The notes beneath the pieces were generated by a model. The model worked only from the letters and a program-made list of their open reading frames with translations, was not told the DNA's origin and ran no database searches. Below are positions 1 through 64,000 of a DNA stretch of 64,000 bases, one piece after another. Location of the stretch: contig CBDEFM010000002.1 of the NCBI GenBank assembly GCA_965237415.1, positions 768,001 through 832,000 of the forward strand. Reading direction: 5' to 3'. The translations under genes were made by a program, and so were the position numbers. The DNA is from Alphaproteobacteria bacterium (GTDB lineage: Bacteria > Pseudomonadota > Alphaproteobacteria > UBA828). Each line of letters begins with the position of its first letter. The stretch's first letter is position 1.

Positions 1-694
1 GCCGGAAAGCTGCTGGCTCCCGCAAGCGCAGAGTCTCGGCAGCGTGGAAGCCGTCCACAAGGATCGAGTCGCCGCCGTCCGCGTCGTTCTCCAGGCAATG
101 CAACAATTGATAGTCGGGTGGCCGTTCCCAGTTGGGCAGATCGGTGTGGCACAGCAGCCCGAGCGCGGTATAGGCGTTGCTGTTGGGCTCGAGCTTCGAG
201 ACGACATCGAAATGTTCGCCGAAGTTGGTCGCCCGCGCAGGGCCGATGAGACCCGCCAGGGCAAGAACACTCAGCGGCTCGCGCGGGGTGCCGCGCAGGA
301 CGGCGACACCGGAATCGCGCAGGAAACGGAGCCAGCGCAGGAGAGCGTTGTCGCTGCCTGTGACCGCGCCGTAGTCCGCGCCGGGCATGGACTTCGACAG
401 CTCGGCACCCCATGTAACCGGCGCCGGGCCGCAATGCGAACCGTCGTTCTCACCGTGGCAATGCGCCCTGAGCCAGTCCGGGTCGTAGTCGCTGACATGA
501 TCTTCAGGATGCCACCGGACTCGGAGGCCGCCCGCGTCCGTGATCGAAACCGACGTGGCGTCAAGGTCTGCCGGCACCGTGAGGGGATCGAGGATGCGCT
601 CCAGGGTATCCGGGTGCCGGCACTGCCGGCAGCCGCAGTTGTCCCTCAGCCAGAAGTGGTGGAAGGTCGCGGCGGTGCCGTCGCCCCAGGTCAC
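1..694 (-). CDS. gamma-butyrobetaine dioxygenase / TauD-family Fe(II)/2OG dioxygenase (runs off the window start; start codon uncertain)
   Basis: Not in the ORF track; translated by hand. N-terminal Zn motif FWLRDNCGCRQCRH, then TNFGEHFDV, NAYT..GL..HTDLP (HxD iron motif) and QLLHCLENDADGGDSILVDGF. Confidence 0.85.
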   Translation of the reverse strand, partial: MTWGDGTAATFHHFWLRDNCGCRQCRHPDTLERILDPLTVPADLDATSVSITDAGGLRVRWHPEDHVSDYDPDWLRAHCHGENDGSHCGPAPVTWGAELSKSMPGADYGAVTGSDNALLRWLRFLRDSGVAVLRGTPREPLSVLALAGLIGPARATNFGEHFDVVSKLEPNSNAYTALGLLCHTDLPNWERPPDYQLLHCLENDADGGDSILVDGFHAAETLRLREPAAFR

Positions 695-717
695 GCGGAT
701 GGAGCGCGACTGCCGCC

Positions 718-1794
718 TTACATTGCGGAGCCGACCGCCTCCCGCACCATTTGGTGAAAGTAGTGCACGCCGTTCTCGTGGCGCGGGCTGAGCGGGCCTC
801 GATCGTACACGCCGGCCTCTAGGTTCTCCTGAATGATCGGCGTGATCCATTGGTCCTCCTCCGACACCTGGACGCCGTAGGCGATCGTCGCCTCGAAGTC
901 CTCTTGGCTGACCGAGTCCGGCCGCCAGTAGTCGTAGACGAGCCGCGTCTGGCGCGGGCCGACCGGCTCCATTCGCATGAAGGAAAGCCCGTCGGGGTAA
1001 GAGTTGAACGCAAAATTGGGGAAACGCCAACCGAAAGCGCCGGGATGGGTCGAGCGATCCTTCGGCGGCCCGTCGTGCAGGCTGCCGCCGTCGAAATTGA
1101 TGACCCTGTAGCGCTTCCAGTCGAGATCACGGTTCAATCCGGGGTGCAGCGGGGGGATATGATAGCCCTCCTGGTAATTGTCGACATAGGTCTTCCAATT
1201 GCAGTCGACAACAAGCACCAGCTCTCGCCCGAAACTGGCCTGCGCCGGTGCGGTCCGCTCGACGATGTCCTCGATCGGACCGAGCCATTCGATGAGTGGC
1301 GGTGCGTCCGGGTCCAGGCACACGAAGAGGAGGCCACGCCAGACGCCGACGGAGACGGGAAACAGTGACAACGCGGCCTTTGGAAAATCCGGTGCCTCAC
1401 CGAACAGCGGCACATGATCCAGGGCGCCGTCGGAACGATAGCGCCAGCCGTGATAGGGGCATTCGATGGTCCCGCAGCGCCCGTTGGATTCCGTGAGCAG
1501 CTTGGAGGCTCTGTGCCGGCAGACATTGTGGAAGCCGTGCAATGCGCCGTCCTCGCCGCGGCGCACGAAGAGAGGGAACCCTGCGGGAGCCGCCGTTATG
1601 TATTGACCCGGCTCGGCGAGTTCCGCCTCGCGGCCAATCCAGAGCCATTGGCGCGAGAAAATGTGGCGTCGCTCGGCCTGGTAAATCTCCGGGTCGCTGT
1701 ACCACCGGGCCGGCAGCGCCCACACGGTGGCCGCCCGCATCCGCTCGCTGATCGCACCGTCCAGGTCTTTGGCTGCTCGGCTTGCAGAGGACAT
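718..1794 (-). CDS. Rieske non-heme iron oxygenase alpha subunit (choline/carnitine monooxygenase-like)
   Basis: Rieske ligands CRHR...CPYHGW; NWK...DNYQEGYHIPPLHP iron site; ED..I...IQENL and HENGVHYFH. ATG at 1794 follows GGGAGG. Confidence 0.9.
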   Translation of the reverse strand: MSSASRAAKDLDGAISERMRAATVWALPARWYSDPEIYQAERRHIFSRQWLWIGREAELAEPGQYITAAPAGFPLFVRRGEDGALHGFHNVCRHRASKLLTESNGRCGTIECPYHGWRYRSDGALDHVPLFGEAPDFPKAALSLFPVSVGVWRGLLFVCLDPDAPPLIEWLGPIEDIVERTAPAQASFGRELVLVVDCNWKTYVDNYQEGYHIPPLHPGLNRDLDWKRYRVINFDGGSLHDGPPKDRSTHPGAFGWRFPNFAFNSYPDGLSFMRMEPVGPRQTRLVYDYWRPDSVSQEDFEATIAYGVQVSEEDQWITPIIQENLEAGVYDRGPLSPRHENGVHYFHQMVREAVGSAM

Positions 1795-1827
1795 CGCGTC
1801 CCTCCCCACCAACGGCAGAGGTTGTCG

Positions 1828-2634
1828 TCAGACGTCTATCCGATCAAGCGCTCTACCTTCGGCATCGAAGCAGGCGGCGGTAAGCGTTCCGCCGAACCCC
1901 GCGCCGCCATCGACTGTCGCAACGTAGTCGTCCAGGCTCACTCCCCCCTGCGACGGATCGAAACCGCGGATGATCTTCTTGAAGTCGGCGTAGGGCGGGG
2001 TCAGCGTCGCGAGCTGATCGCTCCCCCACCAGAAGGCGTCTCTCTGGGTGTCGATGGGGCGGGACGGATCGAGTCCCGAATTCACGAACAGGAGTGCACC
2101 ATCGTCGGTAAAGGCCGCCTGTCGCACGCTCGCAAGCAATTCCTGATGCCCCGGATACTGCTGCATCCTGACGCGCAATTCGCTCAGCCAGCGGGCGATC
2201 TCCTGAGAGCCATTGCTGACTCGCCCCTCCGCCTCGGCGGCCCCCCAACCATAGGCCGCGAGAGTCTGCTGCACGCCCCGATCCAACATCCAACGCAACA
2301 CGCTTGACGGCTCGACGGAGAGGTGGAGACGAAACAGCTTCTGCCACATCTCCTCCTGACTGCCGCGCAGATACGCCACGTCGCACACACCCATGTGCGG
2401 CACGGCAAGCAGCGCACCGCGGAAGGCCACCATCTCGTCGAGGGTGGCGGCGACATGGGTGCCGTGGCCAAGATAGTTGCCGAGGTAGACGATGCGGTCG
2501 CCCGATTGGAACCGCTCTTCGATCGCGGCGTGCAGAGCGGCGAGCCTTTCCGCTTCGCCGTGAATGGCGCCGACGGCCCAGATGCGTCCGCCGCTGCGGA
2601 TCGTCCCGAACCGTTCGTTGGTGGCGCAGCCCAC
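1828..2634 (-). CDS. calcineurin-like metallophosphoesterase-fold protein with degenerate metal ligands
   Basis: IWAVGAIHG, VYLGNYLGHG, YLRGSQEEM and LFVNSG align with the PPP phosphatase motifs; start estimated at GTG 2634. Confidence 0.75.
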   Translation of the reverse strand: MGCATNERFGTIRSGGRIWAVGAIHGEAERLAALHAAIEERFQSGDRIVYLGNYLGHGTHVAATLDEMVAFRGALLAVPHMGVCDVAYLRGSQEEMWQKLFRLHLSVEPSSVLRWMLDRGVQQTLAAYGWGAAEAEGRVSNGSQEIARWLSELRVRMQQYPGHQELLASVRQAAFTDDGALLFVNSGLDPSRPIDTQRDAFWWGSDQLATLTPPYADFKKIIRGFDPSQGGVSLDDYVATVDGGAGFGGTLTAACFDAEGRALDRIDV

Positions 2635-2656
2635 TTGGTTGCAGGGAGGACGACCC

Positions 2657-3550
2657 CTACGCCGCGCGTAGGACGTCCTCCAGCTTGGTCGCGGCCTGCT
2701 CGGTATCGGTATTGTCCACCGCGGCGAACTCCCGCGCCAGACGATCCAGCGCTGCCTCGTACATCTGACGCTCGCTGTAGCTCTGATCCGGTTGGCCGAC
2801 ATTGCGATGGAGGTCCCGCACGACCTCGGCGATCGACACCGGATCGCCGGAGTTGAGCTTCGCCTCATACTCCTGGGCCCGCCTGCTCCACATGACACGG
2901 CGCGTGCGCGCCCGCCCCCGCAGGGTCGAGATAGCCGCGTCCATGGTCTCGCGCGAGCTCAACCGGCGCATACCGGCCGAATCGACCTTATGGGTCGGCA
3001 CCAGCAGGGTCATCTTGTCCTTCTCGAAGGCCACGATGAACATCTGCAGGGTCTGGTCTCCCACTGTCCGCTCGTCGATCCCGGTAATCCGGCCGACGCC
3101 GTGGGCCGGATAGACCACATGGTCGCCCACGGCGAAGCCGTTGATCTCGGTCGGGGGCTTCTTCTTCCGCCGTGGCTCGGCAGAAGCGGTGCCAGGCTTG
3201 ACCGCGGCGCTGCTCTTTGCAACTCGCTTGGTCTTCGCCCCACCCCCGGCTTTGACGGTCTTGGCGGATTTTGCGGCCTTGGCGTCCTTCGCGCGCTTGG
3301 CCGCCGCCTGAGGCTTCACCGTGTCCCCCTCCTGGGACTCCGGCTGTTTCGATGCCAGCCGCGAAGAGCCACGCCGAGCACTGCCCGTCGTGCCGGTCGG
3401 CTTCTTCGTGGCCGTCCGAGAGCGCGCCGACGCCGTCGACCGCGTTGCGGTACTCGGGGAGGCGGAAGTGCCTTTCCGGGCCTTGGCGGGGGACTGTTCT
3501 TTAGTGGAGGTTCTCGATTTGGGCGGCGCCTTGCTGCTCACTGTGTCCAC
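2657..3550 (-). CDS. carD: CarD family transcription factor with long Lys/Ala-rich N-terminal extension
   Basis: FAVGDHVVYPAHGVGRI, MWSRRAQEYEAKLNSGD and QSYSERQMYEAALDRLARE; exact start uncertain. Confidence 0.92.
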   Translation of the reverse strand: MDTVSSKAPPKSRTSTKEQSPAKARKGTSASPSTATRSTASARSRTATKKPTGTTGSARRGSSRLASKQPESQEGDTVKPQAAAKRAKDAKAAKSAKTVKAGGGAKTKRVAKSSAAVKPGTASAEPRRKKKPPTEINGFAVGDHVVYPAHGVGRITGIDERTVGDQTLQMFIVAFEKDKMTLLVPTHKVDSAGMRRLSSRETMDAAISTLRGRARTRRVMWSRRAQEYEAKLNSGDPVSIAEVVRDLHRNVGQPDQSYSERQMYEAALDRLAREFAAVDNTDTEQAATKLEDVLRAA

Positions 3551-3710
3551 AATTCCCTGTCCGATTGAGATACGGCCGTGCCCGAGGGGCATTACGCCAA
3601 CGGCGGCCGCTCGGCGGGCCGCCGTATCGGGCCGGGCGCCGATCGCCCCGCCGCGGGTAAGACCAATATATCACAGCCGCCGCGCAATTTCCACCGCCCG
3701 GCCTGCTCGA

Positions 3711-4055
3711 TCAGTCCCCTTCTCCGGGTTTATCGGAAAAATATTTGGAAAACTTGCCCTCTTCGTCCTTGTAGTCGTCAGCGTCGTCGGGCGGGTCGCC
3801 TTTTCGCGTGATATTGGGCCAGATCTCGGCGAATTTGCGGTTGATCTCCAACCACCGGTCCGAGTCGTCGTCGCCCGCAGTATCGGGGATAATCGCTTCG
3901 ACCGGACATTCCGGCTCGCATACGCCGCAGTCGATGCACTCGTCCGGGTGGATCACCAGCATGTTCTCGCCTACATAGAAGCAATCCACCGGGCACACTT
4001 CGATGCAGTCCTGATACTTGCACCGAATGCAGGCCTCGATCACCAGATAGGTCAT
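3711..4055 (-). CDS. fdxA: 7Fe/8Fe ferredoxin FdxA
   Basis: [27 protein letters not shown]...[12 protein letters not shown]. Confidence 0.95.
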
Positions 4056-4121
4056 TCGCTTTGTGCTCCGTGCTTCGCTCGTGAGTGCGCCGCTGCCGGC
4101 CCTTCAACTGGCGGCCGATCG

Positions 4122-4583
4122 CTACGTTCCGTGTCCGACGCGGGCAAGCACACGCTTGCGTGCTTCTCCCCGTTCCCGATCCGTAATGTGAAGCAAGCCG
4201 CCAACCCGGCGGAGCAGATTGGCTTCATATGCGTGAAGCCGCCCATCAGCATAAACCACCTCCCACAGCATCTCCATCACCGCAAGACGATCCTCGTGGT
4301 CGTATCGGTCGTTGATGGTTCGCGTGAAGCGGTGAAGATCGGTCGCCTCGTGATGAGCGGCTTCGGCCTCATCGATCAGGGTGTCGGCTTCGGTATCGCT
4401 AAGCCCAAAATGCGCGCCCAAGGTTGCGCAAATGGCATCGCGCTCATCGCCGTCGAAATGTCCATCCATGCACGCCGCCTCGACCAGAAGCGCTGCCGCG
4501 GCGAGCTTCGGCGCCTCGGTTTCGACTGGACCGGCGCTGCCCGCGTCGGCACCGCGCAAGAGGGTCTTGATACGATCGATCAC
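4122..4583 (-). CDS. TerB family protein
   Basis: AAAALLVEAACMDG...LWEVVYADG.L..YE..LLRRVGGLL. Confidence 0.85.
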   Translation of the reverse strand: MIDRIKTLLRGADAGSAGPVETEAPKLAAAALLVEAACMDGHFDGDERDAICATLGAHFGLSDTEADTLIDEAEAAHHEATDLHRFTRTINDRYDHEDRLAVMEMLWEVVYADGRLHAYEANLLRRVGGLLHITDRERGEARKRVLARVGHGT

Positions 4584-4656
4584 GGGCGCTGGGTATCATA
4601 CCGACGGCAACCGACTCAAGAGCCACCCGGGTACGCTCCGCCCGGCCAAACGCGCC

Positions 4657-4941
4657 CTACTCCTGCTCGATTTCCTCGTAGAGTTGCCGCGCTTCGGGCG
4701 CAGATCCGCGCCGCTCGGCCACTTCCAGGATCCGTACGATTCTCACCATCCTCCCCTGCACGAAGGTCAGCACGTCGCCGGGACCGACTGTCCGGTGCGC
4801 CTTTGTGATGCGGCGGCCATTGACGCGAATGCGCCCGGCTTCGCAGGCCTTTTGCGCGAGCCCCCGCGTCTTGAAAAAGCGCGCATACCAGAGCCACTTG
4901 TCCAGCCGGCTCACCGGGAGAGCAGGCGCGTCCCGCGTCAC
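4657..4941 (-). CDS. S4-domain RNA-binding protein (Hsp15-like)
   Basis: RLDKWLWYARFFKTR.LAQKACEAGRIRVNG; C-terminal RRGSAPEARQLYEE. Confidence 0.9.
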   Translation of the reverse strand: MTRDAPALPVSRLDKWLWYARFFKTRGLAQKACEAGRIRVNGRRITKAHRTVGPGDVLTFVQGRMVRIVRILEVAERRGSAPEARQLYEEIEQE

Positions 4942-7475
4942 GACGGGCGAGCGCCACCGGTGGCAAGCACGCTGAGCTTCGCGAAGGGAGAGTCGGGGTC
5001 CGCCTCCCTCCCCCTGCGGCGGCTCTTCTCCGCTGGCCTGTGGGGGCGCAGGCTATTCCGGGCAAATCGCTGGAGGCCATCGGTGCCGATGCCGACCATC
5101 GTGTAGCCGAGAGCGCCGAGAATGTCGTCGAACTTGGCACGCTTGCACGCGGCCAACTTGAGCATTCCGGGGTCGATGGCGAACGGCTCCCGACGGGCTG
5201 CCCTGCGCAGGCGCGCGGCGAGGCGTTCAGCGATGTCCGCACGGACCACCTGGGTGTCCAGGGGAACCAGGCCGAGTGCGGCGTAGCACGCGTCGGGCAC
5301 GGCAGGATCGCGGTCCATCGAGACTGCGGAGCCGAGCATGGGAGGCGGCGTCCCAGCGCCGCTCCAGGCCCACCATAGCAGGCCGGCGCAGCGCGAGCGT
5401 GCCGGCTTCAGCATCGCGGGCATGAACACGGAGAGCGCGCCGAGCTGCACGCCAGCCTGGGCGAGCGCGTGCCGGCCCGCGTTGTCGAGCGCGGCGATCT
5501 GAGGAGAAAGCGCGCGCCGGGGCAAGCTACCGAGCGCCTCGGTCAACGCAAACGCGACGCCGCGCGCCGTGCCGTCCAATGCCGCCTCGCGCAGCGACAC
5601 CAAGGGGCCTGCGCCGCGCGAGAGACGGTGATCCAGCCAAGACTGAAGACGGCGCCGCACGCGCTCACGCTGCGCTGCGCTCAGATGATCTTCGCCGACG
5701 AGCGCGATGGTCGGTTTGAGCGGCGTGTCGCCCCGACCGAGGCGAGCGATGCAGGCGCCGCCCCAGGCGATCTCGCCCCATCGCGGCGCGTCTTGCCGTC
5801 CTGGCTCGAGTCCGAGCGTAAACGCATCGTAGGCATCCGCCACCGCTGCGGCGACCCGCCGCGCCACTTCGCGCTCGACCACACGATTGGCAGCCGCGAG
5901 CACACCGCGGCTCCGCTCGGCCTCAGCATCGGGCCGGAAACGAAAGCCGTCGAAGACCCCCGCCCTCTCGCCTTCTACCATGACCGCGCCGCTGTCGCCG
6001 ACGATCGCGAAGAGAGTCTCGTCCATACGCCCGCCGTTACGGGGCAGTCGCGCCCTGCGACTGACGAAGAGCTGGGTCAGCTGCGTATGGAGTGCGTCGG
6101 AGAGCGCGTCCTCGAGCGCCCGGGTGCGCTCCTGCCAACCGCGCGCATCGTCCACCCAATCGGTGCGATGGGACACGTAGGTCCAGGTTCGAACATGGCT
6201 GATGCGGGCTGTCAGTGTATCGATGTCGCCCTCGGTGGGTGCCAACCGCTCGATCGAGCGACCGACCCACTCCGGAGACAGTCGGCCGCTCTCAACCAGG
6301 GAGAGGTAAATTCGGCGCACGAGACCGACGTGATTCTCCGTCATGGTCTTGCGGAAATCGGGGATTTGGCAGACCTCCCAGAGGAGCGCAACGCGATCGG
6401 CACCGGTCAGTGTCTCTGCGATCGCCGGGTCGCGGGCGAGCGTGAGCAGCGTACGGTGGTCGTCCGCATCGTGGGTCCGCTGGAGGCCAGGGAGCGGCGG
6501 CGGCGCGGCCAGCGAATCGAGCAGCGCTGGCAGCGTCTCGAAGGAAAGCGCGGCGTTCCGCCAGTAGGCCCTGCGTACCGGCGGGAACCGGTGATCCTCG
6601 ACTGCCTGCACGAGGGACGAGTCGAAGGGCTCGACCCCGCCGGTTGTGCCAAAGCTGCCGTCCGTAAGGTGGCGGCCTGCGCGGCCGGCGATCTGAGCAA
6701 TCTCAGCGGACGTAAGCATCCGCGTCGAGCGGCCGTCGAACTTCTGGTAGGCCGAGAACGCGACATGATCCAGGTCCAGGTTGAGCCCCATGCCAATGGC
6801 ATCCGTGGCGACCAGACTGTCCACCTCGCCCGCCTGGTAAAGACCGACCTGGGCATTGCGGGTGCGCGGGCTGAGCGCCCCCAGCACCACGGCGCACCCG
6901 CCCCTCAGCCCGCGGATGCGCTCGGCAAGCGCGTAGACCGCCTCGGTCGAGAAGGCGATGACGGCATTCCGGGGCTTGAGCCGGGCCAGCTTGCAATGCC
7001 CTTCGTGCGCGAGCGTGGAAAGCCGGGGGCGGCTCGTGAACCGCGCCTCGGGCACAAGCGTTCGGATCAGGGGGCGCATGGTGTCTGCACCGAGGAACAT
7101 GGTCTCCGCCGTGCCCCGGGCGCGCAGCAGGCGGTCGGTGAAGATGTGACCGCGCTCGCGATTGCCTGCGAGTTGAATCTCGTCAACCGCGACGAACTCG
7201 ACCTGCCTGTCCAGCGGCATCGATTCGACGGTGCAGACGAAATAGCGCGGCTGCTCCGGAATCCGCCGTTCCTCGCCCGTCACCAGGGCGACAGCGCCCT
7301 CGCCCTTTGCCTCGACCACCCGATCGTAGACCTCGCGCGCGAGGAGTCGGAGCGGGAAGCCCATCATGCCGGTGCGGTGGGCCAACATGCGCTCGACCGC
7401 CAGATGGGTCTTGCCCGTGTTGGTCGGGCCGAGCAGCGCGGTGACGGCGGCGTTTTCGGCGTCGTGCCGAACCAT
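4938..7475 (-). CDS. Suv3/MgpS-like SF2 helicase
   Basis: LGPTNTGKT Walker A, VDEIQ, VATDAIGMGLNL, QIAGRAGR; conserved position next to S4-fdxA-carD. Confidence 0.9.
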   Translation of the reverse strand: MVRHDAENAAVTALLGPTNTGKTHLAVERMLAHRTGMMGFPLRLLAREVYDRVVEAKGEGAVALVTGEERRIPEQPRYFVCTVESMPLDRQVEFVAVDEIQLAGNRERGHIFTDRLLRARGTAETMFLGADTMRPLIRTLVPEARFTSRPRLSTLAHEGHCKLARLKPRNAVIAFSTEAVYALAERIRGLRGGCAVVLGALSPRTRNAQVGLYQAGEVDSLVATDAIGMGLNLDLDHVAFSAYQKFDGRSTRMLTSAEIAQIAGRAGRHLTDGSFGTTGGVEPFDSSLVQAVEDHRFPPVRRAYWRNAALSFETLPALLDSLAAPPPLPGLQRTHDADDHRTLLTLARDPAIAETLTGADRVALLWEVCQIPDFRKTMTENHVGLVRRIYLSLVESGRLSPEWVGRSIERLAPTEGDIDTLTARISHVRTWTYVSHRTDWVDDARGWQERTRALEDALSDALHTQLTQLFVSRRARLPRNGGRMDETLFAIVGDSGAVMVEGERAGVFDGFRFRPDAEAERSRGVLAAANRVVEREVARRVAAAVADAYDAFTLGLEPGRQDAPRWGEIAWGGACIARLGRGDTPLKPTIALVGEDHLSAAQRERVRRRLQSWLDHRLSRGAGPLVSLREAALDGTARGVAFALTEALGSLPRRALSPQIAALDNAGRHALAQAGVQLGALSVFMPAMLKPARSRCAGLLWWAWSGAGTPPPMLGSAVSMDRDPAVPDACYAALGLVPLDTQVVRADIAERLAARLRRAARREPFAIDPGMLKLAACKRAKFDDILGALGYTMVGIGTDGLQRFARNSLRPHRPAEKSRRRGREADPDSPFAKLSVLATGGARPS

Positions 7476-7545
7476 GACGGGAGGATTGGCGCTCGCCACC
7501 GATTTGGCAACCCCGTTCGCGCCCCCTCTCACAGACGTGCCCGGG

Positions 7546-7575
7546 GTTGAACCGCCCGCGGGTTCGTCACATATA
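7546..7575 (+). promoter_or_regulatory. putative RpoH (sigma32) promoter of htpG
   Basis: GTTGAA-N16-CACATATA resembles the alphaproteobacterial heat-shock consensus and lies about 45 nt before the htpG ATG. Confidence 0.55.
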
Positions 7576-7617
7576 GCGCCCCGAGTCCCCAGCAAACCGG
7601 GCGAATCGGAGGAAGTG

Positions 7618-9537
7618 ATGGCGAAAACGAACGGGGAGCGCCACGCGTTCCAGGCCGAAGTCAGCAAGCTGCTCGGCCTCATGGCCAATTCGCTTTATCG
7701 CGACAAGGAGATTTTCCTGCGGGAGTTGATCTCCAATGCCTCGGACGCCTGCGACAAGCTGCGTTACGCGGCGATCACACAGCCCGATCTGCTGGGCGAC
7801 GATGCCGCGCTCGCGGTGACCATCACGCCCGACAGCAGGAGCGGCGTGCTGGTGGTGGCCGACAACGGCATCGGCATGAGCCGCGAGGAGCTGATCGACA
7901 ACCTCGGGACAATCGCGCGCTCCGGCACCGATGCGTTCGTCAAGCAGATGGCCGAGGCGCAAGGCGGCGACGGAGAGGACGAGCAGGACGGGCAGGATGG
8001 CCTCGCCGCCGGCCTCATCGGCCAATTCGGTGTGGGCTTCTATTCGTGTTTCATGGTTGCGAAGCGGGTCGAGGTGGTGACGCGCAAGCCCGACGAGGCC
8101 GAGGGCTGGCGCTGGCGGTCCGACGGGACAGGATCGTTCTCGATCGCGCCGGATGCCGACGCCGCCCGCGGAACAAGGATCGAGCTTCACCTGCGCAAGG
8201 ACGACCACGAGTTTCTGGAACCGCTCCGCATCCGCACCGTCGTCAAGGCCTACTCCGACCATATCGGCCTGCCGATCTGGCTGGAAAACGATAGCGGCCA
8301 GAAGGAGATGGCCAACGAGGGCTCGGCGCTCTGGAGCCGGCCCAAGAGCGACATCGACGAGGTCCAATACCGCGAGTTCTACCACCACATCGCCCACATG
8401 CCGGGCGATCCCTGGCACACCATCCACCTCCATGCCGAAGGGCGCATCGAATACACGGCGCTTCTCTTCGTGCCGGACTCCAGGCCCTTCGATCTGTTCG
8501 ACCCGATACGCCAGCACCGGGTGCGGCTCTATGTCAGGAGGGTCTTCATCACCGACGAATGCGAGGGGCTGATCCCGCCCTATCTCCGTTTCATGCGGGG
8601 TGTGGTGGATTCCAGCGATCTTGCGCTCAACGTGAGCCGCGAGACCCTTCAGAACGACCCGATCCTGGCGAAGATCAGGACCGGCCTGGTCAAGCGCGTC
8701 TTCTCCGAACTCGAGAAGCGCGCCAAGAAGACGCCGGAGGAGTATGCGTCATTTTGGGAGAATTTCGGGGCGGTCCTGAAGGAAGGGCTCTACGAGGATG
8801 CCGAGCAGAAGGACCGGCTGCTTCCCCTCGTCCGCTTCCGGTCCACGGGCGGCGGCGATCGCTGGCTCTCGCTCGACGAGTATGTGGACGTCATGCCGGA
8901 GGAGCAGGAGGCGATCTACTACATCAGCGGGGAGGACCCCGATGCGCTGCGCCGCAGCCCGCAGGTCGAGGGTTTTTGTGCGCGCGGGATCGACGTGCTG
9001 CTCATGGCCGACCCGGTCGATCAATTCTGGCTGCCCGTGGTCGGCGCCTACAAGGAAAAGTCGTTCCGCTCCGTGACCCAGGGTGCGGCGGACCTCGACC
9101 GCTTCGCTGTGCGCGACGAGGACAAGCCGGATGAGACCGACGCACTCCCGCCAGGCGAGATCGACAAGCTGATCGCCCTGGTCAAGCTGACGTTGGCCGA
9201 CGCGGTGAAGGACGTGCGGACCTCCGAACGCCTGACCGACAGCCCTGTCTGCCTCGTCGCCGACGAGGGCGACCTCGACATGCACCTGGAGCGGCTCTTG
9301 CGCCAACATAAGCACGAGGTGCCGGCGCAAAAGCGTGTGCTCGAGATCAACCCGTCACACGATCTGACCCGCGCGCTGGCGCGCATGGTTGGGCAAAAGG
9401 GAGCGACCGAGGCGCTTGAAGACGCCGCCCATCTGTTGATGGATCAGGCACTCATCTTGGAGGGCGAGCCGGTCCCCGACCCTTCGGCCTTCACCAAGCG
9501 TCTCTCGGGGCTCATATCGCGCGCGCTAACGGAGTGA
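7618..9537 (+). CDS. htpG: molecular chaperone HtpG (Hsp90)
   Basis: FQAEVSKLL..SLY.DKEIFLRELISNASDA, DNGIGM, LIGQFGVGFYS, LNVSRETLQ; GGAGG RBS. Confidence 0.97.
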   Translation: MAKTNGERHAFQAEVSKLLGLMANSLYRDKEIFLRELISNASDACDKLRYAAITQPDLLGDDAALAVTITPDSRSGVLVVADNGIGMSREELIDNLGTIARSGTDAFVKQMAEAQGGDGEDEQDGQDGLAAGLIGQFGVGFYSCFMVAKRVEVVTRKPDEAEGWRWRSDGTGSFSIAPDADAARGTRIELHLRKDDHEFLEPLRIRTVVKAYSDHIGLPIWLENDSGQKEMANEGSALWSRPKSDIDEVQYREFYHHIAHMPGDPWHTIHLHAEGRIEYTALLFVPDSRPFDLFDPIRQHRVRLYVRRVFITDECEGLIPPYLRFMRGVVDSSDLALNVSRETLQNDPILAKIRTGLVKRVFSELEKRAKKTPEEYASFWENFGAVLKEGLYEDAEQKDRLLPLVRFRSTGGGDRWLSLDEYVDVMPEEQEAIYYISGEDPDALRRSPQVEGFCARGIDVLLMADPVDQFWLPVVGAYKEKSFRSVTQGAADLDRFAVRDEDKPDETDALPPGEIDKLIALVKLTLADAVKDVRTSERLTDSPVCLVADEGDLDMHLERLLRQHKHEVPAQKRVLEINPSHDLTRALARMVGQKGATEALEDAAHLLMDQALILEGEPVPDPSAFTKRLSGLISRALTE

Positions 9538-9597
9538 CAGTCGCCCGCGCAGAGTAAACACAACTGGCCCGGCGCCCCCGGAAGCCGGAGCGGCCCG

Positions 9598-10353
9598 TCA
9601 GCTCTCGTCGAGCCAGACCAGATCCCCGCCGATGATGCGGCCTTTGCCGCGATTTTCCTGGACGAGGACGGCGCAGCCGTCGCCCATGCCTTCGGCCGCG
9701 CTTGACAACTCGTCCGGCCCGAGCTCAAAGGTCATGGCGCCGCCGGTCCACCTCCCGATGGGGCGGTAATCGCGCACCACGTTATAATTGACCAACGTGC
9801 GCCCCCGGTTTTCGCCGGCATCGACCGTCGTCGTATGCTGCCGATCGACGGACACAAGCCAGACCGTGGCGTCCCCGTAGTAGCCATCGGAGTGGCCGAT
9901 TTCGACCGTGAGGCGGTCGGACGCGCTTGATGTGAGCGCCACGGCTACCCGCCTCGCTTTCACGGCCTTCGACACGGCGATCGCGTCGGTCACAGCCTGC
10001 TTGTTGGACCCCACCGCATGGCGCGCCCCGTCGATCACGAGCTGGGGTGTGTAAACATAGGCGACGCCGAGAGCACGCGCATACTCCCTCTGCCGCGCCG
10101 TCGTCTCCGCCGTCGCGAACCGATCCTCCCAGCCGATGTAGTCCCAGTAATTGACGTGGAACGAGAGCGCGACCACATCGTCGCGGGTCTCCGCCAACTC
10201 CCCGAGGAATGCGTCAGCAGACGGACACGACGAGCAGCCCTGGGACGTGAACAGTTCCAGGACAACCTTCGGGCTGTCTGCCCGCACCGAGAGCGGCACC
10301 ACGGCGAGGGCCGCGGCGACAAGGATAGCGCCAAGGTTCATTCTCTTAGTCAT
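9598..10353 (-). CDS. DUF1223 thioredoxin-like secreted protein
   Basis: Signal peptide; VLELFTSQGCSSCPSAD, HVNYWDYIGWED, VYTPQLVIDG, GEN.GRTL...NVVR. Confidence 0.9.
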   Translation of the reverse strand: MTKRMNLGAILVAAALAVVPLSVRADSPKVVLELFTSQGCSSCPSADAFLGELAETRDDVVALSFHVNYWDYIGWEDRFATAETTARQREYARALGVAYVYTPQLVIDGARHAVGSNKQAVTDAIAVSKAVKARRVAVALTSSASDRLTVEIGHSDGYYGDATVWLVSVDRQHTTTVDAGENRGRTLVNYNVVRDYRPIGRWTGGAMTFELGPDELSSAAEGMGDGCAVLVQENRGKGRIIGGDLVWLDES

Positions 10354-10428
10354 GGCAGCATCGTAGCACGCCCACGCCTGACGAATTCGCAACGCCAATC
10401 ACATTCGGGTGAGGATAACGGTCGAGCC

Positions 10429-11484
10429 TCAGCCTGCGCGCTCGTCCGCCTCAGGCGGGTATAGCCACGCCTTGGGGCGGCCTTGGGACTTGTCGGCTTC
10501 CACCGCTTCGAGCCCCGGTGCGCGCTGCTTGGTCAGTTTCATCGTGATGTGATCGCCCGAGGTCGTACGACCGTAGCGAGCCGGATTGTCGGCACTGACG
10601 CAACTCGGCAGGCACTCGATCACTGCGTCGTAGTTGGGCTGATGGAAGAAGATCAGCGACTGCCGGTCGAGGTGCGCCTTGTCGCGGGGCGGATTGCCGA
10701 TGCGGTGCATGGTCGAGCGCCAACGGTCGTTGGTCCATTCGGCCATGAGATCGCCGAGGTTGACCGAGAAGCTGTCCGGGAACCAGGGCACGTCTTCCCA
10801 CGCGCCGTCTTCCGTCTGAATCTGCAGGCCCCCCACGGCGGTGTCGCAATGCACCAGCGTGAGGCTGCCGTAGTCGGTATGCGCGCCGCCGCGCAGCTGC
10901 TCCGGGAGCGGCGCCTCCGGCTGAGACGGATAGTAGATGGCGCTGAAATTGGTGATGTGCTCGTCGATCTTGGACTGGAAGAAATCCTCGGGCATGTCGA
11001 GCGCCACGGCGAATATCCGCATCATGTCGGCGGAAAGCCGGGTCATTTCGCGGTAGTAGGCTTCCCAGACCCTGGGCATGTCGTCGGGCCGGTCCGACCA
11101 GATGTTGGGGGCGAAATAGCGCGCGCCGGCCGGGCCGTAGTGATACTCGTCACAGGCGGCATCCACCGGCCCCATGCTGTAGCCCTCCTTCAGGTCTGGC
11201 GGGCCCTCCTCGTCGAGGCTGTAGGCCAGGCTCTCCGTTCCCGGCGGCGTGTAGCCGCGGTAGCGGTCAGCCGGCATCTTGTGCTTCATTTTTTCCCAGT
11301 GGGGCCGCGCGAAGAAGGCGCGCGAGACGGCGTGCATCTCTTCGATGAGCGCGTTCGGCACCCCATGCCCCGCGACCACCAGCCATCCGAACTCGCGGCA
11401 CGCGTCGTCGAGCGCCTCGGCCGTGCGTACCTTGTCGGCCGCCGAGCCGTGGAGGAAGGGTTCGATGTCAATCAGCGGGATCAT
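10429..11484 (-). CDS. isopenicillin N synthase family 2OG-Fe(II) oxygenase
   Basis: IPLIDI, PPDLKE, GAHTDYGSLTL, NLGDLMAEWTNDRWRSTMHR, RQSLIFF. Confidence 0.92.
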   Translation of the reverse strand: MIPLIDIEPFLHGSAADKVRTAEALDDACREFGWLVVAGHGVPNALIEEMHAVSRAFFARPHWEKMKHKMPADRYRGYTPPGTESLAYSLDEEGPPDLKEGYSMGPVDAACDEYHYGPAGARYFAPNIWSDRPDDMPRVWEAYYREMTRLSADMMRIFAVALDMPEDFFQSKIDEHITNFSAIYYPSQPEAPLPEQLRGGAHTDYGSLTLVHCDTAVGGLQIQTEDGAWEDVPWFPDSFSVNLGDLMAEWTNDRWRSTMHRIGNPPRDKAHLDRQSLIFFHQPNYDAVIECLPSCVSADNPARYGRTTSGDHITMKLTKQRAPGLEAVEADKSQGRPKAWLYPPEADERAG

Positions 11485-11578
11485 AAGCCCTCTATCCTCG
11501 TCGCCATTCCGGCGCGATTCCTACACCGACGCCGGGTGTTATGCACCCGCTGCGGGGGTGCGGGGTGCTTTGGCCGAC

Positions 11579-12469
11579 TCAGTTGCGCGTACCGAGAATT
11601 TCGCGAGCCTCCGCAGGCGTCGCGGGCTCCGCCCCCAGCATCCGGATCAAGCACACCGCCTGCTCCACCAGCGCCGCGTTGGAGGGCGCGAGCGTGCCGC
11701 GCTCCAGATAGAGATTGTCCTCCAGCCCCGTGCGGACATGACCGCCACTCAGCACCGAGAGGCCCGCGACGGGAAGCTGGTCGCGCGAGATGCCGAAGGC
11801 AGCCCAGTGGGCGCCGGCCGGCAGCAGGCTCTTCATGTAGGAGAGCGCCTCGGGCGTCGCCGGTGCGCCCCATTCGATCCCGAGGCAGAGCTGGAAGAAG
11901 CCCGGCGCCTCGACATGGCCCTTCTCGATCAGGTTCGCCGCAAGCCGCACGTGGCCCACGTCGAAGACTTCGAGCTCCGGCACGACGCCCCACTCCCGCA
12001 TGGCATCGGCCATATAGCGGAGCTGGGGCGGCGAGTTGATCATGACGCTGTCGTCGCGGATGCCGCCCGAGTTCATGGTCGCCACGTCGAGGCTGCAAAT
12101 CTCTGGCCGCAGCTCGCCGACATGGGCGATCCGCCGCGCCGGCGCAGTGAAGGTGGTGCCCGGGCCGTAGTCGAAGGGATCGTCGACCCCGGGGCTGAGG
12201 CGGGCGCCGTATCCGGTGGTGAGGTTCAGCACGACGTCCGTTTCGCTCTGGCGGATGCGGCCGGCGGTCTCGCGGTAATGGTCGAGCTCCATGCTGGCCT
12301 TCCCGGATTCGCGATCGCGGACGTGAACGTGGACGATCGCGGCACCCGCCTTCGCCGCATCGAGCGCGGACTGCGCGATCTCGGCCGGCGTCACGGGCAC
12401 CGCCGAATTCTTTGTCACGGTGTCCGCCGAGCCCGTCACCGCACAGGTGATGATGACCTTGCGCCCCAT
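11579..12469 (-). CDS. beta-keto acid cleavage enzyme (BKACE/DUF849, Kce/CdhC family)
   Basis: KVIITCAVTG, VPVTPAEIA, AGAAIVHVHVRD, GGHVRTGLEDN. Confidence 0.92.
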   Translation of the reverse strand: MGRKVIITCAVTGSADTVTKNSAVPVTPAEIAQSALDAAKAGAAIVHVHVRDRESGKASMELDHYRETAGRIRQSETDVVLNLTTGYGARLSPGVDDPFDYGPGTTFTAPARRIAHVGELRPEICSLDVATMNSGGIRDDSVMINSPPQLRYMADAMREWGVVPELEVFDVGHVRLAANLIEKGHVEAPGFFQLCLGIEWGAPATPEALSYMKSLLPAGAHWAAFGISRDQLPVAGLSVLSGGHVRTGLEDNLYLERGTLAPSNAALVEQAVCLIRMLGAEPATPAEAREILGTRN

Positions 12470-12636
12470 GTCTCCCCTCTCTCGTACCGCACCGCCGGGG
12501 CGACATGCCCCGCGGGCGATGATGGCACGAATGCCAGCGGCCCGCGACCGTGCGGACCCCGGCCGGACATCTCACCACGGTCACGGCCTGCGTCGCGCCG
12601 CCCGCGATTCGCGCGGTGCGCAAGATTAATTTGTAG

Positions 12637-12706
12637 GTGGGATTTGGCGGGATAAAGCGGGACAAAGCGGGATATAGCGGCACAGAGTGGCACATCGCGG
12701 CACAGG
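12637..12706. repeat. seven tandem degenerate 10-bp repeats
   Basis: GTGGGATTTG GCGGGATAAA GCGGGACAAA GCGGGATATA GCGGCACAGA GTGGCACATC GCGGCACAGG. Confidence 0.85.
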
Positions 12707-12968
12707 CGACGGCCATGCTCGATAGCGGTGGCGACGGCGGCCTCGCGCACGCCCAAGTCGCGCGTGCCTGAAAGGTCACGCGCGCGTCACATAGCATCGT
12801 TCGCGCGGGATAGAGCCGCGCACGCATTCTCATCTCGCATGTCGAGGTCCATTCACTGTTGCACTGCATGACGCAATGCTAATGCAGTCGGCGTGCGCCA
12901 TGCATCGCACCATGGTCCCGGATATCGAGTGAGTCGGGCCAACAGGCCCGGACGGCGCGTCCCAGTGC

Positions 12969-13006
12969 TTGCGCGACACCACGAACGAGAGTAAGTTACA
13001 TGTAAC
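12969..13006 (+). promoter_or_regulatory. promoter and palindromic operator of the TA operon
   Basis: TTGCGC-N17-TAAGTT, overlapped by the perfect palindrome GTTACATGTAAC (12995-13006) just before the antitoxin start. Confidence 0.6.
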
Positions 13007-13023
13007 CTTGGGAAGGACGATCC

Positions 13024-13251
13024 ATGGCGAACACCCCTCAGAGATCGATGGCAGCGCGGGACAAGGTTCGCCGACACCGCGCCCGACTGCGGGAGCAAGG
13101 ACTTCGGCCGCTGCAAGTCTGGGTGCCCGACACCCGCGTGCCGGGCTTCCCGGAGGAAGCACGCAGACAAGCGCTGGCGGTCGCCGTCAGCAGGCACGCC
13201 GAAGCCGATCAGGCCTTTATCGACGCCATCAGCGAGATCGACGCCGGGTGA
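13024..13251 (+). CDS. antitoxin, MazE-like (DUF3018)
   Basis: RDKVRRHRARLREQGLRPLQVWVPDTR..F..EARRQ; GTGA overlap with the toxin. Confidence 0.88.
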   Translation: MANTPQRSMAARDKVRRHRARLREQGLRPLQVWVPDTRVPGFPEEARRQALAVAVSRHAEADQAFIDAISEIDAG

Positions 13252-13577
13252 AACGGGGCGAATTATGGGTCGCGGCGGGCGGCGGCGGCGACACCGGGAA
13301 GCCCCGGCCTGTCGTCATCGTGCAGGACGACCGTTTCGAGGCCACAGGCTCCGTGACCGTCTGCGCCCTGAGCAGCGATCCGACCGATGTCCCGCTGTTT
13401 CGCCTCCTGCTTTCGCCTGATTCAGAGAACGGCCTGCACGAGGACTCTCGTGTCATGGTCGACAAGATCACCACTGTCCGCCGGGAGCGCCTGATCCGGC
13501 GGATCGGCTCCCTCTCCGTCACCGACATGCGACGGATCGACCGGGCGATGCTCGTATTCCTCGGCATCGCCCGATAA
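13248..13577 (+). CDS. PemK/MazF family toxin
   Basis: MKRGELW...GKPRPVVIVQDD.F..T.SVTVC; S.VMVDKITTV. Confidence 0.9.
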   Translation: MKRGELWVAAGGGGDTGKPRPVVIVQDDRFEATGSVTVCALSSDPTDVPLFRLLLSPDSENGLHEDSRVMVDKITTVRRERLIRRIGSLSVTDMRRIDRAMLVFLGIAR

Positions 13578-13677
13578 TGCGTGTCTGCTTGCCGACAGGA
13601 GACGCAGGCCGTGACCGTGCCGAGAAGTCTGCGCTAACAGCGCGCCATCCCGGAGCAGGCCAAGTGCTTTATCTCCT

Positions 13678-14109
13678 TCAATCGTCGAGAAGATTCACGG
13701 TCCGCAGCCCCGGATAGATCGAGAACCCGCGATCCAGAGTCACCCACTCGCAGCCGTGCTCGATAGCGAGCGCCGCGTGGTAGGCATCCGGAAGCCGATT
13801 GCCGGTGAGCCGGAGTGTGACGGCCATGCCGCGGAATATGCGCCAGTGGCCGTCGCCGGGTCGCAACGTCACGCTCCCCGGTTGAGCGAGCAGCGCATCC
13901 ACGAATTCAACGGCCGCATCGTTGGGCGTAGGCGGGTGGAATACCCGGCCGTGGGTCAGTACCCGCAGCACGCCGCTGAGCACGAGTTCCGACAAGGCAA
14001 CGCGTTCCCTGCCCGCCAAGGCATCGACCAGCCATCTGCGGCAACGATCGTGATGGACCGCGTCCTCGCGGAACGCACTCACCAGGACGTTGACATCAGG
14101 GCTCTGCAT
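13678..14109 (-). CDS. vapC: VapC PIN-domain toxin
   Basis: PDVNVLV, LRVLTH.RVF, GN..PDAYHAALAIEHGC..VTLDRGF. Confidence 0.9.
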   Translation of the reverse strand: MQSPDVNVLVSAFREDAVHHDRCRRWLVDALAGRERVALSELVLSGVLRVLTHGRVFHPPTPNDAAVEFVDALLAQPGSVTLRPGDGHWRIFRGMAVTLRLTGNRLPDAYHAALAIEHGCEWVTLDRGFSIYPGLRTVNLLDD

Positions 14110-14335
14110 CCATGAGGGCCTGGAGCGCCGCGTTGTCCGTCAGGTCCACGCCCGGTTGCACGCCATTGCCGCGAAACGTCGGAATGGGCGGTGCGTCGGT
14201 CCTGGCGCCGGACGGGCCAGTCAGATATTCGCGGAGCGCCTGCTCGAAGGTCTCCTTCAAGGTCATGTGCTCTTCCGCCGCACGCGCCTTGACGGCCTTC
14301 AGCAGCGCGTCGTTGACATCGATGCTCGTTCTCAT
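14096..14335 (-). CDS. VapB-type ribbon-helix-helix antitoxin
   Basis: MRTSIDVNDALLKAVKARAAEEHMTLKETFEQALR...GVDLTDNAAL; overlaps the vapC start. Confidence 0.85.
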   Translation of the reverse strand: MRTSIDVNDALLKAVKARAAEEHMTLKETFEQALREYLTGPSGARTDAPPIPTFRGNGVQPGVDLTDNAALQALMDAEP

Positions 14336-14545
14336 ATGTGAACATGTATAGTCAAATATGTTTCCACACAATTCCATTCGGTAAGGATCGCACCAGGCCA
14401 CGACGGGAGCCGTTTCGGATTTTCGCATTCGAATGCAGCCTGCCTCGGTGTCTGCCCGGTTGCCGGACAAGAACGCGCCACATAGTCTAGGCGGCCCCAG
14501 AGAAGGCCGCCTCCGACGAGCGGCCAAGAGAGACGGCAGGCGAAC

Positions 14546-15700
14546 ATGAGCGAGGCGCAGCCGGCGGGGACCGAGATGGGCAATCGCGACGCGGCGCTCG
14601 CCGCCCTTTACGACGATGTCCACCGCGGCCACATGTTCCCCTTCTGGGCGACCACGACCGATGTCGCGCACGACGAGATCAAGCAGCTCATGGGGAGCCG
14701 CGGGCCCGTCCCCTATCTCTGGCGCTACGAGAGCGAGATCGAGCCCCTGCTCCGCCGCACCGCGGAGCTCGTTTCGATGGCGGATTCCGAGCGCCGCTCG
14801 CTGATTCTGGTCAACCCCGGCCTCGCACCCACGCGCGCGACGGTCTCCACCATGTACAGCGCCTACCGGCTCAACGACCCGAACGAGGTGATGCCGCCCC
14901 ATCGCCATTCGCCCAATGCCATTCGCCTCGGGCTCACGGGCACGATGAACTTCACCGGCGTCGAGGGCGAGGACATCGTGTTCGGCCCCGGCGACATGGT
15001 GCTGACGCCCCAGGACACCTGGCACAACCACGGCAACAAGGGCGACGAGCCGGCGGTGAACCTCTCCGTGCTCGACCTGCCGCTGGTGGAGGTGCTGAAC
15101 GCCATCTATTTCGAGCACGACTATAGGGAAGAGCGCGACGGCCGCGAGATCGCCGCCAAGGAGCAGTCCGCCCGCTTCAGCGCCGACTATTCGGCCGAGG
15201 TCTACGGCAGCGGCGGGCTGATGCCCTGCTTCGTGCCGCACGGGCGGGGCAGCGGCACGGGATCGCCGATGTACGTCTATCGCTGGGAGCCGATGCGCGC
15301 GATGCTGGAGGCGCACCGCGATCACGACGGCGACCCCTACGAGGCCCTGATGGTCGAGTATGTGGACCCGACGCGCGGCGGCCCGGTGTTCAGGACGATG
15401 ACCTTCTTCGCGCAAATGCTGAGACCGAGCGAAAAGACGCAGCCTCTCAGGCAGACCGCGAGCCTGCTCGTCTCCCCGCTGGAGGGGCGCGGGCACAGCG
15501 TCGTGGGCGAGACCCGCTTCGACTGGCGGCCCTTCGACACGCTGGCGGTGCCGGGCGGCGAATGGTGCCAGCATGTTAATGAGTCGGAGACAGAGCCCGC
15601 CATCCTCTTCGTGGCGAGCGACCGGCCGGCGCTCACCGCGCTCGGTCACTTCAAGAAATGGGGCCGCGACGGCACGGGCGATACCGTCCGCCTCGTTTGA
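14546..15700 (+). CDS. bicupin ring-cleaving dioxygenase (gentisate 1,2-dioxygenase-like)
   Basis: ERRSLILVNPGL, HRHSPNAIR, GDMVLTP..TWHNHGN, EYVDPTRGGPV..TM. Confidence 0.85.
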   Translation: MSEAQPAGTEMGNRDAALAALYDDVHRGHMFPFWATTTDVAHDEIKQLMGSRGPVPYLWRYESEIEPLLRRTAELVSMADSERRSLILVNPGLAPTRATVSTMYSAYRLNDPNEVMPPHRHSPNAIRLGLTGTMNFTGVEGEDIVFGPGDMVLTPQDTWHNHGNKGDEPAVNLSVLDLPLVEVLNAIYFEHDYREERDGREIAAKEQSARFSADYSAEVYGSGGLMPCFVPHGRGSGTGSPMYVYRWEPMRAMLEAHRDHDGDPYEALMVEYVDPTRGGPVFRTMTFFAQMLRPSEKTQPLRQTASLLVSPLEGRGHSVVGETRFDWRPFDTLAVPGGEWCQHVNESETEPAILFVASDRPALTALGHFKKWGRDGTGDTVRLV

Positions 15701-15746
15701 GGCGAGCAAGCCAGTGGCGGCGTCTACCAGAGGGAGAACCACGGAC

Positions 15747-16670
15747 ATGACCACGGCAGCGGTGATCGGCTTGGGCACGATGGGGCCCGGCATGGCGGCG
15801 ACTCTCGCGCGCGGCGGGCTCACGGTGCGCGCCTTCGATACGGAGGCGGCTCAGCTCGAGAAGGCGCCGGGCACCGCCGGTATGGCGCTCGGCGTGCTGG
15901 AGAAGCTGGGTATGCCGGACCGCGGCGGGGCCGATGCGATCAGCTATCACGACACGCTGGCCGACGCCGTCGCCGGTTGTGATCTCGTGCTGGAGAGCGT
16001 GCCGGAGAAGGCCGATATCAAGCGCGCGGTGTTCGCGGACCTCGACAAGCTGGTGTCGAAGGACTGCATCCTCGCCTCCAACACTTCGGGTATTCCGGTG
16101 ACGACGCTGCAGGAGGGCAACTCGGCGCCGGGCCGGGTCGTCGGCATGCACTGGTCGAACCCGCCCTTCATCATTCCGGTCATCGAGGTCATCGCCGGGG
16201 CCGACACATCGCAGGCCACGGTCGACTGGATGGTCCAGGCAATCAAGGACCTCAATCTGTTGCCGGTGGTGGTCAAGAAGGACGTGCCGGGCTTCGTCGA
16301 GAACCGCATCCTCTACGCGATCATGCGCGAGGCGTGCGACCTGGTGGAGAACGGCGTGATCGAGCCGGAGGGCCTCGATACCTGCGTCTCCTGGGGCATC
16401 GGCTACAAGCTCGCCGTGGTCGGGCCGATGTCGCTGCTCGACATGGCCGGCCTCGACATCTACCAGGCGGTGGGCAGCTACCTGAACGCCGACCTCTGCA
16501 ACCGCGACGACGTGAGCGGCTACATCACGGAGAGAACCGAAAAGGGCGACCTCGGCATGAAGACCGGGACCGGAATCTTCTCTTACACGCCGGACGACAT
16601 CAAAGCCCTGCAGGGCAAGCGGGCCGGCCAGCTCGTCGCTGTCCGCCGCGCGCTCGAGGGCCGCTCGTAG
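15747..16670 (+). CDS. 3-hydroxyacyl-CoA dehydrogenase family; closely resembles 5-formyl-3-hydroxy-2-methylpyridine-4-carboxylate (FHMPC) dehydrogenase of vitamin B6 degradation
   Basis: IGLGTMGPGMAATLARGG, GMHWSNPP, VVKKDVPGFVENR, LDTCVSWGIGYK and LVAVRRALEGR match my recollection of the Mesorhizobium loti enzyme. Confidence 0.75.
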   Translation: MTTAAVIGLGTMGPGMAATLARGGLTVRAFDTEAAQLEKAPGTAGMALGVLEKLGMPDRGGADAISYHDTLADAVAGCDLVLESVPEKADIKRAVFADLDKLVSKDCILASNTSGIPVTTLQEGNSAPGRVVGMHWSNPPFIIPVIEVIAGADTSQATVDWMVQAIKDLNLLPVVVKKDVPGFVENRILYAIMREACDLVENGVIEPEGLDTCVSWGIGYKLAVVGPMSLLDMAGLDIYQAVGSYLNADLCNRDDVSGYITERTEKGDLGMKTGTGIFSYTPDDIKALQGKRAGQLVAVRRALEGRS

Positions 16671-16686
16671 CGGGCGGCGCAGCACC

Positions 16687-17817
16687 ATGGCTGACGCCCA
16701 CCGGACCCGCCGGCTCGCCCATATCGACTGCCCCGGCGGCGGGCAGGTCTGGGTCGACGGCACCACGCTCTATATCGGCCACATGCGCTGGCCGTCGGGG
16801 ACCACCATCGTCGACGTGGCCGACCCTGCGAACCCGCGCACGCTCGCCCGGATCGAGCTGCCGGAGGGCTGGCACTCGCACAAGGTCCGCGCCGCAAACG
16901 GCGTGATGCTCGTCAATCACGAGCGCCTCGGCGGCGGGAACGGCGCCGACGGGTTCGGCGGCGGGCTCGGCATCTACGATGTCTCGAACCCCGAGAAGCC
17001 GCAGCTCATCACCAAGTGGCGCACGGCCGGCAAGGGCGTGCACCGCTTCACCTTCGACGGGCGCTACGCCTACATCTCACCGACGGTCGAGGGCTACGTC
17101 GGCAATATCGCGATGATCCTCGATCTCGCCGATCCGACGCAGCCTGAAGAGGTGGGCCGCTGGTGGATTCCCGGCCAATGGCAGGCGGGCGGCGAGGAGT
17201 ATCCCTGGGCCGACTGGGTGGCGCCCCGCTGCCATCATCCGCTCCGGCTCGGCGACCGGCTCTATGTGAGCTATTGGCACCACGGCCTCTTCATCCTCGA
17301 CATCGAGGACATGACGCGGCCGAAACACATCGCGGGCGTCAACACCAGCCCGGCCTTCCCGCACCCGACCCACACCTGCCTGCCCTTTCCGCACCGGCTC
17401 AAGGGCCGGCACATCATGGTGGTGGCCGACGAGGACGTGGCGAAGCTCTGGCCCTCGCCGCCGGCCTTCGCCTGGGTCTACGACATCACCGACGAGCACT
17501 GCCCGATCCCGATCAGCACGATCCACGTCGACGGCGTCGATCAGGACGGCAGCCCCCAGCCCGACATGACCGGCTGCCATCAGCCTTCGGACAGGTTCGT
17601 GGGCGATGTCGTGCCCTTCGCCTGGTTCGCGCAGGGGCTCCGCCTCGTGGATGTGTCCGACCCGTTCGCGCCGTGCGAGGTCGCACGCTACGTCCCCGAC
17701 CCCCCCGAGGGGTACGAGCGCGCTTCCTCCAACGACGTGACGGTGGACGATCGCGGCCTCATCTACCTGATCGACCGCCAACGGGGCGTCGACATCATCG
17801 AGACGGACGCCCTCTGA
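16687..17817 (+). CDS. LVIVD-repeat beta-propeller protein, His-rich
   Basis: Repeated IVDVADP, IYDVSNP, ILDLADP and LVDVSDP units; many His residues (HSHK, CHH, PTHT, GCHQ). Confidence 0.8.
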   Translation: MADAHRTRRLAHIDCPGGGQVWVDGTTLYIGHMRWPSGTTIVDVADPANPRTLARIELPEGWHSHKVRAANGVMLVNHERLGGGNGADGFGGGLGIYDVSNPEKPQLITKWRTAGKGVHRFTFDGRYAYISPTVEGYVGNIAMILDLADPTQPEEVGRWWIPGQWQAGGEEYPWADWVAPRCHHPLRLGDRLYVSYWHHGLFILDIEDMTRPKHIAGVNTSPAFPHPTHTCLPFPHRLKGRHIMVVADEDVAKLWPSPPAFAWVYDITDEHCPIPISTIHVDGVDQDGSPQPDMTGCHQPSDRFVGDVVPFAWFAQGLRLVDVSDPFAPCEVARYVPDPPEGYERASSNDVTVDDRGLIYLIDRQRGVDIIETDAL

Positions 17818-17912
17818 CCCACCGTGGCGTCTAATACTGATTCGGGCTAGGGTCGCGCCCGCTTGGCGGCCGAAACCGCCGGGTGCAGCGCGTAGATCAC
17901 GGCGGGAGCGCC

Positions 17913-19976
17913 ATGCGATTCGCGGTCGACACCGGGGGAACCTTCACCGACCTTGTCGTCGAGTCCGACGACGGGGGCCTGCGCATGTACAAGGCGCCGA
18001 CCACGCCGTCGGACCCGGTCGCGGGCGTGCTGGAAACGCTGGCCGGCGCCGCCGACGACTTGGGCGAGAGCCGCGAGGCCCTGCTCGGCCGCGGCGAGAT
18101 GCTGATCCACGGCACGACGCACGCGATCAACGCCATCGTCACCGGCAACACCGCCCGCACGGCCTTTCTCACGACCAAGGGCCATCCGGACGTGCTGGTG
18201 TTTCGCGAGGGCGGGCGGACCGAACCCTTCAACTTCACCGTGCCTTATCCCGAGCCCTATGTGCCGCGCTCTCTCACCTTCGAGGTGCCGGAACGCGTAG
18301 CCTATGACGGCAGCGTCACCGAGCCGCTCGACGAGGCGGGCGTCGTCGCGATCATCGAGGAGCTGAAGAGCCGGGAGATCGAGGCCGTCGGCGTCTGTCT
18401 GCTCTGGTCGATCGTGACCCCCGCGCATGAGCTTCGCGTCGGTGCGCTGCTGGAACGCCACCTGCCGGGTGTGCCCTATACGCTCTCGCACGTGCTCAAC
18501 CCCTCGCTCCGCGAATACCGCCGCGCGTCGTCGACCTGCATCGATGCCTCTCTCAAGCCGCTCATGGGCGACTATCTCGGCGGCCTGGAGTCGCGCCTGC
18601 GCGACGCGGGATTCGGCGGCCGGGTGCTGGTGGTCACGACCCAGGGCGGCGCCATGGATGCGGCCGACATGGCGCACGCCCCCATACACTCGATCAACTC
18701 AGGCCCGGCCATGGCGCCGATCGCAGGCCGCGCCTACGCCGAGGCCGACACCGGCGCCGACACCGCCATCATCGCCGACACCGGGGGCACGACCTTCGAC
18801 GTGAGCCTGGTGCGCGGCGGGCGCATTCCGTGGACCCGGGAGACCTGGATCGGCCAGCCCTACCGCGGCCATATGACAGGCTTCCCGGCGGTGGACGTGA
18901 AGAGCATCGGCGCCGGCGGCGGCAGCATCGCCTGGGTCGACGAGGGCGGGCTGCTCCATGTCGGGCCTAAGAGCGCCGGTGCCGTCCCCGGCCCGGTCTG
19001 TTACGGCGCCGGCGGCACCGAGCCGACCGTGACCGATGCCTCGGTGATCCTCGGCTGGATCGACCCTGCCTACTTCCTCGGCGGCACCATGGCATTGGAG
19101 ACCGAGGCCGCGGCGACCGCAATAGAGACCCATGTCGGGGGCAAGCTCGGCCTCTCGCTCCACGAGGCGGCGGCGGCCATGATGAGCGTCGCCACGGAGA
19201 ACATGGTGCACGCCATCGAGGACATCACCGTCAACCAGGGCATCGACCCGCGCGAGGCTGCCATCGTCGGCGGCGGCGGCGCGGCCGGTCTAAACGCCGT
19301 CGCCATCGCGCGCCGGCTTGGCTGTGCGCAGGTGATCCTGCCCGAGGTCGCGGCCGCTCTCAGCGCCCACGGCGCCCTCATCTCGGAGCTCAGGGCCGAG
19401 TACAGCGGCACGCTCTACACATCCACCGGCGGCTTCGACTTCAACGGCGTGAACGCGCTGCTGGAGGAGCTGGAGGATAAGTGCCGGGCCTTCATCGAGG
19501 GGCCGGGCGCGGGCTCGCTGGAGCAGGTCGTGGAGTTCACCGCCGAGGCGCGCTATCCCAGCCAGATCTGGGAGATCGAGGTGCCGCTGCGCTCAGACCG
19601 GCTCGAGGACGAGCAGGCGCTTGCGGGCTTCATCGAGGACTTCCACAAGACCCACGAGGCGCTGTTCACGTTTGCAGACAGCGAATCGACCATCGAAACC
19701 GTCGGCTGGCGCGCCAACGTGCGCTGCCGTCTCAGGGACAGCATCAACCTGAGCGTGGAAAGCGCCGGCAGCGGCCCGGAGATCGCGCACAGCCGCTCGG
19801 TCTATTTCCCGGACACGGGCTTCGTCGAGGCGCGCGTGGTGCACTTCGATGGCATGGGTCCGGGCGAGACCGTGGACGGCCCGGCGATCATCGAATCGTC
19901 CTTTACCACCGTTGTGATCGACCCGGGGGCCAAGGCCGAGCGCCGACCCTCCGGCAGTCTCCTGATAACCCCCTGA
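17913..19976 (+). CDS. hydantoinase/oxoprolinase subunit A
   Basis: AVDTGGTFTD, IHGTTHAINA, SINSGPA, DTGGTTFDVS, IGAGGGSIA, SAGAVPGPVCYG. Confidence 0.95.
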   Translation: MRFAVDTGGTFTDLVVESDDGGLRMYKAPTTPSDPVAGVLETLAGAADDLGESREALLGRGEMLIHGTTHAINAIVTGNTARTAFLTTKGHPDVLVFREGGRTEPFNFTVPYPEPYVPRSLTFEVPERVAYDGSVTEPLDEAGVVAIIEELKSREIEAVGVCLLWSIVTPAHELRVGALLERHLPGVPYTLSHVLNPSLREYRRASSTCIDASLKPLMGDYLGGLESRLRDAGFGGRVLVVTTQGGAMDAADMAHAPIHSINSGPAMAPIAGRAYAEADTGADTAIIADTGGTTFDVSLVRGGRIPWTRETWIGQPYRGHMTGFPAVDVKSIGAGGGSIAWVDEGGLLHVGPKSAGAVPGPVCYGAGGTEPTVTDASVILGWIDPAYFLGGTMALETEAAATAIETHVGGKLGLSLHEAAAAMMSVATENMVHAIEDITVNQGIDPREAAIVGGGGAAGLNAVAIARRLGCAQVILPEVAAALSAHGALISELRAEYSGTLYTSTGGFDFNGVNALLEELEDKCRAFIEGPGAGSLEQVVEFTAEARYPSQIWEIEVPLRSDRLEDEQALAGFIEDFHKTHEALFTFADSESTIETVGWRANVRCRLRDSINLSVESAGSGPEIAHSRSVYFPDTGFVEARVVHFDGMGPGETVDGPAIIESSFTTVVIDPGAKAERRPSGSLLITP

Positions 19977-19992
19977 TCGAAGGAGGCAAGCG

Positions 19993-21771
19993 ATGGCAAG
20001 GAACACACTGACTCTCAACGCCGACGGCACGCTGGACGGCGTGCAGATGGCGATCGTCAACAAGCGGATGGAGGCCATCTGCGCCAAGATGGCCAACACG
20101 TTGCTGCGCACCGGGCGGTCGGGCGTGCTCAACAGCGCGCGCGACTTCTCCTGTTGCATCGTGACCGCGGAGAACCGGCTGCTCACGGTCAACGAAAGCC
20201 TGCCGATCCACGTCCTGCGCGGCGCCGACATGATGTGCGAGTCGATGCAGGAATTTCACCCCGACCTCACGCGGGGCGACGCCTATCTCCACAACTCGCC
20301 CTATCACGGCTGCTCTCATCCCGCCGATCACACCACGCTGGTGCCGGTGCTGGACGACGAGGGCGTGCACCGCTTCACCATGGTCGCCAAGGCCCACCAG
20401 GCGGATTGCGGCAACTCCATCGCCACCACCTATCACGGCAGCGCGCGCGACGTGTACGAGGAAGGCGCGCTGATCTTCCCGGCTGTCCAGATCCAGCGGG
20501 ACTACGAGGACATCGAGGACATCGTGCGCATGTGCCGCTTGCGCATCCGCGTGCCGGACCAATGGTGGGGCGACTATCTGGCCGCGCTCGGCGCGGCGCG
20601 GATCGGCGAACGCGAGACTATGTCCTTCGGCAACGAGATCGGCTGGGACACTCTCGCCCAGTTTGCCGAGCAGTGGTTCGACTACAGCGAGCAACTGATG
20701 ATCGCTGCGGTGCGGAAGATGCCGGGCGGCCGGGCCGTGACCACGTCGATGCACGACCCCTTCCCCAATGCCGAGGATGGGATCCCGGTCAAGATCGTGG
20801 TCGATGTGGACCCGGAAGAGGCGATGATCGACATCGACCTCCGCGACAATCCCGACGCCATGCCCTGCGGCCTCAACCTGTCGCGGGCCTGCTGCGAGAG
20901 CACGCTGCTGCTCGGCGTCTTCAACAGCATCCCCGACGCGGTGCCAACCAACACTGGCTCCTTCCGCCGCGTGCGCATGCACCTTCGCGAAAACTGCGTC
21001 GCCGGCATCCCGAAGCACCCGACCAGCTGCTCGGTGGCGACGACCAATCTCGCCGACCGCGTGGGCAACGGGGTGAGCCGCGCCATCGCCGATCTCGGGG
21101 ACGGCTACGGCATGGCCAGCACCGGCTCGATCATCCCGCCCTCCCTCGGCGTCATCTCCGGCACCAGCGAGAAGACCAAGGGTGCCTACGTCAATCAGAT
21201 CTTCCTCGGCTGGGGCGGCGGGGCGGCGGGTGCCCATGCGGACGCGTGGCTCTCGATCGGCCATCTCGGCAACGCCGGCATGTCCTACCAGGATTCCATC
21301 GAGCTCGACGAGATGCGCTTCCCGCTCACGGTGCGCGGCCGTCACTTCATCACCGATTCGGGTGGCCACGGCCGCACGCGGGGCGGCGCCGGGGTCTATT
21401 GCGAGTTTGGGCCGACCGACGGCGATCTGGAGGTCGGCTATGTCAGCGACGGCAACGTCACGCCGCCCGAGGGCGCGCGCGGCGGCACTCCGGGCGGGCG
21501 GGCCGACCAGTTCCGGCGCGACGCCAACGGCGATCTCCATCATCTCGACCCCTGCGCCCAGGCGATCATCCCGGAGGGCCACACCATCGTCTCCTATTCC
21601 TGCGGCGGCGGCGGTTACGGCGCGCCGACAGAGCGGCCGGCGGCACAGGTGGCGATCGACGTGCGCGAGCGCTGGGTCTCGCCCGAGGCCGCTCGCGAGA
21701 CCTACCGCGTGGTTCTCGACGACGCCGGTGTCCTCGTCGAGGACGCGACTGCCAAGCTGCGCAACGGCTGA
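19993..21771 (+). CDS. hydantoinase B/oxoprolinase subunit
   Basis: RDFSCCI, HNSPYHGCSHPAD, AHQADCG, DSGGHGRTRGG, GGGGYG. Confidence 0.95.
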   Translation: MARNTLTLNADGTLDGVQMAIVNKRMEAICAKMANTLLRTGRSGVLNSARDFSCCIVTAENRLLTVNESLPIHVLRGADMMCESMQEFHPDLTRGDAYLHNSPYHGCSHPADHTTLVPVLDDEGVHRFTMVAKAHQADCGNSIATTYHGSARDVYEEGALIFPAVQIQRDYEDIEDIVRMCRLRIRVPDQWWGDYLAALGAARIGERETMSFGNEIGWDTLAQFAEQWFDYSEQLMIAAVRKMPGGRAVTTSMHDPFPNAEDGIPVKIVVDVDPEEAMIDIDLRDNPDAMPCGLNLSRACCESTLLLGVFNSIPDAVPTNTGSFRRVRMHLRENCVAGIPKHPTSCSVATTNLADRVGNGVSRAIADLGDGYGMASTGSIIPPSLGVISGTSEKTKGAYVNQIFLGWGGGAAGAHADAWLSIGHLGNAGMSYQDSIELDEMRFPLTVRGRHFITDSGGHGRTRGGAGVYCEFGPTDGDLEVGYVSDGNVTPPEGARGGTPGGRADQFRRDANGDLHHLDPCAQAIIPEGHTIVSYSCGGGGYGAPTERPAAQVAIDVRERWVSPEAARETYRVVLDDAGVLVEDATAKLRNG

Positions 21772-21926
21772 ACGCTGGGCGGGCCGATGCCCGCCATAAC
21801 CCCTCACGATAGGGTGGCGCGCAAGCGGATTCGCCATTGCGCCCCAGGGCGCTTGTTGAGACCATCCCGGGCAGGCAGGGACAACTCTGCGCGCGAACCC
21901 ACATTCCGTTAAGGAGGGAAAACTCA

Positions 21927-23306
21927 ATGGTCGAACGCAAGGAACAGGAACATCTGCTGCGCCAAGCCGCGCGCCGGCAACTGCTGCGTGGCGAGATCGA
22001 CAGGCGTCAGTTCTTGACCCGCAGCGTGGCCGCCGGCCTCGGCCTGGCGGGCGCGAGCGTGGTGGCGAACTATGGCTCCGGTAGCGCGTTCGCACAGGAG
22101 CGGCCGCTCACGCCGACCTTCTATCAGTGGATCGAGGACCTGCATCCCTCGATCCCGCAGGTCAATGAGCAGTTCCCCGACGTCAACTACCAGATCGCGC
22201 CGGTCGAGGGCTTCGGCATCGAGCGCTTCGTCGCCGAGGCGAAGAACGGGGAGAGCACCTGGGACGTCTATGTCGGCCAGACCCCCTTCGTGGAAATGAC
22301 CGCGATGATCGAGGCCGATGTCATCGAGCCTTGGGACCCCTACATTCCCGATGACGTGGTCGCCGACCTGATCCCAGCGATCCGCGACGAGTGCACCATC
22401 GACGGCAAGCTCTACGGCTGGCCCTTCCTGCTCGACGTCATCGGCATGGGCTGGCACTCGGGCATCACCGCAAAAGCCGGGATCGGCGATACACCGCCGC
22501 CGGCCACCTGGGACGAGTATCTCGCCAACGCCCAGATGGTGGTGGACAGCGGCGCTGCGCCCTTCGGCGCGACCTTCGACGCCCACGGCTGGCGTTCGCT
22601 CGCGCCCATGACCCACAGCCTGAACAGCGACGTTTACACCGACGACGGCCTCTTCGACTTCACCCACGATGCGGCGGTTGAAGCGTTGATGCTGATGAAG
22701 AAGATCATGGCCGTATCGCACCCCGACATCCTGCTCGCGGGCGCGACCGACGGCGGCGTTAACGGCACCCCTGACGAGGTCGCCTTTGCCGCCCAGCGCG
22801 TCGGCTATTACACCAAGTATTTCAATGCGCCGCTGCGTTTCGCTCAGTACTGGGATGAGCCGACGGATCTGAAGATGGCCGGGCTTCCGAAGTTCGCGGG
22901 CGGCGAGGGCTCGACCGTGTTCTGGACCACCGGCTGCGCGCTGTTCAAGCATGGCAAGAACAAAGAGCAGGTCGCCGAATACATCCGCGCGCTGACCTAC
23001 GACCGGCAGATCTGGCAGGACTCGATCGCCGGAACGGAGACGGCGCATCCCGGGCAGCTGCCGCCCTACAAGTCGATCTACACCGAGTGGGAGGCCGACC
23101 GGCCGGACTGGATGCCGGACTTCGTGGGGCTGGTCCGGGGCCAGCTCGATCAGGCCAAGGCAATCACCAACCACCTGCTGGGCCTGCAACAGTTCATCAT
23201 CGGCCAATCGACCTGGGAGACCTATCTCAAGGACGAGGAGCCCGATCCGCGCGTCGCCTTGCAGAACACCATGGATGCGGTGCGCGCCGAGCTGGACCGC
23301 GGCTAA
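21927..23306 (+). CDS. CUT1 ABC transporter substrate-binding protein with Tat signal
   Basis: IDRRQFL twin-arginine motif, DGKLYGWP, PPATWDEY; AAGGAGGG RBS. Confidence 0.85.
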   Translation: MVERKEQEHLLRQAARRQLLRGEIDRRQFLTRSVAAGLGLAGASVVANYGSGSAFAQERPLTPTFYQWIEDLHPSIPQVNEQFPDVNYQIAPVEGFGIERFVAEAKNGESTWDVYVGQTPFVEMTAMIEADVIEPWDPYIPDDVVADLIPAIRDECTIDGKLYGWPFLLDVIGMGWHSGITAKAGIGDTPPPATWDEYLANAQMVVDSGAAPFGATFDAHGWRSLAPMTHSLNSDVYTDDGLFDFTHDAAVEALMLMKKIMAVSHPDILLAGATDGGVNGTPDEVAFAAQRVGYYTKYFNAPLRFAQYWDEPTDLKMAGLPKFAGGEGSTVFWTTGCALFKHGKNKEQVAEYIRALTYDRQIWQDSIAGTETAHPGQLPPYKSIYTEWEADRPDWMPDFVGLVRGQLDQAKAITNHLLGLQQFIIGQSTWETYLKDEEPDPRVALQNTMDAVRAELDRG

Positions 23307-23321
23307 CGGCGTCGCCACCCT

Positions 23322-23354
23322 GGGGAAAGGAGCGCAGACACCGCTCCCTTCCCC
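23322..23354 (+). terminator. stem-loop after the substrate-binding gene (mRNA-stabilising or attenuating)
   Basis: GGGGAAAGGAGCG...CGCTCCCTTCCCC, 12 of 13 bp paired. Confidence 0.55.
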
Positions 23355-23443
23355 GGCGCGTCGCGTACCGGCATTGACGCTCTTTTTCGTATCGCCCGCG
23401 GCGCGCACGCGTCGCGGGCTCCCCTAGCGTCGCGCGCAGGCCC

Positions 23444-24358
23444 ATGGCGCAGCGGTACACGTCGGCCAAAGCGATGCAGGACCTCAACACCTGGGTCCTG
23501 CTGGCCCCGGCGATCATTTTCTTCGTCGGATACCAGATCTACCCGATCATCCGGGTGGTCTGGATCAGCTTCACCGACTACGAGTTCCTGACCAACGAGC
23601 CGGCCAACTGGGTCGGCGTCGACAACTACATCGAGGCGTTCAACGACCCCTTGATGTGGACCAGCCTGTGGCGGGCGACGCTGTTCACGATGATGTTCCT
23701 GCCGGGAACCATCATCTTCCCGCTGCTGCTCGCGATCCTGGTGGACCGGGTCAGGGAGCCGGGGCTTGCGACTTTCTACCGCGTGGTGCTGCTGATTCCG
23801 GCGATCATCCCCAGCACGCTCGTCTTCGTGCTGTGGAAGTGGATGTACAACTACCAGGTCGGCCCCATCAATTTCCTCCTGGTGGAGGTGCTGGAGATCT
23901 TCACTTTCCACAACGCGCCGCAGTGGCTGGGCGGCACCCCGCTCACGCTGCCGTCGATCGCGATCATGGAAATCTGGTGGGGCCTCGGCTACCACGCCAT
24001 CTTCTTTCTCGCCGGCCTCGCGGTGATCCCCAAGGACCTGAACGAGGCGGCGCGGCTCGACGGCGCCAACGAGTGGCAGCTCTTCTGGCATGTGACGCTG
24101 CCGAGGCTCGCGCCCATCATGATGATCCTGGTGGTGCTGCGCTTCGGCACCTCGATGGCGGTGATCGACGAGTACCTGATCTTCGGCGGCTTCAACCGCG
24201 CCTCGCCGACCTACACCTGGACCGTCTTCATGTATGACCAGGCGTTCAAGATCGGCCTGTGGCGCCAAGGGTTTGCGGCGGCGATCGGCATGATCGGGTC
24301 GGTGGTGATGATGTTCTTCGTCATCATCCTGATCTACATCTTCAAGCCGCGGGACTGA
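23444..24358 (+). CDS. carbohydrate ABC transporter permease
   Basis: WVGVDNY; EAA loop IPKDLNEAARLDGANEWQLFWHVTLP. Confidence 0.92.
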   Translation: MAQRYTSAKAMQDLNTWVLLAPAIIFFVGYQIYPIIRVVWISFTDYEFLTNEPANWVGVDNYIEAFNDPLMWTSLWRATLFTMMFLPGTIIFPLLLAILVDRVREPGLATFYRVVLLIPAIIPSTLVFVLWKWMYNYQVGPINFLLVEVLEIFTFHNAPQWLGGTPLTLPSIAIMEIWWGLGYHAIFFLAGLAVIPKDLNEAARLDGANEWQLFWHVTLPRLAPIMMILVVLRFGTSMAVIDEYLIFGGFNRASPTYTWTVFMYDQAFKIGLWRQGFAAAIGMIGSVVMMFFVIILIYIFKPRD

Positions 24359-24365
24359 GGGCACC

Positions 24366-25253
24366 GTGGCCACCCACGCCACCGCTCCCGCACCGTTCAG
24401 GCGACGACGCAGAAAACCCTGGCTCGTGCGCAATCGCGCCGGGCTCATTCGGCACGGCGTGATCGGCGTGTTCTGCCTGATCATCCTGCTGCCGCTGGCC
24501 TGGGTGCTGATGCTCTCGATCAAGTCGCTGCCCGATTCCATGCGCGGGCAGATCTGGCCGCGGAAGTTCGACTTCTCTCACTACGGTTACGTGTTCGACA
24601 AGATCGAGACGTTGCCCACCAACCTCTTCAACAGCGTCTACGTGACCGGCGCGACGGTGCTGATCACCACTGCCTGCGCGGTGCTCGCGGGCTATGCGCT
24701 CGTCCATGTGAAGCCGCGCGGCACCGGGATCATCGTCACGGTCTTTCTCGTCTCGCTCTACTTCCCCATCCGCGTGGTCTCGATCATCTCGATCTACGAG
24801 ATTCAGAACGCGCTCGACCTGATCAACAGCACGAGCGGACTGATCCTGCCGTACATCACGCTGAATCTGGCCATCAGCGTCCTCATCATGCGGGCAGTGT
24901 TCCAACTCGTGCCGCACGAGCTGATCGAGGCGGCGCGGATGGACGGCGCGGGCCACTGGCGCACGCTCTGGCTGGTCTGCTTGCCGCTGGTGCGCAACGG
25001 CCTGGTGGTGGTCTTCATCGTCAACTTCGTCACCGCCTGGGGCGAGTTCCTGCTGGGCACGACGCTGACCAACGACCAGGAGGTCCGCACCATGCCGGTG
25101 GTTCTCGCCGCGGCCCAGGGGGGCATGGGGCAATGGGCCTGGCCGCGCATCGCCGCCGTCTATGTCGTGGTCGTCGCGCCCGGCATCATCGCCTTCACCT
25201 TCGCCCAGCGGCTCTTCTTCAAGGGCCTGATGGAGGGCGTGACGAAGGGCTGA
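24366..25253 (+). CDS. carbohydrate ABC transporter permease
   Basis: EAA loop VPHELIEAARMDGAG; AWGEFL; QRLFFKGLMEG. Confidence 0.92.
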   Translation: MATHATAPAPFRRRRRKPWLVRNRAGLIRHGVIGVFCLIILLPLAWVLMLSIKSLPDSMRGQIWPRKFDFSHYGYVFDKIETLPTNLFNSVYVTGATVLITTACAVLAGYALVHVKPRGTGIIVTVFLVSLYFPIRVVSIISIYEIQNALDLINSTSGLILPYITLNLAISVLIMRAVFQLVPHELIEAARMDGAGHWRTLWLVCLPLVRNGLVVVFIVNFVTAWGEFLLGTTLTNDQEVRTMPVVLAAAQGGMGQWAWPRIAAVYVVVVAPGIIAFTFAQRLFFKGLMEGVTKG

Positions 25254-25285
25254 AGCGAGAGCACAAACGGGCGGGGGGAAGACGC

Positions 25286-25300
25286 GGTGCCGCAGGAGAG
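25286..25300 (-). other. putative att core (duplicated tRNA 3' end) marking the left island boundary
   Basis: The minus strand reads CTCTCCTGCGGCACC, like a tRNA-Thr-type 3' end. An AT-rich tract and CCCCAC/TCCCAC repeats follow on the island side. Confidence 0.5.
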
Positions 25301-26055
25301 TTTTGAGAGTTTCTCGTAATACGTTGAAATATAACAAATATTTTCTTTCATTTTCTGAACGGCCCCACGTTCTTCCCACAGCGACGTCCAAGAGCAAATT
25401 CACCATAGACCTCCAGGGCGGCACATCCTACCTCATGTGCCCAAAAGTGGCGCTATCAGCAGGTGTCAGGATGCCGACGACTGCGACGCGCTGCGCACGG
25501 ACCCGCTAGCTGGCCTAGGGGAAGGCGCCGGAGAGCAGCCGCGACCTCTGATCCCTGCCGCCCGTGAGCCCACTGGAGAACGCACCGGCAGCGCGGTGCG
25601 CGGATAACGGGCGACCTTGGTCGATCTCCTCTGCCGCTCCTTCCCCGCCCCCAACCCGCGCCATCACGCTGGATATCCATGAAATCTGCGATACGGTGCA
25701 CGACTACCAGCGGCTCTCGCTCTGTTGTTCGGCGCCCGTTTTTGACCCTACGGATTCACGCTGTATCAACGAGTTAGCACGCCGATCAGCGTCCAATCTA
25801 CGCGCCGATCAACACTCACCATCGGCCAATCCAAGCTTTGAGGCACAAAAGTGCGAGTGTGCCACTTGAAGAATAGCGCCACAATGCCATCTACGGAATA
25901 TGACCAAGAATCATCGTGCAGTCGCCCTTCTATTGGCGGCACAACCTGTGCGCCGAATAACGCCCAAACGCTCAGCCTGACAAAAATCCCTCGATCCGAA
26001 CAGGCGGCCTACACCGGATGGATACGTCGTAGGTGCCGTCGACTACGTCTTCCGC

Positions 26056-28899
26056 TCACTTCTCCGAGTTCAAGCCGTCGTTGATCGAGTCCGGCCCCGT
26101 CCATTCTGGGTCGTCGCTGGCAGCCAAGAGATAGTCCGAACCCGCGCCCAAGGAATACACACCCAGAACGTATTCGCCGGGCGGGAGCTCCTCCTCCAGC
26201 CACTCATCGCTAGCCCCGCTGTTGATTGAACTCGCGAGCTCTCCGCTCTTCCCCACAATCTTCAGGTCCACGTCTGCGCTCAAACCGCTCAACGATGCCT
26301 TCACCGTCGTGGTTTCGTGGATATCGAACCAAACGGACTGCTCTTCGCCCTCGCCGACCCGTCCTTCAACCTCGAACGGCAGGGGAAGGAGTTCCGGCGT
26401 GCGCCTTCCCACGTCCAGGCCATAGCCGGAACCTTCCGGTCCGACAATCTCAAGCGCGTACTGGCCCTGCCAGAGATGCACCTTGATCTCCTCGTCTGCG
26501 TCGTCAATGTTCCTTGAGGATCCGACTTCCGCGGACTCCGCGTCCAAAAGCCGGATGTCCAGGTCCTCTGACAGCCCGGTCAAGCCGATCGTGACGACCT
26601 CGACGCCGGGCACGGCCAGAATCTCGAAGCTTTTGTCGCCCGCACCGACTTGACCGTTCTTGCTGACTACCTGCTGGGTAATGGGCATCGGCACCCGGCT
26701 GTTCAGTTCAAGCCTGAACTCCGAATGACCCTCATCAATGGCCTCAATGGCGAGTTCATACAATCCCGGCCAAAGCAGCACGTCTATCTGCTCGTCATTG
26801 TTCGAAGCATTGATGGAGCTGCCGATCTCTTTACCTTGGGAGTCCGTCAGACGAACGTCCACGTCTATCTCGAGTTCGGACAGCGATACGGACACGTGCG
26901 TTGCCATCGACACAGCCAGCCCCGCATAAAGGGGGATTCCGTGCTTGATCGTACCCTTTCGATCGGCCTCTCGCGACAGTTCCGCGTAGTCGCCTCCGAA
27001 CTCTCTCTCGTCGAATGCGATTTCCTGGACGTCCACCCCGAGGCGGAATTCGCCCACGCGCAACTGCGGCCCCGGCTCGGCCGCGACGAGCTTCTCCTTC
27101 AACCGGGATTCGACCGCGCGCAGCCGCGGTGCACGCGTCCTGATGATATAGGTTCCCTTTGCGAAGCGCACTTCCGTCTCGTCGGCGGCATGCCAGTACA
27201 CCTGCGAGCCGCGGTTCGCATCGACTTCTGCCACCTCGAAAACGGCATCGCCCCCCTCGCTCATCGACCTGAGCGAGAAAGAATGCGGACAGGACAATTC
27301 AATGCTGTCTGGGCCAAAAAACGATAATTGGCCGTCGTCCGCGCACTCCATCTTTGCCTCTGCGAGCCGTGCCGTTTCGTCCAACTCGTCGTCGCTCCAC
27401 AAGAGCTGGGTGTCGACTATCACGCCGCGCCCCCGTTCGAGGTCGCCTAGCTCCCAGATCCCCGCCGAACTGCCACTCCAGCCCCACACGGGCAGAGGGG
27501 AAGCGTTGTTCGTGCTCTTGCTCGTGCTGTTTTCCACTACGTAGATCGTGCTGCCGTCTTCGCGACCAAGAACCCGCACGGTCCCCACTGTCTGGTCACT
27601 CGTCAGCGGATGCGACAACGTGCCGTAATAGCTTGCGGTGCGGCCGCTGCACAACTCGCCCTTCGCGTACGGCTTGAATGCCCAGACTCGACCATCTCTC
27701 AGCGTGCTGTCCGGGTAGACGAAGATCAGCACTCTTCCCTTGTTCTCCAGGAGCACCGCTTCGCACTTCGCCTTGCGTAGCTCCTTTCTTTCCGTGCCAC
27801 TGCCGCCGAATTCGCAATCGCCTTTCTCATTGCAATAGCCCGGTGCGACGCCGCGTTCGATCATCGCTGATATCGCCGCGTCGCTGACATGCTCTTCCAC
27901 TGCCGTAGACGAAACGTAGTGATAGACGTCCGTCGCGAATCTCCACGGAAGGCGTTCCTGATTCGTTGCAGTGGTCCCATCCCCGGTGAGGGTGAGACTC
28001 TCCGCCGAGCGGTGAAAGAACAGGCCAAGGGACAGATACGGATCGGCGCCAAGTTGGAGCATTTCCACCGCTGTGCGGCGATCCGTTTGCAGGGCATGGC
28101 CCAGCAGGTCCATGCGTGGACCGCGGTCGCTCGTGGCGCGCACTTCCTCACCTTCGGCGTCCCTGCCATCGCCGATTAGCAGATTGAACACGCTGGTAGT
28201 CTGCGCTCCGTCGTCGCTTTGTTCGTTCTTCATGTTATCTTCATTAGCCAAGTGTCCCAGTATCTCGTGTCTGGTCTCCTCGTCCAGTGCGAAGAGCGAG
28301 TCAATCACCCGCCTGTCCGGCACCGTCTCTGCCCTCTCGTCGAACAGATTCACCGCGAGCGACGGAGGAAACCCGGCCTTGAGGAACAATTCCACACCGT
28401 TCGTGTTGCCCACCTCGAGCGCTGTCTTGAAGTACTGCCGGGTCAGAAACATCCCTCGGTCATTCAACATTTGTTGCGCGATTTGCTGCCTGTCCGGCGC
28501 GGGCCAGGACAGCGATCCCACGAGCAGCGCCGCGCTCGCGATCATGAGCAGGAACGCGTCCAAAGCGCGTACTTTGACAATTTCGGCTACGGCAGCATGC
28601 AGATTGCGGATCCATTCGTGCCTCGATTCATGCCAACGAAAATGTGCCAGGAACCCAACGAGAAACAGCACCAGCGAAAGCGCAGCATAGACGACCATGA
28701 TCCACTTTACCCAGGGCGTAAAGGGAGGATGAAAAACTACCGTGGAACCGACCACCGTCGCGACGCCGGCCGTCACTACGGCGAACTCTCTGAAGCTGAT
28801 GTGTACCTGTTGGAGACCTCGTCCGGCTCGCGCGAACCATCGGGCCACGCGTCTCGGTCGACCGGTCGTAGACAGTTCTCTAGACTGCGATTCGGCCAT
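26056..28899 (-). CDS. membrane-anchored protein with about three C-terminal pre-peptidase C-terminal (PPC)-like repeats
   Basis: Three N-terminal hydrophobic helices; an ankyrin-like patch (ALEVGNTNGVELFLKAG); three copies of L..L..D.D..L......SS.N....DE.....L..G.Y.L. Confidence 0.7.
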   Translation of the reverse strand: MAESQSRELSTTGRPRRVARWFARAGRGLQQVHISFREFAVVTAGVATVVGSTVVFHPPFTPWVKWIMVVYAALSLVLFLVGFLAHFRWHESRHEWIRNLHAAVAEIVKVRALDAFLLMIASAALLVGSLSWPAPDRQQIAQQMLNDRGMFLTRQYFKTALEVGNTNGVELFLKAGFPPSLAVNLFDERAETVPDRRVIDSLFALDEETRHEILGHLANEDNMKNEQSDDGAQTTSVFNLLIGDGRDAEGEEVRATSDRGPRMDLLGHALQTDRRTAVEMLQLGADPYLSLGLFFHRSAESLTLTGDGTTATNQERLPWRFATDVYHYVSSTAVEEHVSDAAISAMIERGVAPGYCNEKGDCEFGGSGTERKELRKAKCEAVLLENKGRVLIFVYPDSTLRDGRVWAFKPYAKGELCSGRTASYYGTLSHPLTSDQTVGTVRVLGREDGSTIYVVENSTSKSTNNASPLPVWGWSGSSAGIWELGDLERGRGVIVDTQLLWSDDELDETARLAEAKMECADDGQLSFFGPDSIELSCPHSFSLRSMSEGGDAVFEVAEVDANRGSQVYWHAADETEVRFAKGTYIIRTRAPRLRAVESRLKEKLVAAEPGPQLRVGEFRLGVDVQEIAFDEREFGGDYAELSREADRKGTIKHGIPLYAGLAVSMATHVSVSLSELEIDVDVRLTDSQGKEIGSSINASNNDEQIDVLLWPGLYELAIEAIDEGHSEFRLELNSRVPMPITQQVVSKNGQVGAGDKSFEILAVPGVEVVTIGLTGLSEDLDIRLLDAESAEVGSSRNIDDADEEIKVHLWQGQYALEIVGPEGSGYGLDVGRRTPELLPLPFEVEGRVGEGEEQSVWFDIHETTTVKASLSGLSADVDLKIVGKSGELASSINSGASDEWLEEELPPGEYVLGVYSLGAGSDYLLAASDDPEWTGPDSINDGLNSEK

Positions 28900-28994
28900 G
28901 CAAGCCCTCCCGAACGGCCGGCTTCCCGGTCACGGTTATCTCACTGCGGCCCACGGCCAACCTAGCGCTGTCCGTGCCTCTCATTTCGTGCTGA

Positions 28995-29100
28995 ACTTGC
29001 CTTGGGGCGAAGGTGGCAAGTACGCGCAGCTTGATGTCGGAGAACAGCACTTGTACGGGCAGCTCGGGTACCTCGCGCCCGAGGCGGACCATCAAATTGG
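28995..29100 (-). pseudogene. IS4/Tn5-like transposase C-terminal remnant
   Basis: MVRLGREVPELPVQVLFSDIKLRVL resembles the IS4-family LGRE.PELP..VLF motif. Confidence 0.5.
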
Positions 29101-29247
29101 ATGCGCCAGGCGATGACCATCTTGATGGCGATCGCGCGTTCGAGGCGCTCGTCACTGTTTATGCATCGAACCTATCACCGTCCGGTCTCGCAGGCGACCC
29201 AAGCTTGGCTCCCGAGATATTCGTAGGTTGCCACTATCTCCTGCACA

Positions 29248-29492
29248 GCGGCGTCGGTTGCGAGGAGCTGCGTGCCGCAACGCAGCACACGTGCCCGCGT
29301 CTTCACGTCTTCGGGCACATTCACCATGGCCATGGGTGGCGGCGCATCGGGAGAACACTTCACGTCAACACCTCCAATTGCGCCAGCCGCCACGAGCCCC
29401 TCAACCCGGTAGTGGTCGTCCACCTTCCCGCTGAAGGCGATGCCGTCGTCGCAACCCGAGGTACCGTAGCGGAATTCCAACTCGAGGCTTGA
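29248..29492 (+). pseudogene. metallophosphoesterase C-terminal fragment
   Basis: VGCEELR...PRLHVFGHIHHGHG...T..VN.S.C...EPLNPVVV; the N-terminal motifs are absent. Confidence 0.7.
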
Positions 29493-29569
29493 CTTCCGCC
29501 GCCTCACAGGAAGCCTGCGGCGCCTGAATTGCCGCGATCGACGAGGCGGGATGGACGGACGCACCCGTC

Positions 29570-29775
29570 GCCGGCTGCTCACGAGCGTTCTCCTTGCACG
29601 CCAATCCACGGTCTCCTGCTCCTGAAGCGCGGGATCGCCGCCGGGATTGAGTCCCGGGATGCAGTGCCCGCCCGGCTCCGGGAACGCGGTGCGGCCGGAA
29701 TAGAATAGCCTCTGACTTGTCCCCGAGCTCTCGTGGGATGGCCCTGGCAAGGTGTACGATCGCCCAGCGTCTCCC
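29570..29775 (-). pseudogene. frameshifted fragment, possibly uracil-DNA-glycosylase-like
   Basis: LARAIPRELGDKSEA in one frame joins FYSGRTAF...GLNPGGDPALQEQETVDW in another. Confidence 0.35.
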
Positions 29776-29963
29776 CGGCGCCAACTTTGGCGTCGGCGTG
29801 CTCCCGATTTCTCCTCCATTTGTTTGGAAAGCTCTTCGCCGATGGGTGTTATTCTGCCGGCGGGTTGGCCGTCCCGTGGTCCGCGTCACGCGGATTGAGG
29901 GAGGTGCGCGGCGGTTGACTTTGCTGAAGTGCCTTTCGCATGTCGGCAGGAGAGAACCGCGCC

Positions 29964-30407
29964 ATGAAATCCACCAGCAACAATGGAATCGAGCCGCCAC
30001 CGTCGGAGGGCGAGGATCGGAGTCTTCAGTTCGGTTCGCCAAGGGAGGGACCGGATCCGGCAGAAGACAAGCAGAAGCCGCGCCGTTCGGCCGCGAGTGC
30101 CGCTAGTACGGATCGAATGGCTGGATAGCACACTCAGCCTGTTTCGTCCTGGAAACTACTGACCGACTACCGGAATGGTTTACTCCGGCCCCACAAGCGT
30201 GTCTCGGTTGGATGGATGATCCGGGATGACGACGAGGTGAAAGTGCTGGTGGCGAACTTCGGGGGAGTCGAGAACGAATTCGACCCAGACCGCACCCTAC
30301 AAGCCTGTGGAGTCATCCAAATACCAACGTGCTGCGTTGTCCGCATCTCTGCGCTGAACGAGCGTGAAGACAGGCAACTGTTTCCACGCTCGCACAACGA
30401 GGACTAG
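29964..30407 (+). pseudogene. frameshifted small phage-type protein
   Basis: RBS and ATG at 29964. PLVRIEWLDS and QPVSSW...SVGWMIRDDDEVKVLVANFG...IQIP..CV are split across frames at about 30100-30135. Confidence 0.5.
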
Positions 30408-30688
30408 TTCTGCCCGGGCGTTTCGTCCTGGGAAAGAAGGGAAGCAGCCATGCTCCGAAGATCCTCACCCGAGGGGAGGCTCTGCAAGATTTTCGAGGCC
30501 AGAGACGACATCTCCGAACTCGTTTCCTTCTTGCCGCCTTCAGATGCTGCCCCACCTTGACCAGGCGTCTCGTCCTGCGACAGCAACGACCCGGCCATGC
30601 TGCGGACCTCTCCGATCGTGGGGTCATACCCACCCATCACGCGGCCGGCGAGAGACGAAATCTCGGGCGACGTTTCCTTTTTAGCCAT
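30404..30688 (-). CDS. 94-aa protein built from two tandem copies of a ~42-aa unit
   Basis: KKETSPEISSLAGRV...RSMAGSLLSQDETPGQ and KKETSSEMSSLASKI...RSMAASLLSQDETPGQ; GGAG before the ATG. Confidence 0.7.
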   Translation of the reverse strand: MAKKETSPEISSLAGRVMGGYDPTIGEVRSMAGSLLSQDETPGQGGAASEGGKKETSSEMSSLASKILQSLPSGEDLRSMAASLLSQDETPGQN

Positions 30689-31014
30689 GACGCTCTCCGT
30701 CGTTGGCGCGAGCGCTTGCAATGTCCGGAGAAAAGGCCGCAAAATAGCTGTCTCCGCGCGCTGGTGTGCAAGCGACTTGCGCGGTGATCCCGCCCTACCC
30801 GGCGGGAGGAGCCCCGCCATTGGCGGGGCTCCACCTATATGGTCGGTGCTCTGTCGGATGTCAATAGTCGCGCTATATCCATGGTGAATCAAGCATTTAC
30901 CGGCACACTGAGGATGCCAACGCCGCGAGGTCTACGGGTGGGTAGACACGTTCGGGCTATTCGAATCGGAGTGCTGGTGGGAGTAGGGCCCACATGCTCG
31001 TGTGGCTGCGAACC

Positions 31015-31734
31015 CTACTTGTCTCCATCACCGCTGGTGTCGGGAGCGACGGGTGGAGCGGTAGCAGCAGGGGCCGCTGAATCAGGAGAAGGAGGAGATG
31101 GTACAGAGCGATTGGCCAATGGGTCTGGAGTTGATTCTGGCGGTTGCTCTTCCTGTTGGAGTGGTGCTTTTGGTTCGCTTCCTGAGGTAGGCTTTTCCGA
31201 AGCAGGCGTCTCGTCCTTTTTCGTCGCTCCGCGATCAGCGAACCAGTAAGTCACGATCGTCGTGGCGACTGCCAAAGTTGCCAGATAAATATCTTCCTGC
31301 TTATCCATGAAAGTCCGCTCACCGATGCCTTGTTCCTGCTCGTGTCTAAGTCCGACGAGGTCACAACGACGTAGGCGGGAGTTGCACGGTGCGGACTCGG
31401 ATATGGCACAGCGACTGGAAACCGCGATGGCTCATACGTTGCGTCTCGGCAGCCTTGCTGAGCTTCACGGATAAGCAGGAATATCTTTGGCTTCCTGGAA
31501 CATAGCCGAGGTTGTGGTGGTCGCGCCGTTAGGCAGTTTCAACTCTGTCTGTCCATCGAACAAAGCCGCGGTGATTAGCAAGAGTCCGCCGGAGACTATG
31601 TATAGTCCTGCGCCGTAGGTCACTACAACGCGCACCATGCTTCTCCGCCCCTTGATCTGAGCGTCCATCGTCTTGACCGGCCTCTGGTCTTCGCCAAAAC
31701 GGCCAACGAATACTCGCCATAACCATCCAAGCAT
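31015..31734 (-). pseudogene. two-TM membrane protein interrupted by a MITE
   Basis: Removing 31296-31487 rejoins the two ORFs in frame as FQEAKDIYLATLAVATTIVTYWFADR. Confidence 0.8.
31296..31479. mobile_element. 184-bp MITE
   Basis: TIRs CCTGCTTATCCATGAA / TTCACGGATAAGCAGG (15/16 match); 8-bp target duplication AATATCTT at 31288-31295 and 31480-31487. Confidence 0.9.
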
Positions 31735-31758
31735 GATTCTCTCCCTCCGTGTCCTGGA

Positions 31759-31840
31759 TTAGTCGTCGGTCTCGGTCACCTTGGCGGTGGCGTTTTTCTT
31801 GACCAACGAAATCCCGTGGAGACAGTCGACCTTAGCGTGA
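31759..31840 (-). pseudogene. possible DUF1508/YegP C-terminal remnant
   Basis: KVDCLHGISLVKKNATAKVTETDD* resembles DUF1508 C-termini; no N-terminal part is visible. Confidence 0.3.
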
Positions 31841-32084
31841 GCTGCTCGTGTAGCACGTCGTGAGCAGAGGTCACAAGAATAAATTGCGTCTACGGCCAGT
31901 CATAGCGTTTTTGGTAGCGTCACATATCAAGATGTGGTGTTGACTACGCGATTCTGTCTGCTCTGCTTTGAAAACTCCATGCCTCTCCCCGCTATATCCC
32001 GCGTGAAGGTTGCGTGTGATATGCTGCGGTATCGGTTAGCCTCGTTGCGGCGCCTCACCTGATAATTCTTACTCCGATGAGAGG

Positions 32085-32156
32085 CAGTCCCGCCGGGACT
32101 CGAACCCGAATCGACGCCGTGGAAGGACGCTGCTCTACCTATTGAGCTACGGGCCT
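32085..32156 (-). tRNA. atypical or pseudo tRNA-Gly(TCC)
   Basis: D arm GCTC-AATAGGTA-GAGC; anticodon arm GCGTC-CTTCCAC-GGCGT; T arm TCGGG-TTCGAGT-CCCGG; acceptor AGGCCCG/CGGGACT with one mismatch; no encoded CCA. Confidence 0.65.
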
Positions 32157-32202
32157 GCCTCCCTCCCATATGATGTGTGTGCCAGCACGCCCGTGTGCGA
32201 CG

Positions 32203-32355
32203 CCCTCTACGTCCTCGAAAGACGAAAAGATCGCCCGCGTGGGGATCGCGCCCGAGGTCCTCCTGAACCTGCAGTGCCAGCGTGTTCATGCCGCGCCGCA
32301 TGTCCGTCACACCGCTCGCAAGCCACACCCGCATCCCGCTCGGAACCGGGATCAT
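32203..32355 (-). pseudogene. tnpB: IS66 accessory protein TnpB, truncated
   Basis: MIPVPSGMRVWLASGVTDMRRGMNTLALQVQEDLGRDPHAGDLFVFRGRRG, after which similarity is lost. Confidence 0.85.
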
Positions 32356-32780
32356 CGCCGATCCAGGACCGCAAGTACCCGCGCCAGCGCCGAGCCATCG
32401 ACCGCCCGGTCGACGATCACCCGCCGGCCGCCCGCCAGCACGATCTCCATCCGGCCCGTCGCCGGCGGACCCGCCGCCACTGGATCGTCGAAGGGCGGGT
32501 GCATCGTCGCCGCACCCACCTCGTGGCCTGGCACCGCTCCGACAACCACAGGCACGAGCCGGCCGGACCTGGTATCGCACGCCGGCTCGCGAAATAGCCG
32601 CCGCCATGCGAACACCTGATTGGCGTTGACGTTGTAGCGCTGGGCGACCATCGGCACCGAAACACCAGGCTCGTGGGTCTCCGCCACGATCTGCCGCTTC
32701 TGCGCCTCGCTCCACCGACGGCGTCGGCGACGAACCAGCTCGCCGCTCCCCGCGCCCGACTTCTCCTCGGTATCCGACAT
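32352..32780 (-). CDS. tnpA: IS66 accessory protein TnpA (HTH)
   Basis: RRRRWSEAQKRQIVAET.EPGVSV..VAQRYNVNANQVFAWRR...MEIVLAGGRRVIV. Confidence 0.85.
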   Translation of the reverse strand: MSDTEEKSGAGSGELVRRRRRRWSEAQKRQIVAETHEPGVSVPMVAQRYNVNANQVFAWRRLFREPACDTRSGRLVPVVVGAVPGHEVGAATMHPPFDDPVAAGPPATGRMEIVLAGGRRVIVDRAVDGSALARVLAVLDRR

Positions 32781-32876
32781 CAGCCAAGTGTCCACTAAGC
32801 GCCAAGTGGGCACCTACGAAGTGTCCACTTCCAGAGCACTCAGCCTGCCCAATCCCACCCCATCGGAACAGGCGGC

Positions 32877-33947
32877 CTACGCCGGAGGCATACGCGCGAT
32901 CGCGGTACACACCTGACACTTCGCCTTGCCGGCGTGATAGAGATGCCAATAGCGGGCGCACAGGCGCTTCTGCGCCGCCCAGGCGATGGCCTGCGCCCCG
33001 GGCGGGGCGGCGGCGGCCTTGCGCCTGAGATGAGCGGTCTTGCGAGCCGGGAAGCGATAGCTCCAGGCCGCCTCCACCAGCACACGGCGCACATGGCCGT
33101 TGCCGGTCTTGGTGATCGCCCCCTGGCGTCGCCGAGGGCCCGAGGAATGTTCACTCGGCACCAAGCCGAGGAAGCTCATCAGCTGGCGCGGCGTCTCGAA
33201 GCGCGTCAGGTCCCCCAGCTCCGCCAACACCGTCATCGCCGTGATCAAATCCACCCCGCGCAGGGCCATCAACGCCTCGGCCACAGGGCGCATGGACCAC
33301 GACGCCAGCGCTTGGCGCATCCGATCCTCCAACCCCGCCACGCGGGCCTGCGCCTGCATCACCGTGTCGACATACTCCTGCAATACCACCTGTTGGGCGG
33401 GATGGTCGAAACGCTGCTCCTCCAGCCAGCGAAAGTGCGCCTGCGTCCACCGGCTCTTGCCCGACCGATAGACCCGGTCATGGCGAAGCAGGAACGCTCC
33501 CAGGCGCTGACGCGCCTTGAGCTCGATCGCCTTCATGTCCTCGCGTGCCCGGGTCAGGTCGCGCACCGCCTCCTGTTCCACTCCCGGCACCCACACCGCG
33601 CTCAGCTCCCCGGCGCGGTGAAGACGCGCCAGGTTCAGCGCGTCGCGCCGGTCCGTCTTCACCCGATCCCCGGGCTTGCGCGGGATCAGACTCGGCGCCA
33701 CCACCACGCAGTGGTGCCCGCTCTCGATGATCTCCCGATACACCCCGTAGCCGCAGGGGCCGGCCTCATAGCAGAAGCTCAGCACCTCGCCGTGGGGGCT
33801 CAGCTTGCCAATCAGGCGCCGCAACGAGGAACGCCGATGTCTAATCTCCCCCCGGTACACCGCCTCCGCGCGACCCGCTATCGCAACCGCCACCGCGATC
33901 GTCTCCTTGTGAACGTCCAACCCGACATAGCTGCTATATTCATACAT
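32877..33947 (-). CDS. IS110 family transposase, C-terminus clipped by IS66
   Basis: YVGLDVHK, CYEAGPCGY, RVKTDRRDA, LGLVPSEHSSG, ITKTGN; ends TAIAR|MPPA at the IS66 junction. Confidence 0.92.
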   Translation of the reverse strand: MYEYSSYVGLDVHKETIAVAVAIAGRAEAVYRGEIRHRRSSLRRLIGKLSPHGEVLSFCYEAGPCGYGVYREIIESGHHCVVVAPSLIPRKPGDRVKTDRRDALNLARLHRAGELSAVWVPGVEQEAVRDLTRAREDMKAIELKARQRLGAFLLRHDRVYRSGKSRWTQAHFRWLEEQRFDHPAQQVVLQEYVDTVMQAQARVAGLEDRMRQALASWSMRPVAEALMALRGVDLITAMTVLAELGDLTRFETPRQLMSFLGLVPSEHSSGPRRRQGAITKTGNGHVRRVLVEAAWSYRFPARKTAHLRRKAAAAPPGAQAIAWAAQKRLCARYWHLYHAGKAKCQVCTAIARMPPA

Positions 33948-34046
33948 GACCTGCCCTCCTCGATGTGGCTCTGCCCTCGACATCGTCTGACCCCGAGCGT
34001 AACCCACGATACTCGAGGCCAGGGCAGGTCAATCCATGATGTCTAG
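33948..34046 (-). ncRNA. IS110 non-coding end; candidate bridge-RNA segment
   Basis: About 100 nt closed by the inverted repeat GACCTGCCCT/AGGGCAGGTC, with internal CCTCGA/TCGAGG stems; ends at CTAG. Confidence 0.45.
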
Positions 34047-34190
34047 CAGTCTGTCGGACTTTCGACCTCAGAAAGTCGTAACTCATTGATTTTCCGCGTT
34101 TTTGATTTCACCATGGGAATGATTCGATTCAAGAATATGTATATTTTTCAACAAGTTGCGAAATCGGCGCCCGCTAAGTCCGACAGACTG
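34047..34190. mobile_element. 144-bp MITE
   Basis: Perfect 15-bp TIR CAGTCTGTCGGACTT/AAGTCCGACAGACTG, flanked by CTAG on both sides; AT-rich interior. Confidence 0.88.
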
Positions 34191-34193
34191 CTA

Positions 34194-35370
34194 GTGTCCC
34201 GTACGCAAAGTTCATATAGTTAAGCGGGGGTGGCGATTCGGGGGACATGGCGATGCGGCCTTCGGTGGAGATCAAGCTGACTGAGGACGAGCGCAGCGAG
34301 CTGGCGCGGCTGGCGCGGGGGCGCAAGGTCTGGCGGGCTCTGTCGGAGCGGGCGCACATCGTGCTGCTGGCGGCCGAGGGGCTGACCAATGTGCAGATCG
34401 GGAACGTACTGGGCGTGACCGATCAGACCGCCAGGAAGTGGCGCAACCGGTTTGCGGAGCAGCGTCTCGATGGACTTGACGACGAGCCCCGCTCCGGTCG
34501 TCCACGACGTATCAAGGACGACAACGTGGCCGAGGTGATCCGCAAAACGCTGGAGGAGACGCCTCGTGACGCGACCCACTGGAGCACGCGCTCGATGGCG
34601 CGGTCTACGGGCTACGCGCCGTCGACGATCCACCGGATGTGGCGGGCCTTTTCCCTGCAGCCCCACCGCAGCGAGACCTTCAAGCTCTCGGCGGACCCGT
34701 ACTTCGTGGACAAGACGCGCGACATCGTCGGGCTGTACGTGGACCCGCCGCAGCATGCCCTGGTTCTCTGTGTGGACGAGAAGTCCCAGGTTCAGGCCCT
34801 CGATCGCACCCAGCCCCTGCTACCGCTGCGGCCCGGCCAGGTCGAGCGGCGCACCCATGACTACAAGCGCAATGGCACGACCTCGCTGTTCGCCGCCCTC
34901 GACGTCGCCACCGGGACGGTCATCGGACAGTGCTACCGGCGCCACCGTAGCGCGGAGTTCCGGAAGTTCCTGGATCACGTCGAGGCCAATGTTCCGCCTG
35001 ATCTCGAGATCCACATCGTTATGGACAACTACTCGACCCACAAGACGAAGACGGTCCGCGACTGGTTCGCCCGGCGTCCGCGCTGGTATGTCCATTTCAC
35101 GCCGACGTCTGCCTCATGGCTCAACCAGGTCGAGCGCTTCTTCGCCGAGCTGACGGAAAAGCAGATCCGGCGCGGCGTTCACCGCTCGACCGCCGAACTG
35201 GAGCGGGCAATCGCCAACTACATCGAGACCGTCAACGAGCACCCAAAGCCGTTCCGATGGCACAAGTCGGCCGACGACATCTTGGCGTCCATCAAGCGCT
35301 TCTGCCTCAGGACCCTCGAAACCGCTTCGGCGACCGCATCATAACGGTACGAACTTAGGAATCAGGACAC
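34194..35370 (+). mobile_element. complete IS630-family element
   Basis: Ends GTGTCCCGTACGCAAAGTTC / GAACTTAGGAATCAGGACAC; TA flanks within CTAG. Confidence 0.9.
34247..35344 (+). CDS. IS630 transposase
   Basis: [47 protein letters not shown]. Confidence 0.95.
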
Positions 35371-35790
35371 TAGTTTGCCGTATGCCGAAACGATGATGAC
35401 TCGTCACGGAGCATCAGTGAGTTTAGCGTAGGGCACTCACCGATCCTGCCGATCATCAGCCCGACTTGGCATGTGCTCCAGCACGAGGCCTTGCGCGCAG
35501 ACGGGCGCATTCGTATTGCATTGCCCGGAACAATCTCCCTGCCCTCACTATCGGTACCGCGCGGAACACTCTGCCGCATGCGCCTGCCAAGGGGGTGGGA
35601 GTCGGTCGCTCTTCCAACCTGTTGTATTCACCCGACTTTTCGGTCTGCAGTCGCGCCAGCCCCACACCCTGCCCATCACAACCGATCTGAACATAACGGA
35701 CGTCCCAGGACCAGTCCGCACCGAATCACGTTGGCGCCCTGGACGGGGGCCAGGGCTGCGTGCCCGAACGCCGGGACATCCTTGGCGACG

Positions 35791-36003
35791 TCACTGAGGA
35801 CCGAGATCGCCGTGCGCCACCGGCCGCCCTGCGGCCCACTCGTCAAGGTCCACGACCCTCCACCTCACCGCCCGCTTGCCGATCTTCACCGGTTCCGGGA
35901 ATCGACCGGCGCGCATCTCGCAATAGATCCAGCTGCGCGATACGCCGAACCGCTCTTCGACCTCTTCGCGGCGCAAGAGCTCCCGCACTCCGTTCTCACT
36001 CAT
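35791..36003 (-). CDS. AlpA family transcriptional regulator / excisionase
   Basis: LLRREEVEERFGVSRSWIY..MRAGRFPEPVKIGKRAVRWR..DLDEW. Confidence 0.9.
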   Translation of the reverse strand: MSENGVRELLRREEVEERFGVSRSWIYCEMRAGRFPEPVKIGKRAVRWRVVDLDEWAAGRPVAHGDLGPQ

Positions 36004-36066
36004 CACCAGCCTCCAGTTTCCCCGCCTCCGATGATCTGCTGACACGCCACAGCCACCCCATCGCCG

Positions 36067-36756
36067 CTAAGGCCTTCGAACCACGAGCGGACAATTCACC
36101 TCGGCATCGGTCCGCATGGCCTCGCTCACGCAATCGACGACCGCGCGCCCGTAGTTGTCCCAGATATGGCCGCGCCAGCCGCCGGTGGGGTCGTGCAGCG
36201 GGATGACCTGGAACTGCTGCTCGACCAGCACGCCGAGCAGCAGGAAAGCGGGCAGGCACACCGCCATCGCGAGCGCCGCCAACCGCCGCCCCCAACGCCG
36301 CTCGGCCTTGGCCCAACGATCAAAATCCGCCCGGTGAGTCCCCAGCCCCTCCGACAGCTCCGCCGCCGCCCTGACCGCCCCCACATAGTCCGGGTCCGTC
36401 CCGCCCAACCGCTCCAGCGACCTGACGAGCTTCTCCCATTCCGCCTTGGACGGGCCCGGCTCGCGCTTCATGCCTTCCTCGACCAGCGACGAGACGTAGC
36501 GAACGACCTTCAGAACCTCGCCGAGCGCCTCCGCCTCGCCCGCAGCTGCCGTGCCGGGAGGCCGAGCCGGGCCCGTCTTCGCCTCTCCGCCCGGCTCCGC
36601 ATCGATGTTCCCTGCGACCGATGCACCGCTCTCGGCTTCCGTCCCCTCGTCAACGAGTGGCTCGCCGCCGGATGCATCCCACAGCTCGCCTTGCCGCTCC
36701 CCGTCCTCCGGGGACATCTCCGCGGCTTCTCTCGCGTCATCAGCGCCATCCGGCAT
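36067..36756 (-). CDS. hypothetical single-TM protein of the conjugation region
   Basis: GGAGGAG RBS; acidic N-terminus, one TM helix, C-terminal DPTGGWRGHIWDNYG..C...C. Confidence 0.65.
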   Translation of the reverse strand: MPDGADDAREAAEMSPEDGERQGELWDASGGEPLVDEGTEAESGASVAGNIDAEPGGEAKTGPARPPGTAAAGEAEALGEVLKVVRYVSSLVEEGMKREPGPSKAEWEKLVRSLERLGGTDPDYVGAVRAAAELSEGLGTHRADFDRWAKAERRWGRRLAALAMAVCLPAFLLLGVLVEQQFQVIPLHDPTGGWRGHIWDNYGRAVVDCVSEAMRTDAEVNCPLVVRRP

Positions 36757-36773
36757 CACGGGTCTCCTCCCCA

Positions 36774-38753
36774 TCACTCCACGCCTCCTCTCGCGATCGA
36801 CACCGGCCACCGCAGCCGCCCGCCCGCGCGCCCCTCCGCCGCCGCGCGTTCCTTGCGCAGCACGAACGGGTTGGGATCCGCCAGCCACCGGGCATCCGGG
36901 CGGCGCCAGTAGGGGGCGTGGTGCAGATAGAGCGCATCGCGCGGCATGTCCTTCGCGGCGGCGATCACGTACTGCCGGTCCGGCCCCAGGGTCATCAGCT
37001 CGTCGGGCGTCACCAGCCGCTCGCGGACCAGCGATGTCGACTCGCCGGCCTGCCACTGGGTGTTGGCGGTGACGATGCGGCTCTCGGCGACGGTGCCTGA
37101 CTTGCTCTCGGTCCGGCCTTCGAAGGTGGCGGTGCCGATGGCCCTGGAGAGCTCCTCGGCGCCCTCCGCGTCGGTCCTCGGGAAGCCCAGCACCTGGACC
37201 AGCTCGGCGAGGTGCAACAGCGTCTTGCGGTGCTCCTTGCCCCAGCTCGAATCCAGCGCCGAGATGGACTGTGCAAAGCACCAGAAGTGGACGCCCTTGC
37301 CGGCGGCCATGGTGTAGCCGTCCATGACCGGCTTGAGGAAGCCGATCCGCGGCATCTCGTCGATGACGATCAGCAGGTCCCGCTTCAGCGGCTTGATGCC
37401 GGCCACGGCGTTGGGGATGGCGACCCAGAGGCGCAGCCAGCCCTTGACGTGCTCGATGGTCTCCTCGGGCGCGACCACGAAGAGGTCGGTGTCGCCCTCG
37501 GCCAGCATCAGCGGATCGAAGCTTGAGGTCCGCGTGCTGGCGAGCAGCTCGGGATGGGTGAGGAAGGCGAGCTGATTGGCGATCGTGGTGAAGTTCGATC
37601 CCCCTTCCTCCTTGCCCACCTGGGCCTGGCGCTCGACCGCTATATGGGTGAGCCCCCCGGCGAAGCGATCTGTCCCCTGCACCAGTTCCGCAAACGCCTT
37701 CCTCTGCTCCGGCGCCATCGACAGCATGCGGTGCACGGTCGCGAGCTCGCGTCTCTTCGGGGGCTCCTTGAAACGCACCCAGGCCATGTAGCCGGCGATG
37801 ATCGCGCGTGCGGACTCGTAGAAGTGCCGGCTGTTCTGGTGCGCATCGGCCCGCGGCGGCGTGAGCAGCGCGTCGAGCAGGACGTTGATGTCGCGGACGG
37901 CGAGCCCCTCGTCGTCCCGTATGAATGCCAGCGGATTGTAGGTGGCGCTCCTCACTACGGGCAGATGGCACTGGGGGAACGCGTCCCTGTGGCCCTTCGT
38001 CACGCCGAAGGGATCGAGCAGCAGGACACGGCGGCCCATCTCGCGGCGGCGGCGCGCGGCGATGCACCAGAGCTCGCCGCGCGGGTCGATGATGACGGTC
38101 GACCCGTCGAAGCCCCGGTCTTCGGGCGAGAGCAGGTTGAGCGCGATGGTGGCGCCCTTGCCGGTACGCGGCGGGGCGACGGTGATGGCGGAGCCCTCGA
38201 GGGACCAGCCGATCAACGGTGCGTTGCCGCCACCGCCCCACTGGCCGAGCAGGATGCCCTTGCGCTTCGCGAGGCGGCGCAGGAAGCGGCGCCCGAGCAG
38301 GCTCGCCCTGCCGTGGAGGTCGGACTCGGCGCGCCTCCGCCGGTCTCCGCTCTTCAGATGCCTGAGGCCGGCGAGCGCCACCTCCAGCCAGAGCACGACG
38401 AGCAGCATGACGGCCGGGCCCGGCACGACGAGAACCGCCAGCCCCACCCCGTCCAGCCGGTCCAGCCACGCCATCGCGGCGCCGAACGACGGCGCCCCCT
38501 GCAGCGGCCGGACGATGCCGCTCCAGAACGAGGCGGCGGCGACCGCGAGCGCCCCGCCGTAGAGCCCGAAGCGGAACCAGAGGGCCGAGTCCTTGCGGTC
38601 GGCCGCCATGTAAGCGAGGAACGACGCCCCGAGGCCGAGGCCGAGAGCGGCGGCGGTCGCGTCCTCCGGCCGGTATCCGGTGACCAGCCACGCCGCCCAG
38701 CCGCCGCCGGCGGCGAGGAGAACGAGACACAAGCTCAGCTGGATCGTTCTCAT
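36774..38753 (-). CDS. VirD4/TraG-family type IV coupling protein
   Basis: N-terminal TMs, APPRTGKG Walker A, IIDPRGEL, YNPL, VIDEMP Walker B, FAQSISAL, RERLVTPDEL. Confidence 0.88.
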   Translation of the reverse strand: MRTIQLSLCLVLLAAGGGWAAWLVTGYRPEDATAAALGLGLGASFLAYMAADRKDSALWFRFGLYGGALAVAAASFWSGIVRPLQGAPSFGAAMAWLDRLDGVGLAVLVVPGPAVMLLVVLWLEVALAGLRHLKSGDRRRRAESDLHGRASLLGRRFLRRLAKRKGILLGQWGGGGNAPLIGWSLEGSAITVAPPRTGKGATIALNLLSPEDRGFDGSTVIIDPRGELWCIAARRRREMGRRVLLLDPFGVTKGHRDAFPQCHLPVVRSATYNPLAFIRDDEGLAVRDINVLLDALLTPPRADAHQNSRHFYESARAIIAGYMAWVRFKEPPKRRELATVHRMLSMAPEQRKAFAELVQGTDRFAGGLTHIAVERQAQVGKEEGGSNFTTIANQLAFLTHPELLASTRTSSFDPLMLAEGDTDLFVVAPEETIEHVKGWLRLWVAIPNAVAGIKPLKRDLLIVIDEMPRIGFLKPVMDGYTMAAGKGVHFWCFAQSISALDSSWGKEHRKTLLHLAELVQVLGFPRTDAEGAEELSRAIGTATFEGRTESKSGTVAESRIVTANTQWQAGESTSLVRERLVTPDELMTLGPDRQYVIAAAKDMPRDALYLHHAPYWRRPDARWLADPNPFVLRKERAAAEGRAGGRLRWPVSIARGGVE

Positions 38754-38799
38754 CGGATGTCGACCTCGCTCCTGTTCACGGGATGCATTGCGGGCACGG

Positions 38800-41085
38800 T
38801 CAGCTCCCGGCCCCGCCGCGCCGGCTCCGGGCGCCTATGCGGACGGCGCCGAGGCGCGAGATGCCGCCGACCGCCGCGCCGCCGGTGCGCTCGCTGCCGT
38901 CGTCGCCGGCGCCGGCGCGCCCGCCGATCCAGTCGAGAACGGCGGACGGCAGCAGGTCGATCAGCTTGAAGGAGGCGTTCATCAGGCCGTAGGCGATGAT
39001 GACGTAGAGGGCGAGCATTGCGAGGAAGCCGACCGGCCCGAGGCCGCCGGAGGCGCCGGCGTCGCGCATCTGCGGCAGCCAGACTTCGTTGAAGAGCCCG
39101 ATGCCGGCGAGGAAGACGAAGTAGCCGAGGATGAGGCCGAGCAGCATCAGCGCAGGCCGCAGCACCAGGGCGGGGAGGAACAGCCAGCCCTGGCGCGTCG
39201 CCTGGGTCGTCAGCCTGTTGCCGTCCTCGCGGGTCACGTGGGCGGCGGCAAACACGGTGACCGCCAGCACGGCGACGGCCACGTTGAGGATCCAGCCGAG
39301 GATGCCGAAGAGGAAGCGGATGAAGGGCAATGCCGGCAGCACGTAGGCGAGCACCGCGCCCGCGATGATGAGGAGCCCGAGCAGGGTCGAGACCAGGGCG
39401 TCGGAGACCTGCCAGGCGGACTCGAAGACGTCCAGTCCCTTGCCGATGAAGGGGATCGATTCGAGCAGCCCGGATCCCGTGGCGGCGCCCATGAGCGCGG
39501 CGATCGCCGCCAGCGCAGCGTTGAGCAGGCCGTGACCCAGCGCGGCGAGATCGGCGATGGGGTTGCCGCTGTCGGCGACGATCACGCTGTCGAGGTCGAT
39601 GAACTCGAGCAGGCCCGAGACCATGCCGCCGCTTCCGCCCGCCGCCGGCAGCGCGCCGGCGCCGGCGTTGGCGGCCGAGAGCAGCATGGGATGGTACCGG
39701 GCCGAGCGGGCGAGCTGGGCCGCGACGCCCTTCACCGCCGCGTCGGCCGACGGCACCCACTCCTCGAGGCTCGGGGTGGGCAGCGCCACGGACGGCACGT
39801 TGTGGGCGGCTGCCTGGAAGAGGCCGACGCGGTGGGCGATGGTGTTGAAGAAGCTCGCCGCCGCCATCCAGGATGCCTCGCGCGCGTCCTCGGCGACCAC
39901 CCGGGCGAGCGTCTCGCGCTCCTCGGACGCGGCGCGGGTGAGCGCCGCGTCGAGCGTTCGCGCGTAGGACCCCGCCAGATCCTGCGCAGCCAGCAGCGCG
40001 TCGATGTCGGGAAGCGGGCGGCCGTAGACCGGGGTGCCGGGCACGTAGTGGGCGGCGAGGCGGGCGGCGATGGCGCGGACCGCCGGAAGCAGGCTCGTGA
40101 GCGCCCGCCGGTGGCCTTGCGCCGCGATGCCGGGGGCGCCGTCGGCGTCCAGGCCCGAGAAATGGACGGCGCCGCACATGTCGTCCGGCATCCCGCCGCC
40201 CTCGCCGTCGTAGTGGTACGACACGGTGCCGTCGTCGTCGTCCTCGTCGATCTCCACGTAGGCGTCGTCGCCCGCCAGGGCGGCGCTCTCGTTGGCTGCG
40301 TGGGCGCAAGTCTCGGCGATCAGGGTGCGCGAGATGGCGGCCCGCCAAAGTGCCTCGCGGGGCCGCGGCACGATCGGCCGGCTCTCGGCCAGCGCCTCCT
40401 CGGAGAAGGGCTTCCAGACTGCGTTGGCGAAGTCGCCGCCGAGATGAGCCAATCCAACCACGGCATGCTGGGCGCCGTTCATGCCGCCCGGCAGCGGCGC
40501 CATCAGGGCGATCGCCGTGACGATGCGGACGATCGCCCAGGCGCCGAAGCCGAAGCGCCCCTCGCGCGCGGTATCGACCGTGCCGGCGGCGGCGTGCCAG
40601 ACCAGCAGGAAGCCCGCCAGCACCAGGACGCCGGCGTTGAAGGCGAAGAGCATGTCGCCGACGGCGGACGGGCGCGCCTGGCCGAGGCCGCCCAGGAAGG
40701 AGAGCACGTCGCGGGTCGCGCTGTCCGTGTCGGCGAAGAGGCCCCGGTCGATCGACTGCCCGAACGCCGGCTCCGGCGGCGGGACCGCGGCGAGGGCCAG
40801 GCCGGCGAGCGCCAGGACCGCGAGCAGAAGCAGCAATCCGGAACCGCTCCGGGTGCCTTCGCTCCGAGGCCCGGCACCCGCCGCACGACCCATTCCCGCC
40901 GCTCCGGGGGCCTTCCCCTCGCAGCCGTTCTGCATGACTGCCCGGTTTCCTGCAGCGTTCTCCCGACCGCCGGGCCGTGCCCGCCATGCCCCTTCCAGAT
41001 CCCGGAGCAGTGCAGCAGCCGATCCCACCGCCTCGGCGAGGGGTCGGCCGAGCTCCGGGGCGAACAGGAAGCGGAAGGGGCGCAT
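38800..41085 (-). CDS. dotA: DotA/TraY family inner-membrane protein
   Basis: FNAGVL...TAREG..G.W..VRIV.AIAL..P..GG...AQ; LAYVLPALPFIRF; LRPALMLLG; LIDLLPSAVLDWIGG. Confidence 0.85.
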   Translation of the reverse strand: MRPFRFLFAPELGRPLAEAVGSAAALLRDLEGAWRARPGGRENAAGNRAVMQNGCEGKAPGAAGMGRAAGAGPRSEGTRSGSGLLLLLAVLALAGLALAAVPPPEPAFGQSIDRGLFADTDSATRDVLSFLGGLGQARPSAVGDMLFAFNAGVLVLAGFLLVWHAAAGTVDTAREGRFGFGAWAIVRIVTAIALMAPLPGGMNGAQHAVVGLAHLGGDFANAVWKPFSEEALAESRPIVPRPREALWRAAISRTLIAETCAHAANESAALAGDDAYVEIDEDDDDGTVSYHYDGEGGGMPDDMCGAVHFSGLDADGAPGIAAQGHRRALTSLLPAVRAIAARLAAHYVPGTPVYGRPLPDIDALLAAQDLAGSYARTLDAALTRAASEERETLARVVAEDAREASWMAAASFFNTIAHRVGLFQAAAHNVPSVALPTPSLEEWVPSADAAVKGVAAQLARSARYHPMLLSAANAGAGALPAAGGSGGMVSGLLEFIDLDSVIVADSGNPIADLAALGHGLLNAALAAIAALMGAATGSGLLESIPFIGKGLDVFESAWQVSDALVSTLLGLLIIAGAVLAYVLPALPFIRFLFGILGWILNVAVAVLAVTVFAAAHVTREDGNRLTTQATRQGWLFLPALVLRPALMLLGLILGYFVFLAGIGLFNEVWLPQMRDAGASGGLGPVGFLAMLALYVIIAYGLMNASFKLIDLLPSAVLDWIGGRAGAGDDGSERTGGAAVGGISRLGAVRIGARSRRGGAGS

Positions 41086-41089
41086 GGCC

Positions 41090-42286
41090 TCAGTTCGTGC
41101 CTGCCGCCGGGTTCGCGAGGCCGGGCAGGCGGCGCATCTCTTCGACGCCGAGCGCGAGCGAGGCGGCGTCGATGGCGCCGCGCCGCTCCTCGGTGCGGTA
41201 GCGCTGCCAGTCGAGCATCAGCGAGACCGCCTGCATGACCGCCAGCTCGCGCAGCAGGTTTTCCTGGGACATCGCCTGGAGGCCCACGAACCAGTCGGGG
41301 TCCTCGAAGCGGCGGGCGGCCAGCAGCTCCAGCAACTCGTAGCCGCTGACCGGCGTGTCCGGATCGCGTCCGGAGTCCCGCGCGATCGCGGCAGCCCAGC
41401 CGCCCAGCGCCGCGCCCGGGGCGCGGAGCGCGCGGGCCTGCGCCAGGTAGTCGGCGGCCAGCGCGGCGCGGGCATCCGCCGACCGGGCGAGCAGGACGCG
41501 CCTGCGCTCGCGGTCGGTGTCGGCGGACGAGAGCGGCGGCGGGTCGTGCACCACGGGAGCGGCGAGGTTGCGCGAGAGCTCCACGGCCGCGCGCAGCTCG
41601 TGCTCGCCCGCAAAGGTGCGCCGGTCGAACAGGGTCGCGGCCCGCAGGTCGGCGCCGTGCAGCGCGTCGGCGCCCCGGCAGAGCCCGGACTCCTCGCCGG
41701 CGCGCGCGGCGTTGCAGTAGACGCGCGTCACCGTCTCGAAGCGCGCGGCGTCGCCGGCTGCGGCGCCCGGCCGGTCCACCACCGCGCGGTCGCCGGATAT
41801 GCGCCCGGCCTCGGCCCGGGCGGCGCGCTCCCGCGCACTCTCCGCTGCGGCATGCGTGCCGCCGAGACCGGTCAGTCCCGTGACCGCCTCGCAGGCGCTT
41901 GCGCTCGGCCTCCTGGCCCGCATGGCCTCGGTCTCTGCGGCCTCGCGGGCGATCTGCGCCTGCAGCTTCGTCTGCGAATCCAGCGCGCCGGTGACCGCCT
42001 TGGCGCTCTGCGCGATGTAGCCCGAGAGCTGGCCGGTCTGGAGGCGGAGCGCCTCGATGATGGCGCGTTCCATGGCGTCGATCTCGCGGGTGAGCCCGGT
42101 CAGCACCCGCGTCGCCTCGGCGCGGTCGTTGTCGGTGCGGTCGCAGCGGTGGGCTTCGGCCTCTCCCGGCAACAGCAGCGCGGCCGCCAGCAGCGCCGCC
42201 GCGAACATCGCGGCCACCGGCACCGCGCCGAGGCCCGCGGGTCTGCCGGTCGCGGCCCTTCGGGCCTTGGCCCTTCGGGCCCTCAT
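41090..42286 (-). CDS. IcmX/TraW-like secreted conjugation protein
   Basis: Signal peptide; C-terminal S.YELL...RRFEDPDW...LQ.MSQENLLRELA...ER; located next to dotA. Confidence 0.6.
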   Translation of the reverse strand: MRARRAKARRAATGRPAGLGAVPVAAMFAAALLAAALLLPGEAEAHRCDRTDNDRAEATRVLTGLTREIDAMERAIIEALRLQTGQLSGYIAQSAKAVTGALDSQTKLQAQIAREAAETEAMRARRPSASACEAVTGLTGLGGTHAAAESARERAARAEAGRISGDRAVVDRPGAAAGDAARFETVTRVYCNAARAGEESGLCRGADALHGADLRAATLFDRRTFAGEHELRAAVELSRNLAAPVVHDPPPLSSADTDRERRRVLLARSADARAALAADYLAQARALRAPGAALGGWAAAIARDSGRDPDTPVSGYELLELLAARRFEDPDWFVGLQAMSQENLLRELAVMQAVSLMLDWQRYRTEERRGAIDAASLALGVEEMRRLPGLANPAAGTN

Positions 42287-42801
42287 CGTCCGCCCTCCAC
42301 GACGTCCCGGAACCGCTCGGCCCCGGCCCCGCCCGCCCGGATGTCCTCCAACGCGTCGCGGCGCTCCCAGTCGACGTCGAGGCCGGGAAGGCGCGGCAGC
42401 GGCGCGGTGTAGACGGACGCATCCAGCGCCCGGCCGAGATAGCGGCGGTAGGCGTCGCGGGCGGCCGCGCAGAGGCGCCGGCGCGCGAGGTCGAGGATGT
42501 CGTCCAGCGCCCCCGCGGGGTCGAACAGGATGTCGAAGGCGCGGTAGTCGAACAGGTCGGCGATGCAGGAGAAGTCGAGGATCGAGTCGGGATCGCGGAT
42601 GCCCTGGTCCGGATGACGGATGATCGCGATGTCCGCCTCGACACCCCGCCGGGCGCTCCCGGCAAGCGCCTCGCGCACCTGCGGGTCGCAGCGGACGTCC
42701 GCCGCCGCCGGGCCGCTCGCAGGCGACGGCGGGGCCTGGGCCGCCGCCGGCGCCGCCCACAGCAGGAGAGCGAGCGCCGGCACGATCAGGACCCTATTCA
42801 T
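42283..42801 (-). CDS. secreted Cys-containing conjugation accessory protein
   Basis: Signal peptide; CDP, DSILDFSC and LC; translationally coupled to its neighbours. Confidence 0.55.
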   Translation of the reverse strand: MNRVLIVPALALLLWAAPAAAQAPPSPASGPAAADVRCDPQVREALAGSARRGVEADIAIIRHPDQGIRDPDSILDFSCIADLFDYRAFDILFDPAGALDDILDLARRRLCAAARDAYRRYLGRALDASVYTAPLPRLPGLDVDWERRDALEDIRAGGAGAERFRDVVEGGR

Positions 42802-43189
42802 CGCCGTCGGCGCCGCCGCCGCTATCCGGCCCGCCGTCCGCCGCCGGCTTGCGCGAGAGCACGTTGACCATGCCCTGCGGGCCCGACACCACGACCTCGG
42901 TGACCTGCCTCTTGTTCCCCTCCTTGTCGTCGAACGAGCGGGTGACGAGCCGGCCCTCGACCAGGACCGCCGCGCCCTTGCGCACGAGGTCCTCGGCCGC
43001 CTTGACCGAGCCCCCGTAGACGACGATCCGGTGCCATTCGGTCTTCTCTTCGGCCCCGCCGTCCTTGCCCTTCCATCGCCTCGTGGTGGCGAGATTGAAC
43101 GACGCGGTCCTGTCGCCGCTTTGCAGGGTGCGGCCCTCGGGATCGCCTCCCGCATGGCCCAGCAGCGTCACCCGGTTGATCTGCAACAT
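42794..43189 (-). CDS. ssb: single-stranded DNA-binding protein
   Basis: INRVTLLGHAGGDPE, FNLATTRRWK, EKTEWHRIV, KGAAVLVEGRL.TR. Confidence 0.93.
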   Translation of the reverse strand: MLQINRVTLLGHAGGDPEGRTLQSGDRTASFNLATTRRWKGKDGGAEEKTEWHRIVVYGGSVKAAEDLVRKGAAVLVEGRLVTRSFDDKEGNKRQVTEVVVSGPQGMVNVLSRKPAADGGPDSGGGADGDE

Positions 43190-43209
43190 CGCGTACCTCC
43201 TTTCGCGGT

Positions 43210-46200
43210 TCAGGCCGGCCCCTCCGGGACCGGCAGCGGTGATTCGGATATCCCGGAGAGCTCGTGCGCCGCCGCCCCGGCGATCTCTTCCGCAAGGCGG
43301 TCGAGCACCGCCTCCTCGGAGGCCGCCCGTCCGGCGCCGGGCGCGTCGAGGCGCGCGATCTCGCTCTCGATGCGGCCCCGCGCGGTCCCGGCGGGGAAGG
43401 CGCGGGCCAGCGCCGCCCTGGCCCGGGCCGGCGGCAGCAGGGCGTAGAGGCGGTTGCGCAGCGCCACGTCGGCGGGGCTCGTGGTGAGCGCCCAGAGCTC
43501 GACCGGGCCCGGCGTGTTGACGACGAGCTGCTCGAAACGCCCGCCCGTGCCCGACGCGATCAGCAGCGCCGGCGCGCCGTCCCGGCCGGGGCCGGTGAGC
43601 CGGTAGCGGATTGTTTCGGCCAGGGTGTCGCTCAGGGAGAACATGGCGGCAAGCGCGTCCGCCTCGCGCGCCTTGCCGCCCGAGCCCAGGATCCAGTAGC
43701 GGTTGGCGAGCTCGGCGAGCGCGCCCCCGAAATCTTCCAGGCGCTGCGAGGCCAATGCGAGGCGCACCCGGAGCTTGCGGGCCTCGCGCACGTCGCGCTC
43801 GACCTGGGCACGCACGGCAGGCGCACCGGCGGTGCGGTGGAACTCGTCGTAGCAGAGCCGCTTGGGGGATTCGCGGACATCGCGAAGCCTGGTGGCATGC
43901 CACTCCCGGTAGGGCTCGGGGATGGCGGCGAGCGCGTCCTCGCCGATCCACCAGTGGCGCGTCAGCGCGTGGCGGGCGAGCAGGTAGAAGGCGGCGGACT
44001 GGCGGTCGGCCTCGGCCGAGCCTTGCGGCGCCACCTCGGCGAGGTCGATCGCCGCGAGGCGTGCGCCGCCGACGTCGAAGGCGGTGGGCGAGAACATCAC
44101 CGGCCAGTCGCCGGAGAGCGCAGTCAGGATGCGGATGAAGGCCTGGGTGACGCTCTCGCCGCCGGCGCCGTACCTGGCGTCCCCCACCAGCCCCTGCACG
44201 GCGGGCTCGCGCACCGAGGCGAGCAGGTCGCCCAGCGTCGGCACCGCGTAGCGTTGCGCCCTTGACGCGCCCTCGTGCGCGCCTGCCTGGAACAGCAGGT
44301 CCACCACCTCCCACCACAGCGGGTCCTCGGGGAGGCGCAGGCCGCACGCCGCGATCGCCGCGTCGACCTCTTCGTCGCGCGCTTGCGTGTAGGCGTGGGG
44401 CTCGGCGCCCGGCTCCTTGTCGGAGCGCAGCGCATAGGCGCCCGTGAGCGCCGGGCCGATCAGCTCGCGCATGCCGTCGGGCACGCCGGCGGCGGACCCT
44501 CGGGCCGGACCCGCCGGCGTCACCATCAACCCGAGCAGGTTCATCAGGAAGGCGCGTTCGGCAGGCAGCGGGGCGCGGCAGCCGAGCTGCGTGTCGCAGG
44601 GGTTGATGGCATGCTCCGCCGTCATGCGGAGCGGGAACCAGCCCGCCTCGTGGCGGCGCTCGGGCGGCAGCGCCTCCCGGACCAGGGAGATAAGCCCCGA
44701 CGAGGAGGGGCCGATGTCGATGACCGCGTTCAGGGGCAGCCTTGCCTGACCGCCTTGCAGGCAGAAAGCGAGACCCAAAGCGTTCATCAGCACCGACTTG
44801 CCCTGGCCGGGCAGGCCGTAGATCAGCTCGAAGCCGTAGTCCCCGCCGCCGCCCGCGGCCAGGGCCAGGGGCTTGCCGTCGGGCGAGCGGAAGAGGTGCG
44901 CAGCACCCGCGCGCGCCGCTGACTCCGAGAGGGCGGCGGGGCGGCTCACCGGCAGCAGGCGGAGCGCTTCGGCGAGGGGTGCGAGCGCCGGCTCTGCCGT
45001 TGCCCCGCAGCAGAACCCGGGGACGGAGGCGACGAAACTCTCCAGCGGATCGCCGGTCAGCGGCGTGAACACCGCCTCGCCCCAACCCTCGGCCACCTGC
45101 TGCAGGCGGCTGAGCCGCGCCGCCAGCGCCGCCTCGCCGTCGGCCGGCGCGACCCAGGTGAGCAGCCCGAGGCGGAGCCTGACGATGGCATGGGCGTCGG
45201 CGCCGAGGGCCGCGAGGTCGCGGAGCGCGTTCCGCGCGAGCAGGCTGTCCGAGGACGAGAAGGCGAGGAAGGACGCGGCGACGCGGGCCACGGCGGCATC
45301 GAGGCGGTGCAGCCCGCCGCCCTCGATCAGGAGCGAGAGGCGGCAGGGCAGCCCGGCGGCGGCCAGGACGGCCATCAGCTCGGCGAAGGGGCGCGAATGC
45401 CTTGGCCCGAGGCTCATGTCGAGCGCGCCGTAGAGCCGTGCGCCGATGCGGACGCCGTCGCCGACCCGTTCCGGCTCGCGGACCAGCAGCTGCGGGGCCA
45501 GAGGCGGCGGGAAGGCGCCGGCCTCCGGCGGCTCGCAGACGCGCGCCGGCGCGTCGTTGGTCGCGGTTACCGGGCGCCATTCCGCAGCGGTCGAGGCGGT
45601 TCCGTTCACCATGCGCCGCATGAGCCGGAGCGCGTCCTCCTCGCCGAGCAGGGCGCCGACGATCCCGGTCTCGGCGAGCACGGCATCGAGTGAGTCCAGC
45701 AGCGCCTCGTGGCGCGGCCAGAGATCGTCCAGGGCGAGATGGGGGCACTGCGCCGCGCCGGCGTCCGGCAGCCAATCCTTGAGCCGCTTGCGCAGCCGCC
45801 TGCGATCCCGCTCCAGCCGGTCGCGCGGCAGCACGCCAGGCCGCGTCCAGCAGGCCAGCACCAGGGTCTCGGCCGCGATCAGGGGACCGAGGCGCCTGGC
45901 CCGCTCGGCTAGCAGGTCGCCGAGGTCGAGGCCCAGCCGTTCGCCCTGGCGGCGCGCGGCGTCGGCGTAGGCCTCGGCCAGCGGCGCCGATTCGTCCGGC
46001 GCGCGCTCGAACGTCACGTGGAGCGCATGGCCGGGAAGGGAGAGGGCGGTGTTGAGCCGGCGCGCGGCGAGGTCGACGAAGCGGTCGAGCTCCTGGGCGC
46101 CCATCATCGAGCGGGCGCCGTCGAGGCGCAGCAGCGACACCAGCGAGCCGTCATGGCAGACGAGCGCGCCGCCGCCGCCTTCGAGAGGGACGGCGGCCTG

Positions 46201-46290
46201 GGGCGCCAAGAAACTCTCCAGCGGCTTGCGCCGCAGCGTCCAGCCCAGGCGCTGGAGGTCGTCGATGGCAGCGGCGAGCGAGAACGGCAT
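43210..46290 (-). CDS. icmB: IcmB/DotO/TraU ATPase (VirB4 homologue)
   Basis: DGSLVS, RSPDGK, YGLPGQGKSVLMN, IDIGPSSSGLISL, INPCDTQLGCR.PL, YDEFHRT, REARK, GPVELWALTT. Confidence 0.92.
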   Translation of the reverse strand: MPFSLAAAIDDLQRLGWTLRRKPLESFLAPQAAVPLEGGGGALVCHDGSLVSLLRLDGARSMMGAQELDRFVDLAARRLNTALSLPGHALHVTFERAPDESAPLAEAYADAARRQGERLGLDLGDLLAERARRLGPLIAAETLVLACWTRPGVLPRDRLERDRRRLRKRLKDWLPDAGAAQCPHLALDDLWPRHEALLDSLDAVLAETGIVGALLGEEDALRLMRRMVNGTASTAAEWRPVTATNDAPARVCEPPEAGAFPPPLAPQLLVREPERVGDGVRIGARLYGALDMSLGPRHSRPFAELMAVLAAAGLPCRLSLLIEGGGLHRLDAAVARVAASFLAFSSSDSLLARNALRDLAALGADAHAIVRLRLGLLTWVAPADGEAALAARLSRLQQVAEGWGEAVFTPLTGDPLESFVASVPGFCCGATAEPALAPLAEALRLLPVSRPAALSESAARAGAAHLFRSPDGKPLALAAGGGGDYGFELIYGLPGQGKSVLMNALGLAFCLQGGQARLPLNAVIDIGPSSSGLISLVREALPPERRHEAGWFPLRMTAEHAINPCDTQLGCRAPLPAERAFLMNLLGLMVTPAGPARGSAAGVPDGMRELIGPALTGAYALRSDKEPGAEPHAYTQARDEEVDAAIAACGLRLPEDPLWWEVVDLLFQAGAHEGASRAQRYAVPTLGDLLASVREPAVQGLVGDARYGAGGESVTQAFIRILTALSGDWPVMFSPTAFDVGGARLAAIDLAEVAPQGSAEADRQSAAFYLLARHALTRHWWIGEDALAAIPEPYREWHATRLRDVRESPKRLCYDEFHRTAGAPAVRAQVERDVREARKLRVRLALASQRLEDFGGALAELANRYWILGSGGKAREADALAAMFSLSDTLAETIRYRLTGPGRDGAPALLIASGTGGRFEQLVVNTPGPVELWALTTSPADVALRNRLYALLPPARARAALARAFPAGTARGRIESEIARLDAPGAGRAASEEAVLDRLAEEIAGAAAHELSGISESPLPVPEGPA

Positions 46291-46304
46291 GACGCGAGCG
46301 CCTC

Positions 46305-46766
46305 CTACAGCCTCGGCTTGAGCACGGTGTGGCTGCCGCCGTCGACGCCGAAGGTGGCGCCGAGCGCGTTGATGACGGCGGGCGCCGCGATCAGCGCCAC
46401 GCCGATGAGAATGGCGATGAGGCCCGAGCCGATGGTGGTCTGCTGCGGGTGGTCGACGTGGCGCTTCAGCTTCAGGAGGCCGAAGCCGACGATGGCGGCG
46501 CCGATGATGTAGAAGGCGATGGCGATGAGGCCGGGCACGGTCTCGAGGTCGCCGGCCGCCTCCTGGGCCATGTCGCCGAGGGAGACCGCGAGCGCCGGCC
46601 CGGCGCTCCACAGCCACCAGACGCCGATCAGCGCCGCGGCGAGCGGACCGGGCGGCGGCGCCATGCGCGGCCTCAGGCGGCGATCGCCGGCAGTCCGTTG
46701 GCGCAGGGAAATATTCAACTCCATCGGCAGGCGCCTGATGGGAATCGCGAGGCGTGTCGGGTTCAT
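46305..46766 (-). CDS. IcmD/DotP-like pilin-like membrane protein
   Basis: YIIGAAIVGFGLLKLKRHVDHPQQ...LIGVALIAAP. Confidence 0.7.
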   Translation of the reverse strand: MNPTRLAIPIRRLPMELNISLRQRTAGDRRLRPRMAPPPGPLAAALIGVWWLWSAGPALAVSLGDMAQEAAGDLETVPGLIAIAFYIIGAAIVGFGLLKLKRHVDHPQQTTIGSGLIAILIGVALIAAPAVINALGATFGVDGGSHTVLKPRL

Positions 46767-46780
46767 GCTCAAGAATCCTT

Positions 46781-47320
46781 TCACCGGATGGTCAGCGCCG
46801 TGATGCCGAGGCTGGTCTGGACCGCGTCGATGACGGCGGGGAGGTGCCAGGCGGCGATGCCGCCGGCCATGTGGGCGAAGGCGCGGGCGCCTGAGGCCCC
46901 GGGCCTCGCGTCGGCGGCGGCGCGGAGCACGAAGGCGCCCCGGATGAAGGCGAAGAGGCCGACGAGGGCGACCAGGGTGAACACGGCGGCAAGCAGCGCG
47001 TCGTAGTCCGCGCCGCGCCCGCCGTAGCCGAGGCTCGCGCTTCCCGGCAGCGGGTCGGCGCCGAACAGGCTCTCGCTCGCAGCCCCGAGCCACGACGGCA
47101 GCGCCGCCAGGACGATACAGATCAGGAAGCTGAGCGCCGTGCCGCCGCCGGAGGGGGTGTGGAACTTGTCCTCCGAGGTCTTGAGCAGCCGCAGCAGCCC
47201 CTGGGCGAAGGCGAAGAGCGCGAGCAGGTAGCAGAGCGCCGAGATCAGCAGCAGGAGGCCGGGCTCGAGATCGCGGACCAGCGCGATCATGGCCTGGTCC
47301 AGGCCTCTCGACTCACCCAT
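46781..47320 (-). CDS. IcmC/DotE/TraQ-like membrane protein
   Basis: Four TMs; YLLAL...GL..L and LVGLFAFIRG..VL...AH..GG. Confidence 0.7.
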   Translation of the reverse strand: MGESRGLDQAMIALVRDLEPGLLLLISALCYLLALFAFAQGLLRLLKTSEDKFHTPSGGGTALSFLICIVLAALPSWLGAASESLFGADPLPGSASLGYGGRGADYDALLAAVFTLVALVGLFAFIRGAFVLRAAADARPGASGARAFAHMAGGIAAWHLPAVIDAVQTSLGITALTIR

Positions 47321-48440
47321 CGCTGCCGTCCTGCGCGGACCCTTGCGCTCCGCCCGGCCGGCCTGCGAACACCACCACCAGCTCGGTGTCGCGCGGGATG
47401 CGCACGGTGGGCCCGTCCGGCGCGTTCTCGAGCAGGACGTCGCCGGCGGTCCGCGCCGCGCTGGCGAGGCCGGCGTTGACCGCGTCACGGGTCGCCGCCT
47501 CACGCCGCTCGTAGCGCACGTCGCCGTCGCCGATGCTGAGGCTCTCGGCCGGCCGGGCCAGCGCGGCAAGGAACCCCTCGGCGAAGCGCACCGCCGAGGG
47601 CAGCAGCACGCGGCTGAACCAGTGGCTATCGACCTCGCCCTCGACCCCGTAGCAGGCGCAGTCGAGGCCGACCGCCCAGGCGTCGACGGAGACGCTGCGC
47701 CCCCGGTATTCCAGGCGGGCGAGGCGCAGCACCAGGCGCTCGCCCACCAGGGTGAACGCGCCCGAGACCACGGCGCCCGCGAGCGGCGGCTCCAGCAGCT
47801 CCAGCAGCACCGGGCCGGGATAGTCGGAATCGACCGCATAGAGGGTGCGGGCGTAGATGCCGCGGCCTGCGGCCAGATGCGGTAAGATGGGCGCGGCCGC
47901 CTGCGGCTCCGGGCCTGCTGGTAGCGCCGTCACACCTCCTGGTGTTGTCGGGTCGGGGCCGCCGGCGGCTGCCGGGTACCAGGGCGTTCCCCTGTAGCGC
48001 AGCCGCACGATCTCGGGCGGGCGGGTCCAGCTCTCGATGAGCACGCCGATCAGGTCGCCGACGCCTGTTCCGTCGCCGCCCGGCGCCGGCCGTGCCGGCT
48101 GCTCCGGCCGTCTATACGCCTCGTAGGCCGGCTGCGGCCGCTGCGGCGCCGCCGGCGCATGGGCATCCCGCCGTCCACCGGCGTCCGCAGCCGCGTCCGC
48201 CCCGGGTGTCGTGCCCGGACCCTGGAACACCGGCATGAAGGTCTCGCCCGCCCGGCGGGCGGCGTCGAGGCGCTCGCGGTCGCGCTCGTCCAGCGTGTCG
48301 CGGTAGGCCGGCGGCACGCTGTCCTCGGGATCGAGTCTCGGGCCGCGGTTGTCCGGCACCTGGGCGAGCGCCGGAGCCGTCAGGCCCGCGGTCCAGAGGA
48401 CGGCCAGCAGTACACCTTTATACAGGGCGTCAGTTCTCAT
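47313..48440 (-). CDS. DotG/IcmE/TraO (VirB10-like), short form
   Basis: AG...YA....AVDSDYPGPVL; EVDSHWFSR..LPSA..F.EG; PTVRIP. Confidence 0.8.
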   Translation of the reverse strand: MRTDALYKGVLLAVLWTAGLTAPALAQVPDNRGPRLDPEDSVPPAYRDTLDERDRERLDAARRAGETFMPVFQGPGTTPGADAAADAGGRRDAHAPAAPQRPQPAYEAYRRPEQPARPAPGGDGTGVGDLIGVLIESWTRPPEIVRLRYRGTPWYPAAAGGPDPTTPGGVTALPAGPEPQAAAPILPHLAAGRGIYARTLYAVDSDYPGPVLLELLEPPLAGAVVSGAFTLVGERLVLRLARLEYRGRSVSVDAWAVGLDCACYGVEGEVDSHWFSRVLLPSAVRFAEGFLAALARPAESLSIGDGDVRYERREAATRDAVNAGLASAARTAGDVLLENAPDGPTVRIPRDTELVVVFAGRPGGAQGSAQDGSDG

Positions 48441-49416
48441 CGGCTGTCTCCGGCCAGGCGGCATCGCTTCCCGGGCGCCCGAGCGAGAGCCGCCGCGCCC
48501 TGCCGGCGTCGCTCACCAGGACCAGCGGGGTGTCGGCGAGGCGGTAGGCCCAGCGCCCGCCGGGGCCGCGCTCCGCCGCGAGCGGGCCGGGCGAGAGCAG
48601 ATGGGCACGGCTGAGAAGCAGCAGGTCCCCGCCCCGGCGCCAGGCGCGCTCGCCTGGCACCCCGCCCTCGATCGTGAGCCGCTCCGCGTCCGGCGGCACC
48701 GCGCCGCCCAGCAGGTCGAGCAGCACGGCATCGCCGGCGTGGAACCCGGAAGGCAGCGCCAGCGCGCCCGGATCGGCGTTGGGGCCGGCAACGCCGAGCC
48801 GGATGTCGACCCGAAAATCGACGTCGGCGCCGGTGCCCGTCAGCGACGCCACCACCGGCTCGGCGCGGCCGGCGAGCTTGACCACGGCGTTGCCCCTGAG
48901 ATACGCGGCGGAAGGCGCGAGATAGAGCAGGTGAGCGCTCCCCGACGCCTCTTCGTCCGCGCCGCCGTCCCTCGGCCCTGCGGGTCCGCCCGGCGGCAGG
49001 AAGCGGCGGTCGACCAGGGCCTCCTCGATGGGCCAGGGCGCGCCGGTCATGTCGGTGAAGGAGACCACGGTGACGTAGCCGCGCCGGAGCGCTATCGCGG
49101 GGACCGCGTCGCCGGTGCCGTCGAGGCGCACCCGCCGGACCCGTCCCCGGGGCGGGGCGCCGGCGCCTCTGGCCGTGGCCTCCTGGGTCTCGCGCAGCAG
49201 CCGTCCGAGGGTCTCGATCTGGTCCCGCGTGAAGGGCAGCGCGGCGCGGCCCTGGCGTGCCGCGTCCTCGTCCGCCAGCGCATGGCCGGGCCACGCGTCG
49301 GTCCCTCTCTCCAGCGGGGCCGCCGGCGCATCGCCCTGCGCCCATGCCGGCCCCGCCGCGGCGGCAACCAGCACCGCCGCCGCCGGCACCCATCGAAGCA
49401 GCCTGCGCATTCTCAC
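48430..49416 (-). CDS. DotH/IcmK/TraN core complex protein
   Basis: PFTRDQI, IALRRGYVTVVSFTDMTGAPWPI, GNAVVKL...PV, VDFRVDIR...GPNA, LL.GAVPP.A. Confidence 0.88.
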   Translation of the reverse strand: MRMRRLLRWVPAAAVLVAAAAGPAWAQGDAPAAPLERGTDAWPGHALADEDAARQGRAALPFTRDQIETLGRLLRETQEATARGAGAPPRGRVRRVRLDGTGDAVPAIALRRGYVTVVSFTDMTGAPWPIEEALVDRRFLPPGGPAGPRDGGADEEASGSAHLLYLAPSAAYLRGNAVVKLAGRAEPVVASLTGTGADVDFRVDIRLGVAGPNADPGALALPSGFHAGDAVLLDLLGGAVPPDAERLTIEGGVPGERAWRRGGDLLLLSRAHLLSPGPLAAERGPGGRWAYRLADTPLVLVSDAGRARRLSLGRPGSDAAWPETADEN

Positions 49417-50054
49417 GAGCCGCCTCCCTTGCTGGCGATGAGCTGCTCTATGGCGATGCCGGCGGGGCGCTCGTCGAGCGCCACGCGCATCACCAGCACC
49501 TGCGCGATCAGCTCCTGGCTGGCCCTGCGCGTGCCGGCCGCGAAGGTGACCAGGATGGGGAACTCGACGGCCCAGCCGACGCGGCCTCGGAAGTAGCGGG
49601 TGTCCACGATCACCGGCGCGCCCCGGGCCACCGCCGAGGCGACCTGCAAGTTCTCGCGAAGCCGGTCCAGGAACAGGCTCTCGTCGAGGCCCTTGAGGAA
49701 GGACTCGTAGCCCGCGTCGGTAAAATGCTCGCGGATGCCCGCGAGCCGCAGCCGCCAGTCGTGATGGCCGAGGGTGAAGGCCTCGGTGACGGCGGAGACC
49801 GTCCAGTTGCGGAGCGCCGCGTCCGACATGATCGGCTCGTCGAGCGGCGTCAGCGGCACCAGCCGTCCGTCCGGCGTCGCGGCGACGGCGATATAGACGG
49901 TGGAGTGCAGGTAGACGTAGCCGGCGAAGGCGGCCGCCGTCAGCACGTTGCAGACCAGCAGCCAGGCGGCGGCCCGGCGCCAGCCGTGGTGCTGGTCGCG
50001 GTGGAAGGCGAATGTCCTGGCCGCGGCGCGCACGGCCTGCAGGCGGCTACTCAA
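49413..50054 (-). CDS. DotI/IcmL/TraM
   Basis: ATPDGRLVPLTPLDEPIMSDAALRNW...AFT...DWR..L....HFTDAGYESF..L. Confidence 0.9.
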   Translation of the reverse strand: MSSRLQAVRAAARTFAFHRDQHHGWRRAAAWLLVCNVLTAAAFAGYVYLHSTVYIAVAATPDGRLVPLTPLDEPIMSDAALRNWTVSAVTEAFTLGHHDWRLRLAGIREHFTDAGYESFLKGLDESLFLDRLRENLQVASAVARGAPVIVDTRYFRGRVGWAVEFPILVTFAAGTRRASQELIAQVLVMRVALDERPAGIAIEQLIASKGGGS

Positions 50055-51414
50055 GGCCCGCTTCCGGCCCGAGGGTCTCCGGCCCGAGGGTCTCCGGCAC
50101 GAGTGTCTCCGGCACGAGTGTCTCCGGCCCGAGTGTCTCCGGCCCGAGGGTCTCCGGCCCCAGGGTCTCCCGGAGCCAGGCGTCCGCGTCGTCCACGTCG
50201 CCGACGCGCATGCCGACGGTGCCCTCGCGCGTGCGCCAGACGATCAGCGGCACCGCGTCGGCGCCCCAGGCGTCGAAGAGCGCGTTGTTGCGGGCGATTT
50301 TTTCTGCGCCGCGTCTGTCCGCCGGGCGTCGGGCATCCTCGAACCAGGCCAGCGCCGGGTCGGGGCTCGCGGCGACGCCGGCGGCCAGCCGCGCCGCATC
50401 GGCGCCGAGGATCCCCGTGTAGCCCGCCGGACAGGAGCCGCTCTTCGTCTCCTCATGCGTGGTCTCGCCGATCTCGGGCTCGGGCGGCGGCGGCAGGGCC
50501 TCGCCGGTCCAGCAGCTCGTCGACACGAACTGCGGCGGCCCCAGGCTCTCGCCGCCGGCCGTCACCGTCTTGAGACGCCGCCAGACCTCGCGGCCTTCCA
50601 TCCGCCGGTCGTGCGGCGGTCCTGCGTCCCAGTGGCAGGCCAGCGTGTAGTGCTCCCACTGGCTGTAGTCGGCCCGGCAGAGGTCGATCGACAGCTCCCA
50701 GGGGCCGAAGACCGGATCGCCGGCCCGGTTGCCGCGCCCGTCATGGGCCTGCGTCGCCTCGCGGATCAGGGTGCGGCCGGCGCCGTGCTCGCCGTCGGGG
50801 CAGGGCTCCTCCCGGGTCTCGCGCGTCACCCGGTCGGTCAGGTGCACGAAGGGATCGCGCACCCCGCCCGCGAGCGCCGCGCGGCCCGAGGGCAGGGGGC
50901 CGCCGGCCCCCGCCGCCGACAGGCAGGCGGGCAGCGTCACCCCGGCGCGCCCCGCGCCGCCGTGCGCCGTGCCGCTCTCCAGCCAGTGCAGCACCGGGCG
51001 ATCGCCGCCGTCATAGGCGTGCGGTGCGGCATGCACCGCCCGGTGGTCGGAGCCTGTGCCCTTCAGCGCCTCCGGCGCCAGGTAGACCAGCAGGGTGTCG
51101 TCGCAGTAGCGGGCCTCGAGCCCGCGCGCCGTCCACCCCGCCTGCCAGCCCGTCGCCGCCGGCGGCACGGCACCGGGCCACGACGTGGCAGCGCCCGACT
51201 CCTCGAGGATGAAGGTCTCCAGCCGGCGCCACGCCGCCTCGACCGCGCCTGCGTGAGCCAGCGCCTCCTGGCGGTAGACCCGCTCGTCCCCGGAAACCTG
51301 GCCGTGCGCCGTCGCCGCTGCGGCCAGCACCGTCACGCTGGCCCCTGCCAGCAGCCACACCTGCATCCAACCCCTGCGCCGGGGCGTCCCTCTATCCACC
51401 GTCGTCCGTTCCAT
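50047..51414 (-). CDS. apparent fusion of a PilV-like Cys-rich minor pilin/adhesin N-part with a DsbG/DsbC-like C-terminal half
   Basis: Basic leader RRRG|WMQVWLL followed by a hydrophobic stretch; CPDGEHG and CPAGYTG repeats; then ILGADAARLAA...PDPALAW...IARNNALF..WG..AVPLIVW with no CxxC. Confidence 0.55.
   Translation of the reverse strand: MERTTVDRGTPRRRGWMQVWLLAGASVTVLAAAATAHGQVSGDERVYRQEALAHAGAVEAAWRRLETFILEESGAATSWPGAVPPAATGWQAGWTARGLEARYCDDTLLVYLAPEALKGTGSDHRAVHAAPHAYDGGDRPVLHWLESGTAHGGAGRAGVTLPACLSAAGAGGPLPSGRAALAGGVRDPFVHLTDRVTRETREEPCPDGEHGAGRTLIREATQAHDGRGNRAGDPVFGPWELSIDLCRADYSQWEHYTLACHWDAGPPHDRRMEGREVWRRLKTVTAGGESLGPPQFVSTSCWTGEALPPPPEPEIGETTHEETKSGSCPAGYTGILGADAARLAAGVAASPDPALAWFEDARRPADRRGAEKIARNNALFDAWGADAVPLIVWRTREGTVGMRVGDVDDADAWLRETLGPETLGPETLGPETLVPETLVPETLGPETLGPEAGLE
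50063..50170. repeat. 15-bp tandem repeat, about 7 copies, encoding ETL(G/V)P
   Basis: Unit GAG(G/T)GTCTCCGGC(C/A)C repeated with no spacers. Confidence 0.95.
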
Positions 51415-52804
51415 CGTCACCCTCCGTTCCTCCGATATGTCCGCTCGCGGCGCCCTCTCCCGGCGCCTCCCCGGAAACCACGCCGAGCGCACGGAGCTGC
51501 GATGCCGCGACCGTCACGGGCGCCGCCGGCCGGCCTTCCAGGCGCCATCCGCCCTCCGCCCCGCGCGTGAGCGCGGTGAGCTCCAGCCCGGCGATGCCGC
51601 CCGTGCGCGCAATGAGCCACGACAGCGGCCCGGGATCGTCGATCCGCACCGTCCATGCGCCCTTGGCGTCGCGGGCGTAGCCGAGCCGCGCGCCGCGCGC
51701 GCCGAGGACTCCGTCCACGGCCTTGCGCAGCGCGAGGAACGGCGGGACCGCTTCGTCCGCGATGCGCAGCACCGGCGCCAGCGGCGCCACGGCCCAGGCC
51801 CGCCCGTCGGCCACCGCGCCCGCGTGCCAGCGCGCGAGGTGGTTCTCGGCCAGGCGGCGCTGCATCGCCGCCGCATGGCCCGGCCGCAGGCGCCAGCGCA
51901 CCAGCAGCACCGGGCGGCCCGCGAGCTCGGGCCTGAGACCGGTCAGCTCGGGATCGGCGAAGCGGGCGGCGCAGGCGATGCGCTCGATCCGCCAGCCCGG
52001 CAGGAAGGGTGGACGCTCGATCAGCGCCCGCCGGCAGGCCGCGATCAGCGCGGCGCCGTCGACGGCCACCGCCGCCGTCGGCTCCGGGCGCAGCAGCGCC
52101 GGGCCCACCTCGGACACCGGCCCCGCGAGCCATTGCACGAGCGCGTCGCGCCCGAGCCAGGCCCCCGTGATGGCGGCCAGCACCGCCAGGCCGAGTGCGG
52201 CGGAGAGCCGCCGGCGTCCCTGCCGCCGTCCCGCCGCAGTCCGGCTCAGCTCGATCGCGGCGCCGGCCCGGGACGCGGCCTCGGCGATCGCCGCCGCATC
52301 CAGGGCCGCGATCTCCGTGCCGGGCGCGCGGAGCTCCGCCAACAGGCCCGGCGTCGCATGCAGCGCCCAGCCCAGCGCACGCGCGCGCTCGAAGGCCGCC
52401 AGCGCCGCCGCCCTGTCGTCGAAAACCTCGTCTCCGTCGGCCAGCACCGCCCCGCCTCTGGCTTTCACCAGCGCGTAGCGGCGCTGACCGCCGTCCGCCT
52501 CCCCCTCCACCAACGCCATCCAGAACTCGCCGTCGACATGATCGAGCAGCGCCAGCGCCAGCGCCGGCAGAGCCTCAGGCTCAAGACCTGCAAGGCCAAG
52601 ACCCTCAGGGCCAAGACCCGCAGGGCCGGCGCCCTCGGGAGCGTCCGCCCCGTCACCTGCCGCGAAGCCGGTGCGATCGCCGTGGTGCACGCACCAGGGC
52701 CGGCCCAGACGCCGCGCCGCGCGCGCGGTGGCGCCGGGGCCGACCCTGGCCAGCCAGTAGAGGCCCGCGGCAAAACGCCGGCCGCCGACGGCGATGACGC
52801 TCAC
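51392..52804 (-). CDS. pilO: type IVb pilus accessory protein PilO
   Basis: VIAVGGRRFAAGLYW; V..R.GAVLADGD; central TM; C...L...P..LPGW....C; directly after the secretin gene. Confidence 0.7.
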   Translation of the reverse strand: MSVIAVGGRRFAAGLYWLARVGPGATARAARRLGRPWCVHHGDRTGFAAGDGADAPEGAGPAGLGPEGLGLAGLEPEALPALALALLDHVDGEFWMALVEGEADGGQRRYALVKARGGAVLADGDEVFDDRAAALAAFERARALGWALHATPGLLAELRAPGTEIAALDAAAIAEAASRAGAAIELSRTAAGRRQGRRRLSAALGLAVLAAITGAWLGRDALVQWLAGPVSEVGPALLRPEPTAAVAVDGAALIAACRRALIERPPFLPGWRIERIACAARFADPELTGLRPELAGRPVLLVRWRLRPGHAAAMQRRLAENHLARWHAGAVADGRAWAVAPLAPVLRIADEAVPPFLALRKAVDGVLGARGARLGYARDAKGAWTVRIDDPGPLSWLIARTGGIAGLELTALTRGAEGGWRLEGRPAAPVTVAASQLRALGVVSGEAPGEGAASGHIGGTEGDDGTDDGG

Positions 52805-54429
52805 AACGCCTCTCCCGGGCTCTCGGAGAGGCCGAGCGGCGCGCCGACCGACGCCGTCACCAGCAGCACCTGCTCGTGCCGCGCCAGCGCTCCCCGGCGG
52901 GTGCCGCCGGGAAGCGGGAAGTCCTCGTGGAAGGTGCCGGAGCCTTCGGCCTCGGCGCGGGATCCCGAGAAGCCGCTCACCAGCAGGGTCTCGCCGCGCC
53001 CGATCTTCTGGCTCACCTGCACCGCCCGGCTGGCATAGGCCGGGAGCTGGATCGACCGCCCGCCGGATGAGAACTCCCGGAACACGGGGCGGTCGCGCAG
53101 GGACGCGAACAGCCGCACCAGCACCTCGCCGGGGCCGGTGATACGCGGGATGTAGCTCATGGCGAAGCCCGACGAGACCGTGCCCGGCACCAGCTCGGTC
53201 TGGGCGATGCCGTCGCCCGCCGTGGTGCGGCTCTCCTTGAGATAGGCCTCCTTGAAGAGCTCGAAGAACTGCGCCGGCTTGCCGTTGAGCGAGGGGATGT
53301 CGGCCGAGAGCACCCGCGACACCGTGCCCGCCCGCGAGAGCGCCCGGACGGTCGCCGACAAGGTGTCGCCTACCGCCGCCGACGGCCTGATCAGCGCGAT
53401 CGACTCCGGCGACACCGCGAGCTCCGCCGACGACCCGAACAGCTCGGCCACCGCCGCCGCGATGCCGATCCCGTAATCCGCCTCGCGCTCGCGGCGCACC
53501 GAATAGACGTGCACCGAGAGCGTCACCGGGCGCAGCACCTCGCGGTTGAGCCAGGAGAGGAACGCGCGCACCCGCGCCACGTCGCCGGGCGTGCCGGTGA
53601 CCACGAGAGAGGCGCTCGACGGCGCCGCCGCCACCACAGCCCCCGGCCCGGCCAGCGCCCTGGTCTGCGCCTCGATCTCGGGCCAGGGGTCATAGTCGGT
53701 CTCGCTGGCGATCGACTGGCTGGTCGTCACCGCGCCGCCTTCCTCGCCGCCCTCCGCCCCATCGTCGGTCGAGGCCGACGCCGCGTAGCGCTGCCTCCCC
53801 GCAAGAGCATGGATGCGGAACGCCACCGAGCGCCGCCGCACGATCTCGATCTCTTCGCGGTCCTCGTCGTAGCGCCACTCGTAGCCGGCCGGCCGCGTCC
53901 AGGCGTCGAGCAGCGCGTCCAGCGGCCCGGTCCAGACCCCGCCTTCCGGCGAGAGCCGGTCGATCCCGGCCAGGGAGTCCCGGCGGGACGCGCCCGCGCC
54001 CTCCGCTGCCGGGCCGGTGAGGCGCACCGGCAGCCCCGTCGCCGCCTCGATGCGCCGCGCCAGCACCGCAGCCTCGGCGATCCCGGCGAGCGGCAGGGTC
54101 ACGGCATCGGCCTCGAGCAGCCGTGCCGGGAGCGCGCGCCGGGGCGCTTCCTCCAGACGCGCGAGCCCGAGCCAGGGGCGGCGCTCGACGACCCGGATCG
54201 CCGAGAAGCGGGGCGCCGGCGCCGCGTCTCTCAACGCCGCCACCCGGCGCGCCGCCTCCTCGGTCTCGCCGCGCGCGAGCTCCAGCGTCGCATCGCCGCA
54301 GCCCGCGAGCAGAGCGGCGGCGAACACGACCGCAGCCGCGCCTCCCGGCCCGATCCCCAAGTACCGCTCAAGTATCCGGAGGGCGATGGTCCGGCTCGCC
54401 CGAAACCCCAAGTAGCGCCGCGCCGTCAT
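52801..54429 (-). CDS. pilN: type IVb pilus secretin PilN (lipoprotein)
   Basis: Lipobox LLAGC; LVVTGTP..V, LNGKPA, ELVPGTVSSGF, SIQLP, GETLLVSGF. Confidence 0.85.
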   Translation of the reverse strand: MTARRYLGFRASRTIALRILERYLGIGPGGAAAVVFAAALLAGCGDATLELARGETEEAARRVAALRDAAPAPRFSAIRVVERRPWLGLARLEEAPRRALPARLLEADAVTLPLAGIAEAAVLARRIEAATGLPVRLTGPAAEGAGASRRDSLAGIDRLSPEGGVWTGPLDALLDAWTRPAGYEWRYDEDREEIEIVRRRSVAFRIHALAGRQRYAASASTDDGAEGGEEGGAVTTSQSIASETDYDPWPEIEAQTRALAGPGAVVAAAPSSASLVVTGTPGDVARVRAFLSWLNREVLRPVTLSVHVYSVRREREADYGIGIAAAVAELFGSSAELAVSPESIALIRPSAAVGDTLSATVRALSRAGTVSRVLSADIPSLNGKPAQFFELFKEAYLKESRTTAGDGIAQTELVPGTVSSGFAMSYIPRITGPGEVLVRLFASLRDRPVFREFSSGGRSIQLPAYASRAVQVSQKIGRGETLLVSGFSGSRAEAEGSGTFHEDFPLPGGTRRGALARHEQVLLVTASVGAPLGLSESPGEAL

Positions 54430-54459
54430 CCCGTCGGTGCCCCTGCACAAGCTGCGAAG

Positions 54460-54600
54460 GGGCGCAGGAAAGCCCTCGGTAGTCCGGCTGTCAACCCCAT
54501 TACATGAATGATATCAGGTACTTAGGGCGCTCTCTGACACCCTGTGGCAGCCTCCTGCGCTCTCCTGCGGCCTATGACACGTAGAAAATAAATTCGGCTT
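54460..54600 (-). promoter_or_regulatory. putative promoter/regulatory region of the transfer operon
   Basis: TTGACA on the minus strand at 54489-54494; CTCCTGCG twice at 10-bp spacing; TGACAC twice; AT-rich relative to flanks. Confidence 0.4.
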
Positions 54601-54916
54601 CTGCGCGTCGCCGGCCCGACGGCGCCGCGCCGCCCCGGCACCGGGTTTTTGAGATTCGTTCCAATGATGAGAGGGATAAGCTTTTTGCACTCAAGCATTT
54701 ACATCGAGAACGTCTTCTACGTTACGAAGAGCCCGTCCCCGGCAGCACGAACACTTGCACACGACGGACCGTAAACCCGGCCCCGCTGGCGTCCCGTGGT
54801 ACGCCTCGGCGCCACCCCTCCCATCGTGTCCCGCCGCACGGCCGGCACGGGCAGGCCGAGTCGCGGCATGACAGCGCAGCCGGCACCGCGGCCGTGCCCG
54901 CGACGGCTCGCCGCAA

Positions 54917-54954
54917 TCCCGGATCCCCACAGTCCCGGATCCCCACGGTCCCGG
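54917..54954. repeat. 16-bp tandem repeat, about 2.4 copies
   Basis: TCCCGGATCCCCACAG TCCCGGATCCCCACGG TCCCGG. Confidence 0.75.
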
Positions 54955-54961
54955 CAGGCCG

Positions 54962-55165
54962 TCACGTGGCCTCGCCGATGAAGCGCTGCTTGCGCTCCGC
55001 CATCCAGCCGTCGAGGTCGACGATGTCGTAGATCACCTTGCGCCCCACCTTGCTGTAGGGCGGCCCGTCGCCGGTCTCCCGCATGCGGTGGAGCGTGCGC
55101 GGGCTTATGCGGAGATAGGCCGCGGCCTGCCTGGCATCGAGATAGCGCGGACTGGGCTCGCTCAT
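54962..55165 (-). CDS. HTH_17 excisionase-like protein (RdfS-like)
   Basis: RYLDARQAAAYLRISPRTL.RMR..GDGPPY.KVGRKVIY...DLDGW. Confidence 0.88.
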   Translation of the reverse strand: MSEPSPRYLDARQAAAYLRISPRTLHRMRETGDGPPYSKVGRKVIYDIVDLDGWMAERKQRFIGEAT

Positions 55166-55480
55166 GGCGGGGCTCCCCGGATCGGTTCCGACCGCAGTGA
55201 ACCACCGCGCCCGCCCGCAAGGCAGGGACGAACTGCGCCTCCCGCTGTCGTCCGCCCTGGAGCTGCCGGGAGATGCCCCGAGCTGCCATCCCCGGCCGCT
55301 CCCGGATCCGGTCGCCGCATTCCCATACGGGTTCGCTGCGCCGCGCCGCCTCTTGCCGGCGGCGGCCCATGCGGCGCCCGCTCTCTCGGGCGGGGACGAA
55401 CCGGGGAGCGCTGCGGGATGCCGCCGCACGAGACGCCCGGTCTCGAGGCGCGAGGCCGCGAACCGCGGCGCGCCCGTGTA

Positions 55481-56014
55481 TCACGCTCGCTGCGCCCCGC
55501 CGGCAACCGGGCTCTTGCGCGCCGCCATCCAGGCGTCGAGATCACGCACGTCGTAGATCACCCGCCGTCCCACCCTGATATGGCGCGGCCCCGCGCCCTC
55601 GGCACGCAGCCGGTCGAGCGTTCTCCGGCCGATACGGAGATAGGCCGCCGCCTCCCCCGCATCGAGATAGCGCCGGGCGATGCCGCCCGCGCCGCCCCCG
55701 GGCTCCGCGAACAGGCCCGCCTGCTCGGGCGGCCGGAACGACGCCTCCCGTCCGCCGTCCTCCCTCCGGCGCCGCGTCCGCGATCCGCGCCCATGCCTGC
55801 GATGCGCCGGCCCGCGGCCCCTCACCAGGTCGCGGTAGCCGCCGTTCATCAGGAGAAGGGAGGCGTCGGCGCGCCGCCGCACGACGCCGCGCTCAGGCGC
55901 ACCGTCGTGCCAGCCGGCCTCGATACGGGCCGCGCCGAAGAAGTCGACGGCGATCAGACGGGTGGACTTGCCTGCCAGCTTGCCGTCGAGGGCGAGCAGC
56001 AGCTCGCCCTCCAG
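55481..56014 (-). CDS. DUF2285 activator domain fused in frame to an HTH_17 excisionase-like domain; no start codon of its own
   Basis: Hand translation: LLLALDGKLAGKSTRLIAVDFFGAARIEAGW...VVRRR...LMNGGYRDL, continuing without a stop into RYLDAGEAAAYLRIGRRTL...GP...VGRRVIY...DLDAW. Confidence 0.75.
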   Translation of the reverse strand: MEGELLLALDGKLAGKSTRLIAVDFFGAARIEAGWHDGAPERGVVRRRADASLLLMNGGYRDLVRGRGPAHRRHGRGSRTRRRREDGGREASFRPPEQAGLFAEPGGGAGGIARRYLDAGEAAAYLRIGRRTLDRLRAEGAGPRHIRVGRRVIYDVRDLDAWMAARKSPVAGGAQRA

Positions 56015-56526
56015 AGCCCGGGGGACGGAGCGTCTCCCGCATCCGGTCCCGCCACGCTCGTCAGATCCTCGACGCGCGCGAGCTGCGTGCGCAGCGCCAG
56101 GTCATAGGGCAGGTAGAGCGCCAGCCCTCCCGCCGGGTCGAAGGCCGCGCCGTCCTCGATCCACACCTGCCCGGCGGCGTGGCCGCGCTCGACCCTGAGG
56201 ACCAGCGCGCCGTCCGTGAGCCGCAGCCCCGAGAGCGTCCCGCCCTCGCTCCGCACCAGCTCGGCGAAGGGCGGCGTCCCCTTGCGGCCCGCCACGCCCT
56301 CCAGCATCGGCAGGTCCGCCCAGAACGGCGACGCAGGGCCGTCCCCGGACAGCGGGTCCTCCCAGGCCAGCAGGCCCCACGACGCGGCTCCGAGGTCGGC
56401 CTCGCTCTGCGTGCGGATCGGGAAGGGCTCTCCCGCCAGGGGCGGAACCCCGGCGGCCTCCCTCCACCAATCCGCGATGTAGCCCGGGTGCCGCTTGAGG
56501 ATGCGCCAGGCGCTGACCGCGTCCAT
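55954..56526 (-). CDS. DUF6499-like N-terminal part of an FseA-type ICE activator
   Basis: AWRILKRHPGYIADW...WGLLAWEDP...PFW; overlaps the DUF2285 frame. Confidence 0.7.
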   Translation of the reverse strand: MDAVSAWRILKRHPGYIADWWREAAGVPPLAGEPFPIRTQSEADLGAASWGLLAWEDPLSGDGPASPFWADLPMLEGVAGRKGTPPFAELVRSEGGTLSGLRLTDGALVLRVERGHAAGQVWIEDGAAFDPAGGLALYLPYDLALRTQLARVEDLTSVAGPDAGDAPSPGLWRASCCSPSTASWQASPPV

Positions 56527-56770
56527 GGCCGTCTGCTCCCCCTTCACCGGCGTCCCCTCCGGATCGCCGACAGGGCGGGCTCCGTCCCCGTTGCGGGACC
56601 CCGGCCGTCCCCCGCCAGGCGACGTCCGAACGTCTCTCCGGCCCGAAGCGGGCCGGCCCGGAACGAACCGGGCGCAATACGCGCCCGTCGGGGTGGGGAC
56701 CTGCGCCCCCGGCGCGACGAAGGCGGCACCGTCATGCGTCGCCCGGCGCCATGGACCCGCCCTGTTTCCC

Positions 56771-59700
56771 CTACCAGCGCACCCCGGCGCGGAGCTGCAC
56801 GCCATGTCCGGCCGCGTCGTCGTTGGCGGGCTCGCGCCGCGTGCCCTCCAGCCCGAAGGAGAGGTCCGCCCCGAGCGTCCAGCGAACGCCCGTGCGCCAG
56901 GTGCGATCGCCCGCGTCCGAGAGCGCAAGCCCCGCGAACGGCGTCATCAGCCCGCGCCCGCCGAAGGCCCCGAGCCCGTAGCCGGCCTCGGCGTCGAGAC
57001 GGCCGGCCGGCTCGAAGCTGTCGTTCGCCGCCAGCCCCCGCGCATCGCCAAGCCCCCACAGCCGCTCGGCGCCGCCCGAGTCCGCGCCCCAGGCCGGCGA
57101 CAGGCTGAGCGAAAGACCGCGCCCCGTGGCTCCCGGGTCGAGGCGCACCGACGCGCTCGCGCCCCATTCCCTGTAGTCCGTGTCCTCGTGCGCAACGAGG
57201 CCCCGCGCCTTGCCCTCGACGGTGAGACCCGTCGCAGGGTCGGCATAGCTCACGCCGGCGCCGAGCTCGATGCCGGTCCCGGTCTCCGCATCGCCGCCGT
57301 CATGGCGCAGCCCGACCTCCAGCGACGGCGTCAACGCCTGACCGCCCGCCAGTTCGATGCGGTGCGAGCCTTCGAGGATGAAGCGCAGGCGGCTGGTCTG
57401 CGACTCGCTCGCCGCCAGCCTGCCGGCCCCGTCCGCGCCCGTCGCCGCGTCGGAGTTCATGCGCACGAGCCGGGCGTCGCCCCGCGCCGCGAGCTCGAAC
57501 CCGCCATGGTCCGCCGCCGACAGCAGCACGCCGCGCGCGCCCGCCGCCGCCATCCACATCTGCGTGTCGGTCTGCCAGGTCCTGCGCGGCTGGTCCTCCC
57601 CGGACGCGTCCACCGCGAGCGTGAGATCGCCCGTGCCGTAGCCGAGGATCCCCCAGAGCGAGAGCCGCTCGCTCACCGCAAGCCGTGCATAGGGATGCAC
57701 GCTCGTGAGCGTGCTCTCCAGGCTACCCGAGCCCCGGCCCGGGCGATCCCCATCGACATGATCGCGGTAGCCGCCCTCGCCGGTGCTGTGGGCCAGCGCC
57801 ACGCCGCCGAGCCAGCGCCCGCGCGCCGCGTCCGCGCCGAAGGTGAAGGTGGTCACGTCGCCGTCGACCGCGAGGCCGTCCGCCTCGCCGTCGAAGCTCG
57901 ACGCCGCCGCCCGGCCCCAGGCCGTCCATGCCGTGCCCGAGGCATTGGCGCCGTCGCCGCCGAGCGCGAGGACGAAGGAGCTCCCGAGCAGCAGCTCGCT
58001 CTCCGTCAGGCCCCGCGACTCGCGCCGCTTCGCCGCGTCCGCGCCGCCGCCGTCGCCCCACCGCGCCCAGGCCGTCCCGCGTTCGTTGGTGCCGCCCGAA
58101 ATCCGGTCCGCGAACGCCGCCAGGGTGTCAGCCGCCGCCGCGTTCTCCCGCGTATCGCTGCCGGCAGTGCCGCCGGAGGACGTGCCGTTGCCGGCGCCGC
58201 CCGGCACACCGTCCAGCGGGATCCGCTGCCCGCCCAGCGTCACCTGCGAGCCGCCACCCGCCGAGCCCTCGAGCCGCTCCGCGACGGCGTCCACGACATG
58301 GTCCGCCACCGTGCGCCCGAACCGCGCCAGCCACGCCTGCGGGATCGGGTCCGAGTTCACGATCGTCCCCGTCGCCTCGCCATCCCGGATCCGCGCACCC
58401 GTCGCGTTCGAGAGGGTGAGCGTCAGCGTCTCCTCGCCCTCGTCATGCGCGTCGTCGAGCACCGTCACCTTCACCGTCTTCCCCGTCTCGCCCGGATCGA
58501 AGGTCAGCGTGCCCGACGCCGCCGTGTAGTCCGCACCCGCCGTCGCCGTGCCGTCCGTCGTCGCGTAGTCCACCGCCACCGTCCCGGCCGCCGCCCGGTT
58601 GAGCGTCACCTGGAACGCCAGCACCGCGTTCGGAGCCTCGTCGATGCGGGCATCCGCAACGCTGAGCGCCAGCGGACCCGGCACCGTCGCCACCGCCGTG
58701 TTCGCCAGAACCTTGTTGTCCGCCGTGCAAATCGCGCCCTCGGTGCCGCAGGTCCGGCCGCCCGCCAGCATCACCCTCACATCGTCCCAACCCTCGGGCT
58801 CGATATGGATCTCGCGCAGGTCGTTCCGACCGTCGACGCGCCGCGCCTTGTCCACCTTACCCCCCGTCACCGCGAAGGACTCGTCGCGCAGCACCTTGTA
58901 GCTCACCCGCGGCTCCAGGCTGAACCGCACCCGGAACGTGAACGGGCTCGACCCGTCATGCTCGGCCGGCACGTCCTCGAAGCTCGCCGTCAGCGCATCC
59001 GGATCCACCGCCTCGCTCGCCGCCACCGTGAACGACACCGCGAGCGTCCCGAGCGCCGCGCCGCCGCCATCGGCCTCCGGATACGCCGTCGCCGTCAGCG
59101 TGTAGGACCCCGCCGGCAGGCCTTCGCCCGAGACCGTGCCGTCCTCGTCCCCGTAGAGCGAGAACGGCGCCGCGTTGTCGGTCGTCGTGACCGTCTTCGC
59201 GCCCGACAGCGCCAGGCGCACGCTGCCGACCCCGGCATCCGCCGCAACAGCCACCACGATCCCGTAGCTGCCATTCGCCGGATCGGCCAGCGTCACCGAC
59301 GCCTCGTCGCCAAGCGCAGACACGTCCGTGCCGTCCCCGGCATCCACCAGCGTGAACCCCGTCAGCGCGACCGTCGGCGTCTCCGTGTCCGGCTCCGCCG
59401 CCTCCCCGATCCCCGGATGCGCGAGGTCCGCGTCGCGCCCCCCCGCATCCCGGATCGTGCCGCCGTTCAGCGCCAGGCTGTCCGCCGTCACCGACGCCGC
59501 CGACACCGTCCCGTCATCGGCCGTCACCGTGTAGGAGAACACCGCCAGCGTGCCCGTGCCCGAGCCGCTTGCATACGCCGCCCGGCGCGCCGTCCCGTCG
59601 AGCCCGATCCCGACCGTGGGCGTGCCGCCGTCGGCCGCCACCGTCACCGGCTCCGAGAACGCGAGCATCACCCGCACCGTGTCCCCGTCCGCCCAGGTCC

Positions 59701-62700
59701 CGTCCGACGCCGTCGCCAGTGCCACCGCCGTCACCACCGGGCCCGACACCGCAACCGCATTGCCCGCCGCGTCCACATCGACCGCAAGCACCGCCGCCAG
59801 ACTCCGGCGCGCGCCCGACTCAGCCGCGCCCGCCGCGAGCCGCACCGTGTAGCGGCCGGCCTGCGCCGCCGCCACCCACGCCGTCCACGCCCGGCCCGTC
59901 TCCGCCTCCGCGAGATCCGATACCGCCGCGGCATCGCCGCCGACCCGCGCCGCACTCATATCCGCCGCGGCAAGGCCCGCCACCGCATCGGCAAAGGCGA
60001 CCCGCAGCCGGAACCGTCCGGCCTCCGCCGCCCCGTCGCCGACCGCGAGCGTCGCCGCCACCGGGCGCCGGTCCACGACCGCATCCGTCGCGGCGCTCAC
60101 GAGCGTCTCCTCCGTGCCCTTGTCGTCGGTGAACGTCACCCGCACCTTGACCGTCTTGCCGGCCTCGGCCGGCGTCAGCGTCCAGGTGGCGTCGGTCGCG
60201 CCCTCTATCTCGCTGTCGTCCGTCCCGTCGTTCGCCAGCCACTGGTAAACGAAAGTCACATTCTCCAGACCGTCCGCATCCGCGATGTCGTCCGCCGATG
60301 CCGTCAGCTCCTCGCCCACCTCGGCCGTGCCCGAGATCGCCGGAAGACCCGCCGGCGCCGTGTTCGACGCCTCCGTCTCGTTGGTCGCCGCCGCGCCCGT
60401 GAACCCGGCCGCGGCATTGCCCGCCGCGTCGCGCAGCCGATTGGCGCCGGCATCCGCGGGCACCGTGTAGCCCACCGTCACCGTCTCGCCCGACACGACG
60501 CCTGAGGCGAGCGTCAGCTCCGCCGCGCTGCCCGATACCGCAACCCCGTCGACCGTGCGCGCCGTGTCCGCCACCGTCACCGCGAACGAACCCGCCGCCG
60601 GCGCCGAGTCCTGGTTCAGCGCCTCGGAGAAGGTGAGCGTAAGCACCGCCCCGTCCACCGCGGCACCCGTGAGCACGGGCGCCACCCGGTCCTGCACCGT
60701 CGCCCCGGCCTCCGCCGCAGCACCGTCGCCCGCCGCGTTCACCGCCCGCACCCGCACCGCATACGCCGTGCCGTTGGCGAGGCCCGCGATCGTATGGCCC
60801 GTCGCCGCCGGGTCGCTCAGCACCGCCTGCCGGGTCGACGTCTGCGACCCGTCCCAGGCCTCCGTGCCCGACTTCCACTGCACCCTGTAGCCGGTCACCT
60901 CGGACCCGCCATTGCTCTCCGGAGCCGTCCAGGAGACCGTCAGCTCCCGCTCCCGGCCTTCGCCGGTCGCAGCCGCGAGGTCCACCGGCGCCGACGGCAC
61001 CGTCGCCGCGACCGCCTCCGTCGCTTCGCTGACCAGCGTCTCCACCGTGTCCTTGTCGTCGGTGAAGGTCACCCGCACCTTGAGCGTCTTGCCGACATCG
61101 CTTGGCACCGGGGTGTAGCTCTCACCGGTCGCGCCCGCGATCGCCGTCTCCACCGTCCCGTCGTCCGCAAGCCACCGATACGTGAACGTCGCGGTCTCCA
61201 GACCGTCCCCATCCGCGATGTCGTCCGCCGATACCGTCAGCTCCTCGCCCACCTCGGCCGTGCCCGAGATCGCCGGAAGCCCGGTCGGCGCCGTGTTGAC
61301 CCCGTCCTTCGCCCGCGCCACCACCACCCGGTAGCGCCGCACCGTCCCGTCCGCCGCCGTCACCGTCACCTCGACCAGCGCCTCGCCCTCCGGCACCGCC
61401 ACCTGGTAGTCCGCCAGCGCCGCATCGGCATCTTCAGCCGGCCCGTACGTCACCGCCGCGCCGCCGCCGTTCGCCGACGCCGTCACCGTCACCGTCTCCG
61501 CGTCCGCGTCCGCGACCGCCCGGTAGACCAGCACCCCGGCATCGAAGGCCGGGCTCAGCGCCGCGCCCCCGACCGCCAGCGACGCCAGCGTCGCATCCGT
61601 CGAGACCGCCGCCGCCGAGGGCTTCGAGACCCGCGCCGCCACCGTCTCCCCGTCGCTCCACGCGATATCCACGTTCTCCAGGGTGAAGCTCGAGTTGCCG
61701 CCGGTGTTGTCCGGGAAGCCCAGCGACACACCGCCCACGTGCAGCGTCAGCGCCTCCGCATCGTCAAGCCCATCGTCGAAGCCGAGCCTCAGCTTGCGCG
61801 CCGGCGGGTCGTACCACAGCCACTTCGCCCGAAGCCCCGCACGGCCCATCTGGTTCGAGAACAGGTCCGCCGACCCCGCGCCGATCGCGCGCGGCCCGTA
61901 TTCCACCACCGTCATGTCCGCCGACCAGACGGTCACATCCGCCGCCGCCGCGACATCGACCGGCGCCACATCGTCGTCGAGCACCGTCAGCGACGCCGAC
62001 ACCGCCCCCGGCGCGAGTTGCCAGCCGCCCCCCGACGCAAGGCGCGCCGTCACCCGGCTGTCCGTCTCCTGCACCGCGTCCGCCGCCGTCGGCACCCGGA
62101 ACTCCGCCTCCCGCGCACCCGCCGCAAAGGTCGCGCTCTCCGGCACCGCCGAGCCCAGCATCGCGCCCGACTCTTCCACCGACACCGGAACCGTCAGCGC
62201 CTTGAGCGCGCTCCCCTGCCGGGTCAGCCGGAACACCGCGTCCGCGCCCTCCGCCGCATAGTCCGAAGCCGCCGCGATCGCCACCTCCGAGATCAGCGAG
62301 ACCGTCACCGTCACCGTATCCTCGGCGTACAGCCCGCCCGCATCCGTCGCCCGCAGCGTGAACGCGAGCTCGGTCTCCGCCGCCAGATCCGACGGCGCCG
62401 TGAACACCGGCTGCGCCGCACTCGCATCCGACAGCGTGACGCGCGGGCCGCCCTCATCGGTCTGCGTCCACGCATAGCTCAGCCTGTCGCCCGCATCCGG
62501 GTCCGTGCTCGCGCCCGCATCCAGCGTCACCGCAGCACCCTCGCGCACCACGCTCAGGTCCGCCGTCGCCTTCGCAACCGGCGCCTCGTTCGCATCCGCG
62601 AGCGTCACCAGCAAGGACGCCGTCGCGCTCTGCGCGCCCGCGCGCACCTCGACCGTCACCGCCCAGGTCCCGTCGCCGTCCGCATCGTCCGGCGCCTCGA

Positions 62701-64000
62701 AGTCCTTCGCCGCCCGCAGCGCGAGCACCCCGTCCGGGTCGAGCGTGAACGCCGCGCCGTCCGCGCCGCCGGCCGTCCCCTCCGGGATCGACCAGGACAC
62801 CGATTGGCCGGTCCCCGTATGCGAGGCGCCCAGCGTCGTCACCGCCGTCGTGCCTTCCGCCACCCTGAACGGGCCCGGCGTCGTCACCCCAAGCGCCCCC
62901 GCCGTCACCGTGAACGACACCTCGAGCGAACCCCGCTCCTCACCGCGGCCCTCCGAGTCCGCATACGCGGTCGCGGTCAGCGTGTACGACCCCGGCGGCA
63001 GCCCCGCGCCGTTCACCCGGCCGGCCCCGTCGCCGTAGAGCGACCAGGGCGCCGCGTCGTCGATGCGCGTCACCGTTTTCACGCCCGTGAGTTCCAGCCG
63101 AACGCTCCCCGGCGCCGCTCCCGGACCCATCTCCGCCCGGATGCCGTAGCTCGGCGCCAGCCACTCGCCCAGCGCCACCGTCGAGCCCTCCGCAAGCACC
63201 ATCAGGTCGCCGTTCGTGCCCGCGTCCACCAGCGTGAACCCCGTGAGTTCGGCCGGCTCGCGCTCGCTGTTCAGGATCGTCGCCACCGCCTCCGCGTCCC
63301 CGAGGACCGCGTCCCCGTTGTTCGCATCGCTCCCCGTCGGGTTGCTCAGCACCAGCCGGAAGGTCTCTCCGCTGTCTTCTTCCCCGTCGTCCACGATCGG
63401 CACCAGCGCCGTCTGCTTCCGCGTATCGCCCGGCGCAAACGTCAGCGTCCCGCTCGTCGCCGCGTAGTCCGTCGGCGCCACCGCCGTGGCGTCCACGGTC
63501 GTGTATTGCACCGTCACCACCCCGGTCGCCGCCGGATCCAGCGTCACCAGGAACCCGACCGAGCCGTCGGCCTCGTTCACCGCCGTGTCCAGGACGTTCA
63601 GGGTCGGCGGCCGGGTGTCCCACGACCGCTCGACCCAGCCGCTCACACCGCTGCTGCTGTAGGCCCGCACCCGCGCGGTGATCGGACCGCGCCGCGACGC
63701 GCCCAGGGGAAGCGTCACGCTCGTCGCCGTCTGCAGGCTCCGGTTCTGGTTTGCCCGGTCGCTGTAATGCACGCCGTGACGCCACTCCACCAGGTAGCCG
63801 GTCGCACCGCTCACCGCGTTCCAGCTCATGACCGGGTTTCCGAAGCCGCCCGCCACCGGGTCGGCGATCGCCACGCCGGTCGGCTCCGGCAGCGTCGCAT
63901 CCGCCGGGCGGTCCAGCGAGACCCGCACCAGCCCCGTACCTTCCGAGACCAGGTACGAGCTGGTCGTGGTGACCTCCTTGTGGACCGAGTGGTTGTAGAC
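56771..64000 (-). CDS. giant surface adhesin (>2,400 aa; 5' part lies outside the window) with a C-terminal autotransporter-like beta-barrel
   Basis: Frame is open to base 64000. Contains Calx-beta (TAVAPTDY...SGTLTFAPG), cadherin (DFEAP.D), PKD, FN3 (VSWTAP..NGGS.VTGY), SwmB-like (LTLTFSEAL) and duplicated NTAP.GLPAISGT units; ends GVQLRAGVRW. Confidence 0.88.
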   Translation of the reverse strand, partial: VYNHSVHKEVTTTSSYLVSEGTGLVRVSLDRPADATLPEPTGVAIADPVAGGFGNPVMSWNAVSGATGYLVEWRHGVHYSDRANQNRSLQTATSVTLPLGASRRGPITARVRAYSSSGVSGWVERSWDTRPPTLNVLDTAVNEADGSVGFLVTLDPAATGVVTVQYTTVDATAVAPTDYAATSGTLTFAPGDTRKQTALVPIVDDGEEDSGETFRLVLSNPTGSDANNGDAVLGDAEAVATILNSEREPAELTGFTLVDAGTNGDLMVLAEGSTVALGEWLAPSYGIRAEMGPGAAPGSVRLELTGVKTVTRIDDAAPWSLYGDGAGRVNGAGLPPGSYTLTATAYADSEGRGEERGSLEVSFTVTAGALGVTTPGPFRVAEGTTAVTTLGASHTGTGQSVSWSIPEGTAGGADGAAFTLDPDGVLALRAAKDFEAPDDADGDGTWAVTVEVRAGAQSATASLLVTLADANEAPVAKATADLSVVREGAAVTLDAGASTDPDAGDRLSYAWTQTDEGGPRVTLSDASAAQPVFTAPSDLAAETELAFTLRATDAGGLYAEDTVTVTVSLISEVAIAAASDYAAEGADAVFRLTRQGSALKALTVPVSVEESGAMLGSAVPESATFAAGAREAEFRVPTAADAVQETDSRVTARLASGGGWQLAPGAVSASLTVLDDDVAPVDVAAAADVTVWSADMTVVEYGPRAIGAGSADLFSNQMGRAGLRAKWLWYDPPARKLRLGFDDGLDDAEALTLHVGGVSLGFPDNTGGNSSFTLENVDIAWSDGETVAARVSKPSAAAVSTDATLASLAVGGAALSPAFDAGVLVYRAVADADAETVTVTASANGGGAAVTYGPAEDADAALADYQVAVPEGEALVEVTVTAADGTVRRYRVVVARAKDGVNTAPTGLPAISGTAEVGEELTVSADDIADGDGLETATFTYRWLADDGTVETAIAGATGESYTPVPSDVGKTLKVRVTFTDDKDTVETLVSEATEAVAATVPSAPVDLAAATGEGRERELTVSWTAPESNGGSEVTGYRVQWKSGTEAWDGSQTSTRQAVLSDPAATGHTIAGLANGTAYAVRVRAVNAAGDGAAAEAGATVQDRVAPVLTGAAVDGAVLTLTFSEALNQDSAPAAGSFAVTVADTARTVDGVAVSGSAAELTLASGVVSGETVTVGYTVPADAGANRLRDAAGNAAAGFTGAAATNETEASNTAPAGLPAISGTAEVGEELTASADDIADADGLENVTFVYQWLANDGTDDSEIEGATDATWTLTPAEAGKTVKVRVTFTDDKGTEETLVSAATDAVVDRRPVAATLAVGDGAAEAGRFRLRVAFADAVAGLAAADMSAARVGGDAAAVSDLAEAETGRAWTAWVAAAQAGRYTVRLAAGAAESGARRSLAAVLAVDVDAAGNAVAVSGPVVTAVALATASDGTWADGDTVRVMLAFSEPVTVAADGGTPTVGIGLDGTARRAAYASGSGTGTLAVFSYTVTADDGTVSAASVTADSLALNGGTIRDAGGRDADLAHPGIGEAAEPDTETPTVALTGFTLVDAGDGTDVSALGDEASVTLADPANGSYGIVVAVAADAGVGSVRLALSGAKTVTTTDNAAPFSLYGDEDGTVSGEGLPAGSYTLTATAYPEADGGGAALGTLAVSFTVAASEAVDPDALTASFEDVPAEHDGSSPFTFRVRFSLEPRVSYKVLRDESFAVTGGKVDKARRVDGRNDLREIHIEPEGWDDVRVMLAGGRTCGTEGAICTADNKVLANTAVATVPGPLALSVADARIDEAPNAVLAFQVTLNRAAAGTVAVDYATTDGTATAGADYTAASGTLTFDPGETGKTVKVTVLDDAHDEGEETLTLTLSNATGARIRDGEATGTIVNSDPIPQAWLARFGRTVADHVVDAVAERLEGSAGGGSQVTLGGQRIPLDGVPGGAGNGTSSGGTAGSDTRENAAAADTLAAFADRISGGTNERGTAWARWGDGGGADAAKRRESRGLTESELLLGSSFVLALGGDGANASGTAWTAWGRAAASSFDGEADGLAVDGDVTTFTFGADAARGRWLGGVALAHSTGEGGYRDHVDGDRPGRGSGSLESTLTSVHPYARLAVSERLSLWGILGYGTGDLTLAVDASGEDQPRRTWQTDTQMWMAAAGARGVLLSAADHGGFELAARGDARLVRMNSDAATGADGAGRLAASESQTSRLRFILEGSHRIELAGGQALTPSLEVGLRHDGGDAETGTGIELGAGVSYADPATGLTVEGKARGLVAHEDTDYREWGASASVRLDPGATGRGLSLSLSPAWGADSGGAERLWGLGDARGLAANDSFEPAGRLDAEAGYGLGAFGGRGLMTPFAGLALSDAGDRTWRTGVRWTLGADLSFGLEGTRREPANDDAAGHGVQLRAGVRW

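Follow-up and report, generated by a model that had tools for sequence, protein, structure and literature searches.

Conjugation and secretion systems comparable to the one analysed here have been described on IncI1 plasmids, in Legionella and Coxiella and, as regards regulation, in Mesorhizobium. Our IncI1 reference was pSE11-1 of E. coli SE11 (NC_011419.1; R64/ColIb-P9 type). Its pil genes, traH(DotD)-traI-traJ-traK, traM-traN-traO, traQ, a DUF6750 gene, traU, traW and traY have counterparts of the same families and in the same order in the element family to which our locus belongs, and the TraU ATPases are 28% identical. However, IncI1 encodes TrbC(DotL)/TrbA(DotM) and NikB (MOBP), whereas the family element carries a VirD4/TraG-type coupling protein (T4CP) and TrwC (MOBF). 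Unlike the IncI1 plasmid, it resides in the chromosome as an island that includes an integrase and tRNA att sites, and it has SSB inside the operon and FseA/RdfS-type regulators. The copy in our window (the whole 64,000-nucleotide stretch analysed) also differs from IncI1 in being without traH-K equivalents and most pil genes.

With the Legionella and Coxiella Dot/Icm systems, the locus shares DotA, DotG, DotH, DotI and an IcmB-type protein, to which relatives add DotB, DotC, DotD and IcmT. In contrast to those systems, a DotL/DotM-type coupling complex was not found in the family element, and the presence of a relaxase, SSB, integrase and excision regulators is indicative of DNA transfer. Legionella-specific equivalog models score the island far under their cut-offs (T4SS_DotA, for example, 124 vs 500 bits). 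As described in parts of PMC10359603 and PMC11963761, ICEMlSymR7A of Mesorhizobium resembles the locus in its two-frame DUF6499/middle/DUF2285 activator, an RdfS-like wHTH gene placed first before the conjugation genes, a tyrosine integrase and a tRNA att site. The channels differ, MPF_I here and MPF_T for ICEMlSymR7A in the relevant list of PMC3158045, and so does the frame change, which is -1 in the linker before DUF2285 here but +1 at UUUC beside WGL in FseA of the ICEMlSymR7A type.

T4BSS-like clusters on alphaproteobacterial plasmids are only 33-38% identical to the family element. The closest plasmid-borne TraU-type ATPases are those of Rhizobium leguminosarum pRlX5 (NZ_CP140867.1; 36% identity over 96% of the query) and of plasmid 1 of Brucella anthropi (NZ_CP008817.1; 33% identity). 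Close to its ATPase, pRlX5 retains a coupling protein of the TrbC/DotL type (tblastn 2e-55), whereas the family element has none. The B. anthropi plasmid has DotI, DotH, TrbI-like and DotA/TraY annotated.

An MPF_I-type transfer operon

GC3 frame analysis and codon-score gene calls delimited a co-oriented run of ~20 minus-strand genes from 56523 to 35791 (Table 1), with a GC content of 73-76% vs 66.7% for the genome. A preliminary description of this DNA had proposed such a run, and profile searches bore out the run itself and its alpA, virD4, dotA, ssb, dotG, dotH, dotI, icmC (TraQ), pilN and HTH genes, while the icmD, icmX-like and pilO assignments drew weak matches. The proposed icmB returned no Pfam and no PDB sequence match, and weak TrbE/VirB4 matches in the NCBIfam search, yet it proved to be a homologue of IncI1 TraU, with 471 homologous clusters. 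The gene order, colinear with that of pSE11-1, agrees with the proposed IncI/Dot-Icm-type system: the TraW/IcmX-like gene, which is kept in relatives, lies at the position of IncI1 traW, the small membrane protein gene at that of the IncI1 DUF6750 gene, and the conserved 172-aa protein (44-75% identity in relatives) at that of traV. The 230-aa protein downstream of the T4CP has tblastn matches in 15 of 17 loci with a VirD4-type T4CP, and the PilO-like orthologue in the closest relative (L037:15907-17319) adjoins PilN. SSB is encoded within the operon in 22 of 27 long related loci; among the matches listed, 6 of 120 homologues are SSB-ATPase fusions.

Table 1. Features of the window, with the linked relaxase gene lying beyond it
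Feature	Position	Strand	Evidence
attL-like 15-bp direct repeat (island left end)	25286..25300	.	exact 15-mer match
Cargo: 906-aa protein, PPC domain	26056..28776	-	PF04151, 1.2e-10; stretch of lower GC
IS debris: IS66-family pieces and two transposases	31927..35344	.	Pfam PF05717, PF01527, PF02371/PF01548, PF13358
Extra tRNA-Gly(UCC), island-borne	32085..32156	-	ARAGORN; Rfam tRNA 56.7 bits
IS110-family transposase (in IS debris)	32877-33947	-	Pfam
IS630/DDE_3 transposase (in IS debris)	34265-35344	+	Pfam
AlpA-family small HTH regulator	35791..36045	-	PF05930, 7.8e-14
Conserved 230-aa protein, family unassigned	36067..36759	-	no Pfam match
VirD4/TraG-type T4CP	36774..38753	-	PF02534 8.7e-41; PF12696, PF10412; NCBIfam TraG/VirD4 models
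DotA/TraY	38800..40836	-	TIGR04346, 1.8e-76; start codon uncertain, frame open to 41085
TraW/IcmX-like protein	41090..42223	-	NF033888, 1.7e-4, weak
Conserved 172-aa protein	42283..42801	-	no family match
In-operon SSB	42794..43189	-	PF00436/TIGR00621, 5.4e-33
TraU/IcmB(DotO)-type VirB4-family ATPase	43210..46290	-	tblastn to IncI1 TraU: 28% identity, E 1e-42
DUF6750/TraR-like small membrane protein (proposed icmD)	46305..46664	-	PF20535, 5.7e-4, below cut-off
TraQ (IcmC/DotE-like)	46781..47320	-	NF033883, 3.8e-10
TraO/DotG (TrbI/VirB10-like)	47313..48440	-	NF033884 3e-13; NF033900 8.9e-11; PF03743 5.1e-5
TraN/DotH(IcmK)	48430..49389	-	PF12293, 1.4e-42
TraM/DotI(IcmL)	49413..50033	-	PF11393 5.8e-40; NF038072 4.2e-38
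Chimeric ORF made by ~14.2-kb deletion	50047..51366	-	junction ~50405-50413; blastn breakpoints
PilO-like 470-aa protein	51392..52804	-	only PF06864, 0.021
PilN-family type IVb pilus secretin/lipoprotein	52801..54429	-	TIGR02520, 3.4e-48
RdfS-like winged-HTH excisionase, first gene before transfer operon	54962..55165	-	PF12728, 7.4e-13; best PDB match RdfS 8dgl, 2.3e-10
Frame B: DUF2285 (residues 28-94) and second RdfS-like HTH_17 (residues 145-195)	55481..56101	-	PF10074 3.6e-12 (47.3 bits, cut-off 26.4); PF12728 1.1e-10; RdfS 8dgl 1.4e-7
Frame A: FseA/RovC-like N-terminal (DUF6499-like) and middle domains	55954..56523	-	motifs; profile match
Candidate -1 recoding signal: UCCCCCGGG (C5G3 run), 5-nt spacer, 10-bp GC hairpin	55988..56025	-	sequence and folding
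Giant adhesin-like gene (4389 aa), 3' part	56771..64000	-	Calx-beta, fn3, cadherin-like, PKD, SWM repeats
TrwC (MOBF) relaxase-helicase, beyond window	L002:3841-7974		PF08751 6.6e-66; PF13604 1.7e-41

The MPF_I class, as set out in the relevant part of PMC3158045, comprises systems with at least four of TraI, K, L, M, N, P, Q, R, W and Y. Counted from profile matches, TraM/DotI, TraN/DotH, TraQ and TraY/DotA are clear, and TraR (DUF6750) and TraW are weak. Together with a TraU/IcmB-type ATPase and an IncI-like gene order, they mark an IncI/Dot-Icm-like (MPF_I) type IV secretion operon.

Coupling protein and relaxase

The coupling protein had been read as VirD4, and no affinity to DotL/TrbC emerged. 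It scores 140.7 bits against PF02534 (cut-off 20.1) and 70.7 bits against PF12696 (TraG-D_C), its PDB matches are TrwB and Cag5 with no DotL entry among them, and BLASTP against IncI1 TrbC gave an E of 3.7, that is, unrelated. A DotL/TrbC coupling ATPase with DotM/TrbA, as in MPF_I systems, was not found: tblastn with TrbC, TrbA and NikB detected none of them in the genome or in 33 related loci. The integrase and relaxase that the preliminary description had suggested seeking beyond the window are both linked to the operon, as are att repeats. The relaxase has the MOBF arrangement, in which an N-terminal TrwC relaxase domain is followed by an SF1 helicase at the C-terminus. TrwC is also linked in a related locus (L004), and in 8 of 10 subfamily-B loci it comes immediately after the T4CP.

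An internal deletion of ~14.2 kb

By blastn, window 49595-50413 corresponds to 1-744 of the closest relative (L037) and window 50405-54349 to 14920-18872. The island copy is thus a deletion derivative in which ~14.2 kb of that relative are absent. The ORF that had been called pilV-like spans the junction and is chimeric. Its residues 1-321 correspond to the N-terminal part of a 537-aa protein encoded by a related genome (G001), and its residues 335-411 to the C-terminal end of the DsbG/TrbB-like protein of G001. At the junction, the short repeat CCGAGG(A/C)TC is present in both parent sequences; the ORF crosses the junction in frame, with coding-typical GC3 on either side.

The lost genes include those for the pilin, pilus ATPase, prepilin peptidase, PilV, DotD, DotC/TraI, DotB/TraJ and IcmT/TraK; the PilS-like, T2SSE ATPase, peptidase and Shufflon_N genes of G001 all lie within the segment deleted here. 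Altogether, the internal deletion and IS insertions have taken 10 whole pilus or channel genes and truncated two more. When nine proteins of the relative were searched against the whole genome by tblastn, the sole match was to the DsbG-like protein, over its C-terminal 95 aa, and a DotB family search of the genome did not find DotB, which 24 of 27 long related loci keep. DotB/TraJ, DotC/TraI and DotD/TraH were found in relatives but neither in the window nor in the genome. Of the R64-type thin pilus set (PilN with PilS, PilQ, PilU and PilV), PilN remains, together with the PilO-like gene. Neither the type IVb pilus of the preliminary description nor a complete Dot/Icm channel survives in this copy; the IncI/Dot-Icm-type system, the VirD4-type coupling protein and the FseA/RdfS-type regulators that it named are upheld, so its interpretation holds in part.

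The deletion rests on one assembly and on the clean in-frame chimera, since none of the contig pieces listed from other runs spans the junction at 50405-50413. Lacking the complete mating-pair-formation set of a self-transmissible ICE, the island copy is probably not self-transmissible any more. We infer that its remaining capacity is at most excision and mobilisation in trans, since it still has the integrase, RdfS, relaxase and T4CP and the att repeats at both ends.

Limits of the island

The island measures ~78.8 kb and ends at window 25286 and C2 872089, with direct repeats of 15 bp at both ends. This 15-mer has exactly two copies in the 4.75-Mb genome, one at the left end and the other, at C2 872075-872089, forming the 3' end of tRNA-Thr(CGT). 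On the left, synteny with a congener (G410) runs up to C2 793257, and on the right it starts again precisely at 872075. In G410 these flanks enclose 13.25 kb of unrelated DNA, and next to its tRNA the sequence is unlike that beside the window attL. The left end rests on the 15-bp repeat and the synteny break, because G410 is not an empty site.

A tyrosine integrase (C2 870722-871999; L003:6722-7999) adjoins tRNA-Thr and has Arm-DNA-bind_3, Phage_int_M and Phage_integrase domains by profile search. The island therefore has the hallmarks of an ICE, namely a terminally placed site-specific recombinase, direct repeats on either side of the insertion, and a relaxase, a T4CP and a VirB4-family ATPase (TrwC, PF02534 and TraU-type, respectively). 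The integrase lies at least 35 kb away from the transfer genes, with low-GC cargo between, and given this distance it could be part of a neighbouring tandem island.

A family of related elements

A search for syntenic copies recovered relatives, and the element family occurs in 14 of 21 genomes of the genus. It is so far known only from uncultured Alphaproteobacteria, where it appears widespread. Our literature searches did not turn up a description of the family, in keeping with the little-described class that had been suggested. Intact members combine an IncI/Dot-Icm-like (MPF_I) channel with an R64-like type IVb pilus and have, instead of DotL/DotM, a T4CP of the VirD4/TraG type or, in a sister subfamily, of the TraD/TrwB type. 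They also encode a TrwC (MOBF) relaxase-helicase, with an FseA-like activator and RdfS-like excisionase directly upstream of the operon. In one related locus (L031), an ankyrin-repeat protein follows the T4CP.

A two-frame FseA homologue

The fseA-like gene, the rdfS-like gene and the transfer operon follow one another in this order. The RdfS-like gene lies directly upstream of pilN and encodes a small HTH_17 wHTH protein, first before the conjugation genes, the organisation described for RdfS in parts of PMC11963761; with RdfS as best PDB match, the RdfS-type regulators of the preliminary description are upheld. Its FseA-like gene is confirmed only if two frames are read, a frame change that had been overlooked. 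Frame A has the motifs AW-x-[FI]-L-x-R-x-P-x-Y (AWRILKRHPGY in the window copy, AW-x-FL-x-RNP-x-Y in relatives) and WGLLAWEDP. A profile built from 10 homologues matches RovC (6xz5, E 9.7e-8), and seven of the 10 match PF20109 at E<=0.1, the window copy not among them. The motif and the RovC match identify an N-terminal DUF6499 with an AWEFLRRN-like motif, and the C-terminal DUF2285 is in frame B.

A -1 change, located in the linker ahead of DUF2285, divides the homologue. According to parts of PMC10359603, the known FseA frameshift is +1, at UUUC beside the WGL motif, in ~61% of homologues; as the window's frame change, this site was rejected, WGLLAWEDP being read through in frame. The frame junction is without indel in contigs of other sequencing runs (X2 record 16; X4 record 32). 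Folding of the hairpin gave a z of -2.36 in the window (3 of 200 shuffles as good) and -4.25 in a related locus (L044; 0 of 200).

Interpretation and alternatives

With a probability of roughly 80%, we read the gene run as the transfer module of a ~78.8-kb ICE of an MPF_I family, inserted at the 3' end of tRNA-Thr(CGT) and present as a deletion-damaged copy. In intact members, rare -1 recoding would fuse the frame of the DUF6499 and middle domains with that of DUF2285, and the full activator would turn on rdfS and the transfer operon. RdfS and integrase would then excise the element, TrwC would nick oriT, and the T4CP would pass the relaxase-bound single strand to the MPF_I channel, with the in-operon SSB coating or accompanying the transferred strand.

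If the element were intact and self-transmissible, a hybrid ICE whose Dot/Icm-type channel and type IVb pilus both work, this would explain why all named gene families bar pilV are detectable alongside integrase, relaxase, T4CP and att repeats. The missing pilus and channel genes, DotB among them, and the chimeric origin of the 'pilV-like' ORF make this very improbable. The organism might nevertheless have the full-length element if the 14.2-kb gap were an assembly artefact or a minority variant. Besides the unspanned junction, an 889-nt contig from another study (X2) matches only 492 nt (50404-50895) and diverges exactly at the breakpoint, as expected if a full-length form exists in the X2 sample. 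Against this stand the in-frame fusion at an imperfect repeat of 8-9 bp, the assembly of the genome in only two contigs, and broken or partial copies, common in the genus, with split or stop-containing matches in G412, G417, G426 and G429. We also know of no assembler that makes joins at overlaps of 8-9 bp, which counts against an artefact, and we consider this reading improbable. Barely plausible is a present or past Dot/Icm-like effector-translocation system for host interaction, to which the giant adhesin-like genes adjoining the cluster in the window and in G001 and the ankyrin-repeat protein of L031 could belong; the linked TrwC relaxase, SSB, excision regulators, integrase and tRNA att repeats, and the absence of a DotL/DotM adaptor complex from our searches, speak for conjugation instead.

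Whether the two FseA frames are joined by recoding is a separate matter. They might be pseudogenes, or parts made as separate proteins, which we regard as unlikely but far from negligible. Putative slip sequences vary among loci: A6-A7 runs stand in place of the C5G3 run and hairpin in three of them, and L045, L050 and L051 have no obvious run. In L055, the frames are joined by an indel with loss of the ELLLALDG segment, and parts of PMC10359603 and PMC4755241 place the known +1 frameshift at a site other than this linker. Recoding is favoured, in contrast, by the run, 5-nt spacer and hairpin that the window shares with L044 and L049, by the -1 relation in 13 of 16 places with both parts, at 35-69% protein identity, and by third-codon-position differences exceeding those at first and second positions in both parts in 20 of 20 comparisons. 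Ahead of DUF2285, frame B has no Met and a sole Val, a GTC codon, and, according to a passage of PMC10359603, a bona fide DUF6499 domain was never found lacking a DUF2285 next to it.

More tentatively, and at somewhat less than even odds, a large and undescribed family of ICEs in uncultured Alphaproteobacteria would make MPF_I, supposedly almost confined to plasmids, a common chromosomal conjugation system. DotL/DotM would have been replaced twice, by VirD4/TraG-type and TraD/TrwB-type proteins, each with MOBF, and the master activator FseA would be made via -1 recoding at a homopolymer run (C5G3 with hairpin, or A6-A7) in the middle-DUF2285 linker. If true, the FseA family would have two frameshift gates at independent positions, the known +1 site and, as the second, this -1 site.

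Neighbouring genes

The giant adhesin-like gene extends past the window to C2 837940, and its counterpart in G001, which is located at the corresponding position, encodes 2698 aa. Besides the island-borne tRNA-Gly, another tRNA-Gly(tcc) lies at C2 2478010.

A transfer gene run of IncI type

The window is C2:768001-832000 of the source genome G000 (4.75 Mb in two contigs, 66.7% GC). Its GC content reaches 73-76% from ~36 kb to the window end, and codon-score gene calling together with an analysis of GC3 by frame placed a single co-oriented run of minus-strand genes from 56523 to 35791. The preliminary description had proposed a hybrid ICE with a Dot/Icm channel, a type IVb pilus, VirD4 and FseA/RdfS regulators. 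Judged by gene content, the element is an ICE with an MPF_I (IncI/Dot-Icm-like) channel and FseA/RdfS control, and this locus is a decayed copy of it. The earlier observation of a co-oriented transfer gene run was largely right, as shown by the profile matches (Table) and by the annotated IncI1 plasmid pSE11-1, whose gene families and their order match; TraW, DUF6750 and PilO were weak matches. Both IncI gene order and at least four type-specific genes, the number named by the MPF_I typing rule, were found. In contrast to IncI/Dot-Icm systems, of which DotL/DotM is a hallmark, the window element has neither protein.

The 1026-aa ATPase was identified solely by tblastn to the annotated IncI1 traU (28% identity, E 1e-42), and a PDB sequence search with it was empty at E<=1. 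Its best plasmid match was Rhizobium leguminosarum pRlX5 (36% identity, 96% query coverage, tblastn), and all 3766 matching plasmid records lay below 60% identity. In some relatives the ATPase and SSB form one ORF of 1208-1259 aa (P0087, P0090-P0093, P0106; locus L018:9992-13633), and PF00436 was present in 6/120 ATPase homologues among the matches listed.

Table. Features of the island and its surroundings (window positions unless C2, the second contig, or L002, a stretch beyond the right end, is named; "gene run" denotes the co-oriented run).
Feature	Location	Strand	Evidence or remark
PemK/MazF toxin gene and VapBC (PIN with RHH) pair	13248-14335		chromosomal flank outside the island
ABC transporter operon	21927-25253		left of the island
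Repeat of tRNA-Thr(CGT) end	25286-25300		15 bases
tRNA-Gly(UCC)	32085-32156	-	Rfam and ARAGORN; amid IS66 fragments
AlpA	gene run	-	profile search
VirD4/TraG-type coupling protein	gene run	-	PF02534, 140.7 bits
DotA/TraY	gene run	-	TIGR04346, 1.8e-76
TraW-like protein	gene run	-	weak profile match
SSB	gene run	-	profile search
ATPase, 1026 aa	gene run	-	no Pfam match; TraU by tblastn
DUF6750 protein	gene run	-	weak profile match
TraQ, TraO/DotG, DotH/IcmK, DotI/IcmL	gene run	-	profile searches
439-aa ORF	50047-51366	-	weak DsbG-like C-terminus
470-aa ORF	gene run	-	weak PilO match
PilN	gene run	-	TIGR02520, 3.4e-48
Two HTH_17 genes	gene run	-	profile searches
Frame B of activator	55481-56101	-	DUF2285 (PF10074, 3.6e-12) at residues 28-94, then HTH_17 domain
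Frame A of activator	55954-56523	-	FseA/RovC-like N-terminal and middle domains
4389-aa adhesin-like protein	56771-64000, on to C2 837940		directly upstream of fseA-like gene
Low-GC (52-58%) cargo	L002:8212-15263 (C2 852-859 kb)		cNMP-binding, WYL, E2-ntca / E2-Crich, PIN genes

Limits and contents of the island

The preliminary description had proposed looking beyond the window for an integrase and a relaxase, and both are present to its right: a P4-type tyrosine integrase, followed by the housekeeping genes hemY, hemD, hemC and tsaD, and a 1377-aa TrwC relaxase-helicase. A tRNA-Thr(CGT) abuts the integrase, and its last 15 bases have exactly one further copy in the genome, located 33 bases past the stop of an ABC-permease gene, at a GC drop. 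The flanks are 96% identical to those of the congener G410, with homology stopping at C2 793257 and restarting exactly at 872075, and the island length is accordingly estimated at about 78.8 kb. G410 is itself no empty site, as 13.25 kb of unrelated DNA separates these flanks there, and a second congener (G411) holds ~51.6 kb, so that the locus is a variable hot spot; in a third (G415) the two flanks fall on different contigs. The ABC transporter operon in G000 stops after two permease genes, and the additional 13.25 kb of G410 (L067), ABC-ATPase-like sequence included, is missing from G000 at this locus.

The right part of the island also comprises the remainder of the adhesin-like gene, whose product carries Calx-beta, fn3, cadherin-like, PKD and SWM repeats, a LysR fragment, a C-terminal piece of a Strawberry-notch helicase, a second SSB, a Toprim protein, a YspA/SLOG protein, and low-GC cargo of WYL, cNMP-binding, E2-like and PIN genes with IS elements. 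This cargo is possibly defence-related. In the relative G001, a 2698-aa cadherin/SRCR/Calx-beta protein occupies the position of the adhesin-like gene, separated from the regulator by a group II intron reverse transcriptase. The part of the island left of AlpA contains IS630-, IS110- and IS66-family sequences, a PPC-domain protein and the extra tRNA-Gly(UCC), whose sequence has no further blastn match in the genome; a second tRNA-Gly(tcc) lies at C2 2478010. An ARAGORN "tRNA-Gly(gcc)" at 55442-55539 (98 nt) was rejected, being without Rfam support.

Loss of 14.2 kb from the window copy

Blastn against a related locus (L037) matched window 49595-50413 to L037 1-744 and window 50405-54349 to L037 14920-18872, both at 78% identity, which shows that ~14.2 kb is missing from the window. 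As annotated in relatives, this stretch holds 10 genes in full and the terminal parts of two others; the genes lost entirely include those for the T2SSE pilus ATPase, a PilS-like pilin, PilV, prepilin peptidase, DotD, DotC, DotB and IcmT. Of the Dot/Icm-type channel proposed earlier, DotI, DotH, DotG, TraQ, DotA and the TraU ATPase stand, but the channel is incomplete for want of DotD, DotC, DotB and IcmT. The proposed type IVb pilus does not hold for the window copy, as its pilin, pilus ATPase, prepilin peptidase and PilV belong to the missing stretch. The ORF taken for pilV-like (50047-51366) is an in-frame chimera, with residues 1-321 resembling a 537-aa protein of G001, residues 335-411 resembling the C-terminus of the DsbG-like protein, and a short imperfect repeat, CCGAGG(A/C)TC, at the junction.

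The lost genes were not found elsewhere in the genome: when nine proteins of relatives were run by tblastn, the sole match was to the C-terminal 95 residues of the DsbG-like one, a DotB family search was empty, and no core channel gene had a paralogue elsewhere in G000. None of the short Logan contigs listed bridged the junction at 50405-50413, and one contig from another study diverged from the window exactly at 50404. Among the 27 long related loci, DotB was kept in 24 and DotD in 23, indicating that the full gene set is the ancestral state; broken copies of the element are common elsewhere in the genus. The channel and pilus gene sets of the window copy are thus demonstrably incomplete, a complete mating-pair apparatus being the one ICE feature it lacks, and we infer that this copy cannot transfer itself. 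As a lesson for annotation, even a convincing T4SS gene run can turn out to be a dead copy.

Relatives of the transfer locus

Homologues of the ATPase formed 471 clusters (90% identity) out of 8000 scored candidates; 120 among the matches listed were 67-99% identical, many of them on Mb-size contigs. A scan of one genome per species recovered 33 loci, every one from MAGs, labelled Alphaproteobacteria, Rhodospirillales, Kaistiaceae, Defluviicoccus and, once, Dehalococcoidia, with up to three loci in some genomes. The syntenic copies that had been suggested as a check thus exist: in the long loci (>20 kb, 27 of the 33) gene order between the DsbG-like gene and DotA was kept, and DotA was matched in all 27. 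Upstream of DotI, relatives carry a PilV-like Shufflon_N protein, a prepilin-peptidase/TcpQ fusion, DotD, TraI/DotC, DotB/TraJ (TIGR02524, 8.9e-80), IcmT/TraK, a TcpQ-like protein and a full-length DsbG/TrbB-like protein of 298 aa. PilN, the 470-aa gene and the regulators were not found within 10 kb in any of the 33 loci; the PilN orthologue of G001 lies ~16 kb upstream of the DsbG-like gene. The MAG labelled Dehalococcoidia contains a complete syntenic copy (L024, on the 442-kb contig CBDHFB010000011.1; ATPase 59% identical, 64% GC), which would reflect either cross-phylum transfer or a binning error.

Coupling protein and relaxase

The coupling protein (T4CP) had been described as VirD4-type rather than DotL/TrbC, and this was borne out. 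It matches VirD4/TraG models and, in the PDB, TrwB and Cag5, and shows no similarity to IncI1 TrbC (E 3.7), which itself has no PF02534 match. Tblastn with IncI1 TrbC, TrbA and NikB gave no match in the G000 genome or the 33 loci; a TrbC homologue was found in this way on the Rhizobium plasmid pRlX5 (2e-55). A VirD4-type T4CP is present in 17/27 long loci and a TraD/TrwB-type T4CP in the remaining 10 (L018: PF10412, 453 bits), eight of which have a TrwC relaxase following within the locus. The absence of TrbC and TrbA from the genome and all 33 loci, together with the two T4CP types, indicates that DotL/DotM are absent family-wide and that at least one exchange of the coupling module has taken place. 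In one relative (L004), a TrwC-type relaxase 55% identical to that of the window element is convergent to the operon. In another (L031:20252-22180), a 642-aa ankyrin-repeat protein is encoded ~850 nt downstream of the VirD4-type T4CP. The family thereby lends itself to studies of how coupling proteins of VirD4 or TraD type, and a MOBF relaxase, function together with a type IVB channel.

An activator split by a -1 frame change

Frame A alone gave no Pfam match even at E<=10. It contains the motifs AWRILKRHPGY and WGLLAWEDP, and aligned with nine homologues it matched RovC (6xz5, 9.7e-8); PF20109 (DUF6499) was detected at E<=0.1 in 7/10 of the aligned sequences, the window's own not among them. 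The FseA-like gene named in the preliminary description is therefore upheld by the RovC match, the motifs and DUF2285, with the correction that the ORF it named is frame A alone and DUF2285 lies in another frame. The RdfS-type regulators it proposed were confirmed, as Mesorhizobium excisionase RdfS was the best PDB match of both HTH_17 domains (2.3e-10 and 1.4e-7). The 67-aa RdfS-like gene directly precedes pilN, the same position as that of RdfS in the text of PMC11963761, where it is the first gene ahead of the conjugation genes.

Frame B is -1 relative to frame A. Across 25 loci, the two frames were adjacent in 16 places and in the -1 relation in 13 of these, some of which share a genome or family (window, L039, L041, L043, L044, L045, L049, L050, L051, L053, L054, L057, L063). 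Frames A and B appear in frame in L055 and L064, a degenerate second copy in G000 (2 TGA stops) has a +1 relation, 3 loci had no frame A match, and in 5 only frame A was present. L055 was rejected as a natural same-frame fusion: an indel after the hairpin joins the frames, and the segment ELLLALDG is lost. Two further FseA-like N-terminal copies lie at C2 28472-29856 of G000 (L056, L061), one with 2 TGA stops and in a +1 relation to its DUF2285 remnant, and this region is probably another decayed element.

With either part translated in its own frame, homologues differed most at the third codon position in 20/20 comparisons. Ahead of DUF2285, the frame B translation contains no Met, and its single Val is a GTC codon. 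An assembly error in the homopolymer run is unlikely, since no indel appears at the frame junction in contigs spanning 55527-56983 and 53906-56956, which come from other sequencing runs of two studies. Just downstream of the frame-B ORF, at window positions 55443 and 55474, contigs of all four runs compared have insertions of 7 nt and 15 nt. At the window junction, UCCCCCGGG is followed, after a spacer of 5 nt, by a GC hairpin of 10 bp, with a folding z-score of -2.36 (-4.25 in L044). L049 has the same arrangement of run, spacer and hairpin, its z-score of 0.43 being uninformative because the segment folded was cut through the hairpin. Elsewhere the run is A6-A7 (L039, L041, L043), A5 (L054) or G5 (L053, L057), and no homopolymer run was found in L045, L050, L051 or L063.

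As described in passages of PMC10359603 and PMC4755241, published FseA undergoes a +1 frameshift at UUUC, beside the WGL motif and after DUF6499, a site present in ~61% of 4709 homologues. In the window homologue, by contrast, the frame stays unbroken through WGL and changes only in the segment joining the middle domain to DUF2285, termed a "short linker" in PMC10359603. A -1 form was not found described in the literature searched. The conservation of the -1 split, which differs from the characterised +1 frameshift in both position and direction, suggests that low-frequency translational gating of ICE activation evolved more than once. Automatic annotation pipelines will miss both activator halves. 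This split and the family-level features are the parts worth following.

Proposed mode of action

Given what the FseA, RdfS, TrwC, VirD4 and IncI families are known to do, a rare -1 recoding event in intact members would yield the full activator, which would turn on rdfS and the pil/tra operon. RdfS and the integrase would then excise the element from the tRNA, after which TrwC would nick oriT and the T4CP would dock the relaxase-bound strand to the MPF_I channel.

The window copy retains the integrase, RdfS-like genes, relaxase, T4CP and both repeats, and its excision and mobilisation in trans may be possible. Mobilisation could draw on other parts of the genome, which has nine TrwC matches in all (eight besides the island's), three further T4CP-like genes and an F-type TraC (C1 313236-314364, readable in two adjacent frames). 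The further TrwC/T4CP regions lie at C1 ~305-345 kb, C1 ~575-645 kb and on C2, and SSB genes 66-68% identical to the island SSB adjoin two of the C1 T4CP/TrwC pairs.

Prevalence

The surveys PMC3158045 and PMC5587801 describe chromosomal MPF_I elements as extremely rare, with none delimited. No paper on such an MPF_I ICE family in Alphaproteobacteria was found in the literature searched, which agrees with the earlier designation of a little-described ICE class. Within the genus, the ATPase occurred in 14/21 genomes (G000 included), several with up to 6 matches; a family this widespread in one genus, and often multicopy, alters the view of chromosomal MPF_I as very rare. In an even sample of the class, 30/401 genomes had an ATPase match (G000 and the unpublished G045 counted). 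Only G000, G011, G160 and G196 reached at least 74% identity; the remainder, about 25 genomes (G045 included), most of them small (1.1-4.1 Mb), matched at 38-45% identity, which suggests that the class also harbours other type IVB systems that are more distantly related.
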